From an uncultured Acidobacteriota bacterium (GTDB taxonomy: Bacteria; Acidobacteriota; JAQAZP01): a stretch of DNA of 64,000 nt. The notes under the pieces were generated by a model. That model did not search any database and was not told the origin of the DNA. It saw only the letters and a program-made list of their open reading frames with translations. This document shows positions 1 to 64,000 of this stretch, piece by piece. The position numbers were made by a program, and so were the translations under genes. The stretch is taken from contig CAWIIB010000001.1 of assembly GCA_963836075.1 (NCBI GenBank), positions 1,728,001 through 1,792,000 on the forward strand, in the 5' to 3' direction. Position 1 is the first letter of the stretch. Every line of letters begins with the position of its first letter.

Positions 1-104
1 CACACTGCACCGGGTTCCGTGCCGAAGCGATGATGTATGAAGCCTTCGGCGACTCCTTTGTCAGGAACAATGCCGGCACCAGGCTTGAATTCCCAAATGG
101 CTGA
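1..104 (+). CDS. 3' end of MBL-fold metallo-hydrolase (partial)
   Basis: Frame from nt 3 reads HCTGFRAEAMMYEAFGDSFVRNNAGTRLEFPNG*. C-terminal HCTG motif typical of one MBL-fold family; stop at 102-104. Confidence 0.6.
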   Translation, partial: HCTGFRAEAMMYEAFGDSFVRNNAGTRLEFPNG

Positions 105-168
105 AACCTGATTCTCGGTCCCTCCTCGGGGAGTGCATCGTGATAGAATGAACCCGAGGAGCAGGTGG

Positions 169-1062
169 ATGAGCGAAGAAACCGGAAGCGAAACCGGATC
201 GACAGGCTTGTCAGCCCTTTTGCCCGCCGAGGTGGAGGGCTTCACTCCCTTTGAGGAAGACCGCTTCTTCACCGCCGACACCCTCTTCGACCTGATCGAC
301 GGCGGGGCCGAAATCTACCGGGCGCTGAACGTCCAGCAGACCGTCCACCGCCGCTACACCCATCCCGATTCCAGCGACATCATCGCCGACATCTTCGACA
401 TGGGCTCGGCCGCCGATGCCTACGGCGCCTGGCACAACGACATCCGCGAGGGCGAGAGCCCCGGTATCGGCTGCGAGTCCGAATACCAGGGAGGGTCCCT
501 CTATTTCTGGAAAGACCGCTACTTCGTCTCGGTGGTGGCGCTGCAGGAGACTGAGCTGACCGCCCGGGTGGTCTGTAAGATCGGCCGGGCCATCGACGCC
601 GCTATCCTCGGTGACGCCGGGCCGCCGGAGCTGGCCCAGCGGTTGCCCCCGGAACGGCTGCTGTCCGAGCAGATCTATTTTTTCCACGATCACGAGGGGC
701 TGACCCGGCGCTACCAGGTGGGGGACGGCAACCCGCTGCTGCTCAGCCGGCAGACCGAAGGGCTGCTGGCCCGCTACCTGCCGCTCTCCGGCGGGGAGGG
801 CGCCTCGCCGCACTTTGTCCTGCTGCTGATCAGATACCCCTCGGCAGAAGAGGCCAGGTCGGCCCACCGGAATTTCCGGGCAGCGCACGCGCCGGGCTGG
901 CGTGAGCAGACGGCGGTCAACATCCCGGGCAGCGGGTGGACATCCTCCTGCCTGGTGGAGGACACGGTGGCCGTGGTGCTCGGCGCACCGTCCCGGAGGG
1001 ATGTCCGGCAACTGATCCATGAGGTCCACGGCCTGCTGCAGGACCAGGGAGGTAGACCATGA
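169..1062 (+). CDS. DUF6599-family protein
   Basis: LFDLIDGGAEIY, DIFDMGSAADAYG and FWKDRYFV motifs; paralog of 55932..56762. ATG at 169 preferred over ORF-track GTG 133. No clear signal peptide. Confidence 0.65.
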   Translation: MSEETGSETGSTGLSALLPAEVEGFTPFEEDRFFTADTLFDLIDGGAEIYRALNVQQTVHRRYTHPDSSDIIADIFDMGSAADAYGAWHNDIREGESPGIGCESEYQGGSLYFWKDRYFVSVVALQETELTARVVCKIGRAIDAAILGDAGPPELAQRLPPERLLSEQIYFFHDHEGLTRRYQVGDGNPLLLSRQTEGLLARYLPLSGGEGASPHFVLLLIRYPSAEEARSAHRNFRAAHAPGWREQTAVNIPGSGWTSSCLVEDTVAVVLGAPSRRDVRQLIHEVHGLLQDQGGRP

Positions 1063-1982
1063 GCGACACGAAAGACCGGCTGACCCGGCGTGATTTCCTG
1101 CAGGCCGTTTCCGGCGCGGCCGTGGTCGGCGCCGTGGGAGGAAGTCTGGGGGGCGTCAGGGATGCGGCGGCGTCCCCGCCCCCGCGCACGGCGGCCGCGG
1201 GCAAGTCCACCGTGGTGCTGGTGCGCGACACGGCAGTCCTGGATGAAAACCGCAAAGTCAGCGGCCCGGTGATTTCCCGGATGCTGGACCAGGCGGTGGC
1301 CGCGCTGTTCGATGAAGAGACACCGGAAAAGGCCTGGAGCCGCCTGTTCGGCCCGACGGACATCGTGGGTATCAAAACCAACGAGTGGGAATTCCTGCCC
1401 ACCCCGCCGGCTCTGGAGGAGGCGATCCGCCGCCGGGTGGCCGGCACCGGGGTGCCGGCGGAGAAAATCACCGTGGCCGACCGGGGGATTCACGAGAATC
1501 CGGGGTTCACCGGGGCCACGGCCCTGGTCAATGTCCGGCCCATGCGTACCCACCACTGGTCCGGGGTGGGGAGCCTGCTGAAAAACGTGATCACCTTCAC
1601 CCCTTCGCCCTGGGACTGGCACGACGACTCCTGTGCCGACCTGGCCGGCCTGTGGCAACTGCCAGGGATCAAGGGCAAGGTGCGGCTGAACATCCTGGTG
1701 ATGCTCACCCCGCTGTTCCACGGCAAGGGGGCCCACCACTACCAGGCGGAATACACCTGGCCCTACGGCGGCCTGGTGGTGGGCGTGGACCCGGTGGCGG
1801 TGGACGCCACCGGTCTGCGGATCCTCGAAGCCCAGCGGGACCTGCACTTCGGCAAAAACGTCCCCTTCACCGTACCGCCGCACCACATCCGGCTGGCGGA
1901 GGAAAAGCACCGGCTGGGCATTGCCGACCCGGACCGCATCAGGATCATCAGGATCGGCACCATGGATAACGCCCTGATCTGA
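1059..1982 (+). CDS. Tat-exported DUF362 domain protein
   Basis: Twin-arginine TRRDFL; motifs VGIKTN, RTHHWSGVGSLLKN, DPVAVDA; ATGA overlap with upstream gene. Confidence 0.8.
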   Translation: MSDTKDRLTRRDFLQAVSGAAVVGAVGGSLGGVRDAAASPPPRTAAAGKSTVVLVRDTAVLDENRKVSGPVISRMLDQAVAALFDEETPEKAWSRLFGPTDIVGIKTNEWEFLPTPPALEEAIRRRVAGTGVPAEKITVADRGIHENPGFTGATALVNVRPMRTHHWSGVGSLLKNVITFTPSPWDWHDDSCADLAGLWQLPGIKGKVRLNILVMLTPLFHGKGAHHYQAEYTWPYGGLVVGVDPVAVDATGLRILEAQRDLHFGKNVPFTVPPHHIRLAEEKHRLGIADPDRIRIIRIGTMDNALI

Positions 1983-2007
1983 GCAAGTTATCCAGGAGAG
2001 AAAAACG

Positions 2008-4102
2008 ATGACTGAACGTATCACCCAAGCTGCCCTAATCCTGTTGCTGGTTGCCCTGGTATCCGTCCCGGCCATGGCCGGTTGGCCCGACGACCCGGCG
2101 GAGAACATGGTGATCTGCGACCGCAACGGCAGGCAGTCATCGACCAAGATCGCCGCCATCTCGGACGGCGGCTGCTACATCAGCTGGTATGACAAGGCCT
2201 CCGGAAACTACGACGTCTACCTCCAGCGTCTGAGCGGCAGCGGGGTTGCCCAGTGGCCCGCCAACGGCCTGCTGGTCAGCGCCCACCCCCAGGAGACCTG
2301 GGTCAACGACTACGACCTGGCCTGCGACCAGGACGATCATGCCATCGTGGTAATCAACGACATCCGCGACGGCTCGGACCGCGACATCTTCGCCTACCGC
2401 ATCAGCCCGGCCGGCGAGTTCGTCTGGGGCGCCGACGGCCTGACCCTCTCGGCCAATGACGGCTACGAACCCGATCCCCGGGTGACGGTGACCAGCGACG
2501 GGAACCTGGTTTTCGCCTGGCAGGAGGAGAACAACCTGCACCTGCGCAAGGTGACACCGGCCGGCGCCGACCTCTGGGTCCCGGCGACCGTCACGCTAAC
2601 CGCGATCTACGGGTACTCAGTTACCCGGCTGGCTCCGGCGCCAGATGACGGGGTGATCCTCCAGGCACTGCTGCACCATGGCCCGGACACCTACGATCCA
2701 AAGCACCTGACCATCTTCAAGTTTGGCCGCAACGGCAACCACATCTGGAATCCTGCCGGCGAAACGGTCTCCGATGCCGGCGGTTTCGGACCCGACATGC
2801 GGCCCGACCTGATTCCCGATTCCAAGGGCGGTGCGTACTGCCACTGGTACGACACCCGGACCAGTTCCCAGCACACCTTTGTCCAGCACGTCACCGCGTC
2901 CGGCACCATGGCCTGGACCGATGACGGTGTTCTTTGCTCAACAATCGGGAGTGAGCTTCAATTTGCCCCGTCCATCACCCGTCTACCCAACTCCGACGAC
3001 ATCATCGTCTTCTTCCCCTTTGCCGACGCCTACCAGTCTCGGAGCGGTGTGAGGGGCCAGCGGCTGAATCCGGCCGGCCAGCGACTCTGGTCCGACGACG
3101 GCGTGGTCCTGGACCCGCTGGAATTCCGCAACCGCTGGAACGTCCGGGCCCAGGCCCAGGAGGATGGGGCCATCGTCACCTATCTCGACGATGTGGCCGA
3201 GCTAAGCACCAAGGTGATGGCGATCAGGGTGGACATGGACGGCAACCAGGTCTGGCCAACATCGCCGATTGAGATGACCAGCATTGCCCGCACCAGGGGC
3301 ACGATGGCTGACTGTGCAAACTCCTCAGACCAGGTGATCTGCGCCTGGGAGGACCGGCGCAACGACAGCAGCGGTGACATCTACCTGCAGAACATCAATC
3401 CCGATGGGAGCCTCGGCCCCCTCTCCTCGCTGCCCGGCATACCGCGCCTGGTTGCCGGCCCCGGGCCGGGGTATGACAACCCGCCGATGGTGCGGATCTT
3501 TCCGCCGGCCCAGGGTGCCGAGCACCTTGAAGAATTCGACGCCTATGGCCCGGAGCACTATGGCGTAAATGTGTGCTGTGGCGATGTGAACGGCGACGGC
3601 CGAGCCGAGTTGCTCACCGGGGCCGGCCCCGGGGACATCTACGGTCCCCACGTGCGGGGTTTTGCCGTGGACGGCACGCCGATCCCCGGCCTGAGCTTCC
3701 TGGCCTACGGCACCAACAAGTACCGGGGTCAACGTGGTCGCCGGCGACATCGACGGGGACGGCTTCGACGAGATCGTCACCGGCGCCGGGCCCTCGGCGC
3801 TCTTCGGCCCCCACATCCGCGGCTGGAACGTTGACGGCGGGACTGTTGCCGAGGTCTATGGAATGAACTTCTTTGGCTGGGACCCGGAATACGTCAGTTA
3901 CGGCGCCGTTGTCAGTTCCGGCGCAGACCTGGACGGCGATGGCCTGGACGAGCTGCTGGTGGCCGCCGGACCCGATCCCCACATGGATACGAATGTGCTG
4001 GCGTATCGCTACAACGGAGCCGGTGTAACGCTCCAGTTCGATCTCACCGCTTTCGACGATGATATGACCTACGGCGCCAATGTCGCGGCCGGCCGATTCT
4101 AG
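2008..4102 (+). CDS. Secreted protein: 8 diverged WxD/DIYxQ repeats (beta-propeller) plus C-terminal FG-GAP GPGPG module; frameshift at ~3724
   Basis: Sec signal ending AMA-G. N-terminus WPDDPAENMVIC resembles the 32525 and 35061 proteins. Extra C in TACCGGGGTC (3721-3730) breaks consensus KYGVNV; ORFs 2008..3834 and 3734..4102 join. Confidence 0.75.
3445..4102 (+). repeat. FG-GAP-type C-terminal module, copy 1 (3 DxDGDG loops, ends GANVAAGRF*)
   Basis: RLVAGPGP..DNPP.VR.FP start; repeats GDxxGDGxxExxTGAGP...GPHxRG; homologous to 15463..16464. Confidence 0.8.
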
Positions 4103-4197
4103 CCCGGACCCGCAATTCGAATTCGCCTGCACAAAAACCGGCCTCCCCGGCGTGGATCCTCCGAGGGACCTACCGCAAACAGTGCCCGGTGGAGGTG

Positions 4198-4677
4198 ATG
4201 AAAACAAGCTTCTTCGACCAGGTGCGCGGCTGCTACACCGAGAACCGGCAGGGGCTCTACACCTACGCCCTGGCCCTGACCCGCGACCGGGCCGCCGCCG
4301 AAGACGTGGTGCACGGCGTGATCTGCCGCCTGCTGGACCGGGGGAGGATGCCCGATGAGCCACGCCCCTACCTCTTCCGCGCGGTGCGCAACGCCGTGGT
4401 GGATGGCTGGCGCAGGGGGCCGTCGCGGGAGGAACCGCTGTTCGACCTCCAGCAGCCGGATACCGGCGGCGGTGCACCGCCGGACCAGGCCCTGCAGTTG
4501 CACCAGTGCCTCTTCCGGCTGGCGGAGGACCAGCGTGAGGTGGTCGTGCTCAAGGTTTACCAGGGTCTCACCTTTCGCGAGATCGGCGAGGTGCGGGGAC
4601 AGTCGGCCAACACGGCGGCCTCGCTCTACCGCCGGGGCCTGCAAAAGATGAAAACCATGCTCGAGGAGGACGCGTGA
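4198..4677 (+). CDS. ECF (sigma-70 family) RNA polymerase sigma factor
   Basis: AEDVVH / YLFRAVRN region 2; LAEDQREVVVLKVYQGLTFREIG region 4; GGAGG RBS before ATG 4198. Confidence 0.9.
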   Translation: MKTSFFDQVRGCYTENRQGLYTYALALTRDRAAAEDVVHGVICRLLDRGRMPDEPRPYLFRAVRNAVVDGWRRGPSREEPLFDLQQPDTGGGAPPDQALQLHQCLFRLAEDQREVVVLKVYQGLTFREIGEVRGQSANTAASLYRRGLQKMKTMLEEDA

Positions 4678-5036
4678 TGAAGGATATGGAAGATCTGCTG
4701 AAAAATGCGCCGCTCTCTGAGCCACCTGGGCCGCTGGACCAGCGGGTGGAAGCAGCGGTGCGCGAGGCGGAGCACCGTTACGCCCGCCGCCGGCCCGCCG
4801 GTGTGCCGCTCTGGGCCTTTGCCGCCGGTTGCCTGGCCTGCACGCTGATCGGCTTCCTGATCCACCCGCTGGTGGAGCAGGCTCCACCAGCACCGGCCGA
4901 GGGTGCCGGTGTGGTCATGTATATCGTGGAGCCGGCAAGCTCCAGCCTCCGCATCCTGGGGACCAGGCAGGACGAAAACAGCAGATCCTTCTGGCAGAAG
5001 AAGCGGGGGGAAGTGAGACCGCTGGTCCGCAATTAA
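4674..5036 (+). CDS. Putative membrane anti-sigma factor
   Basis: GTGA overlap with ECF gene; single hydrophobic segment VPLWAFAAGCLACTLIGFLI. Confidence 0.6.
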   Translation: MMKDMEDLLKNAPLSEPPGPLDQRVEAAVREAEHRYARRRPAGVPLWAFAAGCLACTLIGFLIHPLVEQAPPAPAEGAGVVMYIVEPASSSLRILGTRQDENSRSFWQKKRGEVRPLVRN

Positions 5037-5069
5037 ATGCAGGCAATCCACAGAGTGAGGGGGCAGCAA

Positions 5070-5858
5070 ATGAAAACAGCACTGTCGATCATGATCCTGG
5101 CGGTTCTGGCCGCCTGCGCCATCCCGGCCGCGGCCCAGCAACCCGTGCCGCAATACATCATTGAATCAAATATCATCGCCATCCCGGCGGGCGAGGGCCG
5201 GGAGTGCCGGGTGGTGGGCGAAGGCGGATCATACACCCTGCGGGGGAATGGCGGCGGCATGTCCGCCTTTGGCGAGCTGAAAAAGCTGGTCTGCGGCGAT
5301 GTGACCCTGACCCTCCGCGTGGACGGGAATTTCGGTACGCTGCTCTGGAACGGCGAGGAAAATCCGCCGGAGGATACAGTGCTGGAGCTTATCTCCGCAC
5401 CAAAGGTCTCAACCCAGGCGGGCAAAAAGGCAATGATCATGTCCGGATCCGCACTCACATACTTCACCCGTGAGGAGGACGGTTGCTTTAGACTGCACGT
5501 TACCACTGAGGAAGATTCGCCGGTGGAATCACCGGGAGTGACCGTAGCATTCACTCCACAGCCGGCAGAAGGTGACGCTGCTTCGAAACTGGTGGAATTG
5601 GATATGGAACTCAGCTTGAAGGCATTGGCAGGCCGGGAGACCATTCAGGGGTGTGCCAGCCTCGACGTTGGCAAACCGATCCTGACCGTGCGGACAATGG
5701 CGTCCAAAGTGAGTCTGGCCCTGGGCCAGTGGCACCTGGTGAGCGGCCACCAGTTCACCGGCCCCGGGGGTGAGGAGGGGGATTTCCTGCTGGTGCTGCT
5801 GCGGGTGCAGAATGTGAAGGATCTGCCGGTACCGCTACCCACGGCCCCTGCTCAGTGA
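5070..5858 (+). CDS. Secreted protein with secretin (type II/III secretion) C-domain-like motifs
   Basis: Signal peptide AAA-Q. Motifs ISAPKVSTQAGKKAMIMSG, GVTVAFTPQ, PILTVRTMASKVSLALGQWHLVSG and FLLVLLRV occur in the same order as conserved secretin blocks. Confidence 0.5.
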   Translation: MKTALSIMILAVLAACAIPAAAQQPVPQYIIESNIIAIPAGEGRECRVVGEGGSYTLRGNGGGMSAFGELKKLVCGDVTLTLRVDGNFGTLLWNGEENPPEDTVLELISAPKVSTQAGKKAMIMSGSALTYFTREEDGCFRLHVTTEEDSPVESPGVTVAFTPQPAEGDAASKLVELDMELSLKALAGRETIQGCASLDVGKPILTVRTMASKVSLALGQWHLVSGHQFTGPGGEEGDFLLVLLRVQNVKDLPVPLPTAPAQ

Positions 5859-5880
5859 GCAGCTTTTTGATCCGTCCCCA

Positions 5881-8593
5881 TCAGTCGGCAGTGCGCACGA
5901 TCCTGAGGCCGAAGGAGTTGTTGTTGGCCGTGGGCCGGTAGTTTCCCCGGTACGCGGAACGGCAGTCCCAGGCCCGGAAATCCCAGCCCCCGCCGCGCAG
6001 CACCCTGGTCTTCCCCGAATCGGGTCCCCCGGGGTCACGGTTGGGGGAATACTCGTAGTAGTTGCGGTCGTAATAGTCGGAGCACCACTCGCCCACGTTG
6101 CCGTGCATGTCGTACAGCCCCCAGGCGTTGGGCTTCAGCTGCCCAACCGGGTGGGTGGCGTCGCCCGAGTTGTAGCAATACCAGCCCCAGGGGGCCAGGT
6201 GGTCATCATTCCGGCAATCCATCGAATTGATCTCACCGCCGAAAAAGGACCGGCTGGTGCCCGAGCGGCAGGTGAACTCCCACTCCGCCTCGGTGGGCAG
6301 GCGGAAGCGCCCGGCGCCGGCGGTTGAATTCAGCTTGTCCACAAAGGCCCGGGCATCGTTCCAGGACACAGAGTCCACCGGGCGGTCGGCACCCTTGAAG
6401 TGCGACGGGTTGCCGCCCATCACCGCCTGCCACTGAGCCTGGGTCACCTCATAGATCCCCAGCCAGAACCCCTCGCTGATCACCACCGTGTGCTTGGGGC
6501 TCTCGTCGGTGTGCGTGCCCTTCCGCTTTTCCACGGTGCCCATCCTGAAGGTGCCGGGCGGAATCCAGACGAAGTCCATCTCCACCCCCGGGCCGACGCT
6601 GAAGCTGCGGGTGATGCCGTGGGACTGCCACAGACCCTTCCGGGCATGATCAAAGCGGGTGGAATAGCGCTCGAGACGGGCATCCCCGGGGGCGATTTCA
6701 CGGAAGCGGGCCAGCGCCTGTCCGGCATCCTCGAGGCTGGCCACCGTACCGGCGGTGATGCCCCGGTCGATCCGGGTCTCCAGACCCGCCAGCTCCGCCT
6801 CATTGTTCGTGGTATCCAGCCGGGCGGTTTCAGCAGCCGCCTTTTCCCCGGCCTGGACAAAGAGCGCCTCCGCGTCCCCGTAGGCCTGCCGTTCCAGGTC
6901 GGGGCGGCCGGCGGCCCGGTGCCCCTCCCCTGCCCGCAGCTTCTCCTCGGCGGCGGTCCAGAGCTCCGGCGCGTGCTCGGCAGCACCGGCGTCCTGAGCT
7001 GCCTGGCGGGAGGCCTGGACCGCGGTCAACGCTGCCGCCACCTCCGCCTCGCTGACCACCGGTTCCACGGGTTTGCGGGCCGGGGTGCTGGTGCGGGCCG
7101 GCTTTGTAGCGGCGTCCTTTTCCGCGGGCTTCGTCGATCCCACCTCGGTGGGCCGCACGGCTTTTTCCTTCTCCGGCGGCTCTTCAGCCACCGCCGCGAC
7201 GGCCGGTTTCCCAGCCGCAGCCTCCGGCTCGGCTGCAGGTTTGCTCACCGATTCGGCGGACCGGCCGGTCTTGCCCGCCGGCGGCTTTCCGCTCCCCGAA
7301 ACGTCCTGCTCCGGATTCTTTTCTTCGGTCGTGGCGGGGGAATCTCCCGGGTCGTCTTCAACGACCTCTGATACATCTCCGATGGCTGATCCGCCCGCGG
7401 CCTGCTCCCCCTCCCCGGGCGCACCGAGCTGGGCCTGCTGTCCCTCCCCCACCGTTCGGGGCCCGGTGATCCCTGGTCCACCAGACCACCACCAGCAGTA
7501 TGGCCAGCAGAATGGCCATGGCACCGATCCAGGCCAGGATGATCCGGCGCATGCCGAACCGCTCTGTCAGGCCGGGACGCGGAGGCTCCGGACGGGCCGG
7601 GGGCTCCGGCAGGGGCGGCGAGACAACTTCGGCGGCGGCGGGGGCATCCGGCGGGGTCACCGCCAGAGCGGTCTGGTCCACCGGCGCAACCGGCTCCACG
7701 GCACCGACGGCCATGGTGGGCGGCGGCTCATCCGCGGCCGGCGTCTCATCCTCCTCCAACGGTTCGTCGGGCTGCTCCCGCAGACGCTGCAGGGCCTCCA
7801 GCAGTTCCCCGGCGGACTGGTAACGGTCATCGGGGTTCCGGGCCATCAGCCGGCTGACCAGCCGGTCCACGGCCGGCGGCACCTCGGGATTGATGTCGCG
7901 CACCGATTTCTCCGGATCGCTGATCCGCTGGTGCAGGATGGCCACCGGCATATCCGCATCGTAGGGCGGGCAGCCGGCCAGCATCTGGAAAAGCACGCTG
8001 CCCAGCGAGTAGAAATCGGCGCGATGATCGACGTCATCGTCCTCCAGCTGCTCCGGTGCGATGTAGATCGGGCTGCCGAACATGGTGCCCGGCCGGGTCA
8101 GCCGGGTTTCCTCGAGGGTCAGGGCGATACCGAAATCGGTGAGCACCACCTTCTCGCCCCGGGGGTCGACGATGATGTTGGCCGGCTTCACATCGCGGTG
8201 GATCACCCCCGACTGGTGGGCCGTGCCCAGGGCGTCGGCCAGCTGGCCGGCAAAGAACAGGGCCTTGTCCAGCGGGAGCCGGCCTTCCTCGGCAATGTAC
8301 TCCTCGAGGGTGTCGCCCACCAGGAGTTTCATCACGAAGTAGTAAGCGCCCTCGCACTGGCCGATGTCGTAGATGGTGACGATGCCGGGGTGATCCAGCG
8401 CGGCCACGGACCTCGCCTCGCGCAGGAAGCGCTCGACAAACTCCTTGTTCTGCGCCAGGTTGGCGGGCAGGACCTTGATCGCCACGTACCGTTTGAGCGC
8501 CGGCTGCACCGCGCGGTAGACCACGCCCATGCCCCCGGACCCGATGACGCCCTGGATTTCGTACGGTCCGATTTTTTTCCGTTCAGGAGCCAT
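5881..8593 (-). CDS. Hanks-type Ser/Thr kinase - TM - low-complexity linker - FGE-sulfatase domain fusion; frameshift near 7445-7480
   Basis: GSGGMGVVY, AIK, HRDVKPAN, DFG, APE in 7358..8593; FRLPTEAEWE, PNAWGLYDMHGNVGEWC, RVLRGGGW, FGLRIV in 5881..7524. The ORFs overlap just after the TM helix. Confidence 0.85.
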
Positions 8594-8684
8594 TGAATGA
8601 GCAGAGACGGCACTCTGAAGGCCGGCCGCGGCACCTCCGCGGCGGGTCGCGTTCCAGTGGTATGAACCAACCCTGACTGGTTAA

Positions 8685-8713
8685 AGAATAGTGTTGTCCT
8701 CGAACAGGGTCAA
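8685..8713 (-). promoter_or_regulatory. sigma70-like promoter for the kinase gene
   Basis: Minus strand TTGACC-N17-TATTCT. Confidence 0.5.
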
Positions 8714-8725
8714 GGCGTCGCGCTG

Positions 8726-8763
8726 AAAATGAAAAGCCCCGAAGGGATGATCCCCCCCGGGGC
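8726..8763 (-). terminator. Rho-independent terminator
   Basis: Minus strand GCCCCGGGGGGA-TCA-TCCCTTCGGGGC followed by TTTTCATTTT, about 22 nt after the stop at 8786. Confidence 0.7.
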
Positions 8764-8785
8764 ATTGCCCGTCAGGTCAAGCGGT

Positions 8786-9152
8786 TCAGGGCGCGATGCC
8801 CACCACGGTGCAGCTGCCGCCGTCGGTATCGCCGGACGGCATGTAGGGCGGCTGGTTGTACGGCGCCGGGGTCACATCCTCCACCGTGAAGGTGAAGGTG
8901 TTGGCCCCCACCAGCGCGGTGAAGGCGGGCAGGTTCTGCTGCCAGCTGGTGCTGTAGGTCTCTCCCGGGCCGAGGTTGGTATACCCGGCACGCCAGTTGT
9001 TGTAGACCGAGCCCCCGGCCAGTTCCACGCCGATTTTACCGGCCATGCGGCGGGTGCCCTCGGCGGCCAGGTTCTCCATCTCCACGGCTCATCGTCACGG
9101 TGAACGGCAGCACGCCGAACTGGGGCAGGCAGCTCAGCGACGCGGCAACCGT
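8786..9152 (-). repeat. PYNQPP C-terminal domain copy 1
   Basis: TVAASLSCLPQFGVLPF...NWRAGYTN...DVTPAPYNQPPY...CTVVGIAP*. Confidence 0.85.
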
Positions 9153-10457
9153 CTGGTTGGAGGTCACCGTGATCACGTTGGTGAAGATGTCGGGGTTGCC
9201 GTTCTGGGTGGAGGGGTAGCAGGGATAGACGTAGTCACCGCCCACGCCCAGGCCCAGGTAATCGCCGAGGAACTGGCTCGAGCCGCCGGCGTAGTAGCTG
9301 TCAAAGGAGGCCGGGGTGAGGCGGTACTCGGTGAAGCTGGCGCCGCCGTCAACACTGAGGGCGTAGTAGGCGTCGAACATGCCGTGCTGCACGCCGTCGT
9401 TCTGCACCGTGTGGCGGGTGTCGAGGTAGAGCACGTGCAGCCGGCTCTCCTGGTCCACCTCGATCCAGGGCCACAGCTGGTCGCCGGCCGGGCTGGAGTC
9501 GCCGTTGATCACCTGCGGAGTGGTCCATGTCGATCCCTGGTCGGTGGATTTGGTCAGGTAGGCGTCGACGTTGCGGTTGCCGCCGTCCCAGCCGGTGGTG
9601 TCGAAGTAGGTGCAGTAGAGCGTGCCGTCATTGGGGTCCACCGCCAGGCCGTTCAGCGAGGGGACGCGGAAGGTGCCGGGGAACCGGGCCGAGTCGTAGA
9701 TGTCCCAGGGGTCCATCCGGGTGGCGATGGTGATCGCCGGGTCGAAGGAGACACCGCCGTTGAGGCTGCGCCGGAGCATCACCCCGTCGTAGTAGTCCCA
9801 GTAGGTCACGTAGAGCTCGCCGCCCGGGCCCACCTTGGGCAGGAAGCCGACACCGCTGCCCAGGGAGACCGGCGACGTCCAGCTGTCACCCATGTCGGTG
9901 GAATGCTGACAGCCGTAGTTGAAGGTGTGGTAGACCCGGGTGCTGTCCGGAATGCCGGGCACGATGCCCGCGGCCAGCCAGCCCTTGTCGATGCCGCCGT
10001 CGACGATGGTCATCACCGACGGCTGGAAGGTGGCGGCCCCGGGGTTCTTGCGGGCGACAAAGACGCCGCCGTTGCCGGTCCAGGACATGCCGCCGGCCCA
10101 GAGGGTGCCGGTGCGGTTGTCATAGCAGGTCATCGGGTCGCCCTCGGTGCTCCCCTCGTGGCCGGCCGGCGGGCGGAGCAGCATGTCGGTCCAGGTCTGC
10201 CCGTAGTCGTTGCTCACCGAGATCCCGGTGCGGTACTGCCCCATGCGGTAGTCGTTCCAGCCGCCCACCACCTCGTTGGGGTGCAGGTGCACCGAGGCCA
10301 TGGTGGTCTCGTTGGCCGTGGCCGTGCCGCCATCGTCGATGCGGACCTGCGGCCCCACGGTCACTTCCTGGGCCGCGGCCCCGAGGGAGAACAGGAGCAG
10401 GCCGCAGCAGGCGGCCAGCCCGAAGATTCCAAAACGTATCCCGTACTTCTGTATCAT
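8786..10457 (-). CDS. Secreted BNR/Asp-box (sialidase-like) propeller protein with PYNQPP C-terminal domain; frameshift at ~9087
   Basis: Signal peptide AAA-Q; Asp-boxes SNDYGQTW, STDMGDSW, STDQGSTW, SVDGGASF; FLGDYLGL. One extra base converts TMS-VEMENL into TMS-RGDGE. Confidence 0.8.
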
Positions 10458-10514
10458 GATGTACTCCTCAACCAGCTTGCCGGCGAAGCCCGAGGCCCGC
10501 CGCGGGCGGACAGA

Positions 10515-11249
10515 TCACTTCGCCGGTTCCGGCATCTTCTCCCGCAGCAGGGGCAGGAACTGGGCGGGCACCTTGTAGCCCAGGGCCTCGGCCCGGGCCA
10601 CGCCGTCCCAGGCGCTCTCGTAGTCCTCGAGGTAATAGTCGAGGACCGCCAGGCGGCCGTAGGCCTCCCCGTGGTCGGGGTCGAGGTCCAGCACCTGCAG
10701 CCAGGCCTGCTTCGACGCCTGGTAGTCGCCGGACATCTGCAGGGCCCAGGCCAGCTGCTTCCGCGCCTCGAAATGGCCGGGAGCGAATTCCAGCGCGGTG
10801 TTGAAGGAGGCGATGGCCTCGTCCCCCAACCCCTTGCGCAGCAGGGCCTGTCCCAGGCCGGTGAGGTGTTCCGGGCTCTCCGGGGCCATGATCACCGCCC
10901 TGGTCAGGGCACCGATGGCAGCAACGCGGTCATTCTTTTCAAAGAGGTAGAAAAGGCCCCGCTGGTAGGCATCACCGGCAGTGGCGAAGACCTCCGCATC
11001 GGGGAGCGGTTGGGCCGCCGCCGGGTCCACCACCACCCGGCCCGTGTCATAGGACAGGCCGCGCAGGGCATCGGCCATCCGCTTTTCCTTGTAGCTCTGA
11101 CCGGCGGACGGGGGAGACAGTTCGCCGGCCTCCACCGGGGCCGTCTCGTCGATCACGGCCGCCTGCTCCGACTGCTGTTCGCTGCTGCAGCCGCTGAGTC
11201 CAACGGCGCAGACCAGCAGCGCCAGGGCAAGAAATCTGAGGGTGATCAT
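10515..11249 (-). CDS. TPR-repeat lipoprotein
   Basis: Lipobox LSG-C; several TPR-like helical repeats (ALEFAPGHFEARKQLAWAL, VLDLDPDHGEAYGRLA). Confidence 0.75.
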   Translation of the reverse strand: MITLRFLALALLVCAVGLSGCSSEQQSEQAAVIDETAPVEAGELSPPSAGQSYKEKRMADALRGLSYDTGRVVVDPAAAQPLPDAEVFATAGDAYQRGLFYLFEKNDRVAAIGALTRAVIMAPESPEHLTGLGQALLRKGLGDEAIASFNTALEFAPGHFEARKQLAWALQMSGDYQASKQAWLQVLDLDPDHGEAYGRLAVLDYYLEDYESAWDGVARAEALGYKVPAQFLPLLREKMPEPAK

Positions 11250-11428
11250 TGCTGTCCTCCATTGCTGTCATCGGAACCGGGCCGGGGATTGCGAAGCGTG
11301 CGGCTTCCGGAAGTAACCCGATAGATCAAGTTCTGTGAGACATTGTATACCATGCCGCTCCATCGGCAGGCATGGGTTCCACCCCCGCCGGCCGGTCAGA
11401 AGACCTTCCGACGGGGGTGCGGGAGTGC

Positions 11429-11794
11429 TCAGGGAGCCACACCGGTCACGGTGCAGCCGGCGCTGTCGGTGTCGCCGGCCGCCGGATAGGGCGGCTGGTT
11501 GTATGGCGCCGCGGTCACGTCCGCGGCCAGCAGGGTGAAATCGTTGGCCCCCACCAGCGTGCCCAGCGCCGGGATGTTCTGGAGCCAGTTGGTGGTGAAG
11601 GTGTCCCCGCCGGCCACGTTGGTGTAGCCGGAACGCCAGTTGGCGAAATACTGGCCCGCGGCCACGGTGACGTGAAGCTTTGCGGCCAAGGTGCGGGTGA
11701 AGCCGGTGTAGAGGTTGGTCAGGCCCACGGTCATGTTGGTGGTGAAGGGCAGCGTCCCCGACGAGGGCACGCAGCTGAGCGAGGCGGACACCGT
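11429..11794 (-). repeat. PYNQPP C-terminal domain copy 2
   Basis: TVSASLSCVPSSGTLPF...NWRSGYTN...DVTAAPYNQPPY...CTVTGVAP*. Confidence 0.9.
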
Positions 11795-14491
11795 GTCCAC
11801 CGCGCCGCTGTCGCAGTCCAGTTCAAAGACGCTGAAGGCGTCGATCCCGGCTTCCACCACCGACCCGTCGTTGAGGTCGGAAGCCTCGAAGCGGACCTTC
11901 ACCGTGCTGGTGGGGGTGACGAAATCGGCCACGGTGAAGGTGTGGACGTTCCAGCCGCTGGGGCTCTGCGGGCCCACCGTTTCCACCAGGACCCAGCTGG
12001 CGCCGTCGTTGTTGGAAACATGGATGTTGAACAGGTCGTTGTTCGGGTCCCCGCCGACGTTGTTGGTGTACCACAGGGCGAAGCTTACCTGCGCCGCCGG
12101 CACAGCGGACAGGTCGAGGGTCGGCGAATGGAGCCAGGTGATCCCGCCGTCCACGTCGGTGTCGTCGTCGGCGTTCTGGGTCAGGTAGCAGTTGCCCGAC
12201 CCGTCGTAATCGATGGCCGGGTCGCCCCGGTCACCACCGCCCACCGGGATGCCCCGCTCCCAGGCGCCGGCGGTGAGACCGCTGCCGTCGATCACGGTCC
12301 AGCCCAGGTCGTCCTCGAAGTCGTCGCCGAAGGTTTCGGACAGCTGACCCACCTCGGAGGTGTAGTTGCCGCTGACCGGGTTGCGCACCAGGCCGGCGGT
12401 GACGCCCTCGGCGCTGAAGAAGTATTCAGGGCTTTCGTTGCAGTCGGCCGCCGGCAGGGTGGCCGTGTAGAGGTCGCCACTCAGGTGGGTCAGCGGGTAT
12501 TCGTCAAAGAACATGCCGCCCGACCGGTAGTGCAGCCTGGCCGACCCGGTGACGTAGCTGTCGGCGTTCTCCACGATCTGGACGTTGATCGTGGTGCTCA
12601 CCCCCGGATCGACATACTCCGGCGTGCCGTCGGGGAGGGTGATCTTGAGCAGCGCGGTCATGGCCAGATCGGGGTTGCCCCACAGGGCGCCCCACTCGAA
12701 GGCCTCGTACTTGATGTAGTTCCAGAGGCCGTTGAGATACATCTCGCGCAGTCCGGCCTGCAGCGCCTGCCCCTGGGTGTAGTCCCCGGAGGTGACGCGG
12801 GTGGTGAAGAAGTAGTCCAGCGACTGGCTCGATCCGTCGTAGGCGCTGTTCCAGCCCGGGCAGCCCATGGCCACCTTGGTGGCGCCCACAAATCCCACCG
12901 CCCCCTGCCGGATCATCGACTGGCCGATGTTCAGCGAGTCGGTGTCCGAATTGCTGCAGGCGTCGGCGAAGATGATCGCCGGGTAGTCGTCATCGAGGGA
13001 GGAGCAGTCCGAGGACTGGATGAAGGCCGGGGCGCCCAGGCCGGCGATGTGGGACGAGGTGGGCGACCCGTGGCCGGCCCAGTTGACAAAGGCGAAGCGC
13101 CCGGTGGGCCAGACCGCCATCACGTTGCTGTTCAGCAGCTCGTAGTCACAGGCGAAGCTGGAGTGGTAGTCCGCGTTCTGCTCGTACATCCGGGTCATGG
13201 TCCAGTCGGCCATCCAGGGCTGGTCCACCTTGGCTTCCATCAGCTCCGCGTTGTCGGTGTCGGCCCAGAAGTAGCCGCCGAGGAGCAGGATGTTCTGCTT
13301 GTAGGAGAGGTCGGTGTTCTGCTCGAAGGCCACCGACTTGTTGCAGATGTTCGTCACGTCGGTGGCCCCGCTCCAGGGGATGCGGCCCACGTTGATCTCG
13401 GCGTAGAAGTCGATGGGGTCGCTGTTCTCGCCCCACTGGTGGTCGCCGTCGGCGTCCCACGACTGGTTGTCGGGCAGCGAGAGCTCGGCGTAGTAGAAGT
13501 CGGTCTCCGGCTGGCCGTAGCCCACGTCCTGGGCGCAGCGCCGCATGGGCACGTCGTCGTAGTGGCCCACCAGCAGCAGGTCCTCGATGCCCCACTCCGC
13601 GGTGGGGTACTTGTCGATGAGGAAGTTGCGGATCCGCTCCGCCTGGTCGTAGCCGGTGTAGTTGGCGTCGATCCAGCTGGTGGTCACCACCTGCACGGTG
13701 CGGCCCTTGCTCACCTCGTGATTCACCAGCGGGGTCACCGCCGAGGTCAGGCTGTCCAGGGTGACGATGACGAAGTCGTAGAGCCCGCGGCCCTGGCGCT
13801 GTCCGGCCGGGTACCACTGCTGGGCCTGCGTGTAGTTGAGCACGATCTCCCGGGCAGTCTTTTCGGTGCCGGGCAGCCAGTCGCTCATCGGGGCCACCGA
13901 GCCCTGGTGCGGCATGGTGTAGTGGACGTTCACCGTGACCCGCGGGTGGTGGGTCAGGATCCCGCTGGCCGCGGCGTAGGTGAAGGGGGATACCCGCACG
14001 TCCACCAGGTTGTACTTGCGGTAACCGGCACGGCCCACCATTTCAGCCACCACGGCGGGCCAGGGCGCGTCGCTGCCGTAGGCCGCATGATGGTTCTGCT
14101 GGTAGCGCTCCAGGTCCCTGCGGTAGAGCTCGGGGTTCTCGTCGCCGATCACCCGCGGCAGCGGCGCCGGCGCCACGGCGTGGGAACCGGAAAGCACGGT
14201 GCTGCCCTGGCAGGTCCAGGTCACCCCGGTGGCTGTTGCGCCGGGGGGGATGGCCACGGCAAAGATCCGTGCCGGCATGTTCGGTTTTCCGGGAACCAGC
14301 AACCGCCCGAACCCCTCCACGGCAAGCTCTCCATCCTGATCAATGGTGTAGACGGAAGCGTCCACGGTCACCGACACCGTCCCGGTATCGGCGGCCCGGG
14401 CATCGAAGCCCGGAAGGAGAAAGAGGGCGGCAACGATCAGGCCGCAAAGGAGAACGGTTGATCGACGGCCGGCGGAAGGAGCGCAACACAT
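11429..14491 (-). CDS. Gingipain-like C25 cysteine peptidase (propeptide + catalytic domain + beta-rich domains) with PYNQPP C-terminal domain
   Basis: Propeptide PGKPNMP; LLLVG, TDFYYAEL, EINVGRIP; catalytic WAGHGS and DACSN; LWGNPDL. ATG 14491 is 7 nt from GGAGG. Confidence 0.85.
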   Translation of the reverse strand: MCCAPSAGRRSTVLLCGLIVAALFLLPGFDARAADTGTVSVTVDASVYTIDQDGELAVEGFGRLLVPGKPNMPARIFAVAIPPGATATGVTWTCQGSTVLSGSHAVAPAPLPRVIGDENPELYRRDLERYQQNHHAAYGSDAPWPAVVAEMVGRAGYRKYNLVDVRVSPFTYAAASGILTHHPRVTVNVHYTMPHQGSVAPMSDWLPGTEKTAREIVLNYTQAQQWYPAGQRQGRGLYDFVIVTLDSLTSAVTPLVNHEVSKGRTVQVVTTSWIDANYTGYDQAERIRNFLIDKYPTAEWGIEDLLLVGHYDDVPMRRCAQDVGYGQPETDFYYAELSLPDNQSWDADGDHQWGENSDPIDFYAEINVGRIPWSGATDVTNICNKSVAFEQNTDLSYKQNILLLGGYFWADTDNAELMEAKVDQPWMADWTMTRMYEQNADYHSSFACDYELLNSNVMAVWPTGRFAFVNWAGHGSPTSSHIAGLGAPAFIQSSDCSSLDDDYPAIIFADACSNSDTDSLNIGQSMIRQGAVGFVGATKVAMGCPGWNSAYDGSSQSLDYFFTTRVTSGDYTQGQALQAGLREMYLNGLWNYIKYEAFEWGALWGNPDLAMTALLKITLPDGTPEYVDPGVSTTINVQIVENADSYVTGSARLHYRSGGMFFDEYPLTHLSGDLYTATLPAADCNESPEYFFSAEGVTAGLVRNPVSGNYTSEVGQLSETFGDDFEDDLGWTVIDGSGLTAGAWERGIPVGGGDRGDPAIDYDGSGNCYLTQNADDDTDVDGGITWLHSPTLDLSAVPAAQVSFALWYTNNVGGDPNNDLFNIHVSNNDGASWVLVETVGPQSPSGWNVHTFTVADFVTPTSTVKVRFEASDLNDGSVVEAGIDAFSVFELDCDSGAVDTVSASLSCVPSSGTLPFTTNMTVGLTNLYTGFTRTLAAKLHVTVAAGQYFANWRSGYTNVAGGDTFTTNWLQNIPALGTLVGANDFTLLAADVTAAPYNQPPYPAAGDTDSAGCTVTGVAP

Positions 14492-14653
14492 GGGCATACC
14501 TCCATATAGGGATTAAAGTGCATTCGGCAACCCGGAATCCGCGGTGGCGAGTCCGCGACGTCGGAAGGCTGAACTGCGGCGGGACCCCGGTGGCCGGCGG
14601 TTGGACGGAGAGCCTGGCCGCCAATCGGGGGAACCCACTCATATGTAAGGAAT

Positions 14654-14682
14654 AATGTAATGCCGGGGGGCGGGAATGTCAA
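14654..14682 (-). promoter_or_regulatory. sigma70-like promoter of C25 peptidase gene
   Basis: Minus strand TTGACA-N17-TACATT in a locally AT-rich patch. Confidence 0.65.
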
Positions 14683-14776
14683 TGCGGATGACCGCTTATC
14701 CTACTGATTCCATATACTTTCCGCAGATCGAATGGATCAGCAGCAAATGGCAGGCATCCGGGTCAGGTCATGCGTC

Positions 14777-15454
14777 TCAGTCCTTGACCGGTTTGCCGGT
14801 CTTGTACATGGTCTGGAAGCCGTCCTCGGACACTTCGGCGGAGAACTTGCGCACCCACTTGACCAGCTTGTTCCAGGTGTTGGTCAGGGCGGTGCCGCTG
14901 GTCACCCGGGTGTGCAGTCCGGCCAGCAGTTCCCCGCTCTCCTTGTGAACGAACTTCAGCTCGATCCGGGCCAGGCCCTTGCCGGCCATGGCCGGCGCCA
15001 GGAACCGTGCCGCCTTGTTTCCCCGGGTGCAGTCGACGATCCGTCCGCTGACCAGCACGTCGCCATCCTCCAGCGATACGGCGGCCCGCCCCGCGAGATC
15101 GGCGCCCAGCTGCAGTTCCAGCATGGCGGGCATCTCGGCGCTGATCTGGCGGGCCAGTTCCAGGTCCTCCTCTTCGCGTCCGGCGGCAGCGGTGCCGATG
15201 AACTGCGGTGCGGGCCAGGCCTCGAAGTGGAAGGTGTGGTCGTCGACGGAAAACCCCGGTTTGACCCAGAGGTAGTCCACTGACGATGACTGGCGGAACT
15301 CCTTGCCGCCGCCGAACCACTCCGGATCGAGCGTCCCATCGTCCAGCACCGCCTGGCCGGCCGCAGCCGGCCCGCTGCACAGCAGGGCCAGAACCGTCAT
15401 CCAGAGGATTGCCGCCATCGGAAAGAGCTGTCCCGGACACCCGGTCATCACCAT
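14777..15454 (-). CDS. Secreted DUF4410-like protein
   Basis: Hydrophobic signal ending AAA-G; VSGRIVDCTRGNKAARFL...AGKGLARIELKFVHKESGELLA resembles DUF4410. Confidence 0.55.
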   Translation of the reverse strand: MVMTGCPGQLFPMAAILWMTVLALLCSGPAAAGQAVLDDGTLDPEWFGGGKEFRQSSSVDYLWVKPGFSVDDHTFHFEAWPAPQFIGTAAAGREEEDLELARQISAEMPAMLELQLGADLAGRAAVSLEDGDVLVSGRIVDCTRGNKAARFLAPAMAGKGLARIELKFVHKESGELLAGLHTRVTSGTALTNTWNKLVKWVRKFSAEVSEDGFQTMYKTGKPVKD

Positions 15455-15462
15455 CCTCCCTT

Positions 15463-16464
15463 TTAGAAACTCCCCGCCGCCACCGTGGCGCCGTGACTGA
15501 TCCCGCTGTCAAATGCGTCGAGCGCGAACCACTGGCTCACCGCGGAACCGTCGTAGCGGAAGACCGCCACCGGCGAGCCGAGGGCCGGGTCGGGCCCGCC
15601 GCCGACCACGATCTCGTCCCGGCCGTTGCCGTCGAGGTCCGCCGAGGCGAACACCCGGGCGCCGAAGGCCGCCGTGCCTTCGGGCAGGGCAAAGAAGTTC
15701 AGGCCGGCCATGGTCTCGAGGGTGGCGCCGTCGTAGTTCCAGCCGCGGACATGGGCGCCGAACAGGCCGGAAGGACCGGGGGAGGTGATGATCTCGTCCA
15801 GACCGTCGCCGTCCACGTCGCCGCAGGCCACGTTCACCCCGAACTTGCTGGTGCCGTAAGCCATGAAGCTGACCGCGGACAGTGGGGCGGCCGCGCCCCC
15901 GTCCACGTTCCAGCCCCGCACGTGGGGCCCGAACACCGCACCGGGACCGGCGCCGGTGACGATTTCGTCATACCCGTCGCCATCGATGTCGCCGGCGGTA
16001 ACGTTGATTCCGAACTTGAGGGTGCCGTAACCGAAATAGCTCACCCCGGTCATGGCCGACACCGTCTGCGAAGCGCCGTAGTGGAAGGCCCGAACGTGGG
16101 GCCCGAACACGGCTCCCGGGCCGGCGCCGGTGATGATCTCGTCACGGCCGTCACGGTCCAGGTCACCGGCGGCCACGTTGACCCCGAACTTCAGTGTGCC
16201 GTAGGCCAGGAAACTGAGCCCGGCCACCGGGGTCCCGTCGGTTTGGAAACCGCGAACGTGGGGGCCGTACACCGCCCCGGGGCCGGGTCCGGTGAGCAGC
16301 TCGTCCACGCCGTCACCGTCCACGTCGCCGCATGAGACGTTGACGCCGTAGCCGCCGGCGCCGTAGGCAGCGAACTCGGCCTCGTGGGTGGCGCCCGCTT
16401 CCGCCGGGAAAACGCGGACCAGCGGCTGGTTGTCCGGGTCCGGGCCGGGCCCGGCCACCAGCCG
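15463..16464 (-). repeat. FG-GAP-type C-terminal module, copy 2 (5 DxDxDG loops, ends GATVAAGSF*)
   Basis: Five GDxDxDGxDE repeats with GPGAVxGPHVR and YGTxKFGxNV. Confidence 0.85.
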
Positions 16465-17774
16465 TGCTTCCCCCCGCCGCCGGCGATGGTGATCACGTTG
16501 GTGAAGATGTCCGGGTTGCCGTTCTGGGTCGAGACGTAACAGGGGTAGACCCGGTTGCCGCCCACGGCCAGCCCCATGTAGTCGCCGAGGAACTGGCTCG
16601 ACCCGCCGGCGTCGTAGCTGTCAAAGGGCTCGGAGGTCAGCCGGTATTCGGTCCAGCTGTCGCCCCCGTCCTCGCTGATGGCGTAGTAGGCGTCGAACAT
16701 GCCGTGCAGGGCGTCGTCGTCCTGCACGGTGTGGCGGCTGTCCAGATAACAGGTGTGCAGCCGCCCCTGCTGGTCCACCTCCAGCCAGCACCAGAACTGG
16801 TCGCCGGCCGGGTCGGCGTCACCGTTGATCACGTGGGGCGTGGTCCAGTTGGATCCCTGGTCGGTTGATCTGGTCAGGTAGATGTCGACGTTGCGGTTGC
16901 CGCCGGACCAGCCGGTGGTGTCGGAGAAGAGGCAGTAGAGCGTGCCGTTGTTGGGGTCCACCGCGAGGTAGCTGAGGGCCGGCACGCGAAACCGCCCGGG
17001 GAACCGGTCGCCTCCCTGGGTGTCCCAGTAGTCCATGCGGGTCGCGATGCGGATTGGCGCTTCAAAGGAGAGGCCGCCATTGAAGCTGCGGCGCAGCATC
17101 ACCCCATCGTAAAAGTTCCACGAGGCTACATAGAGTTCGCCGTTGGGACCCACTCGCGGGAGATAACCGATTTCAGAGCCGAGAGAGACCGGGTTGTTCC
17201 AGCTGTCCCCCATGTCGGTGGAGCGCTGGCAGCCGTAGTTGTATGTGCAGTAGACGGAGGTACTGTCGGCGGTGTCGGGCCCCCGGCCGGCGGCCATCCA
17301 GCCCTTGTCGATGCCGCTGCTGTTGTAGATCATCACCGTCTCTTCGAACGAAGTCTGCCCGGCGTCCATGCGGGCCGCGAACACTCCGCCGTTGCTGGTC
17401 CAGGACATGCCGCCGAACCAGAGCGTGCCGGTGCGGTTGTCGTAACAGGCCATGGGGTCGCCGCCGTAGCCGTAGGAGGAACCGGGAGGAGGCGGAAAGA
17501 TGTCGTCGGCCCAGGTGGCCCCGCCGTCGGTGGTCAGGGAGATCCCGTTGTTGTTCGACGAGCGGTAGTCGTTCCAGCCGGCCACGGCAATCATCGGACT
17601 GGCGTGCACCGAGGCGATGGTGGTCTCGTTGGACCAGTTTGAACCACCGCCCGGGTCGATGCGGACCTGGGGGCCCATGGTGACCTCCACCGCCCCGGCG
17701 GGGAAGGCTGCCGCCAGCACGATCAACAACAGCAGGGCGAAGCCCCGCAACGGTATTCTGTTCAGGCGATCCAT
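15463..17774 (-). CDS. Secreted BNR/sialidase-like protein (paralog of 8786..10457) with FG-GAP C-terminal module; frameshift at ~16470
   Basis: Near-identical blocks to the 10457 gene (GDPMxCYDNRTGTLW, GIDKGW, HGMFDAYYA, GGSSQFLGDY, STQNGNPDIFTNVIT). Frame shifts in a G6 run (16470-16475) at the domain junction. GAGGAGG RBS 6 nt before ATG 17774. Confidence 0.8.
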
Positions 17775-17896
17775 CTCCATCCTCCTCGATCCTGGCAGCA
17801 GTGACGGAGGGAGCACGGCACCAGGCGGTGTTCAGGCAAGGCACTGATTTCGGCTGGAACAATTCTAGCACGAGAGCGGGCGGCGGGACGAAATGC

Positions 17897-17953
17897 AAAA
17901 ACCTGGGGTCAGGCCATGGGGAGTTGCAAATGAATGGTACCTGACCCCAGGTT
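17897..17953 (-). terminator. 14-bp perfect inverted repeat with A/T tail; terminator or REP-like palindrome
   Basis: AACCTGGGGTCAGG (17900-17913) / CCTGACCCCAGGTT (17940-17953), 26-nt spacer, immediately downstream of the histidine kinase stop. Confidence 0.5.
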
Positions 17954-17962
17954 GTTGCAGGA

Positions 17963-19090
17963 TCAATACTGGAGGCGCTTGCCCTGTATCGCGGGGTCGA
18001 CCTGCTGCTTGAAGGTGATGGAGGCCACGGCGCCGCGGTCGTTGGACAGCTTCAGCTCGCCACGGAGGCTTTTTGTCACGATACCGCGCACGAGGTCGAA
18101 CCCGACGTTCGCCAAACTGAAATCGCCGTGCACCAGGTCTTCAGGGTATCCCGGGCCATCATCGCTGTAGACCAGCCGGATCACTGAACCCGAGCCGGCG
18201 ATGCGGACCCTGATCCGCCCCCCCCCCTGCTCATCCAGGGCGTACTTGACTGAGTTGGAGGCCAGTTCGTTGACAATCAGGGCCAGGTGCTGGGCCTGAT
18301 CGTTGCTCACCAGTAGAGGCGAGGGGGTGATACTCACCCGGACCCGGTCCGGGTGGGACACCGACTGCACCGCGGCATTGATCACCTGCACACAGAGATC
18401 GGTGATGCGCAGCGGCCGCCATTGCACAGCGGAGAGCATCCCGTGGACCGTGGCCAGCCCCATCACCCGCCCCACCAGGCTGCGCAGAACCGGAAGATAC
18501 CCGGTGTTGCCCTCCTCCTCCGCCCGGCGCTGCTCCTTGAGCAGCACGCCGATGATCGCCGCCAGGTTGTTTTTCACCCGGTGGTTCACCTCGCGGAAGA
18601 GCACCAGGTTCGCTTCGGCGTTGCGGGCCAGCTCCGCCTCGGCCTCCTTGCGTTTGGTGATATCCCGGATCATGGTCATGCTCACCGGCTCACCCTGCCA
18701 GAAGATCCTTCTCCCGCTTACCTCCAGGGGGATGAGAGAGCCATCGCGGTGCCGCAGGATCGATTCGTAGCGCATGGGCAGCTCCCGCCCCGCGATCCGC
18801 CGGCCAAGCCGTTCCAGCACCACGTCCAGCTCCTGGGACGGCACCAGGTCGTGCAGCCGGCGCTGGAGCAGCTGCTCCTCGGTGTAGCCGCTGATCCGGG
18901 CGGTCTCGCGGTTGGCATAGTGCAACCTCCCGTTGCGGTCAGTCACCAGGAACCCCTCGCCGGCCCCGTCCACCAGCTCCTTGAACCCGCTGTTGCCGTT
19001 GTGGGGTTCGCTCTCCAGTTCACGGCAGCGGGCCCGCAGCAGTTCCAGCTCCTCCAGCAGTTCCTCTCGAGTTTTGTCGGAATCGGCCAT
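17963..19090 (-). CDS. Cytoplasmic PAS-domain histidine kinase (HisKA_2/HWE-like)
   Basis: PAS domain ending RDITKRK; H-box REVNHRVKNNL; N-box NELASNSVKYA; DDGPG. No adjacent response regulator. Confidence 0.9.
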   Translation of the reverse strand: MADSDKTREELLEELELLRARCRELESEPHNGNSGFKELVDGAGEGFLVTDRNGRLHYANRETARISGYTEEQLLQRRLHDLVPSQELDVVLERLGRRIAGRELPMRYESILRHRDGSLIPLEVSGRRIFWQGEPVSMTMIRDITKRKEAEAELARNAEANLVLFREVNHRVKNNLAAIIGVLLKEQRRAEEEGNTGYLPVLRSLVGRVMGLATVHGMLSAVQWRPLRITDLCVQVINAAVQSVSHPDRVRVSITPSPLLVSNDQAQHLALIVNELASNSVKYALDEQGGGRIRVRIAGSGSVIRLVYSDDGPGYPEDLVHGDFSLANVGFDLVRGIVTKSLRGELKLSNDRGAVASITFKQQVDPAIQGKRLQY

Positions 19091-19260
19091 CCTGGGGATC
19101 ACTCCGGAAAACGCATTTTCGGAATTGTAACCCGGGGGTGGGCCGCTGTCGACCGTGGCCGAAGATGAACCAGGACGGAAAGTCTGGTATTCTGGGGGGG
19201 TTACGAAGTTCGTTTGGCGCTCCGCCCCGATGACTTGTCCCACCGGAGGATCGTTCCCCG

Positions 19261-22200
19261 ATGAAAACCAGACTCTTCTTCCTCATGGCCGGATTGCTCT
19301 GCGCCGCCACGGCGTATGGCGGATCCCTGCAGATCCACACCGCCCATGCCTCCGGGCAGGTTACCGCTCCGTCCCTCCCGCCGCTGTCGGTCAGCGCCGC
19401 GGCTTCGGGCGGGACCGTCTTCTCCGGCGATGACCTCCAGTGGCTGGGCCAGTCCGGGGAGCCCCGCATCCCCTGGCAGGTGGTGACCCTGCTGCTCCCT
19501 CCGGACGCGGACAGCTCGACGCTCACCGGCCGGTTGAGCGGAGCGTCGTATGGCGAGGTGGCGGGAACCTGGCGGGTGGACCCGCTTCCCCCGCCGGCCA
19601 CCCGGAACAGATCGGGAGAAACCGTGTATGACTGGCCGGCAGGGAAAAGGCTGGCGGACGGCCATGACCTCGATATTTACGGGTCGAACAGCCTGTGGCC
19701 CGCAGAGGGTGTTCGCCTCCTCGGCTGCGGCCGGCTGCACGGCTGGCTGCTCTGCGAGGCGGCCGTGCCCCTGGTGCGCTGGAACCCGGCCACCGGCCGC
19801 CTGGTGCGGCTGGAATCGGCGCACCTGCGCCTCGAGTTCGAACGCACCCCGGTGGGCAGCGCCCAGCCGGTTCATCACCTGCGTAACCCGCGGGGAGCGG
19901 AGCGGGTGGCCCGCCTGGCGGCCAACTTCGAGTCAGCAGCCACCGCGTACGGCAACGGCCGCTCCAGCGAACGGGCCAGCGGCTACACCATCGTCACCAC
20001 CAACGCCGTGGTCAACAGCTCCGCCGCCCTCGCCGGCTTCATGGCCCACAAGGCCTCCCTCGGCTTCACCGTGCGGCTGGTCACCGAGGACGACTTTGGC
20101 GGCGGTCAGGGCGACGGCGCAGCGGAAAACATCCGTGCCTGGCTCCAGGCCAACTACCTGGCCGACGAGACTCTGCACGTCCTGCTCATCGGCAACCCGC
20201 ACCCCGGCGAGGGCGAAGTGCCGATGAAACGCTGCTACGACAGCGTGGACGGGATGTACGAGATGCCCACCGACTTCTTCTACTCCGACCTCTCCGGCGA
20301 CTGGGACCTCAACCAGGACGGCAATTCCGGCCAGTGGGAGGACATGGGGGACGGCGGCATCGACCGTTTCTGGGAGGTGCTGGTGGGGCGGATCCCCTAC
20401 TACGGCCAGATCACCGACACCGATCACATTCTGCAGAAGCTCGTCGATTACGAACAGGATACCGACACCCAGTGGCGGCGCCGGGCCCTGCTGCCCATGG
20501 TGCCGCTGGACGACGCCACCCAGTCCTACCAGCTGGGCGAGCAGATGAAGGCCGGCTACCTCGAAGCGGCGGCCATCCCCTCGCACCGCCTCTACCACGA
20601 CGACTACGGGCTGGTTCCCCTGCCGGAGACCATCCCCTCCAGCTACGAGAACGTGATCAACCGCTGGAACGACGCCCCCTGCGGGCTGGTGGTCTGGATG
20701 ACCCACGGCTGGAACGAAGGCGGCGCCGAAGTGGCCACCAGCGACTCGATCCTCGGCCTTGACGACGCCTTCCCCGGCGCCACCTGGCACGGCTCGTGCG
20801 GCAACGCCGAACCGGAACACCCGCGCAACATCGCCTACGCCCTGCTGCGCCACGGCGGGATCGCCACCAACGGGGCCACCCGCTCCAGCTGGTACTACGT
20901 CGGTGAAACAAACTTCACCGCGTCCACCAGCATCGGCGGCCTCGGCTACCAGTACGCGGCAAAACTGGTCGCCGGACAGAGCTGCGGCCAGGCCTGGGCC
21001 GACGTGCGCCAGGAGATGGTCCCCGGCATCTGGTCCAATTTCGCGATGCACAACCTCTACGGCGACCCCTCGCTGGTGGTGATGCCTCCGCCGCCCGCCT
21101 TCACCGTCCGGCCCACCGACCTCTTCGCGGTCTCCGGGGTGCGCAACGAGGTGTGGCACGGCGGCCAGCGGACCTTCACGCTGAAGAACAATAGCGGGTC
21201 GCCCTTCAGCTGGTCGGCAACCGGCTCCACCCCGTGGCTCGCCCTGGACCCGGCAGGCGGCACCCTTGCCGGGGGCGAAGAGGTCGAGGTGCTGGCACAG
21301 ATCTCCTCCTCCTCCGGCGAGCTGCCGGTGGGGACCCAGCAGGCACAGATCATCTTCAGCGAGGCCGCCGGAGGCGTCACCATTCAGCGGGACGTACAGG
21401 TGGAAGTGAAGCCGCGGGTGATGGCCATCCACTGGAAACTGGACGAGCAAAACGGGTTCATCGCCTACGACGGGAGCGGTTTCGACAACCGCGGGTTCCT
21501 TGAAGGGGGGATACGCTTCCAGAACGACGCGGTTCCCGGACGCTTCGGCGGCGCGCTGCGCTTCCACGAGAGCGGCTACATGATCAACATGGAGCACCTG
21601 GGTCTCCAGGACATCCCGCCGCCCTGGACCATGGCCATGTGGGTCAAAAAGACGGAGAACATCACCGGGACCAGCTCCCTCTTCTCCTCACCCACCGCGG
21701 CGCTGCGCCTGGAGCACTGGAACAACGACGACGTGGGGTTCACCATCTTCGGCGGCGGGGGCGACCACAGCTTCGGCTACTCCGCCCCGGTGGGCCAGTG
21801 GGTCCACCTGGCACTGGTGGGCAGCGAATCGAGCACGTCGCTCTACGTCAACGGCCTGCCCTGGGCCACGGTGGACACGCCCATCGCCGCGCCGATGAGA
21901 TCGCTCTGCACCTCGCTGCTCAGGCTGGCCGCCGAGCTGGATGACGTGCGGGTCTACAACCACACGCTCTCCGCCGAGGGGATCAAGGCCCTGGAGCGTG
22001 GCGGCCAGGCCATGAACCCCGCACCGGCCGACGGCGCCGCCGGCATCGCCGACGGCTCGCTGCTCAGCTGGGTGCCGGGTGTTTCCGCCGTCTCCCACAA
22101 CGTCTACTTCGGCACCGACGCCGGGGCGGTGGCCGCGGCCACCGTCGATTCACCGGAGTATGCGGGAAACCAGAGCGGGACCGACTGGCAGCCGGCCCTC

Positions 22201-22674
22201 GTGCCGGGGGAGGTCTATTTCTGGCGGGTGGACGAGGTGACCTTCGGCGGCGGCAGCCTGGGGCCGGTGCGCGGGGACGTCTGGACCTTCAGCTCCACGG
22301 CGGTGGAGACGGTGAGCGTGCAGCTGGCCTGCGTGCCGTCATCGGGCACCCTGCCCTTCAGCAGCAGTTTCACCGCCACCCTGACCAACATCGCCGCCGG
22401 GGAGAACCGCCGGGTGGCCGCCCGGCTGGACGTCACCACCGCCGGCGGTCAGAGTTTCCCGGGCTGGCGGGCCGGCTGGAGCAACCTGGCGGACGGGGAG
22501 AGTTTTGTCGCCTCCTGGACCCAGCAGTTCCCGGCCCTGGGGTCACTGGTGGGCGTCAACAGCTTCCTGCTGCGGGCCGTGGACGTGACACCGCCGCCGT
22601 ACAACCAGCCGCCCTGGCTGCCGGCGAGTGACAGCGATACCGGCCAGTGCACGGTGACAGGGACCGCGCCCTGA
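19261..22674 (+). CDS. C25 cysteine peptidase + BACON-like + LamG-like domains with PYNQPP C-terminal domain
   Basis: GEPRIP propeptide; VLLIG, PTDFFYSDLSGDW, EVLVGRIP; catalytic WMTHGW and GSCGN; NLYGDPSL; LamG HWKLDE, WVHLALV, LYVNG, LDDVRVYN. Confidence 0.85.
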   Translation: MKTRLFFLMAGLLCAATAYGGSLQIHTAHASGQVTAPSLPPLSVSAAASGGTVFSGDDLQWLGQSGEPRIPWQVVTLLLPPDADSSTLTGRLSGASYGEVAGTWRVDPLPPPATRNRSGETVYDWPAGKRLADGHDLDIYGSNSLWPAEGVRLLGCGRLHGWLLCEAAVPLVRWNPATGRLVRLESAHLRLEFERTPVGSAQPVHHLRNPRGAERVARLAANFESAATAYGNGRSSERASGYTIVTTNAVVNSSAALAGFMAHKASLGFTVRLVTEDDFGGGQGDGAAENIRAWLQANYLADETLHVLLIGNPHPGEGEVPMKRCYDSVDGMYEMPTDFFYSDLSGDWDLNQDGNSGQWEDMGDGGIDRFWEVLVGRIPYYGQITDTDHILQKLVDYEQDTDTQWRRRALLPMVPLDDATQSYQLGEQMKAGYLEAAAIPSHRLYHDDYGLVPLPETIPSSYENVINRWNDAPCGLVVWMTHGWNEGGAEVATSDSILGLDDAFPGATWHGSCGNAEPEHPRNIAYALLRHGGIATNGATRSSWYYVGETNFTASTSIGGLGYQYAAKLVAGQSCGQAWADVRQEMVPGIWSNFAMHNLYGDPSLVVMPPPPAFTVRPTDLFAVSGVRNEVWHGGQRTFTLKNNSGSPFSWSATGSTPWLALDPAGGTLAGGEEVEVLAQISSSSGELPVGTQQAQIIFSEAAGGVTIQRDVQVEVKPRVMAIHWKLDEQNGFIAYDGSGFDNRGFLEGGIRFQNDAVPGRFGGALRFHESGYMINMEHLGLQDIPPPWTMAMWVKKTENITGTSSLFSSPTAALRLEHWNNDDVGFTIFGGGGDHSFGYSAPVGQWVHLALVGSESSTSLYVNGLPWATVDTPIAAPMRSLCTSLLRLAAELDDVRVYNHTLSAEGIKALERGGQAMNPAPADGAAGIADGSLLSWVPGVSAVSHNVYFGTDAGAVAAATVDSPEYAGNQSGTDWQPALVPGEVYFWRVDEVTFGGGSLGPVRGDVWTFSSTAVETVSVQLACVPSSGTLPFSSSFTATLTNIAAGENRRVAARLDVTTAGGQSFPGWRAGWSNLADGESFVASWTQQFPALGSLVGVNSFLLRAVDVTPPPYNQPPWLPASDSDTGQCTVTGTAP
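22309..22674 (+). repeat. PYNQPP C-terminal domain copy 3
   Basis: TVSVQLACVPSSGTLPF...GWRAGWSN...DVTPPPYNQPPW...CTVTGTAP*. Confidence 0.9.
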
Positions 22675-22696
22675 GCTGCGGCCCCGGGCCCGCGGA

Positions 22697-23335
22697 TCAA
22701 TCGGCGATCTTCGCCCCGATAATCTCGCCCTTCACTCTTCCGCCGTCGGTGAGGTAGACCACCACGTCCAGGTCATCCTCGTGGACGATCACGTCACCGT
22801 CCACCACCGAGCCGCCGGTGATCTCGATGCGCAGTTCCCCGCGCTCGCCGTTGGACCCCTTGTTGTCATCCACCACCAGGTCGCCGTCCACCCGGGTCCC
22901 GTCCTCGAGACGCATGTCACCGTTGATCGTGCGGACGTCTTTGCCGACCCTGGTGTTTTTCAGGACGATCTCGCCGTTGACCGTGGAGACCTCGCCGCTC
23001 ACCCTGCTGCCGCTGCCGCAGCGGACCGGCCCGTTGACCGTCCCCACGCCGCCGCTCACCTCCACCCCGCGGCCCAGGGTGATGCCGCCGTTCACCGTGC
23101 CCAGACCGCTGACACTGGAGTTGTCGCCCACCTTAATGGCGCCGTTCACCGTGTGGCAGTCGCCGCCGATCTCGCAGTCGCTGCCGATGGTGATGGAACC
23201 GTTCACCGTGTTGAAACCGCCGGTCCGCTGCTCACCGTCCTGAATGGTGAGTGACTGGTTGACGGAAGCCCCCATGCAGCAGGTGAACAGGATTGCCGAG
23301 GCCGCCGCCAGGATGGAACGCATAGTGGTGTTCAT
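22697..23335 (-). CDS. Exported beta-solenoid repeat protein (DUF4097/adhesin-like)
   Basis: Signal peptide; six ~17-aa repeats with T-[VI]-N-G. Confidence 0.6.
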   Translation of the reverse strand: MNTTMRSILAAASAILFTCCMGASVNQSLTIQDGEQRTGGFNTVNGSITIGSDCEIGGDCHTVNGAIKVGDNSSVSGLGTVNGGITLGRGVEVSGGVGTVNGPVRCGSGSRVSGEVSTVNGEIVLKNTRVGKDVRTINGDMRLEDGTRVDGDLVVDDNKGSNGERGELRIEITGGSVVDGDVIVHEDDLDVVVYLTDGGRVKGEIIGAKIAD

Positions 23336-23410
23336 CAGTCGCTACTCCTCTTTTTTGTGCACAGTGATTACACCGTGTCTTACGATGACCGCGGGCGGAA
23401 TGTTCGGCGG

Positions 23411-24358
23411 CTAGAAGAGATCGTCACCCCGGGGGATCAGCATCCGGGCCCGGCGCTGGGCCAGAGTGGTGAACAGCCGGTAGCCGGGGAGGACCTGGGC
23501 CGGAGCGTCGAGGATGGCCTGGAGCTCGCCGTCGAACAGTTCCCGGTCCCCGGCCGCCACGGCGTAGTGCTGGGCATAGAGCAGCCGGGCCAGCAGGAAC
23601 TTCCCCTCGGACAGCTCCATGGCCAGCCGGAAGCGCAGGCCGCTCTGCTCCAGCGACCCGCCGAGCATGGGCGGCAGCCAGGCATCGGCAATACCGAGCA
23701 GCAGCAGCGGCCCGCCGAAGAAATAGGTCTCGTCCAGCTCACCCAGACGCAGGGCCAGCCGCCGGTTCACCGGAACGGCCCGCATGACCGTGGGATCACT
23801 GCGATTGAGCCACAGGTCGCCGGCCTGGTTGAAGGTGTACCAGAAGAGCGCCGGCACATCTCTGGTGGAGAGATCCTTCAGCGCCTGCACCGCGGCCTCG
23901 CCGCCGCCGTCCAGCCGCCCGAGGAAGCCGGGGTGCCGCAGTTCCAGGGCCTTCCCGGCATAGTCCCGGCCGCGGACATAGAAGTCGGCCGCCCGCTGCC
24001 GGGCCTCATCGAAAGGCGGCCCGCCGGCATCCCGCAGCGCCTCCATGTCGTCCTCGAGAAAGACCAGGGCCACCCCGCCAAAAGCCTGGGCCAGGGTGAC
24101 CAGGATCTCTTCATCCTTCGGACAGGCGCGGTGCAGGGTTTCCAGGAGTTTGATGTTGGAGAAGCCGGCGGCCCGGGCCAGTTCCCAGTCGGGTTCGTCG
24201 TTGAAGGCGGCCAGGGCGTCGGGGAGCATGGTCCGCGTGGTCCGGACCATCATCTGCTTGCCGCTGCAGCCGAATGAGGCCAGGGCCAGGGCGAGACAGA
24301 GCACCAGCGGTATGGTCCGTGACCAGGTCCACCGTGGTGTGCTGCCGCCGCCGACCAT
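23411..24358 (-). CDS. TRAP transporter TatT (T-component) family lipoprotein
   Basis: Lipobox-like SFG-C; LDETYFFGGPLLLLG, LPPMLGGSLE, YAQHYAV motifs. Confidence 0.7.
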   Translation of the reverse strand: MVGGGSTPRWTWSRTIPLVLCLALALASFGCSGKQMMVRTTRTMLPDALAAFNDEPDWELARAAGFSNIKLLETLHRACPKDEEILVTLAQAFGGVALVFLEDDMEALRDAGGPPFDEARQRAADFYVRGRDYAGKALELRHPGFLGRLDGGGEAAVQALKDLSTRDVPALFWYTFNQAGDLWLNRSDPTVMRAVPVNRRLALRLGELDETYFFGGPLLLLGIADAWLPPMLGGSLEQSGLRFRLAMELSEGKFLLARLLYAQHYAVAAGDRELFDGELQAILDAPAQVLPGYRLFTTLAQRRARMLIPRGDDLF

Positions 24359-24483
24359 CCGTTCCTCCCAACCGTCCGCTCAAAAGGGCCGGGGGCAGTT
24401 TATCATGACCGGAGGAACCTGCGAACATCTCCGGCGGCCGGGACGTAAGAGAGGGTGAAGAAGGCAACAAAGGAGACGACGCG

Positions 24484-24684
24484 ATGAAGACTTTTATCCT
24501 CTGGCTGATACTGCTGCTGTTCTGCTGGCCGCTGGCCATCCTGGCCCTGATCGCCTATCCCCTGATCTGGGTCTTCCTGCTCCCCTTCCGCCTGCTGGGC
24601 ATTGCCGTGGAAGGCGTGTTCGAACTGCTGCGGGCGATCATCCTCTTCCCGGTGCGGGTGCTGGGCGGGGGCAAGCAGGCTTGA
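24484..24684 (+). CDS. Small hydrophobic membrane protein
   Basis: AAGGAG RBS; 66-aa highly hydrophobic ORF. Confidence 0.7.
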   Translation: MKTFILWLILLLFCWPLAILALIAYPLIWVFLLPFRLLGIAVEGVFELLRAIILFPVRVLGGGKQA

Positions 24685-24716
24685 AGGAACCACCGGTCCC
24701 GCCCCCGGTAACCGTG

Positions 24717-24745
24717 TGGACATCCCCGCAGGATTCCGTTATTCT
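24717..24745 (+). promoter_or_regulatory. sigma70-like promoter of DUF2946-czcCBA unit
   Basis: TGGACA-N17-TATTCT. Confidence 0.5.
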
Positions 24746-24812
24746 CCACCCCTGATGGCGTCCGGCTCCGGGAATCCCGGATGCCGCGGCGGCCAGCAGT
24801 TCAGGTGGAACA

Positions 24813-25178
24813 ATGACCTCGTCCAGGCGTCGACAGCCGGCATCCTTCATCATCCTGATAGCCGCGGTATACCTGGCGGCCTTCCTGCTCCATGACCTGA
24901 CGCACGACCCGGCCCCGGTATTCGCGGATTACCCGGTGGGGCCACATGGCTTTTTCGCCGACCAGAACGGCGGCGGCTCACCGGACGGCAACTCCCGGGT
25001 CCACCCGAACCAGGAAAGCCACCACTGTCCTTTCTGCAACGGCTTCACCGGCGGCGTCACCGTGACGATGCTGCCGCCCCCGGCCGAAAACAACAGCAAA
25101 CCGCCTCGCCCACCCTCCCGCTCCCATAGCGGTGAATCGCTCTGCTCCTCTTTTGCCCGGGCGCCGCCCGCCGCCTGA
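24813..25178 (+). CDS. DUF2946-like metal-responsive leader protein (HHCPFC ... RAPP)
   Basis: N-terminal hydrophobic segment, His/CxxC motif, Pro-rich linker, C-terminal ARAPPAA*; directly upstream of the metal efflux operon. Confidence 0.7.
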   Translation: MTSSRRRQPASFIILIAAVYLAAFLLHDLTHDPAPVFADYPVGPHGFFADQNGGGSPDGNSRVHPNQESHHCPFCNGFTGGVTVTMLPPPAENNSKPPRPPSRSHSGESLCSSFARAPPAA

Positions 25179-25267
25179 GCCATCCCACCGCTTTCCCAAG
25201 CAACCTTTCCATGGCAACTCTCCTGCCGCCGGGAGGAATTGCCGTCCATGCATCACGAGGAACGCTG

Positions 25268-26560
25268 ATGTCACGTCGTGTCATTGTCTGTCTCTGTTTG
25301 CTGTTGATTTCCATCCCGTGGGTGCCGCTACCGGCAGACGATTCCTCCGGGGTCATGACCCAGGAGGAGGCGGTTCAAATGGCCCTGGAAAACAACCCGG
25401 ACCTGCGGGTCTCCACCGAACGGATGGTCGGGATCCGGGAGCGGGTGCGCCAGGCACGAGAGTTCCCGGCCACCGCCATTGAATTCGACTTCGACCAGCA
25501 GGTGGAATTCCTGCAATCCCAGGAGCAATACATCGGGTTCACCCAGGAATTCGAGTTCCCCACCCGGATGGGACTGCGGGTGGATGCCGCCGAGGAAAAC
25601 GTCCGGGCCTCCGAGGCGGAACACCGGCTCACCGGCTGGGAGACGGCCCTGGCGGCCAAGGCACTCTACCAGAACCTGGCCCTGACCCAGGAACTGGTGG
25701 CCATCAACCTTGAAAACCTGGTCATCGCTGAACGGCTGGCCGAAATGGCCGAAGGGAAATACGAACTGGGAATCGTGGGCAAGCTCGAAGTGCTGCGGGC
25801 CGGCGTGGAGGCGGCCAATGCGGCCAACGACCTCTCACGGATGGTGAAACAGGAGCAGGAGGCCCGGATGCGGCTCAACCATATTCTGGGACGCTCGCCG
25901 GAACAGCCTCTGCAAACCACTCCGCTGAACCAGGGACGGCTGGAGGGAGCGGATCTGGAGCGGATGATGGCACTGGCGCTGGAACAGCGCCTGGAACTGA
26001 AAGCCGCCGAGAGCCGTCTCGCCGCGTCCGAGTTCCAGATTTCCCTGGCCCGGTCATCCTACTACCCCGACCTCTCGTTCTCTTTCTACCGGCACCGCAT
26101 CGACGAAGAACCGAACAGCTGGGACATCGCCCTGGGTTTCAGCGTACCGATCTTCGGACTCCCGGCCATCGCCGGCCAGCTGGCCGAGGCCAAGGCCGAA
26201 AAAACGGCCCTCGGGGCTGAGGCCGACGCCGCCCGGGCCCGCATCGAACTGGAGGTCCGCACCGCCCACCGGGCCCTGGAAGAGCTCGCCGGCCAGTTGT
26301 CCCGCTACCGTGATTCGATCCTCTCTTCAGCCGAAGAGGCCTTCTCCCTGGCCACTGAAAGCTACCGCGAGGGCGAGATCGAGAGCCTTGAAATGCTGTA
26401 CACCCAGCGCACCCTGCAGATCGTCCGGCAGGAGTTCGCTGAATCGGTTTTCTCTTACAACCTCGCCCTGATCGACCTCGAGCAGGCGGTGGGTTCCGAA
26501 CTTGGCTGGGAGATGCCGGTTGACCCGCTGAACGGCCCCGCGGCAGGAGAAGTCCAATGA
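25268..26560 (+). CDS. czcC: TolC/CzcC-family outer membrane efflux protein
   Basis: Signal peptide; ALENNPDL, YELG..GKLEVL, YREGEIESLE; first gene of CBA operon. Confidence 0.85.
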   Translation: MSRRVIVCLCLLLISIPWVPLPADDSSGVMTQEEAVQMALENNPDLRVSTERMVGIRERVRQAREFPATAIEFDFDQQVEFLQSQEQYIGFTQEFEFPTRMGLRVDAAEENVRASEAEHRLTGWETALAAKALYQNLALTQELVAINLENLVIAERLAEMAEGKYELGIVGKLEVLRAGVEAANAANDLSRMVKQEQEARMRLNHILGRSPEQPLQTTPLNQGRLEGADLERMMALALEQRLELKAAESRLAASEFQISLARSSYYPDLSFSFYRHRIDEEPNSWDIALGFSVPIFGLPAIAGQLAEAKAEKTALGAEADAARARIELEVRTAHRALEELAGQLSRYRDSILSSAEEAFSLATESYREGEIESLEMLYTQRTLQIVRQEFAESVFSYNLALIDLEQAVGSELGWEMPVDPLNGPAAGEVQ

Positions 26561-27765
26561 CCAGAAGAACACTACGCATTGCCTGCATCATCGTCCCGAT
26601 CGCCGTCCTGGCCGTCCTCTGCGGTCTGAGCCCGGCCGGCGCCGGGCCGCAGTCACGCAGTGAGGGCCGCGGCCGCCACCACCGGGGCGGAGCCGATCAC
26701 GAGGGCCGCTTTGTCAGCATCGCTCCCGAACAGCGGGACTACATCGATGTCATCACCGCCAGGGCGGAGAAACGGTTGCTCGGTACCCGGGTGGAGGCCG
26801 GCGGGCTGCTCACCCCCTGTCCCGACCGGGTGGCCAAGGTGGGACCGGTGATCTCGGGACGGGTATCCGAGGTGCTGGTCAAGCTGGGGGACCGGGTGCG
26901 GGCCGGCCAGCCGCTGGCCAAACTGGTCAGCGTGGAAATCGGCGAGGCGGTCTCCGAATACTACAAGGCCCTGGCCGAGCTGGAGCTGGCCAAAATCAAC
27001 TTCGAGCGCTACGAGCGGTTGATCAGCCGGGACATCGGCGCGCGCAAGGACCTGCTGGCCGCCGAGGCGGACCACAAGATCGCCGAGGCCAACTGCAACG
27101 CGGCGGAGAAGACCCTGCACGCGTTCGGGTTCACCGAGGACGACCTGGACACCATCGAGGACACCCACACCATCAACGCCGAACTGCTGCTCCGATCTCC
27201 CATCGCCGGCCGGGTGGTGGATCGGGAGGCCACCGTGGGCGAGCGCGTGGGCGACGACTCCACACTGTTCACGGTGATGGACCTCAGCCGGTTGTTCGTC
27301 GAAGCCCAGGTCTTCGAGCGCGACGTGGCCTTGCTGGACGAGGGGCAGCGCACCGAGGTGTCGGTCAACGCCCTTCCCGGTACAGCGATCCAGGGCGAGG
27401 TGATCCACATCAGCCGGCAGATCGATCCGGAAACCCGCACCCTGGCCGTACGCACGGCCATCGACAATCCCGGTGATGAACTGAAGGTGGGGATGTTCGT
27501 CACCGTGCGCATCTTCACCGGACAGGATACTCCGGTGCTCTGTGTCCCGGCTGAGGCCATCATCGAGGACGGGGGCCGCGGCTATGTCTTCGTGCCCCGC
27601 GATGCAGGGTACCAGCTCACCCCGGTGGAGACCGGCTACCAGGACGAGGCGCATGTCGAAATCACGGCGGGTATCAGTGAAGGTCAGACGGTGGTGGTGA
27701 ACGGCAGTTACGGGCTTTTCGCCACCCTCAAGCAGTCGTCGGGATCGGCCGCACACGTCCACTGA
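26557..27765 (+). CDS. czcB: CzcB/CusB-family RND periplasmic adaptor
   Basis: GDRVRAGQPL, LRSPIAGRVV, IDPETRT, LKVGMF; His-containing termini. Confidence 0.88.
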   Translation: MTRRTLRIACIIVPIAVLAVLCGLSPAGAGPQSRSEGRGRHHRGGADHEGRFVSIAPEQRDYIDVITARAEKRLLGTRVEAGGLLTPCPDRVAKVGPVISGRVSEVLVKLGDRVRAGQPLAKLVSVEIGEAVSEYYKALAELELAKINFERYERLISRDIGARKDLLAAEADHKIAEANCNAAEKTLHAFGFTEDDLDTIEDTHTINAELLLRSPIAGRVVDREATVGERVGDDSTLFTVMDLSRLFVEAQVFERDVALLDEGQRTEVSVNALPGTAIQGEVIHISRQIDPETRTLAVRTAIDNPGDELKVGMFVTVRIFTGQDTPVLCVPAEAIIEDGGRGYVFVPRDAGYQLTPVETGYQDEAHVEITAGISEGQTVVVNGSYGLFATLKQSSGSAAHVH

Positions 27766-27795
27766 GGCAGCCCCCCACAGACGGAAGGGTTCGTC

Positions 27796-30700
27796 ATGAT
27801 AGATTCTGTTATTCGCGGTTCGATCAACAACCGCCTGCTGTCGATCTTCCTGGTGCTGCTGGTCTGCGTCTTTGGCTACCTGGCCTACCGGGCGATGCCG
27901 GTGGACGTCTACCCCGACCTCAACGCCCCGCTGGTCAACATCGTCACCGAAAACCCCGGCATGTCGGCCGAAGACGTGGAACGGCTGATCACCATCCCCC
28001 TGGAGAGCACGCTCAACGGTTCGCCGGGGGTGACCCGGTTGCGCTCCGAATCGGGGACCGGGATCTCGGTGGTCACCGTGGAGTTCGACTGGGGCACCGA
28101 CATCTACCTCGCCCGCCAGATCGTCTCGGGCAAGCTGGAACTGGTCAGCGGACTGCTGCCGGCGGGATCAAGCTCACCGGTGCTCGGCCCCATCTCCTCA
28201 CGGATGGGCGAGATCTTCGAGTTCGTACTGGTCAGCGATACCCTCGACCTGATGGAACTGCGCGACCTGGCCGACTGGGCGGTGCGCTACCGCCTGCTGA
28301 GCACCACCGGGGTCAGCTACGTGGTCAACCTCGGCGGTGAAGTTCGCGAGTACCAGGTGCAGCTCAAGCCGGACCAGCTGCGCAGTTACGGCATCAGCAT
28401 CGCCGAAGTGGGCGAGGCCATCGCCGCCAGCAATCGCAACAGCACCGGCGGCATCCTCACCCGCCAGGAGCAGGAATACCTGATCCGGGGCATCGGGCAG
28501 ATCACCGGCGCGGAAGACATCGCCGACATCGTGGTGGACAACCGCGGCGGGGTGCCGGTCTACGTACACAACCTGGCCGAGGTCTCCATGGGCCCGCGGT
28601 TCCGGCGCGGATCGGCCGGCCACAATGGCCGCAAGGCGGTGAAGCTCACCGTGGAGAAGCAGTTCCGGGGAGACACGCTGGAGACCATCGACAACATAAA
28701 AGCCACCCTGGCCGAACTGCGTGAAGAATTGCCAGCGGGCGTAGATATCTACCCCTTCTACGACCAGTCGGTGTTCATCAAGAAAGCGGTGGGAAACATC
28801 AAGTGGTCGATCCTCGAAGGGTCGATACTCATCATGCTGGTGATCATGCTTTTCATGGGCAACTTTCGCTCGGTCTGGATCGCGGTGATCACCATCTCCT
28901 ACTCGATCTTCATAGCCATTTTGATCATGAACCTTTTCGGCCTCACCATCAATGTGATGAGCCTCGGCGGACTGGCCATCGGCATCGGCAAGATGGCCAA
29001 CTCCTCGATCTTCGTGGTGGAGAACATCTACCGCAAGCTGCTGCTGAACAAAAGCCTGCCGGAAGAACAGCGCCGGACCGTCCGGCGCATCTGCTTCGAG
29101 GCCACCCGGGAAGTGGCCCCGGCGCTGTTCAGCGCCAATCTGATCATCTTTCTCGTCTTCGTCCCGATGTTCTTCATGCAGGGGATCGAGGGCAAGATGT
29201 TCGCCCCCACCGCCTTTGCCGTGGGCATGGCGCTGATCGGCAGCTTTGCCGGCGCGATCACCATCATGCCGGTGCTGGCCTCGCTCTTCCTCCGCCGCAT
29301 CCGGGCCGTGCGCGAGAACCGCGTGATCCGCGGCGCCCTGACCCTCTACACTCCATTCCTGGAAAGGGTCATCACCCATCCCTGGCGCATCCTGGCCGGC
29401 ACCGGCCTGGTGCTGGCGCTGATCTTCGTCCTGCTGCTGCCGCGGCTGGGCACCGAGTTCATGCCGCAGATGGACGAGGGATCGATTGTCGCCAGCACGG
29501 TGATGCTGCCGGGCACCAGCCTCGAGGAAACGATACGGGTGGGCAAACTGGTCAGCGGTCTGGTGATGGACCGGGAAAAATTCCCCGAGGTGGTTTCGGT
29601 TACCCGGGAGACCGGCCGGGCCGAGCAGTCCGAGCATGCCCACCCGGTGAGCCACAGCCACTTCATCATCGAACTGCTGCCCCTGGAGGAGCGGGACCGC
29701 TCGGCGGAGGAGATCATCGAGGGCCTGCGCGAGGAGTTCCGCAAAGTGCCCGGGATCGACTACATCTTCGAGCAGCCGATCCAGAACAAGCTGGCCGAGA
29801 TGCTCACCGGCACCGAGGGCGAGCTGTCGGTCAAGTTGTACGGCCCGGACCTGGACCAGTTGGAAGAGAAGATCCAGGCCATCCGCGACGTGCTGTCCAG
29901 GATCGACGGCGTGGCCGACCTGCAGGTGGAGCAGACCGCCGGCGTGCCGCGGATCAACGTCATCCTCGACCGCCAGCGGATGGCCCGCTACGGGGTCAAG
30001 GTGGACGATGCCAGCGACATCATCGAGACGGCGCTCAGCGGCCAGACCATCACCGACGTTTTCCAGGGCAACCGGCGCTATTCCATCCTGCTCCGCTTCC
30101 AGCAGCAGTACCGGGACGACCTGGACGAGATTCGCAACCTGCTGGTGGACGCACCGGGCGGGCAACTGGTCCCGCTCTCCGAAATCGCCGCCATCGAGAA
30201 GGGCGAGGGGCCGGAGGAAATCTTCCGCGAGAACATGGAGCGGCGCAAGGTCATCGTGCTCAACGTCAGCGGCCGGGACGTGGTGGGCTTCGTCGCCGAG
30301 GCCCGCGAGCAGATCGCCGATAAGGTGGACCTGCCGCGGGGCTACCGGGTGCGCTTCGGCGGCCAGTTCGAGAACCAGCAGCAGGCCTCGCGCCAGCTGC
30401 TGATCTACTCGGTGCTCATCGCCCTGGCGGTGTTCATCATCCTCATCTCCAGTTTTGGCTCACTGCGCCAGTCGCTGCTCATCCTGCTCAACGTGCCGGT
30501 GGCCCTGGCCGGCGGCGTTGCCGGTCTCTGGGCCTGCGGCGCCACGCTCAACGTCAGTTCGGCAATCGGCTTCATCGCCCTCTTCGGTATTTCACTGCAG
30601 AACGGGATTATCCTGGTCAAGACGATCAACACCATGCGCCAGCGGGAGATGCCGCTTCGCCAGGCGGTGATCGAAGGGTCGAAGATGCGTCTGCGGCCGA

Positions 30701-30927
30701 TTTTGATGACCGAACTGGTGATGATCTTCGGTGCGCTGCCCCTGGTGCTGGGTAACGAGATGGGGTCGGAGATCCACCGTCCGCTGGCCATCGTCTATGT
30801 CGGCGGGTTCCTGCTGGCGCTGCTCTTCAGCAAGTTCACCCTGCCGGCGCTCTACTATGTCTTCGAATCGCTGAGGAAGGAGCCGGACTCCGGGTTGCAT
30901 TGCTCTCTCAGGTCGGAGAAGATCTGA
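27796..30927 (+). CDS. czcA: CusA/CzcA-family heavy-metal efflux RND transporter
   Basis: PVDVYPDL, AEDVERLIT, GIEGKMFAP, GTEFMPQMDEG, RLRPILMT; 1043 aa. Substrate not determinable from sequence. Confidence 0.9.
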   Translation: MIDSVIRGSINNRLLSIFLVLLVCVFGYLAYRAMPVDVYPDLNAPLVNIVTENPGMSAEDVERLITIPLESTLNGSPGVTRLRSESGTGISVVTVEFDWGTDIYLARQIVSGKLELVSGLLPAGSSSPVLGPISSRMGEIFEFVLVSDTLDLMELRDLADWAVRYRLLSTTGVSYVVNLGGEVREYQVQLKPDQLRSYGISIAEVGEAIAASNRNSTGGILTRQEQEYLIRGIGQITGAEDIADIVVDNRGGVPVYVHNLAEVSMGPRFRRGSAGHNGRKAVKLTVEKQFRGDTLETIDNIKATLAELREELPAGVDIYPFYDQSVFIKKAVGNIKWSILEGSILIMLVIMLFMGNFRSVWIAVITISYSIFIAILIMNLFGLTINVMSLGGLAIGIGKMANSSIFVVENIYRKLLLNKSLPEEQRRTVRRICFEATREVAPALFSANLIIFLVFVPMFFMQGIEGKMFAPTAFAVGMALIGSFAGAITIMPVLASLFLRRIRAVRENRVIRGALTLYTPFLERVITHPWRILAGTGLVLALIFVLLLPRLGTEFMPQMDEGSIVASTVMLPGTSLEETIRVGKLVSGLVMDREKFPEVVSVTRETGRAEQSEHAHPVSHSHFIIELLPLEERDRSAEEIIEGLREEFRKVPGIDYIFEQPIQNKLAEMLTGTEGELSVKLYGPDLDQLEEKIQAIRDVLSRIDGVADLQVEQTAGVPRINVILDRQRMARYGVKVDDASDIIETALSGQTITDVFQGNRRYSILLRFQQQYRDDLDEIRNLLVDAPGGQLVPLSEIAAIEKGEGPEEIFRENMERRKVIVLNVSGRDVVGFVAEAREQIADKVDLPRGYRVRFGGQFENQQQASRQLLIYSVLIALAVFIILISSFGSLRQSLLILLNVPVALAGGVAGLWACGATLNVSSAIGFIALFGISLQNGIILVKTINTMRQREMPLRQAVIEGSKMRLRPILMTELVMIFGALPLVLGNEMGSEIHRPLAIVYVGGFLLALLFSKFTLPALYYVFESLRKEPDSGLHCSLRSEKI

Positions 30928-30978
30928 CTACGGCATCGGAGACCAGACCATGCAACCCCTGGTAGAGAGGGAGGCATC

Positions 30979-32289
30979 ATGACCCGGCAATTGGCTCTCG
31001 CGATACTTACGCTCTGCGCCGTGATCTTCACCGGTTGCTCAAAACCCGAGGTACAGATGGACATCGTTGACCAGGTGGCCGAATCGTATGTCAAGCTCTG
31101 TCTCGAGCTCGGCAGTTACGACCCCGACTTTGTCGACGCCTACTACGGCCCGCCGGAGTGGAAGCCCGAACCGCCTGCCGAGGGTCAGGAGCATGCCATC
31201 CCCGTTGGCCAGCTCAGCCGGCAGGCCGACGGGATGATCGCCAGTCTGGACGCCGTCGACATTGACGGGCTCACCGATATGGAGCAGCGCCGCATCAGGT
31301 TTCTGCGGGCGCACATCAGCTCGGCAAAATCGCGCATCGAGCTTGTGGGCGGCAAAGAGATGAGCTTTGACGAGGAATCGAAGGCCCTCTACGGCGCCGT
31401 CGCCCCCCGCTGCGATGTCGATACCCTTGAGACGGTCCTGGCCAGCCTGGACAGCCTGGTTCCCGGCGAAGGGGACCTGGCCCAGCGGGTCAACGCCTAC
31501 CGGGCACGGTTCGAGGTACCCAAGGACCGCATCGACGCGGTATTCGCCGCGGCCATCGCGGAAGCCAGACGCCGCACAATGGCCCATATCCAACTCCCCG
31601 AGGGGGAGAGCTTCGACACGGAATATGTCACCGGCGTCTCCTGGGGCGCCTACAACTGGTACAAGGGCGGCTACCGGAGCCTGATCCAGGTCAACGTCGA
31701 TCTTCCGGTCCATATCGGATCCCCGCTGGAGCTTGCCGTCCATGAGGGATACCCCGGCCACCACGTCCAGAACCTGCTGATGGAGAAGAATATGCTCCGC
31801 GACCGGGGCTGGGTCGAGTATTCGGTGCAGCCGCTCTACTGCCCCCAGGCGACCCTCAACGAGGGAGGGGCAAACTACGGCATCGACATCGCCTTTACCG
31901 AGGAGGAGCAGATAGCGTTTACCCGCGACGCGCTCTTCCCCCTCGCCGGGCTTGATCCGCAGCACGCCGCGGAGTATCTGCGGTTCGAGAAGCTCACCGG
32001 GCAGCTGCGCAGCGCGAGGACCGAAGCCATACGACGCTACCTGGATGGCGACATGACCTCGACCGAGGCCATGGACTGGCTGCAGCGCTACGCCCTGCTG
32101 GCCCGGGACCGGGCCGAACGGTACCTGCAGTTCGCCGACAAGTACCGCAGCTATGTCGCGACCTACGACGTGGGCCTGACGCTGGTCAGGGGCTACATCG
32201 AGCGCGAGGCCGGCGACGACGTGGAGCGTCGCTGGCAGCTGATGCGCGACCTGTACGCTGTCCCCCACCTGCCGGAGGATCTGGAATAA
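30979..32289 (+). CDS. DUF885-like lipoprotein (HEGYPGHH metal-binding motif)
   Basis: Lipobox FTG-C; HEGYPGHH and NEGGANY motifs. Confidence 0.7.
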   Translation: MTRQLALAILTLCAVIFTGCSKPEVQMDIVDQVAESYVKLCLELGSYDPDFVDAYYGPPEWKPEPPAEGQEHAIPVGQLSRQADGMIASLDAVDIDGLTDMEQRRIRFLRAHISSAKSRIELVGGKEMSFDEESKALYGAVAPRCDVDTLETVLASLDSLVPGEGDLAQRVNAYRARFEVPKDRIDAVFAAAIAEARRRTMAHIQLPEGESFDTEYVTGVSWGAYNWYKGGYRSLIQVNVDLPVHIGSPLELAVHEGYPGHHVQNLLMEKNMLRDRGWVEYSVQPLYCPQATLNEGGANYGIDIAFTEEEQIAFTRDALFPLAGLDPQHAAEYLRFEKLTGQLRSARTEAIRRYLDGDMTSTEAMDWLQRYALLARDRAERYLQFADKYRSYVATYDVGLTLVRGYIEREAGDDVERRWQLMRDLYAVPHLPEDLE

Positions 32290-32524
32290 GCCTTGAATCC
32301 CCTCCCCGGTCCGATCGACTGCTGCTGAACATCATTCCCTATCACGCCGATCAGATGATTCCGAACTCATTCCCTGAACCTTTAATCAATCCCTAAATAA
32401 ATCTCTCGAAAATCTCCACCTGGTTCGTTACTACCAGCATCAACCCGGAGACTCTTCCGGGCTGCAGACAACACAAACATAGATTCACAACTGAATTGAT
32501 CGAACATCTTGAGAGGAGATCCCC

Positions 32525-34981
32525 ATGTCCATTCGACTGTCGATCATTTACGCAGCCATCATCATGACACTGATCTGTGCCCTGCCGGCAACAGCCCAGT
32601 GGTCCGATGACCCCACCGTAAACACCCCGGTCTGCACGGCCTCAGGAGAGCAGGGATATCCTCGGTCAGTGAGTGACGGCGCCGGAGGAACCATAGTCGT
32701 CTGGATCGATTATCGCTCCGGGCTACAAGTCTATGCCCAGCGGTTGGACCATATGGGTAAACCGCTCTGGGCTCCCGATGGGATTGCGATCAACACCGAT
32801 GGATCACTGGCAACCATTGCCAGTCCGTTGAGCGATGGAAACGGCGGAATGATCGTCACCTGGTGCAGCAACTACAACCCTTCCCATGGCTATGACCTGA
32901 GAGTCCAGCGGGTGGACGGCTCGGGGTACAAACTCTGGACCGCCAGCGGTGTGGGGATCTGTGGAAGCTGTGGAGGACAAATCGACATTGTGGGTGACGG
33001 CCTGGGCGGCGCCATCCTCGCCTGGTCGGACCAACGCGATGACGGCACCAGCGGGCACGATATCTACACCCAGCGGCTGGATGCTTCGGGCAACACCCTC
33101 TGGACCACCGACGGCCTTAGCATCTGCACCGAAAACGGCGACCAGCTCCGCCCGAAGCTTGTCAACGACGGAACGGGAGGAGCGATCTTCACCTGGATAG
33201 ACGGTCGGTCTGCTGAATACGATATATATGCCCAGCGGGTCGATGCATCGGCCACCGTTCGATGGACCTTGAACGGAGTGGAAATCAGCGGTGATCCGGA
33301 TGTCCAGGTTTCCCCCATGATCGTCAGTGACGACAACAATGGCGCGATCATCAGCTGGGCCGACGGCAGCGCCGGCGGTTTCTATGGCTATTTTTTCGTT
33401 GCCCAACGGGTAAACAGTTCGGGCAGCCTGCTCTGGGGCACAGGAGGCGTTACCTTCAGCGATGTTATCGAGTCCTACTCTTACCCCTTTGACTCCCTGT
33501 TCGAAATGGTGCCTGACGGAGTGGGCGGTGCCTTGATCGCCTGGCACCAGCAAACACCCACATCGGATTTCTACGACGTCTATGCCCAAAGGCTTAACGG
33601 TTCCGGAAGCGAACTGTGGGCCAGTGGCGGACAGGTCATTTGTGCCAAACCAAACTTCCAGATTCATCCCAGGATTGTCTCCGACGGTGCTGGTGGGGCT
33701 ATCGTCTCCTGGCACGATAGCCGCACCTACTCTTATGACATCTACGCCCAGCACATAGACGCGACCGGCAGCATGCTCTGGACGACGGATGGCGAGGCCA
33801 TCTGTTCGGCTCCCCAGGGCCAACAGTACCCTGATATGGTCAGCGACTCATCGGGAGGTGCGATCATCGTCTGGCACGATAGCCGCGCAGGCGTGATCGA
33901 CGAACACGATCTCTACGCACAGCGCATTACCGCCGAAGGATGCCTGGGCCGTCAGGGTCCCTTCATCACCATGGCGGATGATGTTCCCGGCGACCAGGGC
34001 GGCATGGTGGATCTGAGCTGGACCCCCAGTTGCCTGGACGTATCACCCCGGCTCGATGTGACCCACTACTCGGTCTGGAGGCGGATTCCCGATGAGGCGA
34101 CCAGCCCTCGGAGCGATGAAGAGCGGTCCGGCTGGTCCTGGGTGACCGAAGTGACCGCCGGCTACCTTGATGACTATTCCGTTACCGTTCCGGCCTATGG
34201 GATCTACATCGGTACCGGGGACATCCCCTGGACCGACTACATGGTGGTGGCCCACACCGACGACCAGTGGGTCTACTGGGAATCGGCCGTGATCAGCGGA
34301 TACTCGATCGATAACCTGGCACCCGGAGCGCCGCTCGCTCTGACCGGCACAGCATGCGGAACGGATATCCGGCTGACCTGGTCCGCCTCCGGACAACACG
34401 ATGAGGATTTGGCCTGCTACCTGGTCTACCGCAACGACACGCCGGGCTTCGAACCCGACGAATCGATGCTGATCGGAACGGCTGACATCACATCCTACAC
34501 CGATTCACCTCCCGGCGCCGGCACCTGGCATTACCGGGTGACCGGGCGAGACGTCAACGGTAACGAGGGGCCGCCATCGGAGGAGGTCTCGACCGTTACA
34601 TCCCCGTTGTCAAAGGTTTCCGCCACGCTGACCTGTACGCCGACTTCGGGCATTGTTCCGTTCAGCAGCACCATGTCGGCACGCCTGGACAACCTCGACC
34701 AGCAACGTCCAGCCACCAGGATCGCCGGCCGGGTCGACGTTCAGTTGGCCAATGGCAGCAGCTGCAGTGGTTGGCGACAGGGGTGGACAAACGTGATTCG
34801 CGGCAGCCACCACAGCGTGACCTGGCTGATATCGTTCCCCCTCAGCAGTGCTGTGGTCGGGGAAAACGTCTTCATCCTCTCCGCCGCCGATACCACACCG
34901 GCACCATACAACCAGCCGCCGTTTTCCCCATCGGGCGGCACGGCAGCCGACAGCTGCACGGTGATCGCCGATGCGCCATGA
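32525..34981 (+). CDS. Secreted 8-repeat (SDGxGGAII.W.D.R...DIYAQR) propeller + FN3-like domains + PYNQPP C-terminal domain
   Basis: Signal ATA-Q; 8 tandem ~60-aa repeats; FN3-like LTWSAS...YLVYR...YRVTGRDVNGNEGPPS. Confidence 0.85.
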   Translation: MSIRLSIIYAAIIMTLICALPATAQWSDDPTVNTPVCTASGEQGYPRSVSDGAGGTIVVWIDYRSGLQVYAQRLDHMGKPLWAPDGIAINTDGSLATIASPLSDGNGGMIVTWCSNYNPSHGYDLRVQRVDGSGYKLWTASGVGICGSCGGQIDIVGDGLGGAILAWSDQRDDGTSGHDIYTQRLDASGNTLWTTDGLSICTENGDQLRPKLVNDGTGGAIFTWIDGRSAEYDIYAQRVDASATVRWTLNGVEISGDPDVQVSPMIVSDDNNGAIISWADGSAGGFYGYFFVAQRVNSSGSLLWGTGGVTFSDVIESYSYPFDSLFEMVPDGVGGALIAWHQQTPTSDFYDVYAQRLNGSGSELWASGGQVICAKPNFQIHPRIVSDGAGGAIVSWHDSRTYSYDIYAQHIDATGSMLWTTDGEAICSAPQGQQYPDMVSDSSGGAIIVWHDSRAGVIDEHDLYAQRITAEGCLGRQGPFITMADDVPGDQGGMVDLSWTPSCLDVSPRLDVTHYSVWRRIPDEATSPRSDEERSGWSWVTEVTAGYLDDYSVTVPAYGIYIGTGDIPWTDYMVVAHTDDQWVYWESAVISGYSIDNLAPGAPLALTGTACGTDIRLTWSASGQHDEDLACYLVYRNDTPGFEPDESMLIGTADITSYTDSPPGAGTWHYRVTGRDVNGNEGPPSEEVSTVTSPLSKVSATLTCTPTSGIVPFSSTMSARLDNLDQQRPATRIAGRVDVQLANGSSCSGWRQGWTNVIRGSHHSVTWLISFPLSSAVVGENVFILSAADTTPAPYNQPPFSPSGGTAADSCTVIADAP
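34613..34981 (+). repeat. PYNQPP C-terminal domain copy 4
   Basis: KVSATLTCTPTSGIVPF...GWRQGWTN...DTTPAPYNQPPF...CTVIADAP*. Confidence 0.9.
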
Positions 34982-35060
34982 ACAAATCGGGCCATCAGCC
35001 CCACCAGGCATACGGAGGCACCAGGTGAAAACGCAACGGATCAGGAAGAGAGGCCGAGCG

Positions 35061-38000
35061 ATGAAATCACAAAGGTTGATCTTACTCTCCCTCGTGACGA
35101 TGGGCATGCTGTGGGGCCTGCCCGCAACGGCGGACTGGTCGGTGGACACCACCGAGAACAATCCGGTCTGCACGGCGATGGGCTATCAGGATGATCCCGA
35201 GCTGGTGAGTGACGGGGCCGGCGGGGCGATCATTGTCTGGATTGATCAACGCACATATTCGACAACGGAATATGACATTTATGTCCAACGACTGGATGCC
35301 TCGGGCATTCCGCTCTGGACTGCTCAAGGAGCAGCTGTTTGCACATTTGCCGCCAGGCAAGCTGATCCCGCTCTGGTGGAAGACGGCTCCGGCGGGGCAA
35401 TCATCGTCTGGAGAGATTCCCGGTCGGGGTCGTACGACATCTACGCTCAGCGGGTGGACGCCGCGGGGAACATGCTCTGGACCACGGACGGCGTGGCATT
35501 GTGCTCGGCGGCCAACAACCAGCAATACCCGGAACTCACGAGCGACGGCGCCGGCGGGGCGATCGTCGTCTGGCACGATTACAGTTCGGGCGCCGACTAC
35601 GAAGTCTACGCCCAGCGGGTGGATGCCTCGGGCTCCATCCTCTGGGGTGCTGACGGCACCCTTGTCTGTACGGCGGCCAACTCCCAGTGGCGGCCCCGTC
35701 TGGCCAGCGACGGCGCGGGCGGGGCGATCATCGCCTGGTATGACTGGCGTAACGGTGTCGCCGCAAATGACATCTACGCCCAACGGATGGACGCATCGGG
35801 AAATCCACTCTGGACCACAGGCGGCGTGGCGATCTGCACCGCAAGCAGCACCCAGGACTACCCGTGGGTCGTGAGCGACGGTTTTGGCGGGGCGATCATC
35901 ACCTGGGAAGACCACCGCTTCGGTACCGAGGACATCTATGCCCAGCGGGTGGACGCCTCGGGCACTGTACTATGGACCACGAACGGATCTTCACTGTGCT
36001 CCGCGGCAGGTGACCAGAAACTCGCAAAACTGGTGGCTGACGGCAGCGGAGGGGCGATCATCACCTGGGAGGACGAACGCACGGGAGAAAAGGACATATA
36101 TGCCCGGAGGATCAATTCCACCGGCATCCTGCTTTGGGGGACCGACGGGATAGCCGTTTGTGCCGCCACGGGTGATCAATCCGCCCCCCGTCTGGTCAAC
36201 GACGGTTCGGGCGGGGTCATAATTACCTGGCAGGATTCACGGCCCGACAACGCCAGTCACATCTATGCCCAGCGGCTGAACGGATCGGGCAACGCTCGCT
36301 GGGCCATCGATGGCGTGGCGGTCTGCTCGGCGCCATCATACCGCTGGGTCCCGTATCCGATCAGCAATGGTTTGGGCGGCGCGATCATCGCCTGGGCAGA
36401 TGGACGGAACATTCCCCTGACAAAAGATGACATCTATGCCCAGCGAATCGGCCCGCACGGCTATCCGGGCGGAGACCACAGCCCGACGGTCACCGAAGTG
36501 ATCGACTACCCCGACGACCAGGGCGGGACGGTGGTGCTCAGTTGGTCGCCATGCGACCTGGACCAGGCGCCCCAGCAAGTGGTGACCCATTACGCGGTCT
36601 CCCGGCGGCAATCTCCGTCCTCGGCCTGGGAACAGGTGGAGGAGGTCACCGCCCTGTACCTGGGATGAGTACGCCAGCAATCCCCCGACCTATGAGATCT
36701 ACGGCGGCGGTGGAGAGATCCCCTGGACCGAATACAAGGTGGTGGCCCACACCATCGACCCGCTGGTCTTCTGGGAGTCGGCAGTGGTCAGCGGTTACTC
36801 GGTGGACAACCTCTTCCCCGGCGCCCCGCTGAACCTGGCGGCAACGACCTCGGGCACTGACGTCCTGCTCACCTGGTCGGCCTCCGGCCATCACGACGAA
36901 GACCTGGCGTTCTACCGGGTCTACCGCAGCGATGTCCAGGGCTCTGCGCCCAGCCTGGCCAACCAGATCGGGACGTCAGCCTCCACCGGCTACACCGACC
37001 CGGCTCCCGGCAACGGCACCTGGTACTACCTGGTGACCGGCGAGGACATCAACGGGAACGAGGGCCTGCCGTCCAATGAGGCATCCGCCACCACGGGATC
37101 CTCCGGCATGTTCACCAGTCCGGTGGACTACCCCGCAGGCAACGGCTCCCGTTGCGTGGCCATCGGCGACCTTGATGACGACGGGGTCAACGACCTGGCC
37201 GTGGCGAACTATTCCAGCAATGAATTATCCGTGCTTCTTGGCCTTGGAGACGGCACATTTTCCGCAGCAACCGGAGCCTCCGTGGGTTCCTCCCCGGTGA
37301 CGGTGGCGATCAGCGACCTGGACACCGATGGGGTGCTCGACCTGGTATCGGCAAACCTGGGGGATGATTCGGTGGCGGTGCTGCTGGGCAATGGCGACGG
37401 TTCGTTTGCCGCGGCCCAGTTCTTCCCCACAGCGGTTGCACCCTATTCCGTGGCGATCACCGACCTGAACGGCGACACTTTCCCGGATGTCTCGGTGGCG
37501 AACTCCGGCAGCAACAGCGTCTCGGTGCTCCTGGGGACCGGCGACGGGACACTGGCCTCCGCTGTTTCCTACCCCGTGGGCACGGAACCATTGGATATGG
37601 CCGCCGACGATCTTGATGGCGACACGGTTCCCGACCTGGCCGTGACGAACAAAATGAACAACAGCGTGTCGGTCCTGCTGGGCCTCGGCGACGGAACCTT
37701 TGCGGCCGCGGTGGACTACGCCGCCGGGACCAGACCTCATGGTCTGGCGATCGGCGACATGGACGGTGACACAATCCCCGACCTGGTAACGGCGAACAGC
37801 GGCTCGGACACCGTTTCAGGTACTGCCCGGTCTCGGTGACGGGACCTTTGCCGCCGCGGATCACTATGCGGTCGGCGCGTTTCCCACTTCGGTCAGAATC
37901 GTTGATCTGAACGGGGACGCGCTGCCCGACTTGGCCGTGACCAACTTCAATGCCGACACCATTACCATACTGACGGGAACCGGTAATGGCAGCCTGGCTG

Positions 38001-38518
38001 ACGATGCCCACTACGCCGTCGGTGATGAACCCGCCTGGGTGGCGAGCGGCGCTCTGGACGACAATGACTCGCCTGACCTGGCCGTGGCGAACAACGGTGA
38101 CGGGGATATCTCGGTGCTGCTCAACCTGAACATTTTCCCGCCACCATCAACCATCTCCGCGTCATTCACCTGCACCCCCTCCGCGGGCACGGTGCCCTTC
38201 AGCACCGCCATGTCGGCGCAGATGGCCAACCTTGAACCGACCCGACCGGCCACGCGGGTAGCCGCACGGATCGATGTCCAGCTGGCCAACGGCACCAGCT
38301 ACGGCAACTGGCGGCGGGGCTGGACCAATGTGAGTCAGGGCAGCCAGTACAACATAAACTGGGTTCAGCCGATCCCGGCGGTGGGCACGGTAATCGGAGA
38401 CAACATCTTCACGCTGACCGCGGAGGACATCACGCCCTCACCATACAACCAGCCGCCCTATCCCCCGGCCGGGGGTACGGCGACGGACGGTTGTATCGTG
38501 AGTGCCAGTGCGCCGTGA
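35061..38518 (+). CDS. Tandem paralog: 8-repeat propeller + FN3 + VCBS/FG-GAP repeats + PYNQPP C-terminal domain; frameshifts at ~36663 and ~37819
   Basis: ORFs 34971..36668, 36739..37839 and 37931..38518 join after removing one G in CTGGGAT and one in TCAGGTA, restoring alignment with 32525 (LYL-DEY; DTVS-VLPGLGDG). Seven DLxxDxxxDL repeats. Confidence 0.8.
38150..38518 (+). repeat. PYNQPP C-terminal domain copy 5
   Basis: TISASFTCTPSAGTVPF...NWRRGWTN...DITPSPYNQPPY...CIVSASAP*. Confidence 0.9.
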
Positions 38519-38576
38519 GGACTCCGGCGGCATGAAGCTTTTATTCTGACGACCCGAGGGCCCAGGGCGGGGGGCG

Positions 38577-38768
38577 CTACACCGATTGTTCTTTATCCGG
38601 AAGCCTGTAGGAACCGTCCAGGCGCCGGCACATCCGGTGGTAGCGCTCCTCCAGGTCCTGTAGCGCGTCGCGGTGCTCCTGCCGGTCGATCTCCCCGTCA
38701 TGCAGTTTCTTATCCAGCAATGCCTGGTGGTTCTCCAGCCAGCGGTCCGGGTCAAAATTGTAGGTAAT
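38577..38768 (-). CDS. Small hypothetical protein (xTYNFDPDRW...RLDGSY), apparent ATT start
   Basis: GAGGA RBS 8 nt upstream of ATT; helical, charged 63-aa product; upstream ORF extension looks non-coding. Confidence 0.5.
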   Translation of the reverse strand: MTYNFDPDRWLENHQALLDKKLHDGEIDRQEHRDALQDLEERYHRMCRRLDGSYRLPDKEQSV

Positions 38769-39064
38769 CGGCCTGATCCTCGAGTCGTAGCGCCACCTGC
38801 GGGGGATTACAATTGTCACGACGTGGATACGAAATCGGTACTGAGTCTCGCGATGCCTCCCGATATCCCGAAATGATCTCCTCTGGCCATCATCATTATG
38901 ACATCGGGAGAGACACAATAAAAACAACGGTCTTGCCTTAGGCTAACTCCATATCTATCAACAAATTGGACGATGGCATCCTGTTTGCACTTCCTCAAGA
39001 TCGACACGGACAGCATGCAAAATCCAGAACGGTTTCATGGATGTCGTGTGAGGAGGTGCCCGAG

Positions 39065-40303
39065 ATGAAACGTATCGTCTTCCTGTCAATTGCCGTAATG
39101 ATGTTTTCGGGAATGATGGCCATTGCTGAACCGCAATATGAAATGGATATTTTCGCCCGCCTCGGCAGCGGGACATCGGAAATGTCCGTGACCAGGGGCG
39201 ACCCGGTGCAGATCGACGCCACCTTCACCAACCTCGGTGATCCGGTAACCGCCCGTCTGTTCCTGGAGATCTTCGATCCCGATGGGACCCGGGTCAGATC
39301 AAAACGGGTGGTGCGGCCTTTCACGGTGGACCGGCCCGTGCTGGCCATGCCGCAGCTGTCGCTGGGAACCGGCGGCGCCAGGATCGGTGTCTATTCCATC
39401 GTTTTTCATGCCGAGGCGGTGGACCAGCCGGGAGTCCCCATCTCCAATACCAGCACGCTGCTCATCGATGTGCGGGAAGCCGGTTCAGCCTTCATCGGGT
39501 TCATGGGATATGCCAGTATGGAAAACCTGTCTGTGGTGCAGAACCTCGGAGCGGATGCCGTCGCCTGGGGCACGTCGATCCACGCCTCCCAGATCGAGTC
39601 GCTGGTCGAAGACGTCCTGGCCTATGACCTGGGTATGGCGACGCGGGCACCGGGGCGGGTATCCATGCAGGACAGCGTAACTCACCAGCTCGATTTCGTG
39701 GCGATCCAGAACCAGCTCGAAAACACTTTCGCGGGCAACGATGTGGCTGGTGACACAATGTTCCACTACATGATCGACGAGTTCTGCCATCCGGAGAAAT
39801 GGGACATTCCAGCCCAGGACCTCGCCGACCTGCACTCCCTGGCCAAATCGATCGATCCGAGAATCAACATCTTCCACAACTCCGGGCACCTGGGCTGCTT
39901 CAAGGCAAAGATGGATGAGGCCGCTCCGGACTACCCGGTCCTGATGGACTACGTGGGCTTTACCGTGACGCCGCACAAACTCAGCGATCCCGGCTACCTG
40001 CCGCTGATCGATTCCATCGCCGGGGAGATCAAGGCGATCTACGGCGATCAAACCCAGGTCATCGCCCTCTATGCTGTCTGCGACAGTCCGGACCGCTGGA
40101 CCATGCCCACACCTGAAGAGCTGATCGAGGGCGTCAACCAGGTGCTGGCCATGGAGAACATCCAGGGTATCGGCTTCTACCCCTGGGGCGCACCCTCCTG
40201 GGCCACGGCGGCGGTTGGCGATGTCTGTGAAGACCCGGCCTACATCGATGCGTTCAACCTGATGTTCGACCTGGCCCGGGACCGGTTCGGCGCTGGTGAA
40301 TAA
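39065..40303 (+). CDS. Secreted hypothetical protein (Ig-like N-domain + alpha/beta barrel-like C-domain)
   Basis: GAGGAGG RBS; signal peptide AIA-E; HYMIDE and GIGFYPW reminiscent of glycoside-hydrolase barrels. Confidence 0.6.
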   Translation: MKRIVFLSIAVMMFSGMMAIAEPQYEMDIFARLGSGTSEMSVTRGDPVQIDATFTNLGDPVTARLFLEIFDPDGTRVRSKRVVRPFTVDRPVLAMPQLSLGTGGARIGVYSIVFHAEAVDQPGVPISNTSTLLIDVREAGSAFIGFMGYASMENLSVVQNLGADAVAWGTSIHASQIESLVEDVLAYDLGMATRAPGRVSMQDSVTHQLDFVAIQNQLENTFAGNDVAGDTMFHYMIDEFCHPEKWDIPAQDLADLHSLAKSIDPRINIFHNSGHLGCFKAKMDEAAPDYPVLMDYVGFTVTPHKLSDPGYLPLIDSIAGEIKAIYGDQTQVIALYAVCDSPDRWTMPTPEELIEGVNQVLAMENIQGIGFYPWGAPSWATAAVGDVCEDPAYIDAFNLMFDLARDRFGAGE

Positions 40304-40319
40304 CGGGGAGAGACTTCAG

Positions 40320-40353
40320 CAGGGGCCGGGCGGGCATACTCGCCCGGGCCCTG
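40320..40353. terminator. GC hairpin between convergent genes
   Basis: CAGGGGCCGGGCGGG-CATA-CTCGCCCGGGCCCTG imperfect inverted repeat. Confidence 0.45.
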
Positions 40354-40354
40354 T

Positions 40355-41374
40355 TCACGTCCCCACCCGCAAGACGATCTTGCCCCGGCTTTTTCGTGAC
40401 TCCATCAGGCGGTGCGCCTCGGCGATCTCCTCGAAGGGCATGACGTGGCCCACCACCGGCCGGATGTTCTGCTCGATGACAAAGCCGGTGAGTTCCGTCC
40501 AGGCCGCCCGCACCAGTTCCGGGTCCTTGAGCAGGTAGCCGAGGTGCGAGGCCATGATGCCAAAGGACCGTTCCGACATCTGGACGATGCCGGCTTTGGG
40601 CACGTCGCGCCAGGTGCGATACCAGCTGAGGGGGTTCCACTTCTGCAGATCATAGCCGGCAAAGCCCACCACCAGTACCCGGCCGAATGGGGCGAGCAGG
40701 CGGACGCTCTTGCGGAACACCTCGCCACCCACCACCTCCACAACCACATCCACGCCACGGCCGCCGGTCAAACGGCGGATCTCCTCCTCGAAGTCGGTGC
40801 TGCGGTAGTTCACGGCCCCGGTGATGCCCAGTTCCTCGAGCATGGCCACCTTGTCATCGGCGCCGGCTGTGCCGTAGACCGCACAGCCGAAGCGGCCGGC
40901 CAGCTGCACCGCGGCGGTACCCACCCCGCCGGCGGCGGCCTGGACCAGCACCGAGTCGTCGGGGCGGAGACGGGCCATCCTGTGCAGGGCGACCCAGGCG
41001 GTCATGTAGTTCACGGCAAAGGCGGCGTTCTCCTCGGCGGACCAACCCTGCATCGCCGGCAGGGCCTGGGCCTGGTCCACCACCATCATTTCGGCGTAGG
41101 CGCCGTACTGGGCACCGACGATCACCGGCTGACCCACGCTGCGCCCGGCCCCGGGGCCTGCCGCGACAATCTCGCCAAAAGCTTCCATGCCCGGGATGTA
41201 TGGCAGTTTCGGGGCCCAGCCATAGAGCCCCTTGCGGGAAAGCACTTCGGCGAAGTTGAGGCCGATGGTCTTCACCCGCACTACCACCTGACCCGGCCCC
41301 GGTTCCGGGTCGGGCCGGCTGGAGAGCCTCAGCACCTCCGGACCGCCATGCCGTTTGAGCACCACTGCCCGCAT
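40355..41374 (-). CDS. MDR-family NAD(P)H quinone oxidoreductase (VAT-1/Qor-like)
   Basis: GLNFAE, PGME, AAAGGVGTAAVQLA, GRGVDVV, AHRLMESRKSRGKIVL. Confidence 0.9.
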   Translation of the reverse strand: MRAVVLKRHGGPEVLRLSSRPDPEPGPGQVVVRVKTIGLNFAEVLSRKGLYGWAPKLPYIPGMEAFGEIVAAGPGAGRSVGQPVIVGAQYGAYAEMMVVDQAQALPAMQGWSAEENAAFAVNYMTAWVALHRMARLRPDDSVLVQAAAGGVGTAAVQLAGRFGCAVYGTAGADDKVAMLEELGITGAVNYRSTDFEEEIRRLTGGRGVDVVVEVVGGEVFRKSVRLLAPFGRVLVVGFAGYDLQKWNPLSWYRTWRDVPKAGIVQMSERSFGIMASHLGYLLKDPELVRAAWTELTGFVIEQNIRPVVGHVMPFEEIAEAHRLMESRKSRGKIVLRVGT

Positions 41375-41601
41375 CCCTCTGTCTCCTCTCCACATAACAT
41401 TCACAATTCCAATCGGTTAAACGTATCACCGGCAAAAGGACGGCGCAACCTTCCGCTGGTACAGCGCCATGAAAAAACTGATGGATTCGAGGTGGAACTT
41501 ATCCGGAAAGCCAACGTTAATTAGGGTAGGGAACAACAATAAAGGCGGCCGGAACGCCACCGGCACTGAAATCAAAAACATATATACAAGGAGTAATAAA
41601 A

Positions 41602-42264
41602 ATGAAGATAGAAGAAAACGGGCGGCGCAAACGATGGGCCGGCGTGGTGTTCGCCCTGGCTCTGCTGCTGGTGTCAGTTGCGATTCCGGGTTCGGCCCTG
41701 GCAGCCGAACGGGTGGAAGAGATCGTCCTGGAGCGGGGGGCGTCCCCGCTGCAGCTGGAAGTGAAAAACCTCGCCGGCAGCATGCAAGTGCGGGGGTGGG
41801 ACGGCAACACCAGGATCCTGGTCACCTTCCACGCCGAGGACAGCGGCGGCCTCACCGCCGAAGAGATCCTGCAGCTGGTGGGAGCGGAAGCGAAGATGGT
41901 GGGCAACCGCCTGGTGGTCTCCACCACCCTGCCGCTGGAATCGTTCCAGCGCTTCGCCTACCCGGTGCCCATTACGGACAGCGATGCCGGACCGGGGTAC
42001 TTCAACCTGGCCCGGACCAGCGGGTTCAGCGAAGCCCGTTTCGACGGTGAGAAGGTGCAGATCTACGGCGCCCCGCAGTTTGACGCACTCACCGTCTGGG
42101 CCGACTACAAGATCATCGTCCCCGAAGGATCCCAGGTCTCGCTGAAGAACATGGCCGGGGCCCTGCGGGCGGAGAACATGCAGGGCAACATCCTCCTCGA
42201 CGGCTCCCGCGGCCTGGGACAGCCGGACGAGGCCTTTGCCAAGGTGCTGCACGTCACTCCCTGA
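41602..42264 (+). CDS. Secreted hypothetical protein (DUF4097-like)
   Basis: AAGGAG RBS; signal ALA-A; LEVKNLAGSMQVRGWD and IIVPEGSQVSLKNMAG. Confidence 0.6.
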   Translation: MKIEENGRRKRWAGVVFALALLLVSVAIPGSALAAERVEEIVLERGASPLQLEVKNLAGSMQVRGWDGNTRILVTFHAEDSGGLTAEEILQLVGAEAKMVGNRLVVSTTLPLESFQRFAYPVPITDSDAGPGYFNLARTSGFSEARFDGEKVQIYGAPQFDALTVWADYKIIVPEGSQVSLKNMAGALRAENMQGNILLDGSRGLGQPDEAFAKVLHVTP

Positions 42265-42289
42265 CAGCAAAACAGCAATGGGTAATCAG

Positions 42290-42319
42290 AAGCCCCGGTC
42301 ATTGGCCGGGGCTTTTTTT
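42290..42319 (+). terminator. Rho-independent terminator
   Basis: AAGCCCCGGTC-ATT-GGCCGGGGC followed by T7. Confidence 0.85.
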
Positions 42320-42374
42320 GTGTGATATTCTCGGAGGATCGACGCTTTCCATCACTCTTCCGGGGGATTCAACC

Positions 42375-44759
42375 ATGATGCTCACCAGGGTCCTGCTCGT
42401 TCTGCTGCTTTCTCTTTCCACGTTCACCGCTGCCGCTGAAGTGCGGGTGACCACCGTGGACCTGCTGGCCGACCTGGGCCTGGCGGTCAACGGCGCCGGC
42501 CCGCTGCTGGTGATGACCGACGTGGAGCGCAACCGGGTGATCGCCCCCTGCACACTCAGTTCCTCCATCTCGATCATTGACGGCGCCACGCACAAGGTGA
42601 CCAACATCCCCCTGGAAACCCGGGCGATCCAGCATCTCAAGGCCGAGGCGATGACCCTGCGCCGTTCCACCGGGGAGATCTACCTGCTGGGCACGAAGCG
42701 CTTTCACATCGTCTCCCCCGACACGGGAAAAGCGCTGTCGGTGGACACCGGGTCGCAGTTCGAATCCATTGCGGTGGACGAGGCCACCGGCAACGTCTTC
42801 CTCGCCGGCCGCGAGTGCCGCTCGCTGGGGATCTACGAGGCGGACGGCGGCACGTTCCGCCTGCTGGACTGGACCGGCCACGAGGAACCGCTGGTCAACC
42901 TCAACCAGACCCCGCCCCCGCCGATCCGCAAGGTGGTGGCCGACCCCGTGCTGGACCGCATCATCGCGGTGGACGGGTTCGAGAGCACGTTGACCCTCTT
43001 CGACGCGAAATCAGGGGAACGTCTGCAGTCCCGGGAGCTGCCGCTGACCAGTGGCGGGCGGTGGCACCTGGCGGGGTACGACGCGGGGATGGGCCGGATC
43101 TACCTGGTCACCGAGACCGACGAGCGGAAGGTGATCGAGGCCGCGGCCATCGGTCTGGACGGCGAGGACCAGCTGGTGAAGCTGCCGGAGTTCACCGAGG
43201 GAGTGGGCATCACCTGCAACCCGGTGCGTGACGAAGTCTACATCGCCTATGACAACCACCCCTCGGTGCACGTGGTGGCCTTCGGGACCGAGCCCGCGCT
43301 GCACGAGGTCCGGCTCCCGGCCTTTGGCAACGACGCCGCGGTGGTCGACCAGGCGAAAGGCCTGCTCTACGTGGGCAGCTGGTCCCGGGGCGAAATCGAC
43401 GTGGTGGACCTGGAGACCCGCAGACTGAAGAAACGGATCACCGGCCTGGGGATCATCCCCCACATGTTCAGTATGACCTTCAACCCCAACAACGGGCTGG
43501 TCTACTTCCCCCGGGGCGCCACCGCGGTGAACGGCACCTTCGGCGCGGCGCTGGCCACGCTGGAACCGGACAAGGAAACCCTGGGCAAGGTCTACACCGG
43601 CCGGGCACCGATCGACTTGATCGAACTGCCCGGGCGGGAGAGTGTGCTGGTCTTCGATTCCGAGGATAGCTTTGCCGAACTGAAGGCCGACGGTTCGTTC
43701 CAGACGCACAAACTGCCCCATGACTTCCCGGTGCGGGCGATCCACAGCCCCGAGGGGGACGTCTACCTCTCCTACGGGCCGCACCAGTCCTACTGGCCAA
43801 CGGTCTACATCTGGGCGGCGAAGAACGGGGTACTGACCATCGACGCCGAAACCCTCGAGTTCTACGACCGGCGCATCCCCCGCCAGGCCCACGAGATGGC
43901 GCTGGACGGCAAGGGGACCCTCTACTACACCCAGAACAACTGGGGCGGCGAGGAACAGTTTGTCGGCACGCTGCGCGACCAGGTGCGGCTGATCGAGATC
44001 GACCGCCGGCTGCCGCTGGGCGACACGGTGGAACGGGAGATCACCCAGCGGATCCTGCAGTATGACCCCCGGACCGAACGGCTCTACCTGGTGCGCACCG
44101 GAGAGAAGGACGAAGACCCGAGCATCCTGCAGGTGATCGACCCCGCGGCGCCGAAGCCCGCACCGGCGGAGGAGCAGGAGGAACCGAAAGAGGACGTTCC
44201 CTCCCCGTACGTGGAGCACCGGCGCGAGCTGGGGGTAACCGCCACCAGCCTGGTTCACGACCAGGAGTTGATCTTCGTGGCCAACTTCGACTCGGACACC
44301 GTGTCGGTGGTGGCCAAGGAGGGTTTCGTGCGCCTGCCCGAACTGCCCAGCGGTGACGGACCGCTGAAACTGGCCCTCTGCGATGGCCGCACCTGGGTGC
44401 TCAACCACCTGGGCCGCAGCCTCCAGGAGGTGAAGGAGGACGGAACCAACTGGCCCTGGCCCTTTGACGGCCTGCCGGACGGCCTGTTCGCCTGGGAGGG
44501 CAAACTGGTGGTCACGGCCCACGGGCCCCGGGCGATGAACGTCGCCCTCTTCGACCCGGCCACCGGGAACTTCTCCCGCCTGCACCGGCTGGAGTATCCG
44601 TTCGGGGAAACGCGGTTCGACTCGGCCAACGTCTCCTTCTACCTCCGGGGCCAGTTCGGTGACGCCCTCTTCGACCTCTGCCGCTTCGTGGAGGACGGGG
44701 ACGGCCGGTTGTGGGTCAGCGACTTTCTCTCGGGCCGGGTCTTCATCATCGAGCAGTGA
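42375..44759 (+). CDS. Secreted YncE/YVTN-like multi-beta-propeller protein
   Basis: Signal peptide; SISIIDGATHKV, IAVDEATGNVF, FVANFDSDTVSVV repeats. Confidence 0.7.
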   Translation: MMLTRVLLVLLLSLSTFTAAAEVRVTTVDLLADLGLAVNGAGPLLVMTDVERNRVIAPCTLSSSISIIDGATHKVTNIPLETRAIQHLKAEAMTLRRSTGEIYLLGTKRFHIVSPDTGKALSVDTGSQFESIAVDEATGNVFLAGRECRSLGIYEADGGTFRLLDWTGHEEPLVNLNQTPPPPIRKVVADPVLDRIIAVDGFESTLTLFDAKSGERLQSRELPLTSGGRWHLAGYDAGMGRIYLVTETDERKVIEAAAIGLDGEDQLVKLPEFTEGVGITCNPVRDEVYIAYDNHPSVHVVAFGTEPALHEVRLPAFGNDAAVVDQAKGLLYVGSWSRGEIDVVDLETRRLKKRITGLGIIPHMFSMTFNPNNGLVYFPRGATAVNGTFGAALATLEPDKETLGKVYTGRAPIDLIELPGRESVLVFDSEDSFAELKADGSFQTHKLPHDFPVRAIHSPEGDVYLSYGPHQSYWPTVYIWAAKNGVLTIDAETLEFYDRRIPRQAHEMALDGKGTLYYTQNNWGGEEQFVGTLRDQVRLIEIDRRLPLGDTVEREITQRILQYDPRTERLYLVRTGEKDEDPSILQVIDPAAPKPAPAEEQEEPKEDVPSPYVEHRRELGVTATSLVHDQELIFVANFDSDTVSVVAKEGFVRLPELPSGDGPLKLALCDGRTWVLNHLGRSLQEVKEDGTNWPWPFDGLPDGLFAWEGKLVVTAHGPRAMNVALFDPATGNFSRLHRLEYPFGETRFDSANVSFYLRGQFGDALFDLCRFVEDGDGRLWVSDFLSGRVFIIEQ

Positions 44760-44791
44760 CCAGCCCGGGTGCCGGACAGGTGAAAATCTCC

Positions 44792-45844
44792 ATGTTCCAA
44801 TGGCTGAGAAGAAGGAAGTGGCCCTGGTTTGCGGGCGGGGCGCTGTTGATCTTCGTCCTGTGGCAGCTATCGGCCAATTATTACCAGAAAGAACAGCAGG
44901 AGCTTCGGCAACAGGTCCGGGAAAAGCTGAAGGACCAGTTCCCGGAACAGGCGGAGCAATACGCCCGGACCATCGGTCTGTTCCCCTATGAAGCTGAAGC
45001 GGGCGAAAGGGATCGGGCCCGGGGACCGGTGGTCCTGATTCATGGCATGGACGACCCGGGAAAGGTCTGGCGCAGCCTGGCGCCGGAACTGGCCCGGCAG
45101 GGGCATGCGGTCTGGTTGATGCGCTACCCCGATGACCAGCCGGTGGTGGAATCGAGCCGGCTCTTCTTCGAGGAGCTGCAGCAACTTCCACGGCAGGGCG
45201 TTGACCACATCTCCATCGTGGCCCACAGCATGGGCGGACTGGTGACCCGGGAACTGCTCACCAGCCCGGACATCGCCTACCGCCTGGCGGTGGAACAGGG
45301 ACAGGTTCCGCGGGTGGACACCTTCATCATGGTGGCCCCGCCCAATCACGGCTCGCAGCTGGCCCGGTTCAGGGTCTTTGGCGAGCTGCGCGATCAATTT
45401 GTCGAGCTGACCGAAGAACAGCCGAACTGGCTGGCATTCATCTTCGACGGCGCGGGCGAGGCCAAAATCGACCTGCTGCCCGGGAGCAGGTTCCTCACCG
45501 AACTGAACGGCCGGCCCCACCCGGAGGGGGTGGAGATGCTGATCATCGCCGGCGTGACCAGCCCCTGGGACGAGAGCGACATCGAGGGCTGGGTCGACAC
45601 CATCCGTGATACATCACCAGCCGTGGACCAACAGGAAATCGATACCCTGAAAGACTACATGGTCTCAGTGACCCACGGGCTGGGGGACGGCCTGGTCACC
45701 GTCGATTCCACCCGCCTCGAGGGGATCGCTCATCTCACCGTGAAAGGCACCCACCTGACCATGATCCGCAACCTCACCGCCGAGAGCGAACATGTCCCGC
45801 CGGCCGTGCCGGTCATCGTCGAACGACTGGCTGCAGGGAGGTAG
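44792..45844 (+). CDS. Membrane-anchored alpha/beta hydrolase (lipase/PGAP1-like)
   Basis: VVLIHG, nucleophile elbow AHSMGG, APPNHGS, GDGLV, H in GTHL. Confidence 0.85.
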   Translation: MFQWLRRRKWPWFAGGALLIFVLWQLSANYYQKEQQELRQQVREKLKDQFPEQAEQYARTIGLFPYEAEAGERDRARGPVVLIHGMDDPGKVWRSLAPELARQGHAVWLMRYPDDQPVVESSRLFFEELQQLPRQGVDHISIVAHSMGGLVTRELLTSPDIAYRLAVEQGQVPRVDTFIMVAPPNHGSQLARFRVFGELRDQFVELTEEQPNWLAFIFDGAGEAKIDLLPGSRFLTELNGRPHPEGVEMLIIAGVTSPWDESDIEGWVDTIRDTSPAVDQQEIDTLKDYMVSVTHGLGDGLVTVDSTRLEGIAHLTVKGTHLTMIRNLTAESEHVPPAVPVIVERLAAGR

Positions 45845-45846
45845 GC

Positions 45847-46212
45847 TCAGGGAGCCATACCGGTAACGGTGCACTCACTCGTGTCCAGAGCTCCCGAGGC
45901 GGGATAGGGCGGCTGGTTGTAGGGCGACGGCGTGACATCCGCGGCATACAGGGTGAACAGGTTGTCTCCCAGCACTCCCGCCACGGCGGGAATGTTCTGG
46001 TTCCAGGCGACGACCATACTGGAACCGGGAGCCACATTGGCGTACCCGGCTTTCCAGATACTGTAGTTGGTGCCACTCGCCAGGCGGACGTCGATGCGGC
46101 CGGCCAGCCGGCGCAGCTGCCCGGCATAGAGGTTCTGCAGGGTCACCGTCATGGTGGTGACGAAGGGGATGGTGCCCCAGGCCGGCTGGCAGGTCAGGCC
46201 GGCCCGCAGCGT
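45847..46212 (-). repeat. PYNQPP C-terminal domain copy 6
   Basis: TLRAGLTCQPAWGTIPF...IWKAGYAN...DVTPSPYNQPPY...CTVTGMAP*. Confidence 0.9.
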
Positions 46213-47511
46213 GAGGAAATCCCCCGGATCGTAGTGGTATCCCAGATCCGCCGTGCCCTGGTCGGAGACCTGGTCGGTGCGCGTGGTGAACTGTCCGAGG
46301 CAGACGGTTCCGCTGCCTGCGGCGAAACAGACATCGTTCGCCGGGAGGTTCCCGCCATTGACGCAGGGGCTGTCCACCGGTTGCCCGGCGGCGGTCTGGC
46401 TCAGATACCAGTCCCCCCGGGGCCCGGCAATGAACAGCGGATCGGCATCCATGTTTCCCATGCCGTACCACAGGCCCTCGATGTCGGTGTAGGTGATGGA
46501 GGGAGGATCGCCGGAGACCACCCGCACCTGCTCCAGCGTGTTGCCCCAGATAATCGAGCGGAGGATGGCGGCGTCCGCCTCCTCGCAGGCCACACCCCCA
46601 CCGTTGATGTCTGCACTATTGGCCACCACGGTGCAGTTGGATATCACCGCCGAAGCCGCGCTGCAATACGCGCCGCCGCCCTGCTGGTCGGCACTGTTGC
46701 CCGCCAGCAGGCAGTTGGTCATCGTCGCCGGCGACGTGTCGAAAAAGATACCGCCGCCATGGCCGGCACTGTTCGATACAATCTCGCAGTTGGTGATGGT
46801 TGCCGGGCTCCAGCAGTAGATGCCGCCGCCGGACAGGGCCGTGTTCCCCGAAACCAGATTGCCGGTGATTGTCGGGTGAACGCCGACTCCGGCACAGGTC
46901 ACGCCGCCGCCGTACCGTCCCGCCGAGTTCGAGGTGATGCTGTTTCCGGCGATCAGCGGGGTCGAACCGGTATAGACGAAGATCCCGCCGCCGTTGTTGC
47001 TCCCCGAGGCCGTGTTCAGGGTGATGACGTTGCCGGTGATCAGCGGTGAGGCCCGCAGGCAGTAGATGCCGCCGCCGGTGGTAGCGGAATTCTGCGAGAT
47101 CAGGTTACCGTCAATGGTGGGGGCTGAATCGGCGCAGTAGATGGCGCCGCCGTAGCTGGCGGTGCCGTGCTGAATGGTAAACCCCCGGGCCACCGAAGCA
47201 GCGCCTTCACCACTCTGGAACAGGAACCCCCGGCCAACCCACTGGCAGTCGATGATGCAGGCGGCCGGCCCGTTCTCCGACTGGACGGTGATCGCCTTGC
47301 CGCCGTAGTCGAGGTTGCGGTTTCCCGGCCCGCTGTAAGAGCCGTCGGCCACCAGCACGGTGTCCCCGCTGGCGGCGGCGTCGATGCCGGCCTGGATGTC
47401 CGGCTGATCGCCGGGGACATGGACCGTTGCCGCGGGCAAAAGCCCCGGGACGGCGGCGGCCAGCAGGGCGGCGGCCAGCAGGAAGTTCAGCGGGTTCATC
47501 GATGCGCTCAT
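45847..47511 (-). CDS. Secreted right-handed beta-helix (Pmp-like GGGI repeat) protein with PYNQPP C-terminal domain
   Basis: VPGDQPDIQAGIDAA..GDTVLVADG start; NxAxxGGGIYC repeats; TTRTD..ADLGYHY segment. Confidence 0.85.
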   Translation of the reverse strand: MSASMNPLNFLLAAALLAAAVPGLLPAATVHVPGDQPDIQAGIDAAASGDTVLVADGSYSGPGNRNLDYGGKAITVQSENGPAACIIDCQWVGRGFLFQSGEGAASVARGFTIQHGTASYGGAIYCADSAPTIDGNLISQNSATTGGGIYCLRASPLITGNVITLNTASGSNNGGGIFVYTGSTPLIAGNSITSNSAGRYGGGVTCAGVGVHPTITGNLVSGNTALSGGGIYCWSPATITNCEIVSNSAGHGGGIFFDTSPATMTNCLLAGNSADQQGGGAYCSAASAVISNCTVVANSADINGGGVACEEADAAILRSIIWGNTLEQVRVVSGDPPSITYTDIEGLWYGMGNMDADPLFIAGPRGDWYLSQTAAGQPVDSPCVNGGNLPANDVCFAAGSGTVCLGQFTTRTDQVSDQGTADLGYHYDPGDFLTLRAGLTCQPAWGTIPFVTTMTVTLQNLYAGQLRRLAGRIDVRLASGTNYSIWKAGYANVAPGSSMVVAWNQNIPAVAGVLGDNLFTLYAADVTPSPYNQPPYPASGALDTSECTVTGMAP

Positions 47512-47554
47512 CGGTCTCTCTCGTTTCCCGGCGGGCCGGTCCCGCGGCCGCCGG

Positions 47555-47920
47555 TCAGGGCGCCACACCGAGCACGATACAGCCGGCGGTGCCGGAACTG
47601 CCGGACGGTGCGAACGGCGGCTGGTTGTAGGGCGGCGGCGTCACGTCCACCCCGGTCAGGGTAAAGCGGTTGAGGCCCACCACACTGCTCAGTGCCGGGA
47701 TGGTCTGGTTCCACGATACATCCCGGCTCTCGCCGGGCCCCAGGTTGAGCCAGCCGGCTTTCCAGTTGTTGTAGTTCTGGCCGGCGGCCACCGCCGCATC
47801 CAGGCGGCCGGCCAGCCGCCGCGGGCCATCGACCAGCGTGCTGGCCAGCGTGACCCTGAAATTGACGGAAAAGGGAACCGTGCCCGAGGCGGGGGTGGCG
47901 GTCAGCCCCACAGCCACCGT
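47555..47920 (-). repeat. PYNQPP C-terminal domain copy 7 (first Cys replaced by Ala)
   Basis: TVAVGLTATPASGTVPF...NWKAGWLN...DVTPPPYNQPPF...CIVLGVAP*. Confidence 0.9.
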
Positions 47921-49420
47921 GTCCACCGCACCACGTGCGTAGTGATAGCCGATGTCCGCCTGACCCTCGTCGCCAACCCAGTCGGTCCGGGTGGTCAGTT
48001 CGTCGAGACAGACCGTCACCATGTTGGGGGGTGGTGACTGGAACGCGATGGGGAAACAGATCGAGGCCGCCGGCACACTGCCGGCGTCGAGGCACGGGCT
48101 GTCCGCGCCGTGCCCGGTGACCACCCGGCCCAGGTAGTAGTCGCCCAGCGGCCCGGTGACGAAGAGCGGGTCGCCGTCGATCATCCCGGCCCCCCAGTTC
48201 AGGGTGCAGCCGTATTCGGCAAACACGCCGGCCAGGCCGCCCTGCACCAGCGAGTGGCTGATGTCCAGAGTCGAAGGATGGCTGCTCTCACCGATATGGA
48301 TCTCGCTGCCCAGGGGCGATGTATTGCCGGAGAGGATGGTGTCCACCACGGTGGCTGCCGACTCATAGCTGCAGGAGAGACCGCCGCCCCCGACAACCGC
48401 CGAATTGCCGGAAATCGTGTTCCCGCGAAGCAGCGGGTCGGAAAAAGCGCCGCTGCAGACGCCGCCGCCGATCCCATGGCTGTGGTTGCCGCAGATCAGG
48501 TTATTGCTGATTTCAGCGGGTGCACCGCCAAACAGAAAGATCCCACCGCCTTCTTCGTTGGCGGTGTTGCCGCTGATCACGTTGTGGGTGAACACCACCG
48601 TGTCGATATTGCTCAGTTCGACGCCGCCGCCCGTGTCGTGGGCCGTGTTTCCGGATATCTCGCAATGGGAAATGGTTGGCACCCCGAACGCACAGTACAG
48701 CCCTCCACCATGGTTTCCGCCGCTGTCCCCGTCTGCGTCGTTGGCGGAGATCAGACAGTTGGTGACCGCCGTCTCCGAGGAGTAGAGATAGAGCCCGCCT
48801 CCGCTGTTGCCGGTGTGTTCACCGGATACCGTGTTGCCGGTGACCGTACAGCCGTCGATGTCCGAAGCGTCGTAACGGCAGTAAATGCCGCCGCCCAGCG
48901 CCGCAGCGCCAAAGGTGGATGATTGGACCGAGTTGCCGGAGATGGTACAACGGGAGATCAGGGCATTTGAGGTGTCGAGAAAGATGCCGCCGCCCCGCCA
49001 GCTGGAACTGTTCTGGGTGACCAGGCAGTCGACGATGGTGGGGGACGAGTCGACGATGTGCAGGCCGCCGCCGCCCTCTCCCCCGTCGTCGCCATTGCGA
49101 ATGGTGAACCCCCGGACCACCGAATCCCGGCCTTCACCGCTGGTGATGGTGAACCCGGGTGAAAGCCCCTCGCAGTCGATGATGCAGTTTTCCGGGCCGT
49201 TGAGGGAGCGCACGGTGATCGCCTTGCCCAGCAGGTCGAGGTCGATGTTGCCGTAGAAGGTATAGGTGCCGTCGGCCACCATCACGGTATCCCCGGCAAC
49301 CGCCACATCGATGGCCGACTGGATGTAGGGATAGTCCCCGGGGACATGAATGACCGAGGCACCCCCGGCTGTGGGGATCAAGAGGAGAACCAGGATCGCG
49401 GCCATTGTGTATCGGTGCAT
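47555..49420 (-). CDS. Secreted right-handed beta-helix protein with PYNQPP C-terminal domain
   Basis: Paralog of both neighbours with the same architecture; GGGAG RBS before ATG 49420. Confidence 0.85.
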   Translation of the reverse strand: MHRYTMAAILVLLLIPTAGGASVIHVPGDYPYIQSAIDVAVAGDTVMVADGTYTFYGNIDLDLLGKAITVRSLNGPENCIIDCEGLSPGFTITSGEGRDSVVRGFTIRNGDDGGEGGGGLHIVDSSPTIVDCLVTQNSSSWRGGGIFLDTSNALISRCTISGNSVQSSTFGAAALGGGIYCRYDASDIDGCTVTGNTVSGEHTGNSGGGLYLYSSETAVTNCLISANDADGDSGGNHGGGLYCAFGVPTISHCEISGNTAHDTGGGVELSNIDTVVFTHNVISGNTANEEGGGIFLFGGAPAEISNNLICGNHSHGIGGGVCSGAFSDPLLRGNTISGNSAVVGGGGLSCSYESAATVVDTILSGNTSPLGSEIHIGESSHPSTLDISHSLVQGGLAGVFAEYGCTLNWGAGMIDGDPLFVTGPLGDYYLGRVVTGHGADSPCLDAGSVPAASICFPIAFQSPPPNMVTVCLDELTTRTDWVGDEGQADIGYHYARGAVDTVAVGLTATPASGTVPFSVNFRVTLASTLVDGPRRLAGRLDAAVAAGQNYNNWKAGWLNLGPGESRDVSWNQTIPALSSVVGLNRFTLTGVDVTPPPYNQPPFAPSGSSGTAGCIVLGVAP

Positions 49421-49455
49421 GTTCTGACTCCCCGTCGCTGCCTTTCCGGTTCCGC

Positions 49456-49821
49456 TCACGGGATGATCCCCGTCACTTCGCAGCTGTCCGTGTCCTGACC
49501 GCCAGAGGGCCAGTACGGCGGCTGGTTGTAAGGTGTGGGCGTCACGTCCTCGACGAGGAAGTGGAACCGGTCACTGCCCTCCAGCGCACCCAGCGCCGGC
49601 AGGGCCTGGTTCCAGGACACCACCAGCCCGTCCAGCGGGAGCACGTTGGCATACCCGGTCCGCCAGCCGCTGACCGTGGAACCGTCACCCAGCTCGATGT
49701 CGATGCGGCCGGCCACACGCCTCAGCTGATCGGCGTAGAGGTTGCTCAGTGTCACGGTCATCGTCGTGGCAAAAGGCAACAGGCCCAGACTCGGCTGGCA
49801 GATGATCGTCGCGCCCACGGT
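49456..49821 (-). repeat. PYNQPP C-terminal domain copy 8
   Basis: TVGATIICQPSLGLLPF...GWRTGYAN...DVTPTPYNQPPY...CEVTGIIP*. Confidence 0.9.
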
Positions 49822-51255
49822 GCTGCAGTCGGAGGGCCGGTAGTGATAGCCGATGTCCGCGATCCCCTGGTCGCCCAGGTGATCGGTACGGGTGGACAGC
49901 TGGTTCAACCAGGCGGTTCCGTTTCCCGTGGCGATGGCGGTACCGGCGGCCTGGCCCTCACCGCTGTCGAGGCAGGGGCTGTCCGCCGGCTGGCCGGCAA
50001 CCGTCTGCCCCAGGTAATATCCGCCCAGCGGGCCCGGGGTGAACAACGGATCGCCATCGATCATGCCGTCGCCCCAGTGAAGCGTTGCGCCAGATACGAC
50101 CCAGACTCCTGACTGGCCCCCCTGCACATCGGAGTAGCGGATGGTCACCGTGGTGTCGGCGCCCACCGAAATCTCATCGCCGTAGAAACTCTGGTTGCTC
50201 CAGAGGATACAGTTGACCAGGGTGGCCGAGGTGTTGTCGCTGGTGGAGTAGAGACCGCCGCCATGTTCGACGGACGTATTGCCGAAGATCGTGGAACTGC
50301 GGATCAGCGCAGCGGAACGGGCGACATAGATCCCGCCGCCGTAATTGGCGCTGTTTCCCGAGATCTCGCAGTTGGCCAGGTCGGGATCGGAGGACCAGGA
50401 GAAGCAGCAGCCGCCCCCGAAGGACGAGGCTGCGTTGTCGCGGATGCGGTTGTTGTGGATCACCGCTGCCGAGTCGTCACAGTAGATGCCGCCGCCGTGG
50501 CTCGCTGTATTCCCCCGGATCAGGTTGTCGGTTATCGTGGGGGCCCCACTGTCACAGTTGATACCACCCCCTTCGTAGGTGGCTGAATTGTTCTCGATGG
50601 TGTTGTCGGTGATGACGGCGAACGAGTTGACACAGCCGACCCCGCCGGAGTTGTTGGTAATGGTGTTGTTTCGAACCAGTGGATGACTGTTGTTACTGCA
50701 GGAAATTCCGCGGCCGCCCGTATTCCCGTCCACCAGGTTGCCTTCGATGATCGGGCTGCTGGTCCAGCCGCAGTAAACGCCGCTGTCGCCGTTGTTCAGG
50801 ATCGAGTTGTTCCGGATCACCGCACCACCGTGACAGATGATGCCGCCGCCGCTGTTGTCCATGATGATGCAGTTCCTGATGGTTGGACTGGAATTCGATG
50901 AGCTGTAAACCACGTGGTAGGGGGATCCGTGGATCAGTGTCAGTCCGTCGATGACGGAGTCTTCACCCTCCCCGTGGCCGAACAGAAAGGCCCGCCCGTC
51001 ATTCTCACAATCGACGATGCAGAAATCCGGCCCGCTCTCGGAGGCCACCGTGATCGCCTTGCCCTGGAAGTAGTTGTTCCTGTTGCCGTCCCCGGTGTAG
51101 ATGCCGTCGGCCAGCAGCACGGTGTCACCGGCCGACGCCGCGTCGATGGCCGCTCCGATGGTGGGCTGGTCACCGGGCACATGGATCACCGCAGCCGGGA
51201 GGGAAACGGACAGAAACAGGAATAGAATCGTGATGACGACACGGCTGATGGTCAT
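49456..51255 (-). CDS. Secreted right-handed beta-helix protein with PYNQPP C-terminal domain
   Basis: First gene of the 3-gene tandem; AGGAGAG RBS before ATG 51255; signal LPA-A. Confidence 0.85.
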   Translation of the reverse strand: MTISRVVITILFLFLSVSLPAAVIHVPGDQPTIGAAIDAASAGDTVLLADGIYTGDGNRNNYFQGKAITVASESGPDFCIVDCENDGRAFLFGHGEGEDSVIDGLTLIHGSPYHVVYSSSNSSPTIRNCIIMDNSGGGIICHGGAVIRNNSILNNGDSGVYCGWTSSPIIEGNLVDGNTGGRGISCSNNSHPLVRNNTITNNSGGVGCVNSFAVITDNTIENNSATYEGGGINCDSGAPTITDNLIRGNTASHGGGIYCDDSAAVIHNNRIRDNAASSFGGGCCFSWSSDPDLANCEISGNSANYGGGIYVARSAALIRSSTIFGNTSVEHGGGLYSTSDNTSATLVNCILWSNQSFYGDEISVGADTTVTIRYSDVQGGQSGVWVVSGATLHWGDGMIDGDPLFTPGPLGGYYLGQTVAGQPADSPCLDSGEGQAAGTAIATGNGTAWLNQLSTRTDHLGDQGIADIGYHYRPSDCSTVGATIICQPSLGLLPFATTMTVTLSNLYADQLRRVAGRIDIELGDGSTVSGWRTGYANVLPLDGLVVSWNQALPALGALEGSDRFHFLVEDVTPTPYNQPPYWPSGGQDTDSCEVTGIIP

Positions 51256-51365
51256 TCGACCTCTCCTGATCCGGTGAGACTGCTGATGGGCGTGATCAGC
51301 GTTTCGCGCGCACACGAGAGCGGCATCCGTTGCCGGATGGCGTTCACTCGCCTGCTGATGTAGTC

Positions 51366-51394
51366 AATATAGTGTTCGGGAACCCGCGGCGCAA
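51366..51394 (-). promoter_or_regulatory. Possible sigma70 promoter for the beta-helix gene trio
   Basis: Minus strand TTGCGC-N17-TATATT. Confidence 0.4.
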
Positions 51395-51476
51395 CCGAGC
51401 CGGGGAGGGAGAGGCGGGAGAGGCCCGGGCGCCGACAGCGGACGAGGAGCCGGCCATCGGCACCCGGGAATCAGAA

Positions 51477-54191
51477 TCAGTCAGAGTCCACCGGGTCGCC
51501 GGTGACGGTCAGCTCCTCCGGCTCGGGCAGGTCCAGGTCCTTGATCTGTTCCAGGATGGTGGCCTTGTCGCCCACCAGCACCAGCAGCGCCTGGTCCAGC
51601 GGCAGGGCCGCCGGGGCCAGGCCGTTGAGGTCGGCCGCGGTGGCCGCGGCGATGGTGCCCAGGTCCTCGCCCAGAGAGCGGAAGGGCAGCCCGTTGGACT
51701 CCAGGGTCTGGGCGATGGCGATCAGCCCTCCCAGCCCCTGGAAGGACTGGATCAGCTGCATCCGGTTGGTCTCCCTCGTCTTCCGCGCTTCCTCTTCCGA
51801 AATGTCCCCGGAACGCATGGCGTTGAACTCGTTGAAGAATTCCTTGAGCGCTGCGCCGGTGACCTCGGACCCCACGTCGCTGCCGGCATAGAAGTAGCCG
51901 GCGGTGGAGGTCATGACGAACTGCGAACGAGCCCCGTAGGTGAAGCCGTTCCGTTCACGGAGGTTCTGGTTCAGGCGGCTGGTGAAGCTGCCGCCGAGGA
52001 TGGTGTTCAGCAGGTCGTAATCCAGCCGGAGGGGATCAGCATAGTTCGGCCCCGGCATGTAGAAGCGGATGACGGTCTGCACCGCCCCCGGCTTGTCCAC
52101 CAGCACCAGTTTCATCTTGTCGTTGGCCGGGGGATCCAGCACCGGCTTTTCCGCCGGCGTGAAACCCGACGGGTCCTTCCAGCTGCCAAAAGCCCGCTCC
52201 AGCGCTTCTTTCGCTTCGTCGCGGGTCAGGTCGCCGGCAACGAAGAAGGTGGCGTTGCCCGGAGCCGCCAGTTCGGCCCAGGCGGTCTTCACGTCGTCCA
52301 GGGTCAGCTTCTCCACCGTGTCCACCGTCCCCTGGGACGGACGGCCGAACGGGTGGTCGTCACCGTAAAAGGCGCGCATGCCCACCAGCGTCGCCACCGA
52401 GCCGGGCCGGTCCTGGGCCTGTTTGAGACCCTCCAGGTGCAGCGACCGGACGCGCTCCCACTCGCCCGAATCGAACCGCGGGCGGAGAACGGCATCGGCG
52501 TAAAGACCCAAGGCCTTGTCAAAGTTGCTCTTCAACACAGAGAGGTCCACGCCGGAACTGTTCCGTCCGGCATAGGCGCTGAAGTTGGCCCCCAGCAGAT
52601 CCAGGGCGTCGGAGAAGGCCAGGGCATCGAGGTCCCCCGCCCCCTCGTCGAGCATGGCGGCGGCCAGCTGGCAACGGCCGGACCGTTCGCCGTCGAGCAG
52701 CACCGAGCCGCTGGGCAGGAAGAGCGAGAGTTCCACCAGCGGCAGCTCGCTGCGCTGCCAGTGCCGCACCTCGATGCCGTTGGAGAGGGTGAAGACCTCG
52801 GGGGCCGTGGGCTCGAAGGGCTTGATGGCACTCTCCGCCGGCGCCTCGTCGCGGCCGGCCAGCACCAGCCCCTCGTCCTCGGGCAGGACGTGCATGATCA
52901 GCCGGGCCTCGGGATCCATGACCTGGGCGGCCATGGTGCGAATGCCGTCCACCGTGGCGCCGCGGTAGCGGTCCAGGTCGGCACCAAAGGAGTTGGGCTC
53001 GTCAAAAAAGTGGTTGTAGCGGTTCAGCTGGTCCGCCTTGCGCAGCACCGACTGCAGGCCGTTGAGCATCTGGTATTCATAGGCCGCCTGGTGCCGGGCC
53101 AGTTCTTCCGCAGTGGGGCCTTCGGCGACGAACTCGGCCAGCACCTCGTCCACCGCCTTTTCGATGTCCACCAGGGAGACACCCTGGCGGGCCATCACCT
53201 CGACGGTGAACAGCGAACCGAGGCTGCCCGACCGCTGGTAGGCCCGGGCGCTGGTGGCCAGCTGATCCTCGTAGACCAGCCGCTTGTAGAGCCGGCTGGT
53301 CTTGCCCGAGCTGAGCACCGCCGCGGCCAGGTCCATTTCGGCATCGCCGGGGGCGAACAGCGCCGGGCTGTGCCAGACCATGGTCAGCCGCCCGAACTGC
53401 ACCTTGTCGGTGTAGGTGACCCGCTTGACGCTGTCCAGTTTCAGCGGCTGCGCCGCGGCGTGCACCGGGTCGGCGTCCCGGGGGATGGTGCCGAAGAGGG
53501 TGGCCACCAGCGGCTTGATCTCCGCGGGGTCGAAATCGCCGGCGATGACCAGCGAGGCGTTGTTCGGCAGGTAGAAGGTGGAGAAGAAGTCCTTCACGTC
53601 CTGTACCGTGGCGGCCTTGATGTCGGCCACCGTGCCGATTATCGAAATGTGGTAGGGGTGGCCGGGGGGGTACATCAGCTCGTTGATCTTCAGGTCGGCC
53701 ATGCCGTAGGGGCGGTTCTCGCTGGTCTGGCGCCGCTCGTTGAGCACCACCTCGCGCTGTTTTTCCAGTTTCTCCGCGTCCATGTTGTCGCCGAGGGCCT
53801 CGAGGCGGTCGGCATCGAGCCACAGCAGCATGGGCAGCAGGTTGCTCGGCCCGAAGGAGAAATAGTTGGTGCGGTCAAAGCTGGTGGAAGCGTTGTTCCA
53901 GCCGCCGCCGGCCTCCATGATGTTGTCGAAGTCGCTCCCCGGGACCCGTTCGGTGCCCATGAACATCAGGTGCTCGAAGAGGTGGGCGAACCCGGAGCGG
54001 CCAACCGGTTCGTCCTTGCTGCCGACGAAGTACCAGGTGTTGATACAGGCCACGGGCAGGCTGTGGTCCTCGTGGAGGATCACGGTCAAACCGTTGTCCA
54101 GCTGGTATTTTTCGTAGGCGATCTCCTGGGCGGCCAGCGGAGCCGCCAGGCAGAGCGTGAGCAGAATCAGGATCGGGAATCGGCGCAGCAT
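51477..54191 (-). CDS. Secreted M16 (pitrilysin/insulinase) zinc peptidase
   Basis: GFAHLFEHLMF (HxxEH), NAST..DRTNY, two-lobed 904 aa, SRLNQNLRE..G.TYG. Confidence 0.92.
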   Translation of the reverse strand: MLRRFPILILLTLCLAAPLAAQEIAYEKYQLDNGLTVILHEDHSLPVACINTWYFVGSKDEPVGRSGFAHLFEHLMFMGTERVPGSDFDNIMEAGGGWNNASTSFDRTNYFSFGPSNLLPMLLWLDADRLEALGDNMDAEKLEKQREVVLNERRQTSENRPYGMADLKINELMYPPGHPYHISIIGTVADIKAATVQDVKDFFSTFYLPNNASLVIAGDFDPAEIKPLVATLFGTIPRDADPVHAAAQPLKLDSVKRVTYTDKVQFGRLTMVWHSPALFAPGDAEMDLAAAVLSSGKTSRLYKRLVYEDQLATSARAYQRSGSLGSLFTVEVMARQGVSLVDIEKAVDEVLAEFVAEGPTAEELARHQAAYEYQMLNGLQSVLRKADQLNRYNHFFDEPNSFGADLDRYRGATVDGIRTMAAQVMDPEARLIMHVLPEDEGLVLAGRDEAPAESAIKPFEPTAPEVFTLSNGIEVRHWQRSELPLVELSLFLPSGSVLLDGERSGRCQLAAAMLDEGAGDLDALAFSDALDLLGANFSAYAGRNSSGVDLSVLKSNFDKALGLYADAVLRPRFDSGEWERVRSLHLEGLKQAQDRPGSVATLVGMRAFYGDDHPFGRPSQGTVDTVEKLTLDDVKTAWAELAAPGNATFFVAGDLTRDEAKEALERAFGSWKDPSGFTPAEKPVLDPPANDKMKLVLVDKPGAVQTVIRFYMPGPNYADPLRLDYDLLNTILGGSFTSRLNQNLRERNGFTYGARSQFVMTSTAGYFYAGSDVGSEVTGAALKEFFNEFNAMRSGDISEEEARKTRETNRMQLIQSFQGLGGLIAIAQTLESNGLPFRSLGEDLGTIAAATAADLNGLAPAALPLDQALLVLVGDKATILEQIKDLDLPEPEELTVTGDPVDSD

Positions 54192-54335
54192 TGTTCATCC
54201 TCCTCAAGGGCAAAAACATTTCAACCCGGACTGCTCGGCAACGAGTACGCCGGGAAATATCAGGCGTTCGGAACCGGGGGATTGTAACATGCCCCCCGCC
54301 CCGGCGGCAGCCATTCCGGGAACTCCGGCCTCGGC

Positions 54336-54364
54336 TTGACTTGAATGGCTGCAAATTCTAGAAT
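54336..54364 (+). promoter_or_regulatory. sigma70-like promoter of AKR-DUF6599 operon
   Basis: TTGACT-N17-TAGAAT. Confidence 0.65.
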
Positions 54365-54478
54365 AATAACGTTTTACAGGAACCATAGTTCATTCATCAT
54401 GGAACTTTCATATCTCTTTGCCGCTACCGGGTAAGTGACGGATGTGGGGTAGTTATTGTTTTTCCAGGGAGGTCATCG

Positions 54479-55861
54479 ATGAGCAGAAAGGCCGCGAAGA
54501 AAGAGCAGGAAAACCGGGTATCCCGCCGCCAGTTCCTCGAACTGGGCGGAGTGGCGCTGGCTGCCGGGTCGCTGACCATGTGCGCCGGTAAAACACCGGT
54601 GGCCGAGCCGGCGGACAGCGCCATGGTCGCCGGATCGCTGGTCAAGAAGCACTACCGGCTGGGGCGCACCGGGTTCGAAGTCTCCGATGTGAGTATGGGC
54701 TGCGGCCAGATCAGCGAGAGCAACGTGGTGCGCTACGCCTACGACAAGGGGATCAACTACTTCGACACTGCCGAAGGATACGGCAACGGCGATTCGGAGA
54801 AGAAGATCGGCGAAGCCATGCAGCACCTGGACCGCAAGAGGATCTTCATCACCACCAAGCTGCAGATCAAGGAGGAGGACACCGAAACCACCATCCTCGA
54901 CCGCTTCGGCAAATGCCGGGAGCGGCTGCAGACCGACTATGTCGACGCCCTGTTCATGCACTCGCTGAAATCGGCCGACTTGCTGGACACCCCGCACTTC
55001 CACTCCGCGGTGGACAAGCTGATCGCCGACGGCAAACTGCGCTACCGCGGCGTCTCCAACCATGGCCCCCGGGGCGAGGGAGACAGCATGGAGAAGGTGC
55101 TGGTGGCCGCGGCCGAGGACGGGCGCTTCGACCTGATGCTGCTCTCCTACAACTTCCTGAACAAGGAAGAGGCGGAGAACGTCCTGGCCGCCTGCAAGAA
55201 GAACGACGTGGGCACCACGGCGATGAAAACCCAGCCGGGGATGCTGGAGGTGCCGCACTTCGACCCGGACAACCCCAGCGAAGACTTCGCCAACTTCATC
55301 AACTCCCACATCGAGGGGGGCGGCACCCGGGAGGAGGCCATCGAGCGGATCAACGGCTGGATCGCCCGGCAGGCGGAGGGCATCGCGAAGGTCAAGCCCT
55401 TTGTGGACAAATACGGCATCACCACCGAAGACCAGCTGACCGCCACCGCGGTGCAGTGGGTGCTGCAGAACCCGGACATGCACACGGTGACCGTCTCCTC
55501 CCCGGACTACGAGCGGATCGACCTGGCGCTCTCCGTCTCCGGCAAGCCGCTCAGCACCGCAAACGTGGCCTTCCTGCGGGACTGTGAAAAGGTGCTCGGT
55601 GACCAGTATTGCCGCCACGGCTGCAACGCCTGTGTCAGTTCCTGTGTCCACCGGCTGCCGGTGAACACCATCATGCGTTACGCGTACTACGCCAAGTGCC
55701 AGGGCCGCGAGAAGCACGGCATGGTCAAGTATGCCGGCCTGAAGGAGCAGAGCGCCGCACTCTGCCAGACCTGCAGCGCGCCCTGCCGCGGGGCCTGCCC
55801 TCACGGTCTGGATGTGCAGGGGCAGCTGCTGCGGGCCCACTCGCTGCTCACCTTGGCCTGA
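54479..55861 (+). CDS. Aldo/keto reductase with Tat-like signal and C-terminal 4Fe-4S dicluster-like domain
   Basis: SRRQFL; LGRTG, GINYFDTAEGYG, ITTK, LQTDYVD; CRHGCNACVSSC and CQTCSAPCRGACP. Confidence 0.88.
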   Translation: MSRKAAKKEQENRVSRRQFLELGGVALAAGSLTMCAGKTPVAEPADSAMVAGSLVKKHYRLGRTGFEVSDVSMGCGQISESNVVRYAYDKGINYFDTAEGYGNGDSEKKIGEAMQHLDRKRIFITTKLQIKEEDTETTILDRFGKCRERLQTDYVDALFMHSLKSADLLDTPHFHSAVDKLIADGKLRYRGVSNHGPRGEGDSMEKVLVAAAEDGRFDLMLLSYNFLNKEEAENVLAACKKNDVGTTAMKTQPGMLEVPHFDPDNPSEDFANFINSHIEGGGTREEAIERINGWIARQAEGIAKVKPFVDKYGITTEDQLTATAVQWVLQNPDMHTVTVSSPDYERIDLALSVSGKPLSTANVAFLRDCEKVLGDQYCRHGCNACVSSCVHRLPVNTIMRYAYYAKCQGREKHGMVKYAGLKEQSAALCQTCSAPCRGACPHGLDVQGQLLRAHSLLTLA

Positions 55862-55865
55862 GGAG

Positions 55866-55910
55866 GGGAAAATGGGGGCTGTCCCGTCCCGGGACTGTCC
55901 CCGTTTTCCC
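55866..55910. repeat. REP-like palindrome (GGGxCTGTCCC type)
   Basis: GGGAAAATGGGG...CCCCGTTTTCCC arms enclosing two GGG(G/A)CTGTCCC units in the intergenic spacer. Confidence 0.45.
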
Positions 55911-55931
55911 TCAAGATCCAGAGGGACGAAT

Positions 55932-56762
55932 ATGCTCAAGAAATACTACCTGTTGATTGCCATGCTCCTTTTCACCATCCCGGCCGCTGCAACGGACTTC
56001 CCGGCGGTGGAGGGATGGACCCTGGCCGGCGAGGTCACGGTCAAGTCCCCGGACAACCTCTGGGAGTACAACAACGGGGCGGCCGAAGCCTTCCTGGCTT
56101 ACGGGTTCCAGGGCCTGAGCTATGCCGACCTGAAGGCCGGCGAACTGGTGGTCACCGTGGAAATCTACGATATGGGTTCGCCGATCAACGCCTACGGCAT
56201 CTACACCACCGAGCGTTCCAGCGACGCCCAGCGGATGGACATCGGCGCCGAAGCGGCGTTGGCCCTGCCCTACCAGTGCCTGCTGCTCAAGGACCGCCAC
56301 TACGTGAAGTTGAACCTCTACCAGGGGGAACTGAACCGCGAGAAGGCCTCCGCATTGCTGGAGGCCCTGGTCGCGGCCCTGCCCGGCAAGGACGGCTGGC
56401 CGGCGGAACTGGGTCTGCTGCCCGAAAAGGGCCAGGTGCCCGGCTCGGTGGGCTACACCCGGGAAGCCTACCTCGGGATGTCCGTGCTCACCAACTCTGT
56501 TCACGCGGAGTATGAGGGCGGGGAAAAACCTTTCCAGCGGTTCACCATCCTCGCCGGATCCGCGGACCAGCGCCGGGCGGCCTGGGACAGGCTGGCCGCC
56601 AAGTGGACCGCCGCGGAGCTGAAGGGGGAACCGCTGCTCTGGAAGGAAATCCCCTACCAGGGGATCACCGGTGTCATCCTCACCGACAAGGGCATTTTCG
56701 GGGTCAGCAGCTGCGCCGATGAAAAAGAGATGATGGAGCGGCTGAAGGTCTTCCTCAACTGA
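55932..56762 (+). CDS. Secreted DUF6599-family protein
   Basis: Signal AAA-T; NLWEYNNGAAEAF, EIYDMGSPINAYGIY, KDRHYVKL; paralog of 169..1062. Confidence 0.7.
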   Translation: MLKKYYLLIAMLLFTIPAAATDFPAVEGWTLAGEVTVKSPDNLWEYNNGAAEAFLAYGFQGLSYADLKAGELVVTVEIYDMGSPINAYGIYTTERSSDAQRMDIGAEAALALPYQCLLLKDRHYVKLNLYQGELNREKASALLEALVAALPGKDGWPAELGLLPEKGQVPGSVGYTREAYLGMSVLTNSVHAEYEGGEKPFQRFTILAGSADQRRAAWDRLAAKWTAAELKGEPLLWKEIPYQGITGVILTDKGIFGVSSCADEKEMMERLKVFLN

Positions 56763-56789
56763 CCCGTGCCATTTATCGAAAAAAGTGGC

Positions 56790-56874
56790 AGTCACCGTTT
56801 CGGATGAACCTGCTCCGGTAGGGCCGCCGCCTTTCGCGGTATTACCGGAGTCGTGTTCAATCCGATTGTTAGCC
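56790..56874 (-). mobile_element. attC-like integron recombination site (85 bp)
   Basis: Minus strand: R'' GGCTAAC - 5 nt - L'' GATTGAAC - palindromic core (CTCCGGTA/TACCGGAG) - L' GTTCATC - 6 nt - degenerate R' GGTGACT. Confidence 0.65.
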
Positions 56875-56939
56875 GAAAGCTGTCAATTTCATTTCAACTA
56901 CTTGCCTTCTGTTATAAAGAATACTTATCTCGCATCGCG

Positions 56940-57761
56940 TTATTTGGTACTTTCCAGGGTTGGAAGGAGTTCGTTCCGTATCCATGCATGATGTGGCTCC
57001 AAGGAAAGACCTCTTTGGTATGCTGTCCGTGCACCCATGTCGTCACCAGTCTCCGCCAACGCCTGCCCTAACCAGACGTAAACGTCGATTCGTCCCCAGT
57101 CGGGCCAAGGTTTTAATGCGGGCTCTCTCTCAAATAGCTCTTCCGCCCGTCTTAACTTCTCCTTTGCCAACTCTAGACCACCTCCGAACAGTCTTGGTGT
57201 ATGAAATGCACTTATTGCCTGCTGTAGGATGACACGCGGATTGTTTGGTGAGATCTTCTCCGCTCGGTCCAAAGTCTCGCTAGCCTTCGGTCCTAGCCTC
57301 ATTCCTTTCCAAGCATTGTTGATCTGTCTTCCATAGACAGAACCTAGCAGTGCTAAGGCCTCAGCGTTGTCTGGGTCTTTAAGAATCAGGGCTTCAAGGA
57401 CCCCCTCGGCCTGTTTAAGTAAACGAGCGCCCTCTTTTTCATCCAACAAATCGACAAGACGCCAGATCACATAGGCAAGTGTGTAATGGCGAAGTCCTGC
57501 ATCTACTCCCCCACTCTGTGAATCACTTTCAAGCTCTTGACGAAAGTGATTCAACTTTTCAGCGTCACCCAGGACCACTGCTCGTTCGAGCTCATCGACA
57601 AAGGCAGAGAAGTCATTTGCAGCCTTGGATTCCGATGCCGACACCAGAATTGTTAAAATGAGAAATCCAATCAATAACCAAGACCTTTTGGCATTTGATA
57701 GTCTATTCTGCATTCCAGGCAGCCTCGGTCCGTTGACGCCAATAGTTATTAATGCTGACAT
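56940..57761 (-). CDS. Exported TPR-like protein (cassette-borne)
   Basis: Hydrophobic signal segment; DPDNAEALALLG, SPNNPRV, TPRLFGGG, PWPDWG; AT-rich codon usage unlike neighbours; exact start uncertain. Confidence 0.7.
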   Translation of the reverse strand: MSALITIGVNGPRLPGMQNRLSNAKRSWLLIGFLILTILVSASESKAANDFSAFVDELERAVVLGDAEKLNHFRQELESDSQSGGVDAGLRHYTLAYVIWRLVDLLDEKEGARLLKQAEGVLEALILKDPDNAEALALLGSVYGRQINNAWKGMRLGPKASETLDRAEKISPNNPRVILQQAISAFHTPRLFGGGLELAKEKLRRAEELFEREPALKPWPDWGRIDVYVWLGQALAETGDDMGARTAYQRGLSLEPHHAWIRNELLPTLESTK

Positions 57762-57914
57762 ATCTATCGAGTCCCTCTTTCGATCATTCTCTGTGTGCAG
57801 TTAACGCCAACCATCACCGGTGAAGACGTATGACGTTATACGTCAAGAACGTCGTTTTCTTCTGGGGCGTCTAACGCCTGGATATACGGAAATCAGCCCC
57901 TCTGAGCGGTGACC

Positions 57915-60900
57915 TCAGTGGCAGAGCGCCTCGGCCGGCACCTGCTGCCGCGAGGTCTCCGGGCCGGACCACCAGAGTTCCAGCACCGCGTCCACGCCGT
58001 CCTGGAAGTATTCGATGGCCAGTGAGTGAAGTCCGGGGGCCAGGGCCAGCTCGGCCTTGACCTCGCGACTGCCGTGCAGGCCGTCATTGGCGATCACTTC
58101 CTCACCGTTGAGCAGCAGCCGGCTGCCGTCATCGGAGTTGAGGCCGATGGTGTAGACCCCTTCCACGGACACACGGAGATAGCCTTCGAGGGTCACACCG
58201 AAATTCACGTCCCGGGCGTCGTCGGGCAAGGACACCGTCGGCAGAACAGCAGTGCGGTCCGGTGTGATGGTGCCGAAATCGGGCAGTTTCTCCCAGTCCC
58301 CCTCGAAGTAGCGGCAGTCCAGTCCGTCACTCGTGGGCTCGGCGGTTACGCCTGGTTGCGGCTCCAGCTTGCGGAATTCCGCCCGGGCCACGAAGGAACT
58401 GTCCAGGCCGGGGGCAAAGGCTCGGGCCCGCAGTTGCGCCGGTTCGGCAACCACGATCGGTCCCTTGTACAGCATGGCGTTTTCCGCCGGGTCGCTGCCG
58501 TCCAGGGTGTAGCGGATCTCAGCGCCCCTGTTGGGGGACGAGAGGACAACTTCCAGGCTGTCGGTGAACGCCCGTGCTTCGGTCTCCACCACCACCCCGC
58601 TCCGCTCGGTCCGGTCATAGAGCGGCCAGGCCGGCACTACCTCGGCGTTGGGATTGACTGCCACGGTGACTGCCAGCAGTTTCACCGCCGGGTCGTCGGG
58701 AAGGGTCAGCATGCGAGCACCGGGAGGGAGAACTAATTCGTAGCGAAAGAGGTTGGTAAAGGTGTAAGACTGGTTCTCGCCGTCCGGTCCGTGGCGGTGC
58801 GAGCCAACCCAGGCCACCGGCGTCTCGTTGATGTATGCCGGGAGAATCTGCTCCGGGTCATGCACCAGCAGGTCGCCGTGCAACCGGCTGTCCCACTGCC
58901 CCACCGGGCTGGCCCAGTCCTCGATCCAGCGCTCCTCCACCCGGTCGTCGATACTGAACGCGGCCGTGCGCCCGCCGTCCACCGCGGCGGCCAGCAGGTA
59001 GAGACGGTTCCAGCCGCCGGCGGGCAACGGGATCTTCTGCCCCCGGCATTCCACCACGTTGCGCGCCCCGGCCCTGTCCCGGCCCATGGCAAAGGTGATC
59101 CCCTCGCGAACCACCTTGTCCGGCAGCAGGTCGCCGGAGATGCTGTTGCCCCGGCCGTCGAAATCGCCGTCGGTGCGACCGCTGTCCAGGCTCACCCCGT
59201 CGCTGTTGAACGGCAGGTCGAGGGGCCGGCTCTGCGGCGGGTCGAGGGTCACCGGCGGCTCACCCGGCTCGATGGCAAAGGTGCGCAGCTGGCAGGGTGC
59301 CAGGCGACTGACGCGCAGCATTCCCCTCCCGTCCCTCTCATCCTCAAGTGGCTCTTCGACGCCGTTCAGTTCGGCGAAAGATCGGACTGGCGCCGCCGGC
59401 ATCGCCACCTGGACGTTATCCAAACCCTGTCCGGTCTTATCCAGCAGGCGGACCACCACCCGGTCATCATCTTCGGCCAGCTTCACCGCTTGTATCGCCG
59501 CGTGCCTCGTTGAGCTGCGGAGGAGTGAGAACTCCCGGTTCAGAGGTCCGGGATGCTTTGGGACCCGAAAGGCCATCAGCGGCTGGTTGAACTTCGCAGC
59601 TTCGTAAGAGGGGACCACACCCGTAAAGAACCAGCTGTCCGGGTGGCCCACCACGGCGAATCCCAGACGGTGGGATCCCAGGTCCTGGGACTTCTGGTCG
59701 TCGATCCAGCCCCAGCGATCATTGACCCGCGGGGTGTGAAGCAGGGTCAGGCGAAGAGTGTTCTCCGCCGGTCGGTCCCAGCCATAGCGGCTGTCGGTAA
59801 GCAGGGCAACACCCCCGTCGTTGTTCGGTGCGCCAAGGTCCACCCACTGCTGAGCCGGTACCTCGTAGAGTTGCTCCTTGTTGACCCCGCGTTGGATGGT
59901 CCCCACCCCCAGGTCGTAGGTAGCGGTGGCCTGCTCCACCGCCAGGGGAAAGACTGCCTTGAGCAATGTGCCCGGCGACTTCCACTGAATCAGGTTATCC
60001 ACCTCCACCCGGCTGCCGGCACCGCCGGCGGCAAGACTCACCCGCTGGATGAACTCCGATCCGCCTGCCCGACGGACAATCTCCAGCACGACCCGGGCCG
60101 GACCGCTCTCGACCGCCCCTATTTCCATCGGCCCGGTCACCACTTCACGGGGCTCGGCCATCAGGTCAGCGTAGTCGATCTCCCAGGCAGCCCATTCCTC
60201 GGGCTCGTTGTCCAGCAGCTGAAGGGTCAGCGGGCCGGCCAGCAGTTCGCGGCCCAGTTCCTTGTCGAAAATCGAGGCGATGTCGCCGTTGTCGTCAACA
60301 CTCACCCGGTATCGGCGGTTCTCCAATCCCTGCTCGTTCACCAGCAGCCCGGTGTCCAGGGCACAGGGAGCGTCGGCAGGCCGTACGTCGAATACCGAGA
60401 AGCTGACCGGGAGGACCGGGGCGATGAACACCAACCGCACGGTGTCGCCCTCCGTTGACAATATCTGCGACGGTACTTCGTACTCGTAAGCACCGTCGTC
60501 GTCCGTACCGTAGACCCGGACAAAAGGCGGCGCGCCGCCAGGAAAACGCACCTCGGCCTCCACCACGTCTTCGCGAGAGCCGGCCAGGGGGTTGTAGACC
60601 ACCAGCGGGGTCCCCTCGACCTCGGTGTCCAGGGCGCGGCTCACCGCGGCCACCGAATCGGTGAGCACCGCGGCGAACTGGTTCAGCGAGATCAGCTGGT
60701 CATTCCAGGAGTGGACGTAGGCCTCGGGGATGCTGGTGCCGGTGAGGTCGTCGTGGAACTGGTGGGCGAGGAAGCGGGTCCAGGCCTCGCGCAGGGTCTC
60801 CCGGGGGTACTCGGCGCCGCCCAGCCAGTGGGCGGCCACCGCGGCCCGCTCGGCGGCGTCGGCCAGCAGCTCGTTCTGGCGGTTCCAGCGCTTCATCGCC

Positions 60901-61850
60901 GACTGCGAGGTGTAGCAGCCGATGCCATGGTCGGTCATCAGCAGTTCGCCCTTGTAGCGCGGCAGCCGCTCCAGCTGTTCCGGGGTCAGGTCGCGCACCA
61001 GCTGGTCCGATGCGGCGCTGATCACGGTGAGCGGGCCGTCGCTTCCCAGGCTGGCCTGGAGCCAGGCCACCGACTCGTCGGTGGGCGCCCCGCCCCGGTC
61101 GCCGGTGCCGAAGTAGCGGGCGGCGGCGTAAATCCCCGAACTCTCCCCCTGCTCCATGGCGGTGGACAACCACTTCTCGTCATGGCTCAGGTCGCTCTTG
61201 ATCTTGCTCACGTATTCGCCGGGGTTGAGCACCGCCAGCAAGGTGGAGCCGTCCACCCCCTCCCAGAGCCCGATGGGGAAGGGCGTACCCACCGACGAGC
61301 CCCAGGTCAGCTTCTGGGTGGAGAACATGTCGACACCGCAGTGGTTGGCGATGGCGGGCAGGGCATAACCGAAACCGAAACAGTCGGGGAGGAAGACATC
61401 GCGGCTGGTCTTGCCGAACTCGCGTTTGAAAAACCCGTTGCCGTAGAGCGCGTGACGGACCAGCGACTCCGGTGAGGGCACGTTGACGTCCACCGCGTCG
61501 AGCCAGCTGCCGGCCACCCGCCAGCGGCCCTGCTCGACGTAGCCGCGCAGCCGTTCGTACTCTTCGGGGTAATACTCCTTGATCAGCTGGTAGCGGAAGG
61601 CGCCCTCAAAGCTGAAAACGTAGTCGGGGTACTTCTCGAAGAGAGCGAAGTTGTCGTGCAGCGTGGCCGGGAGATACTCGTCGATGGTGGTGCGGATATC
61701 CCAGCGCCACTGAGTGTCCAGGTGGGCCGTGCCCACCACGTAGAGCTTCGGGGCCTCCACGGCATCCTGGGCCGTCACGGCCCCGGCGGCCAGGACCGGC
61801 ACACAACAGATGATGAACAGCACGCGCACGGCGTTGCCCGATCGGAACAT
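57915..61850 (-). CDS. Secreted GH38 alpha-mannosidase with Fn3-associated (YTLDGS) and PA14 domains
   Basis: AHLDTQWRW, FLPDCFGF, GDRGGAP, QFHDDLTGTS; IRYTLDGSDP; SDDGSRL..NDGLHG (PA14). Confidence 0.92.
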   Translation of the reverse strand: MFRSGNAVRVLFIICCVPVLAAGAVTAQDAVEAPKLYVVGTAHLDTQWRWDIRTTIDEYLPATLHDNFALFEKYPDYVFSFEGAFRYQLIKEYYPEEYERLRGYVEQGRWRVAGSWLDAVDVNVPSPESLVRHALYGNGFFKREFGKTSRDVFLPDCFGFGYALPAIANHCGVDMFSTQKLTWGSSVGTPFPIGLWEGVDGSTLLAVLNPGEYVSKIKSDLSHDEKWLSTAMEQGESSGIYAAARYFGTGDRGGAPTDESVAWLQASLGSDGPLTVISAASDQLVRDLTPEQLERLPRYKGELLMTDHGIGCYTSQSAMKRWNRQNELLADAAERAAVAAHWLGGAEYPRETLREAWTRFLAHQFHDDLTGTSIPEAYVHSWNDQLISLNQFAAVLTDSVAAVSRALDTEVEGTPLVVYNPLAGSREDVVEAEVRFPGGAPPFVRVYGTDDDGAYEYEVPSQILSTEGDTVRLVFIAPVLPVSFSVFDVRPADAPCALDTGLLVNEQGLENRRYRVSVDDNGDIASIFDKELGRELLAGPLTLQLLDNEPEEWAAWEIDYADLMAEPREVVTGPMEIGAVESGPARVVLEIVRRAGGSEFIQRVSLAAGGAGSRVEVDNLIQWKSPGTLLKAVFPLAVEQATATYDLGVGTIQRGVNKEQLYEVPAQQWVDLGAPNNDGGVALLTDSRYGWDRPAENTLRLTLLHTPRVNDRWGWIDDQKSQDLGSHRLGFAVVGHPDSWFFTGVVPSYEAAKFNQPLMAFRVPKHPGPLNREFSLLRSSTRHAAIQAVKLAEDDDRVVVRLLDKTGQGLDNVQVAMPAAPVRSFAELNGVEEPLEDERDGRGMLRVSRLAPCQLRTFAIEPGEPPVTLDPPQSRPLDLPFNSDGVSLDSGRTDGDFDGRGNSISGDLLPDKVVREGITFAMGRDRAGARNVVECRGQKIPLPAGGWNRLYLLAAAVDGGRTAAFSIDDRVEERWIEDWASPVGQWDSRLHGDLLVHDPEQILPAYINETPVAWVGSHRHGPDGENQSYTFTNLFRYELVLPPGARMLTLPDDPAVKLLAVTVAVNPNAEVVPAWPLYDRTERSGVVVETEARAFTDSLEVVLSSPNRGAEIRYTLDGSDPAENAMLYKGPIVVAEPAQLRARAFAPGLDSSFVARAEFRKLEPQPGVTAEPTSDGLDCRYFEGDWEKLPDFGTITPDRTAVLPTVSLPDDARDVNFGVTLEGYLRVSVEGVYTIGLNSDDGSRLLLNGEEVIANDGLHGSREVKAELALAPGLHSLAIEYFQDGVDAVLELWWSGPETSRQQVPAEALCH

Positions 61851-61985
61851 ATCCCGCTCCCCTTTCCACTGCTGACAGGCCGGCCGTTCCGGCCGGCCAG
61901 GGAAAAAACTGGCACAAATTCGACCCGGATAGCGTAGAGTATTGAGGATACCAATTTCAAACGGGTTTTCCGGAGGAGGGACAGG

Positions 61986-62558
61986 ATGGAGCAGCTGGTG
62001 GGGATCTGTATCGGCATCGGCCTCAGCGCGGCCAGTGGTTTCAGGCTTTTCGTGCCTTTTCTCGCCCTGGGCATCGCCAACCGGATGGGCTTCATACCGC
62101 TGGGAGAAAGTTTTCAGTGGATGGGCAGCCTGCCGGCGATCACCGCCTTTTCCGTAGCCCTGCTGCTGGAAGTGGGAGCCTACTACATCCCCTGGCTGGA
62201 CAACCTGCTGGATACCATTGCCACCCCTGCAGCGGTGGTGGCCGGGACCCTGCTCACCTACTCCCTGGTGGGAGACATTTCGCCGTTCTTCAAGTGGTCC
62301 ATGGCCCTGGTCGCCGGCGGCGGCGTGGCCGGCACGGTGCAGACCGGCAGCGTGGCCGCCCGGGGCACCTCCTCGGCGTCCACCGGGGGTGTGGGCAATC
62401 CGGTGCTCTCCACCGTCGAACTGGGCGGCTCGGTCTTCCTCTCCATCCTCTCGCTGCTCGTCCCGCTGGTGGCCATGATCCTGGCCCTGGTCCTCTGCTT
62501 CTTCCTCCTGCGCACCTCGCTGCGCTTCTTCCGCCGCCGGCGGGCCACCATCGCCTGA
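61986..62558 (+). CDS. DUF4126-family membrane protein
   Basis: GIGLSAASGFRLFVP, YYIPWLDNLLDTIA, TGGVGNPVLSTVE. Confidence 0.85.
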   Translation: MEQLVGICIGIGLSAASGFRLFVPFLALGIANRMGFIPLGESFQWMGSLPAITAFSVALLLEVGAYYIPWLDNLLDTIATPAAVVAGTLLTYSLVGDISPFFKWSMALVAGGGVAGTVQTGSVAARGTSSASTGGVGNPVLSTVELGGSVFLSILSLLVPLVAMILALVLCFFLLRTSLRFFRRRRATIA

Positions 62559-62583
62559 GTTTCGCCGGACGATCCCCGTACAG

Positions 62584-62610
62584 AAAAAGGGCCCGGGAAA
62601 ACCCGGGCCC
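62584..62610 (-). terminator. Rho-independent terminator
   Basis: Minus strand GGGCCCGGG-TTTT-CCCGGGCCC-TTTTT, 30 nt after the stop at 62641. Confidence 0.8.
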
Positions 62611-62640
62611 AGGAATGCTCGCTTCAGGTGATGCCCCGTC

Positions 62641-63003
62641 CTACTTCATCGAGCCAACCACCGTGCAGGCATCGCTGTCGGTGTCGCCGGAGGGAGCGAA
62701 GGGCGGCTGGTTGTAGGGAGCGGGTGTCACGTCAACACCGATCAGGGTGAAGACGTTGCTGCCCACCAGGGAAGCCAGGCCAGGCAGGCTCTGGTTCCAC
62801 ACGTTGCTGTATGTCTCGCCGGCGCTGAGATTGGTCCAGCCGGCACGCCAGTTGGTATAGGGGGTGCCGTTGCCGATCACCATGTCGATCCGGCCGGCGG
62901 CCCGGCGGTTCTCACTGGTCAGGTTGGCCAGCGACACCGCCATCTGGGTGGCAAAGGGCAGCACGCCACTGTCCGGGGTGCAACCGATGGTCACCTGCAC
63001 CGT
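62641..63003 (-). repeat. PYNQPP C-terminal domain copy 9
   Basis: TVQVTIGCTPDSGVLPF...NWRAGWTN...DVTPAPYNQPPF...CTVVGSMK*. Confidence 0.9.
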
Positions 63004-64000
63004 GTCGGTGGGCTGGGTGCTGCCGGCGCCGAGGCCCCAGATCTCCACGTCGTCGATGTTCCAGCCGGAGTAGGCCCAGGCGCCGGTGGAGGCCACCCGG
63101 TGACCCCAGCGGAGGTAGACAGTGGCTTCGCCGTCGGCCATGGACGAAAGGTCGAACACCTGCTCGGACCACGAGCTGTCAGCCACAGTGCTGGTGCCGT
63201 TGTCCCACAGCGGGGACCAGCTGCTGCCGTCCACCGACGCTTCCAGCGTCTGGTAGACGTAGGTCTGGTAATCGGAGTTGAGCCAGCGTTGGAACTTGAG
63301 GCTCACCTGGGTGAACTCGCTGCAGTCGATTGCCCCGGTGGTCAGGTACTGGTAGCTGCCCACGACGTTGGCGTAGTCGCCGTTGAGGTTGATGCCGCAG
63401 ACGTTGGCCCCGCTGGCACCCGACGTCGGGTCGGGGTTGCCGTAGGAGGCGCCGCCGCCGCCGGTGGGCACGCCATAGGCCCATTCACCGGCCATGGTCC
63501 AGCCGGGGTTGCTGTCCATGTTCCACTCGGTACTGCACCACCGGCACGCCCACCGTCAGCTGGGAGGTGCGGGTGCAGTCGCCGTCATGGTTGGTGGTGT
63601 TGACGAAGTCCACGTCACCGAAGTAGTCGCCGTTGTCCAGCGAGCTGGCGCTGGCGTTTATCGAGACGGTCACCGTGGCGGTGCCCAGGGCGGGGATGGT
63701 GCCGCCGGTGCTGCTGATGTCGAGCCAGGAGGTGCTCTCGCTCACCGTGTAGTTCAGCGCGTAGGTCTCGTAGTTGGTCAGAGTGTAGACCAGGCTGCCC
63801 GGGGTGAAGGGGCCGCCGTTCTCGCCCTCGGCCACCAGGCCGCCGCCGGGGCTGACCTTCATCCCGGTGGGCGGGGCGGTGGTGCCCACCACCCGCAGCG
63901 ACGGGTCGCCGAAGACGTGCCAGGTGTCATACATGCTCACGCCGCCGGAACCGTATTCGTCGATCATCGAGCAGGAACCGGCAAAGCAGAGGGCGCCGTA
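62641..64000 (-). CDS. 3' part of a gingipain-like C25 peptidase + BACON-like + beta-sandwich + PYNQPP C-terminal domain; frameshift at ~63529; runs off window
   Basis: MYDTWHVFGDPSLRV matches the end of the Rgp-type catalytic domain; one extra C converts VQY-EWNMDSNPGW into VQY-RVEH. Confidence 0.8.

Follow-up and report, generated by a model that had tools for sequence, protein, structure and literature searches.

Nine genes in the 64,000-nucleotide stretch analysed here (the window) end in one domain of about 121 amino acids that contains the motif PYNQPP, and the locus raises the question of what this shared C-terminus does. The nine genes were proposed by a sequence-only reading of the DNA and were confirmed by translation of all nine stretches. 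We consider it reasonably likely that the domain, here called the tag, is a lineage-specific C-terminal sorting address or docking module for exported proteins, a function that we infer from its anatomy and distribution.

The tag follows several kinds of passenger in the window. Peptidase_C25 is found in gene B (11429-14497, minus strand, 1022 aa; C25 match of 128 bits; tag at 11429-11794) and in gene C (19261-22674, plus strand, 1137 aa; tag at 22309-22674), which also has BACON_2 and Laminin_G_3 domains. Gene D (32525-34981, plus strand, 818 aa; tag at 34613-34981) encodes a repeat protein without a Pfam family, and its paralogue E (34971-38518, plus strand; tag at 38150-38518) combines the repeat type of D with FG-GAP repeats. 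Genes F (45847-47568; tag at 45847-46212), G (47555-49459; tag at 47555-47920) and H (49456-51315; tag at 49456-49821) are tandem paralogues on the minus strand, F being the first, with beta-helix/NosD passengers. The passenger of gene A (8786-10457, minus strand) is BNR-like. Gene I (62641-64000, minus strand; tag at 62641-63003, ending in ...SMK) is the 3' part of a longer gene; it has a frame change near 63485-63519 and then runs past the window edge. BACON_2 lies on its upstream ORF and a C25-like match just past the window end, and gene I is probably another C25 protein. The tags of B to I were placed by translation and alignment. Hydrophobic, signal-peptide-like N-termini are readable in genes A to H, as had been claimed.

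Eight of the nine copies run in a single frame through to the stop codon. In this record, the reading frame of the remaining copy, in gene A (8786-9152, minus strand), shifts within the domain. A single surplus base at 9086-9089 is the sole cause, and contigs from each of four other public runs are without it. Once the base is removed, gene A is a single ORF of 556 aa, and the full domain model matches its final 121 residues with 173.9 bits. Gene E has two further frame changes, near 36660 and 37830, and is split into three ORFs. The eight copies that were aligned share 23 invariant columns and are 42-56% identical to the first copy.

Judged by its sequence, the tag is a real domain family that is uncatalogued in Pfam, NCBIfam and PDB sequences, which agrees with the earlier statement that it was not recognised as a named family. 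Searches of Pfam and NCBIfam gave no match at E<=10 for the eight window copies, and type IX secretion system (T9SS) type A CTD models matched none of 28 domain members. Neither PKD (PF00801 / PF18911) nor Dockerin (PF00404) matched the window copies or the 28 members. CARDB (PF07705) matched none of the copies and nothing in the genome, versus matches in seven control genomes. A lead from the ESM Atlas was a cluster with CARDB in 22% of its members (score 0.88); hhalign of the tag against a CARDB-bearing protein gave a probability of 0.1, and CARDB kinship was set aside as unsupported by the model searches and hhalign. A divergent Cys-rich tag variant (L001), used as a query, retrieved its own orthologues only. 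Literature searches found no description of the PYNQPP motif, no description of the tag in work on type IX or Ig-like C-terminal domains of Acidobacteria, and nothing on gingipains of Acidobacteriota in sediment. A search on C-terminal sorting domains and secretion in Acidobacteriota found only an apparently unrelated paper.

An AlphaFold model of the gene F copy has eight strands (pLDDT 97.3) and supports the predicted beta-sandwich. The sequence-only reading had also predicted a disulfide between the first and last strands, counting the first Cys in eight and the last in nine of the nine window copies. These counts are correct: the first Cys is in seven of the eight aligned copies (gene G being the only exception), the last is in all eight, and both are in the frameshifted copy. 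Among 168 copies of this genome, 120 have both Cys, 21 have neither and 27 have only one, and it is because the two residues co-occur that the disulfide is predicted. The motif itself had been called invariant, but in the same 168 copies it is near-invariant (P 0.98, Y 0.76 with F at 0.18, N 0.98, Q 0.90, P 0.96, P 0.98). The tag typically ends in ...C-T-V-T-G-x-A-P and the stop codon, the final residue being Pro in 86% of copies. Its end has no hydrophobic stretch or basic tail, and the mean net charge is -3.1. The earlier description of a domain that lacks a transmembrane helix or basic tail and ends in ...AP in the window stood.

Outside the window, the pattern was as predicted: genomes carry many copies, which lie at the C-terminus of signal-peptide proteins and are confined to a narrow clade. 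In the 6.2-Mb genome, which is 94.7% complete, the tag is on 223 ORFs, including 175 of 4,867 gene models; it marks about one gene in 25 (~4%), or ~175-220 proteins per genome. The sister species have at least 139 and 114 matches, respectively. The tag was seen only in one class-level lineage, in three species of uncultured sediment Acidobacteriota. The terminal position is strongly conserved, with 197 of 230 domain matches in the genome finishing at the last residue before the stop codon, and 78 of 80 metagenome copies ending no more than 2 residues from a stop codon. The claim that the tag is always single and always terminal held within the window but not in a library of 1.84 billion representative proteins, where a small minority of copies is tandem or internal. 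Among the best 150 matches in that library, 146 end no more than 3 residues from the protein end, eight proteins have two copies (seven in tandem, and all eight with a terminal copy), and three have an internal tag followed by 195-330 residues.

The double and internal copies are not what a pure terminal signal usually shows, and they suit a binding module equally well. Alternatively, the tag may be a lectin-like or adhesive Ig domain that attaches its passenger to polysaccharide or LPS of the producing cell, to a biofilm matrix or to particles, with no role in outer-membrane crossing or sorting. Many positions conserved as Trp, Tyr, Asn, Gln or Arg are consistent with this idea, as are the double copies in eight of the best 150 proteins. 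The structural neighbours of the model, which are generic Ig/Fn3-like domains only (TM up to 0.69), point the same way, since they come from glycosidases (GH3 glucosidases and a dextranase), adhesins and the Vibrio matrix protein RbmA. NPCBM_assoc gave one weak match (E 0.13), in one of 28 members. However, binding modules usually occur at either end and in variable number, whereas the tag is terminal in 146 and single in 142 of the 150. The prevalent final Pro also argues against binding alone, as does the lack of the ...AP ending in several first copies of tandem pairs. We regard a module that only binds as rather unlikely.

What the tag is attached to bears on two other explanations. Among 76 tagged ORFs of sister genomes, 16 have peptidase families (C25, S8, M14, M28, M23 and trypsin-like), eight are beta-helix, nine FG-GAP and four arylsulfotransferase proteins, and others carry CotH, PA14, phosphatase or BNR; 25 have no family, and in none was a Pfam family assigned to the tag itself. 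If the tag were a CBM-like module that brings hydrolases to an environmental polymer, the many hydrolases would be explained, and its fold class is indeed common to accessory domains of GH3 glucosidase and dextranase. Most passengers, however, are peptidases and non-enzymatic repeats (beta-helix, FG-GAP, BNR), and only one of the 76 has a glycoside-hydrolase family. No CBM or CARDB model matches the tag, and one substrate is unlikely for about 4% of genes. We consider such targeting improbable. A C-terminal pro-domain, acting as an intramolecular chaperone or inhibitor and cut off after export, would suit a terminal domain on many peptidases, but non-enzymes are tagged too and no conserved cleavage motif was found upstream of the tag. 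Its divergence is also uniform whatever the passenger: in 103 of 142 cases the closest tag sits on a passenger that is not homologous, and median tag identity is 50% whether the passengers are related or not. A pro-domain is very improbable. Export itself is indicated by signal-peptide-like N-termini, which a crude hydropathy rule, used alone, called in 121 of 151 tagged genes versus 644 of 1,816 other genes of >=400 aa.

Among known systems, the tag resembles the CTDs of T9SS cargo (type A, Por_Secre_tail PF18962/TIGR04183; type B; FlgD_ig-like). T9SS CTDs are terminal folded beta-sandwiches, as the tag is predicted to be, and both have conserved last residues and occur on signal-peptide proteins in many copies per genome, and passengers such as C25 and S8 peptidases, beta-helix and FG-GAP proteins are shared. 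These CTDs are ~70-100 residues long. Unlike them, the tag has 121 residues, eight predicted strands, its own PYNQPP loop and Cys pair, and no sequence match, and its host is labelled Acidobacteriota, with T9SS core genes undetectable there. The sequence-only reading had set the tag in an FCB/T9SS frame, which is contradicted by the Acidobacteriota label of a same-genus MAG. T9SS core genes, which that reading had proposed to check for, were not detected alongside the tag by the models used. Models for PF18962, SprA, PorV, GldM, GldL, GldN and PorP/SprF matched nothing in the genome, the positive control being for PF18962 only (one above-cut-off match, in G019). PF18962 was found in only one of 41 sampled genomes of the phylum.

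The sole T9SS-related match was a sub-threshold PorU-like C25 peptidase (G000:C1:1027244-1029985), with 201.9 bits against the NF033707 cut-off of 420. It has an orthologue in G001 at 65% identity; in the sister genome G002, one of the three genomes, none was found with the G000 query, and 17 other genomes of the phylum, all without the tag, have distant homologues. This peptidase was dropped as a "sortase" for the tag on account of its sub-cut-off score, its not being found in G002 and its homologues in tag-free genomes. The G002 result also counts against a sorting address. If the tag were a type IX CTD that had diverged strongly, along with the T9SS that reads it, the position, the passenger kinds, the predicted beta-sandwich and the PorU-like protein would be accounted for. 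This is nevertheless extremely improbable, given the seven matchless models with their single control, the G002 result and the rarity of PF18962 in the phylum.

Dockerin (PF00404) is likewise a module that usually occurs once, at the C-terminus of various secreted enzymes, and docks them to a cell-surface partner, and in precomputed Pfam lists it takes the tag's place in beta-helix passenger homologues of other phyla; it is a small Ca-binding helical repeat, whereas the tag is predicted to be an all-beta sandwich. E-set/CARDB/PKD-type Ig-like accessory domains share the beta-sandwich fold, and the tag opens with P-x-x-G-x-x-P-F, which we take to be like PKD or CARDB starts, but these domains are usually internal and repeated, and no HMM matched the tag. 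At 121 residues, the tag also exceeds known sorting tails, which speaks against the sorting reading. The LPXTG, PEP-CTERM, GlyGly-CTERM and MYXO-CTERM tails, studied by Haft and co-workers, are also lineage-restricted, and the unrelated exported proteins that carry them number from dozens to hundreds. Each of them, however, consists of a motif followed by a transmembrane helix and basic cluster, and membrane sortases process them. The tag lacks all of this and is a soluble folded domain. Of other C-terminal sorting tails, this genome has hardly any (one PEP-CTERM-like, no LPXTG-like and no T9SS type A). The sorting or docking reading draws on this scarcity, on the terminal position and number of the tags, on the diversity of passengers and the module-like independence of the tag from them, on the signal-peptide-like N-termini, the Cys pair and the confident fold model of what we take to be an independently folding Ig-like domain, and on the restriction to one lineage. 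On the best reading, the tag may act like a T9SS CTD or a dockerin while being a member of neither family.

Should the tag be a signal for sorting or docking, the passenger would cross into the periplasm via Sec, as the signal-peptide-like N-termini called by the hydropathy rule suggest. The tag would fold there, and the predicted disulfide would lock the fold. A lineage-specific envelope partner may then recognise one conserved surface. To this putative surface the free ...AP carboxy-terminus would contribute, together with conserved Trp, Arg and Asn residues and the long PYNQPP[YF]PPxGD loop that lies between the final two strands. The putative partner would take the protein to the cell surface or retain it there. 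More tentatively, the tag may be the cargo label of an undescribed system for outer-membrane export or surface attachment, one that arose independently of type IX secretion in this class-level lineage and serves ~4% of the proteome; this is possible rather than probable. Such a system would recognise, in the periplasm, both the folded, disulfide-locked tag and its free ...AP end.

Searches of gene neighbourhoods and of secretin, scaffold and outer-membrane candidates found no partner of the tag. Around the 175 tagged genes, only passenger-like fragments and ECF sigma/anti-sigma pairs were enriched. A secretin with a C-terminal cohesin-like domain (G000:C1:2169991-2172495) lies in a T2SS/T4P-like operon. 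The cohesin-like domain of this secretin is present in 24 of 41 genomes of the phylum and is widespread without the tag; therefore, its distribution does not track the tag. A predicted complex of the cohesin-like domain with the tag lent no support (score 0.00), and the secretin was rejected as receptor. A literature search on secretins with a cohesin domain in type II secretion found nothing. In the window, the ORF at 5037-5858, tried as a secretin, encodes a 273-aa protein adjoining an ECF sigma pair and is not a secretin gene. The search for a repeat-rich scaffold listed many repeat proteins of ordinary kinds, none of which was a clear candidate. A C-terminal beta-signal rule picked 13 outer-membrane candidates, and the 12 scanned were TonB-dependent receptors, FadL, porins, DUF6029 and DUF1207 proteins, and three without a family.

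If the tag does sort or dock proteins, a reader for it must exist in these bacteria. That reader would represent a route of protein export or surface display that differs from the known ones, in a phylum that abounds in soils and sediments. In practice, the tag marks the exoproteome of the lineage, about 200 proteins rich in C25, S8 and M14 peptidases, which is useful for interpreting how this lineage contributes to the breakdown of proteins and polymers in salt-marsh and marine sediments. In source records, tagged proteins are named "hypothetical" or after their passengers. For curators, the tag is a clean seed from which a new family model can be built.

All nine stretches that the sequence-only reading had assigned to one C-terminal sorting or anchoring domain (PYNQPP-CTD) were translated, and they are indeed copies of one domain of about 121 residues. 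Eight of the nine lie in one open frame through to the stop codon; when these eight were aligned, identity to the first copy was 42-56% and 23 columns were invariant, P-Y-N-Q-P-P included. The copy at 8786-9152 (minus strand, gene A) has a frame change within the domain in this record. We compared region 8700-10500 with contigs of four other public runs; wherever a contig spans the site, it is missing one base relative to the record (position 9086 in three runs, 9089 in the fourth). Removal of the extra base in silico gives one ORF of 556 amino acids, the last 121 residues of which match the whole domain model (173.9 bits). Because the other assemblies lack the base and the repair restores the ORF, the break reflects either a sequence error or a change specific to the strain. 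Two further frame changes interrupt gene E, gene I has a frame change before it leaves the window, and single frame changes occur in the long genes at 8786-10457, 34971-38518, 62641-64000 and 2008-4102. The sequence record probably carries many indel errors. Over window positions 8822-8882, which encode DVTPxPYNQPP, contig depth is 20 to 80 times higher, and many loose ends lie on either side; the motif is therefore conserved between paralogues in its DNA sequence and draws in their contigs.

An HMM built from the eight window copies was searched against all stop-to-stop ORFs of the genome (G000, in which the window is C1:1728001-1792000; 6.23 Mb, 10 contigs, 94.7% complete). Many copies per genome had been expected, and 230 hits on 223 ORFs were found; in 184 the match spans almost the whole model, and in 197 it runs up to the final residue ahead of the stop. 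Of the ORFs hit twice, one carries a genuine second, internal copy (60.5 bits); the remaining six double hits are noise. Under a greedy gene model the domain lies on 175 of 4,867 genes (3.6%). Genes A to H start with the basic, then hydrophobic pattern typical of signal peptides, as described before, and among genes of at least 400 amino acids signal-peptide-like N-termini were called in 121 of 151 tagged genes versus 644 of 1,816 others by a crude hydropathy rule, not SignalP. Pattern searches of the genome found no ORF with an LPXTG-like tail and one with a PEP-CTERM-like tail, and a model search for the T9SS type A tail gave no match. No other tail of this kind is abundant in the genome. 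The tag is terminal, nearly always present once, and carried by hundreds of unrelated exported proteins of one lineage; its anatomy matches a C-terminal tag for sorting or docking.

The claim that the domain is always single and C-terminal held in part. A profile search of 1.84 billion representative proteins yielded 497 hits with E<=0.001, 352 of them with E<=1e-30, and 146 of the best 150 are terminal, but eight of these 150 proteins have two copies and three copies are internal, all lacking the ...AP ending. Such tandem and internal copies help the main rival to a sorting or docking tag, namely that the domain is purely a binding module, which we regard as unlikely. In 78 of the 80 metagenome copies kept, a stop codon follows within two residues of the domain.

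The passengers, which are the parts upstream of the tag, agree in the window with the types first described, as judged by a Pfam scan: Peptidase_C25 (genes B and C), beta-helix/NosD (F, G and H), BNR-like (A), an unnamed repeat protein (D), and the D-type repeat combined with FG-GAP repeats (E). We also surveyed with Pfam 76 tagged ORFs of two sister genomes, each cut 2 kb upstream. Peptidase families account for 16 ORFs (6 C25, 4 S8, 3 M14, M28, M23, trypsin-like), FG-GAP for nine, the beta-helix type for eight and arylsulfotransferase for four; 25 have no Pfam family, and the rest include CotH, PA14/LamG, purple acid phosphatase, BNR/sortilin, NHL, LVIVD, PQQ propeller and a few others. Database names of tagged proteins are 'hypothetical protein' or derive from the passenger. 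In 103 of 142 cases in this genome, the most similar tag is attached to a passenger that is not homologous, and median tag identity is 50% for related and unrelated passengers alike. Since tag identity is independent of passenger kinship, the tag acts as a single module under a shared constraint.

A second recurrent C-terminal tail, consisting of two FG-GAP-like repeats and ending in ...GVNVAAGRF*, closes 136 ORFs of at least 250 amino acids in this genome. It is carried by window genes at 2008-4102 (plus strand) and about 14500-17816 (minus strand), whose N-terminal parts are paralogues of D and A; therefore the same passenger types occur with either tail. The window also encodes a GH38 alpha-mannosidase of 1,311 amino acids with Fn3_assoc and PA14 and without the tag (57915-61850, minus strand).

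A narrow clade had been predicted, and the domain was found in one class and three genomes among those searched. Out of 41 sampled genomes of the phylum, matches occurred only in three of the window's genus, and none in the other 38, from 31 other families. These three genomes make up the GTDB class of the window's genome; with 150 candidates scored in each, they gave at least 150, 139 and 114 matches. In a set of 401 genomes (227 genera), with 11 candidates scored per genome, three matched. The degenerate pattern DVTPxPYNQ found 105 stretches in 185,579 species genomes, 102 of which were confirmed, and all 76 loci kept belong to two MAG records. Among 241 million metagenome records there were 346 pattern hits, 282 confirmed, from few projects. 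Near-identical DNA is present in run contigs from salt marsh, marine sediment and freshwater sediment (four studies).

As had been expected, eight copies gave no credible Pfam or NCBIfam hit at E<=10; among 28 diverse members the single weak Pfam match was NPCBM_assoc (E 0.13). No match came from a profile search of the full set of PDB sequences. The AlphaFold2 model from a 28-row alignment is very confident (pLDDT 97.3, pTM 0.87) and has eight strands, in line with the proposed beta-sandwich, with PYNQPP in a 16-residue loop that joins the final two strands. A Foldseek search of the PDB returned generic Ig/Fn3-like domains only (TM 0.4-0.69, best E 8e-4), from GH3 glucosidases, dextranase, arrestins, MSP domains, adhesin repeats, RbmA and complement C4. 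A CBM-like role is less likely than a pure binding module. The ESM Atlas gave weak leads only, the fourth a cluster with CARDB in 22% of its members, and the CARDB model has no match in this genome. Neither the family databases nor the literature searched gives a name or description for the domain; papers beyond that search may exist.

Residue frequencies were taken from 168 full copies of this genome. P16 and D92 have frequency 1.00, G56, P75, T94 and G107 0.99, P10, R34, G82, P97, N99 and P102 0.98, N27 0.97, W53 0.92, W70 0.90 and a last-residue Pro 0.86. Of the 168 copies, 120 have both Cys8 and Cys114, 21 have neither and 27 have one of the two; the Fisher test p-value for their co-occurrence is overstated because the copies are related. 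In 135 copies compared, the first domain residue is Thr in 99%, preceded by a few small or Pro residues, and no conserved linker or cleavage motif was found upstream. A pro-domain is likewise less likely than a pure binding module.

In the suggested check for T9SS core genes, models of SprA, PorV, GldM, GldL, GldN and PorP/SprF had no match in this genome; the 14 control genomes are without T9SS, and these nulls thus lack a positive control. The type A tail model PF18962 does have one, with a single hit above its cut-off in a further genome of the phylum (1 of 41). No T9SS CTD is among the Foldseek matches listed for the PDB. One C25 peptidase resembles PorU (201.9 bits, below the cut-off of 420; 243 bits for Peptidase_C25), with an orthologue in one sister species (G001) and none found in the other (G002). 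It lacks the tag and forms one row (G000:C1:1027244-1032735, L097:10241-15534, minus strand) with an HprK-related kinase-like gene and a PqqD-containing radical SAM/SPASM gene, an arrangement that looks like a peptide-maturation cassette. A divergent T9SS tail is among the less likely explanations, and we do not file the domain under T9SS.

For a sorting or docking tag, the tagged protein would be exported by Sec, the tag would fold in the periplasm with a disulfide, and an envelope partner would recognise one conserved face and the free C-terminus; as a whole, we find this sequence of steps slightly more probable than its negation. No convincing partner was found among gene neighbourhoods, secretins and further candidates of this genome. 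The only neighbourhood enrichment is of ECF sigma/anti-sigma pairs: a sigma factor with a zinc-finger anti-sigma factor recurs beside tagged genes at G000:C1:1206060-1207456 and three further places, and a tagged gene adjoins three of four sigma and three of five anti-sigma copies. Some of the tagged exoproteome may thus be controlled by ECF sigma factors. Of the two full secretins in the genome, a lipoprotein-type one lies in a T2SS/T4P-like operon with T2SSE, T2SSF, PilM and PilN (G000:C1:2169991-2172495, L109:8992-11496, minus strand) and has at its C-terminus a long acidic linker followed by a cohesin-like domain (PF00963, 33.5 bits). This secretin was rejected as a tag receptor because the occurrence of the cohesin-like domain, seen in 24 of the 41 genomes of the phylum, does not follow that of the tag; no paper joining secretin, cohesin domain and type II secretion was found in the literature searched.

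Elsewhere in the window, a similar ECF sigma/anti-sigma pair lies at 4063-5036. Two DUF6599 proteins are encoded at 133-1062 and 55812-56762 (plus strand), and an ordinary RND efflux operon at 25211-30927 (plus strand) comprises OEP, an HlyD_D23 membrane-fusion protein and an AcrB family protein.
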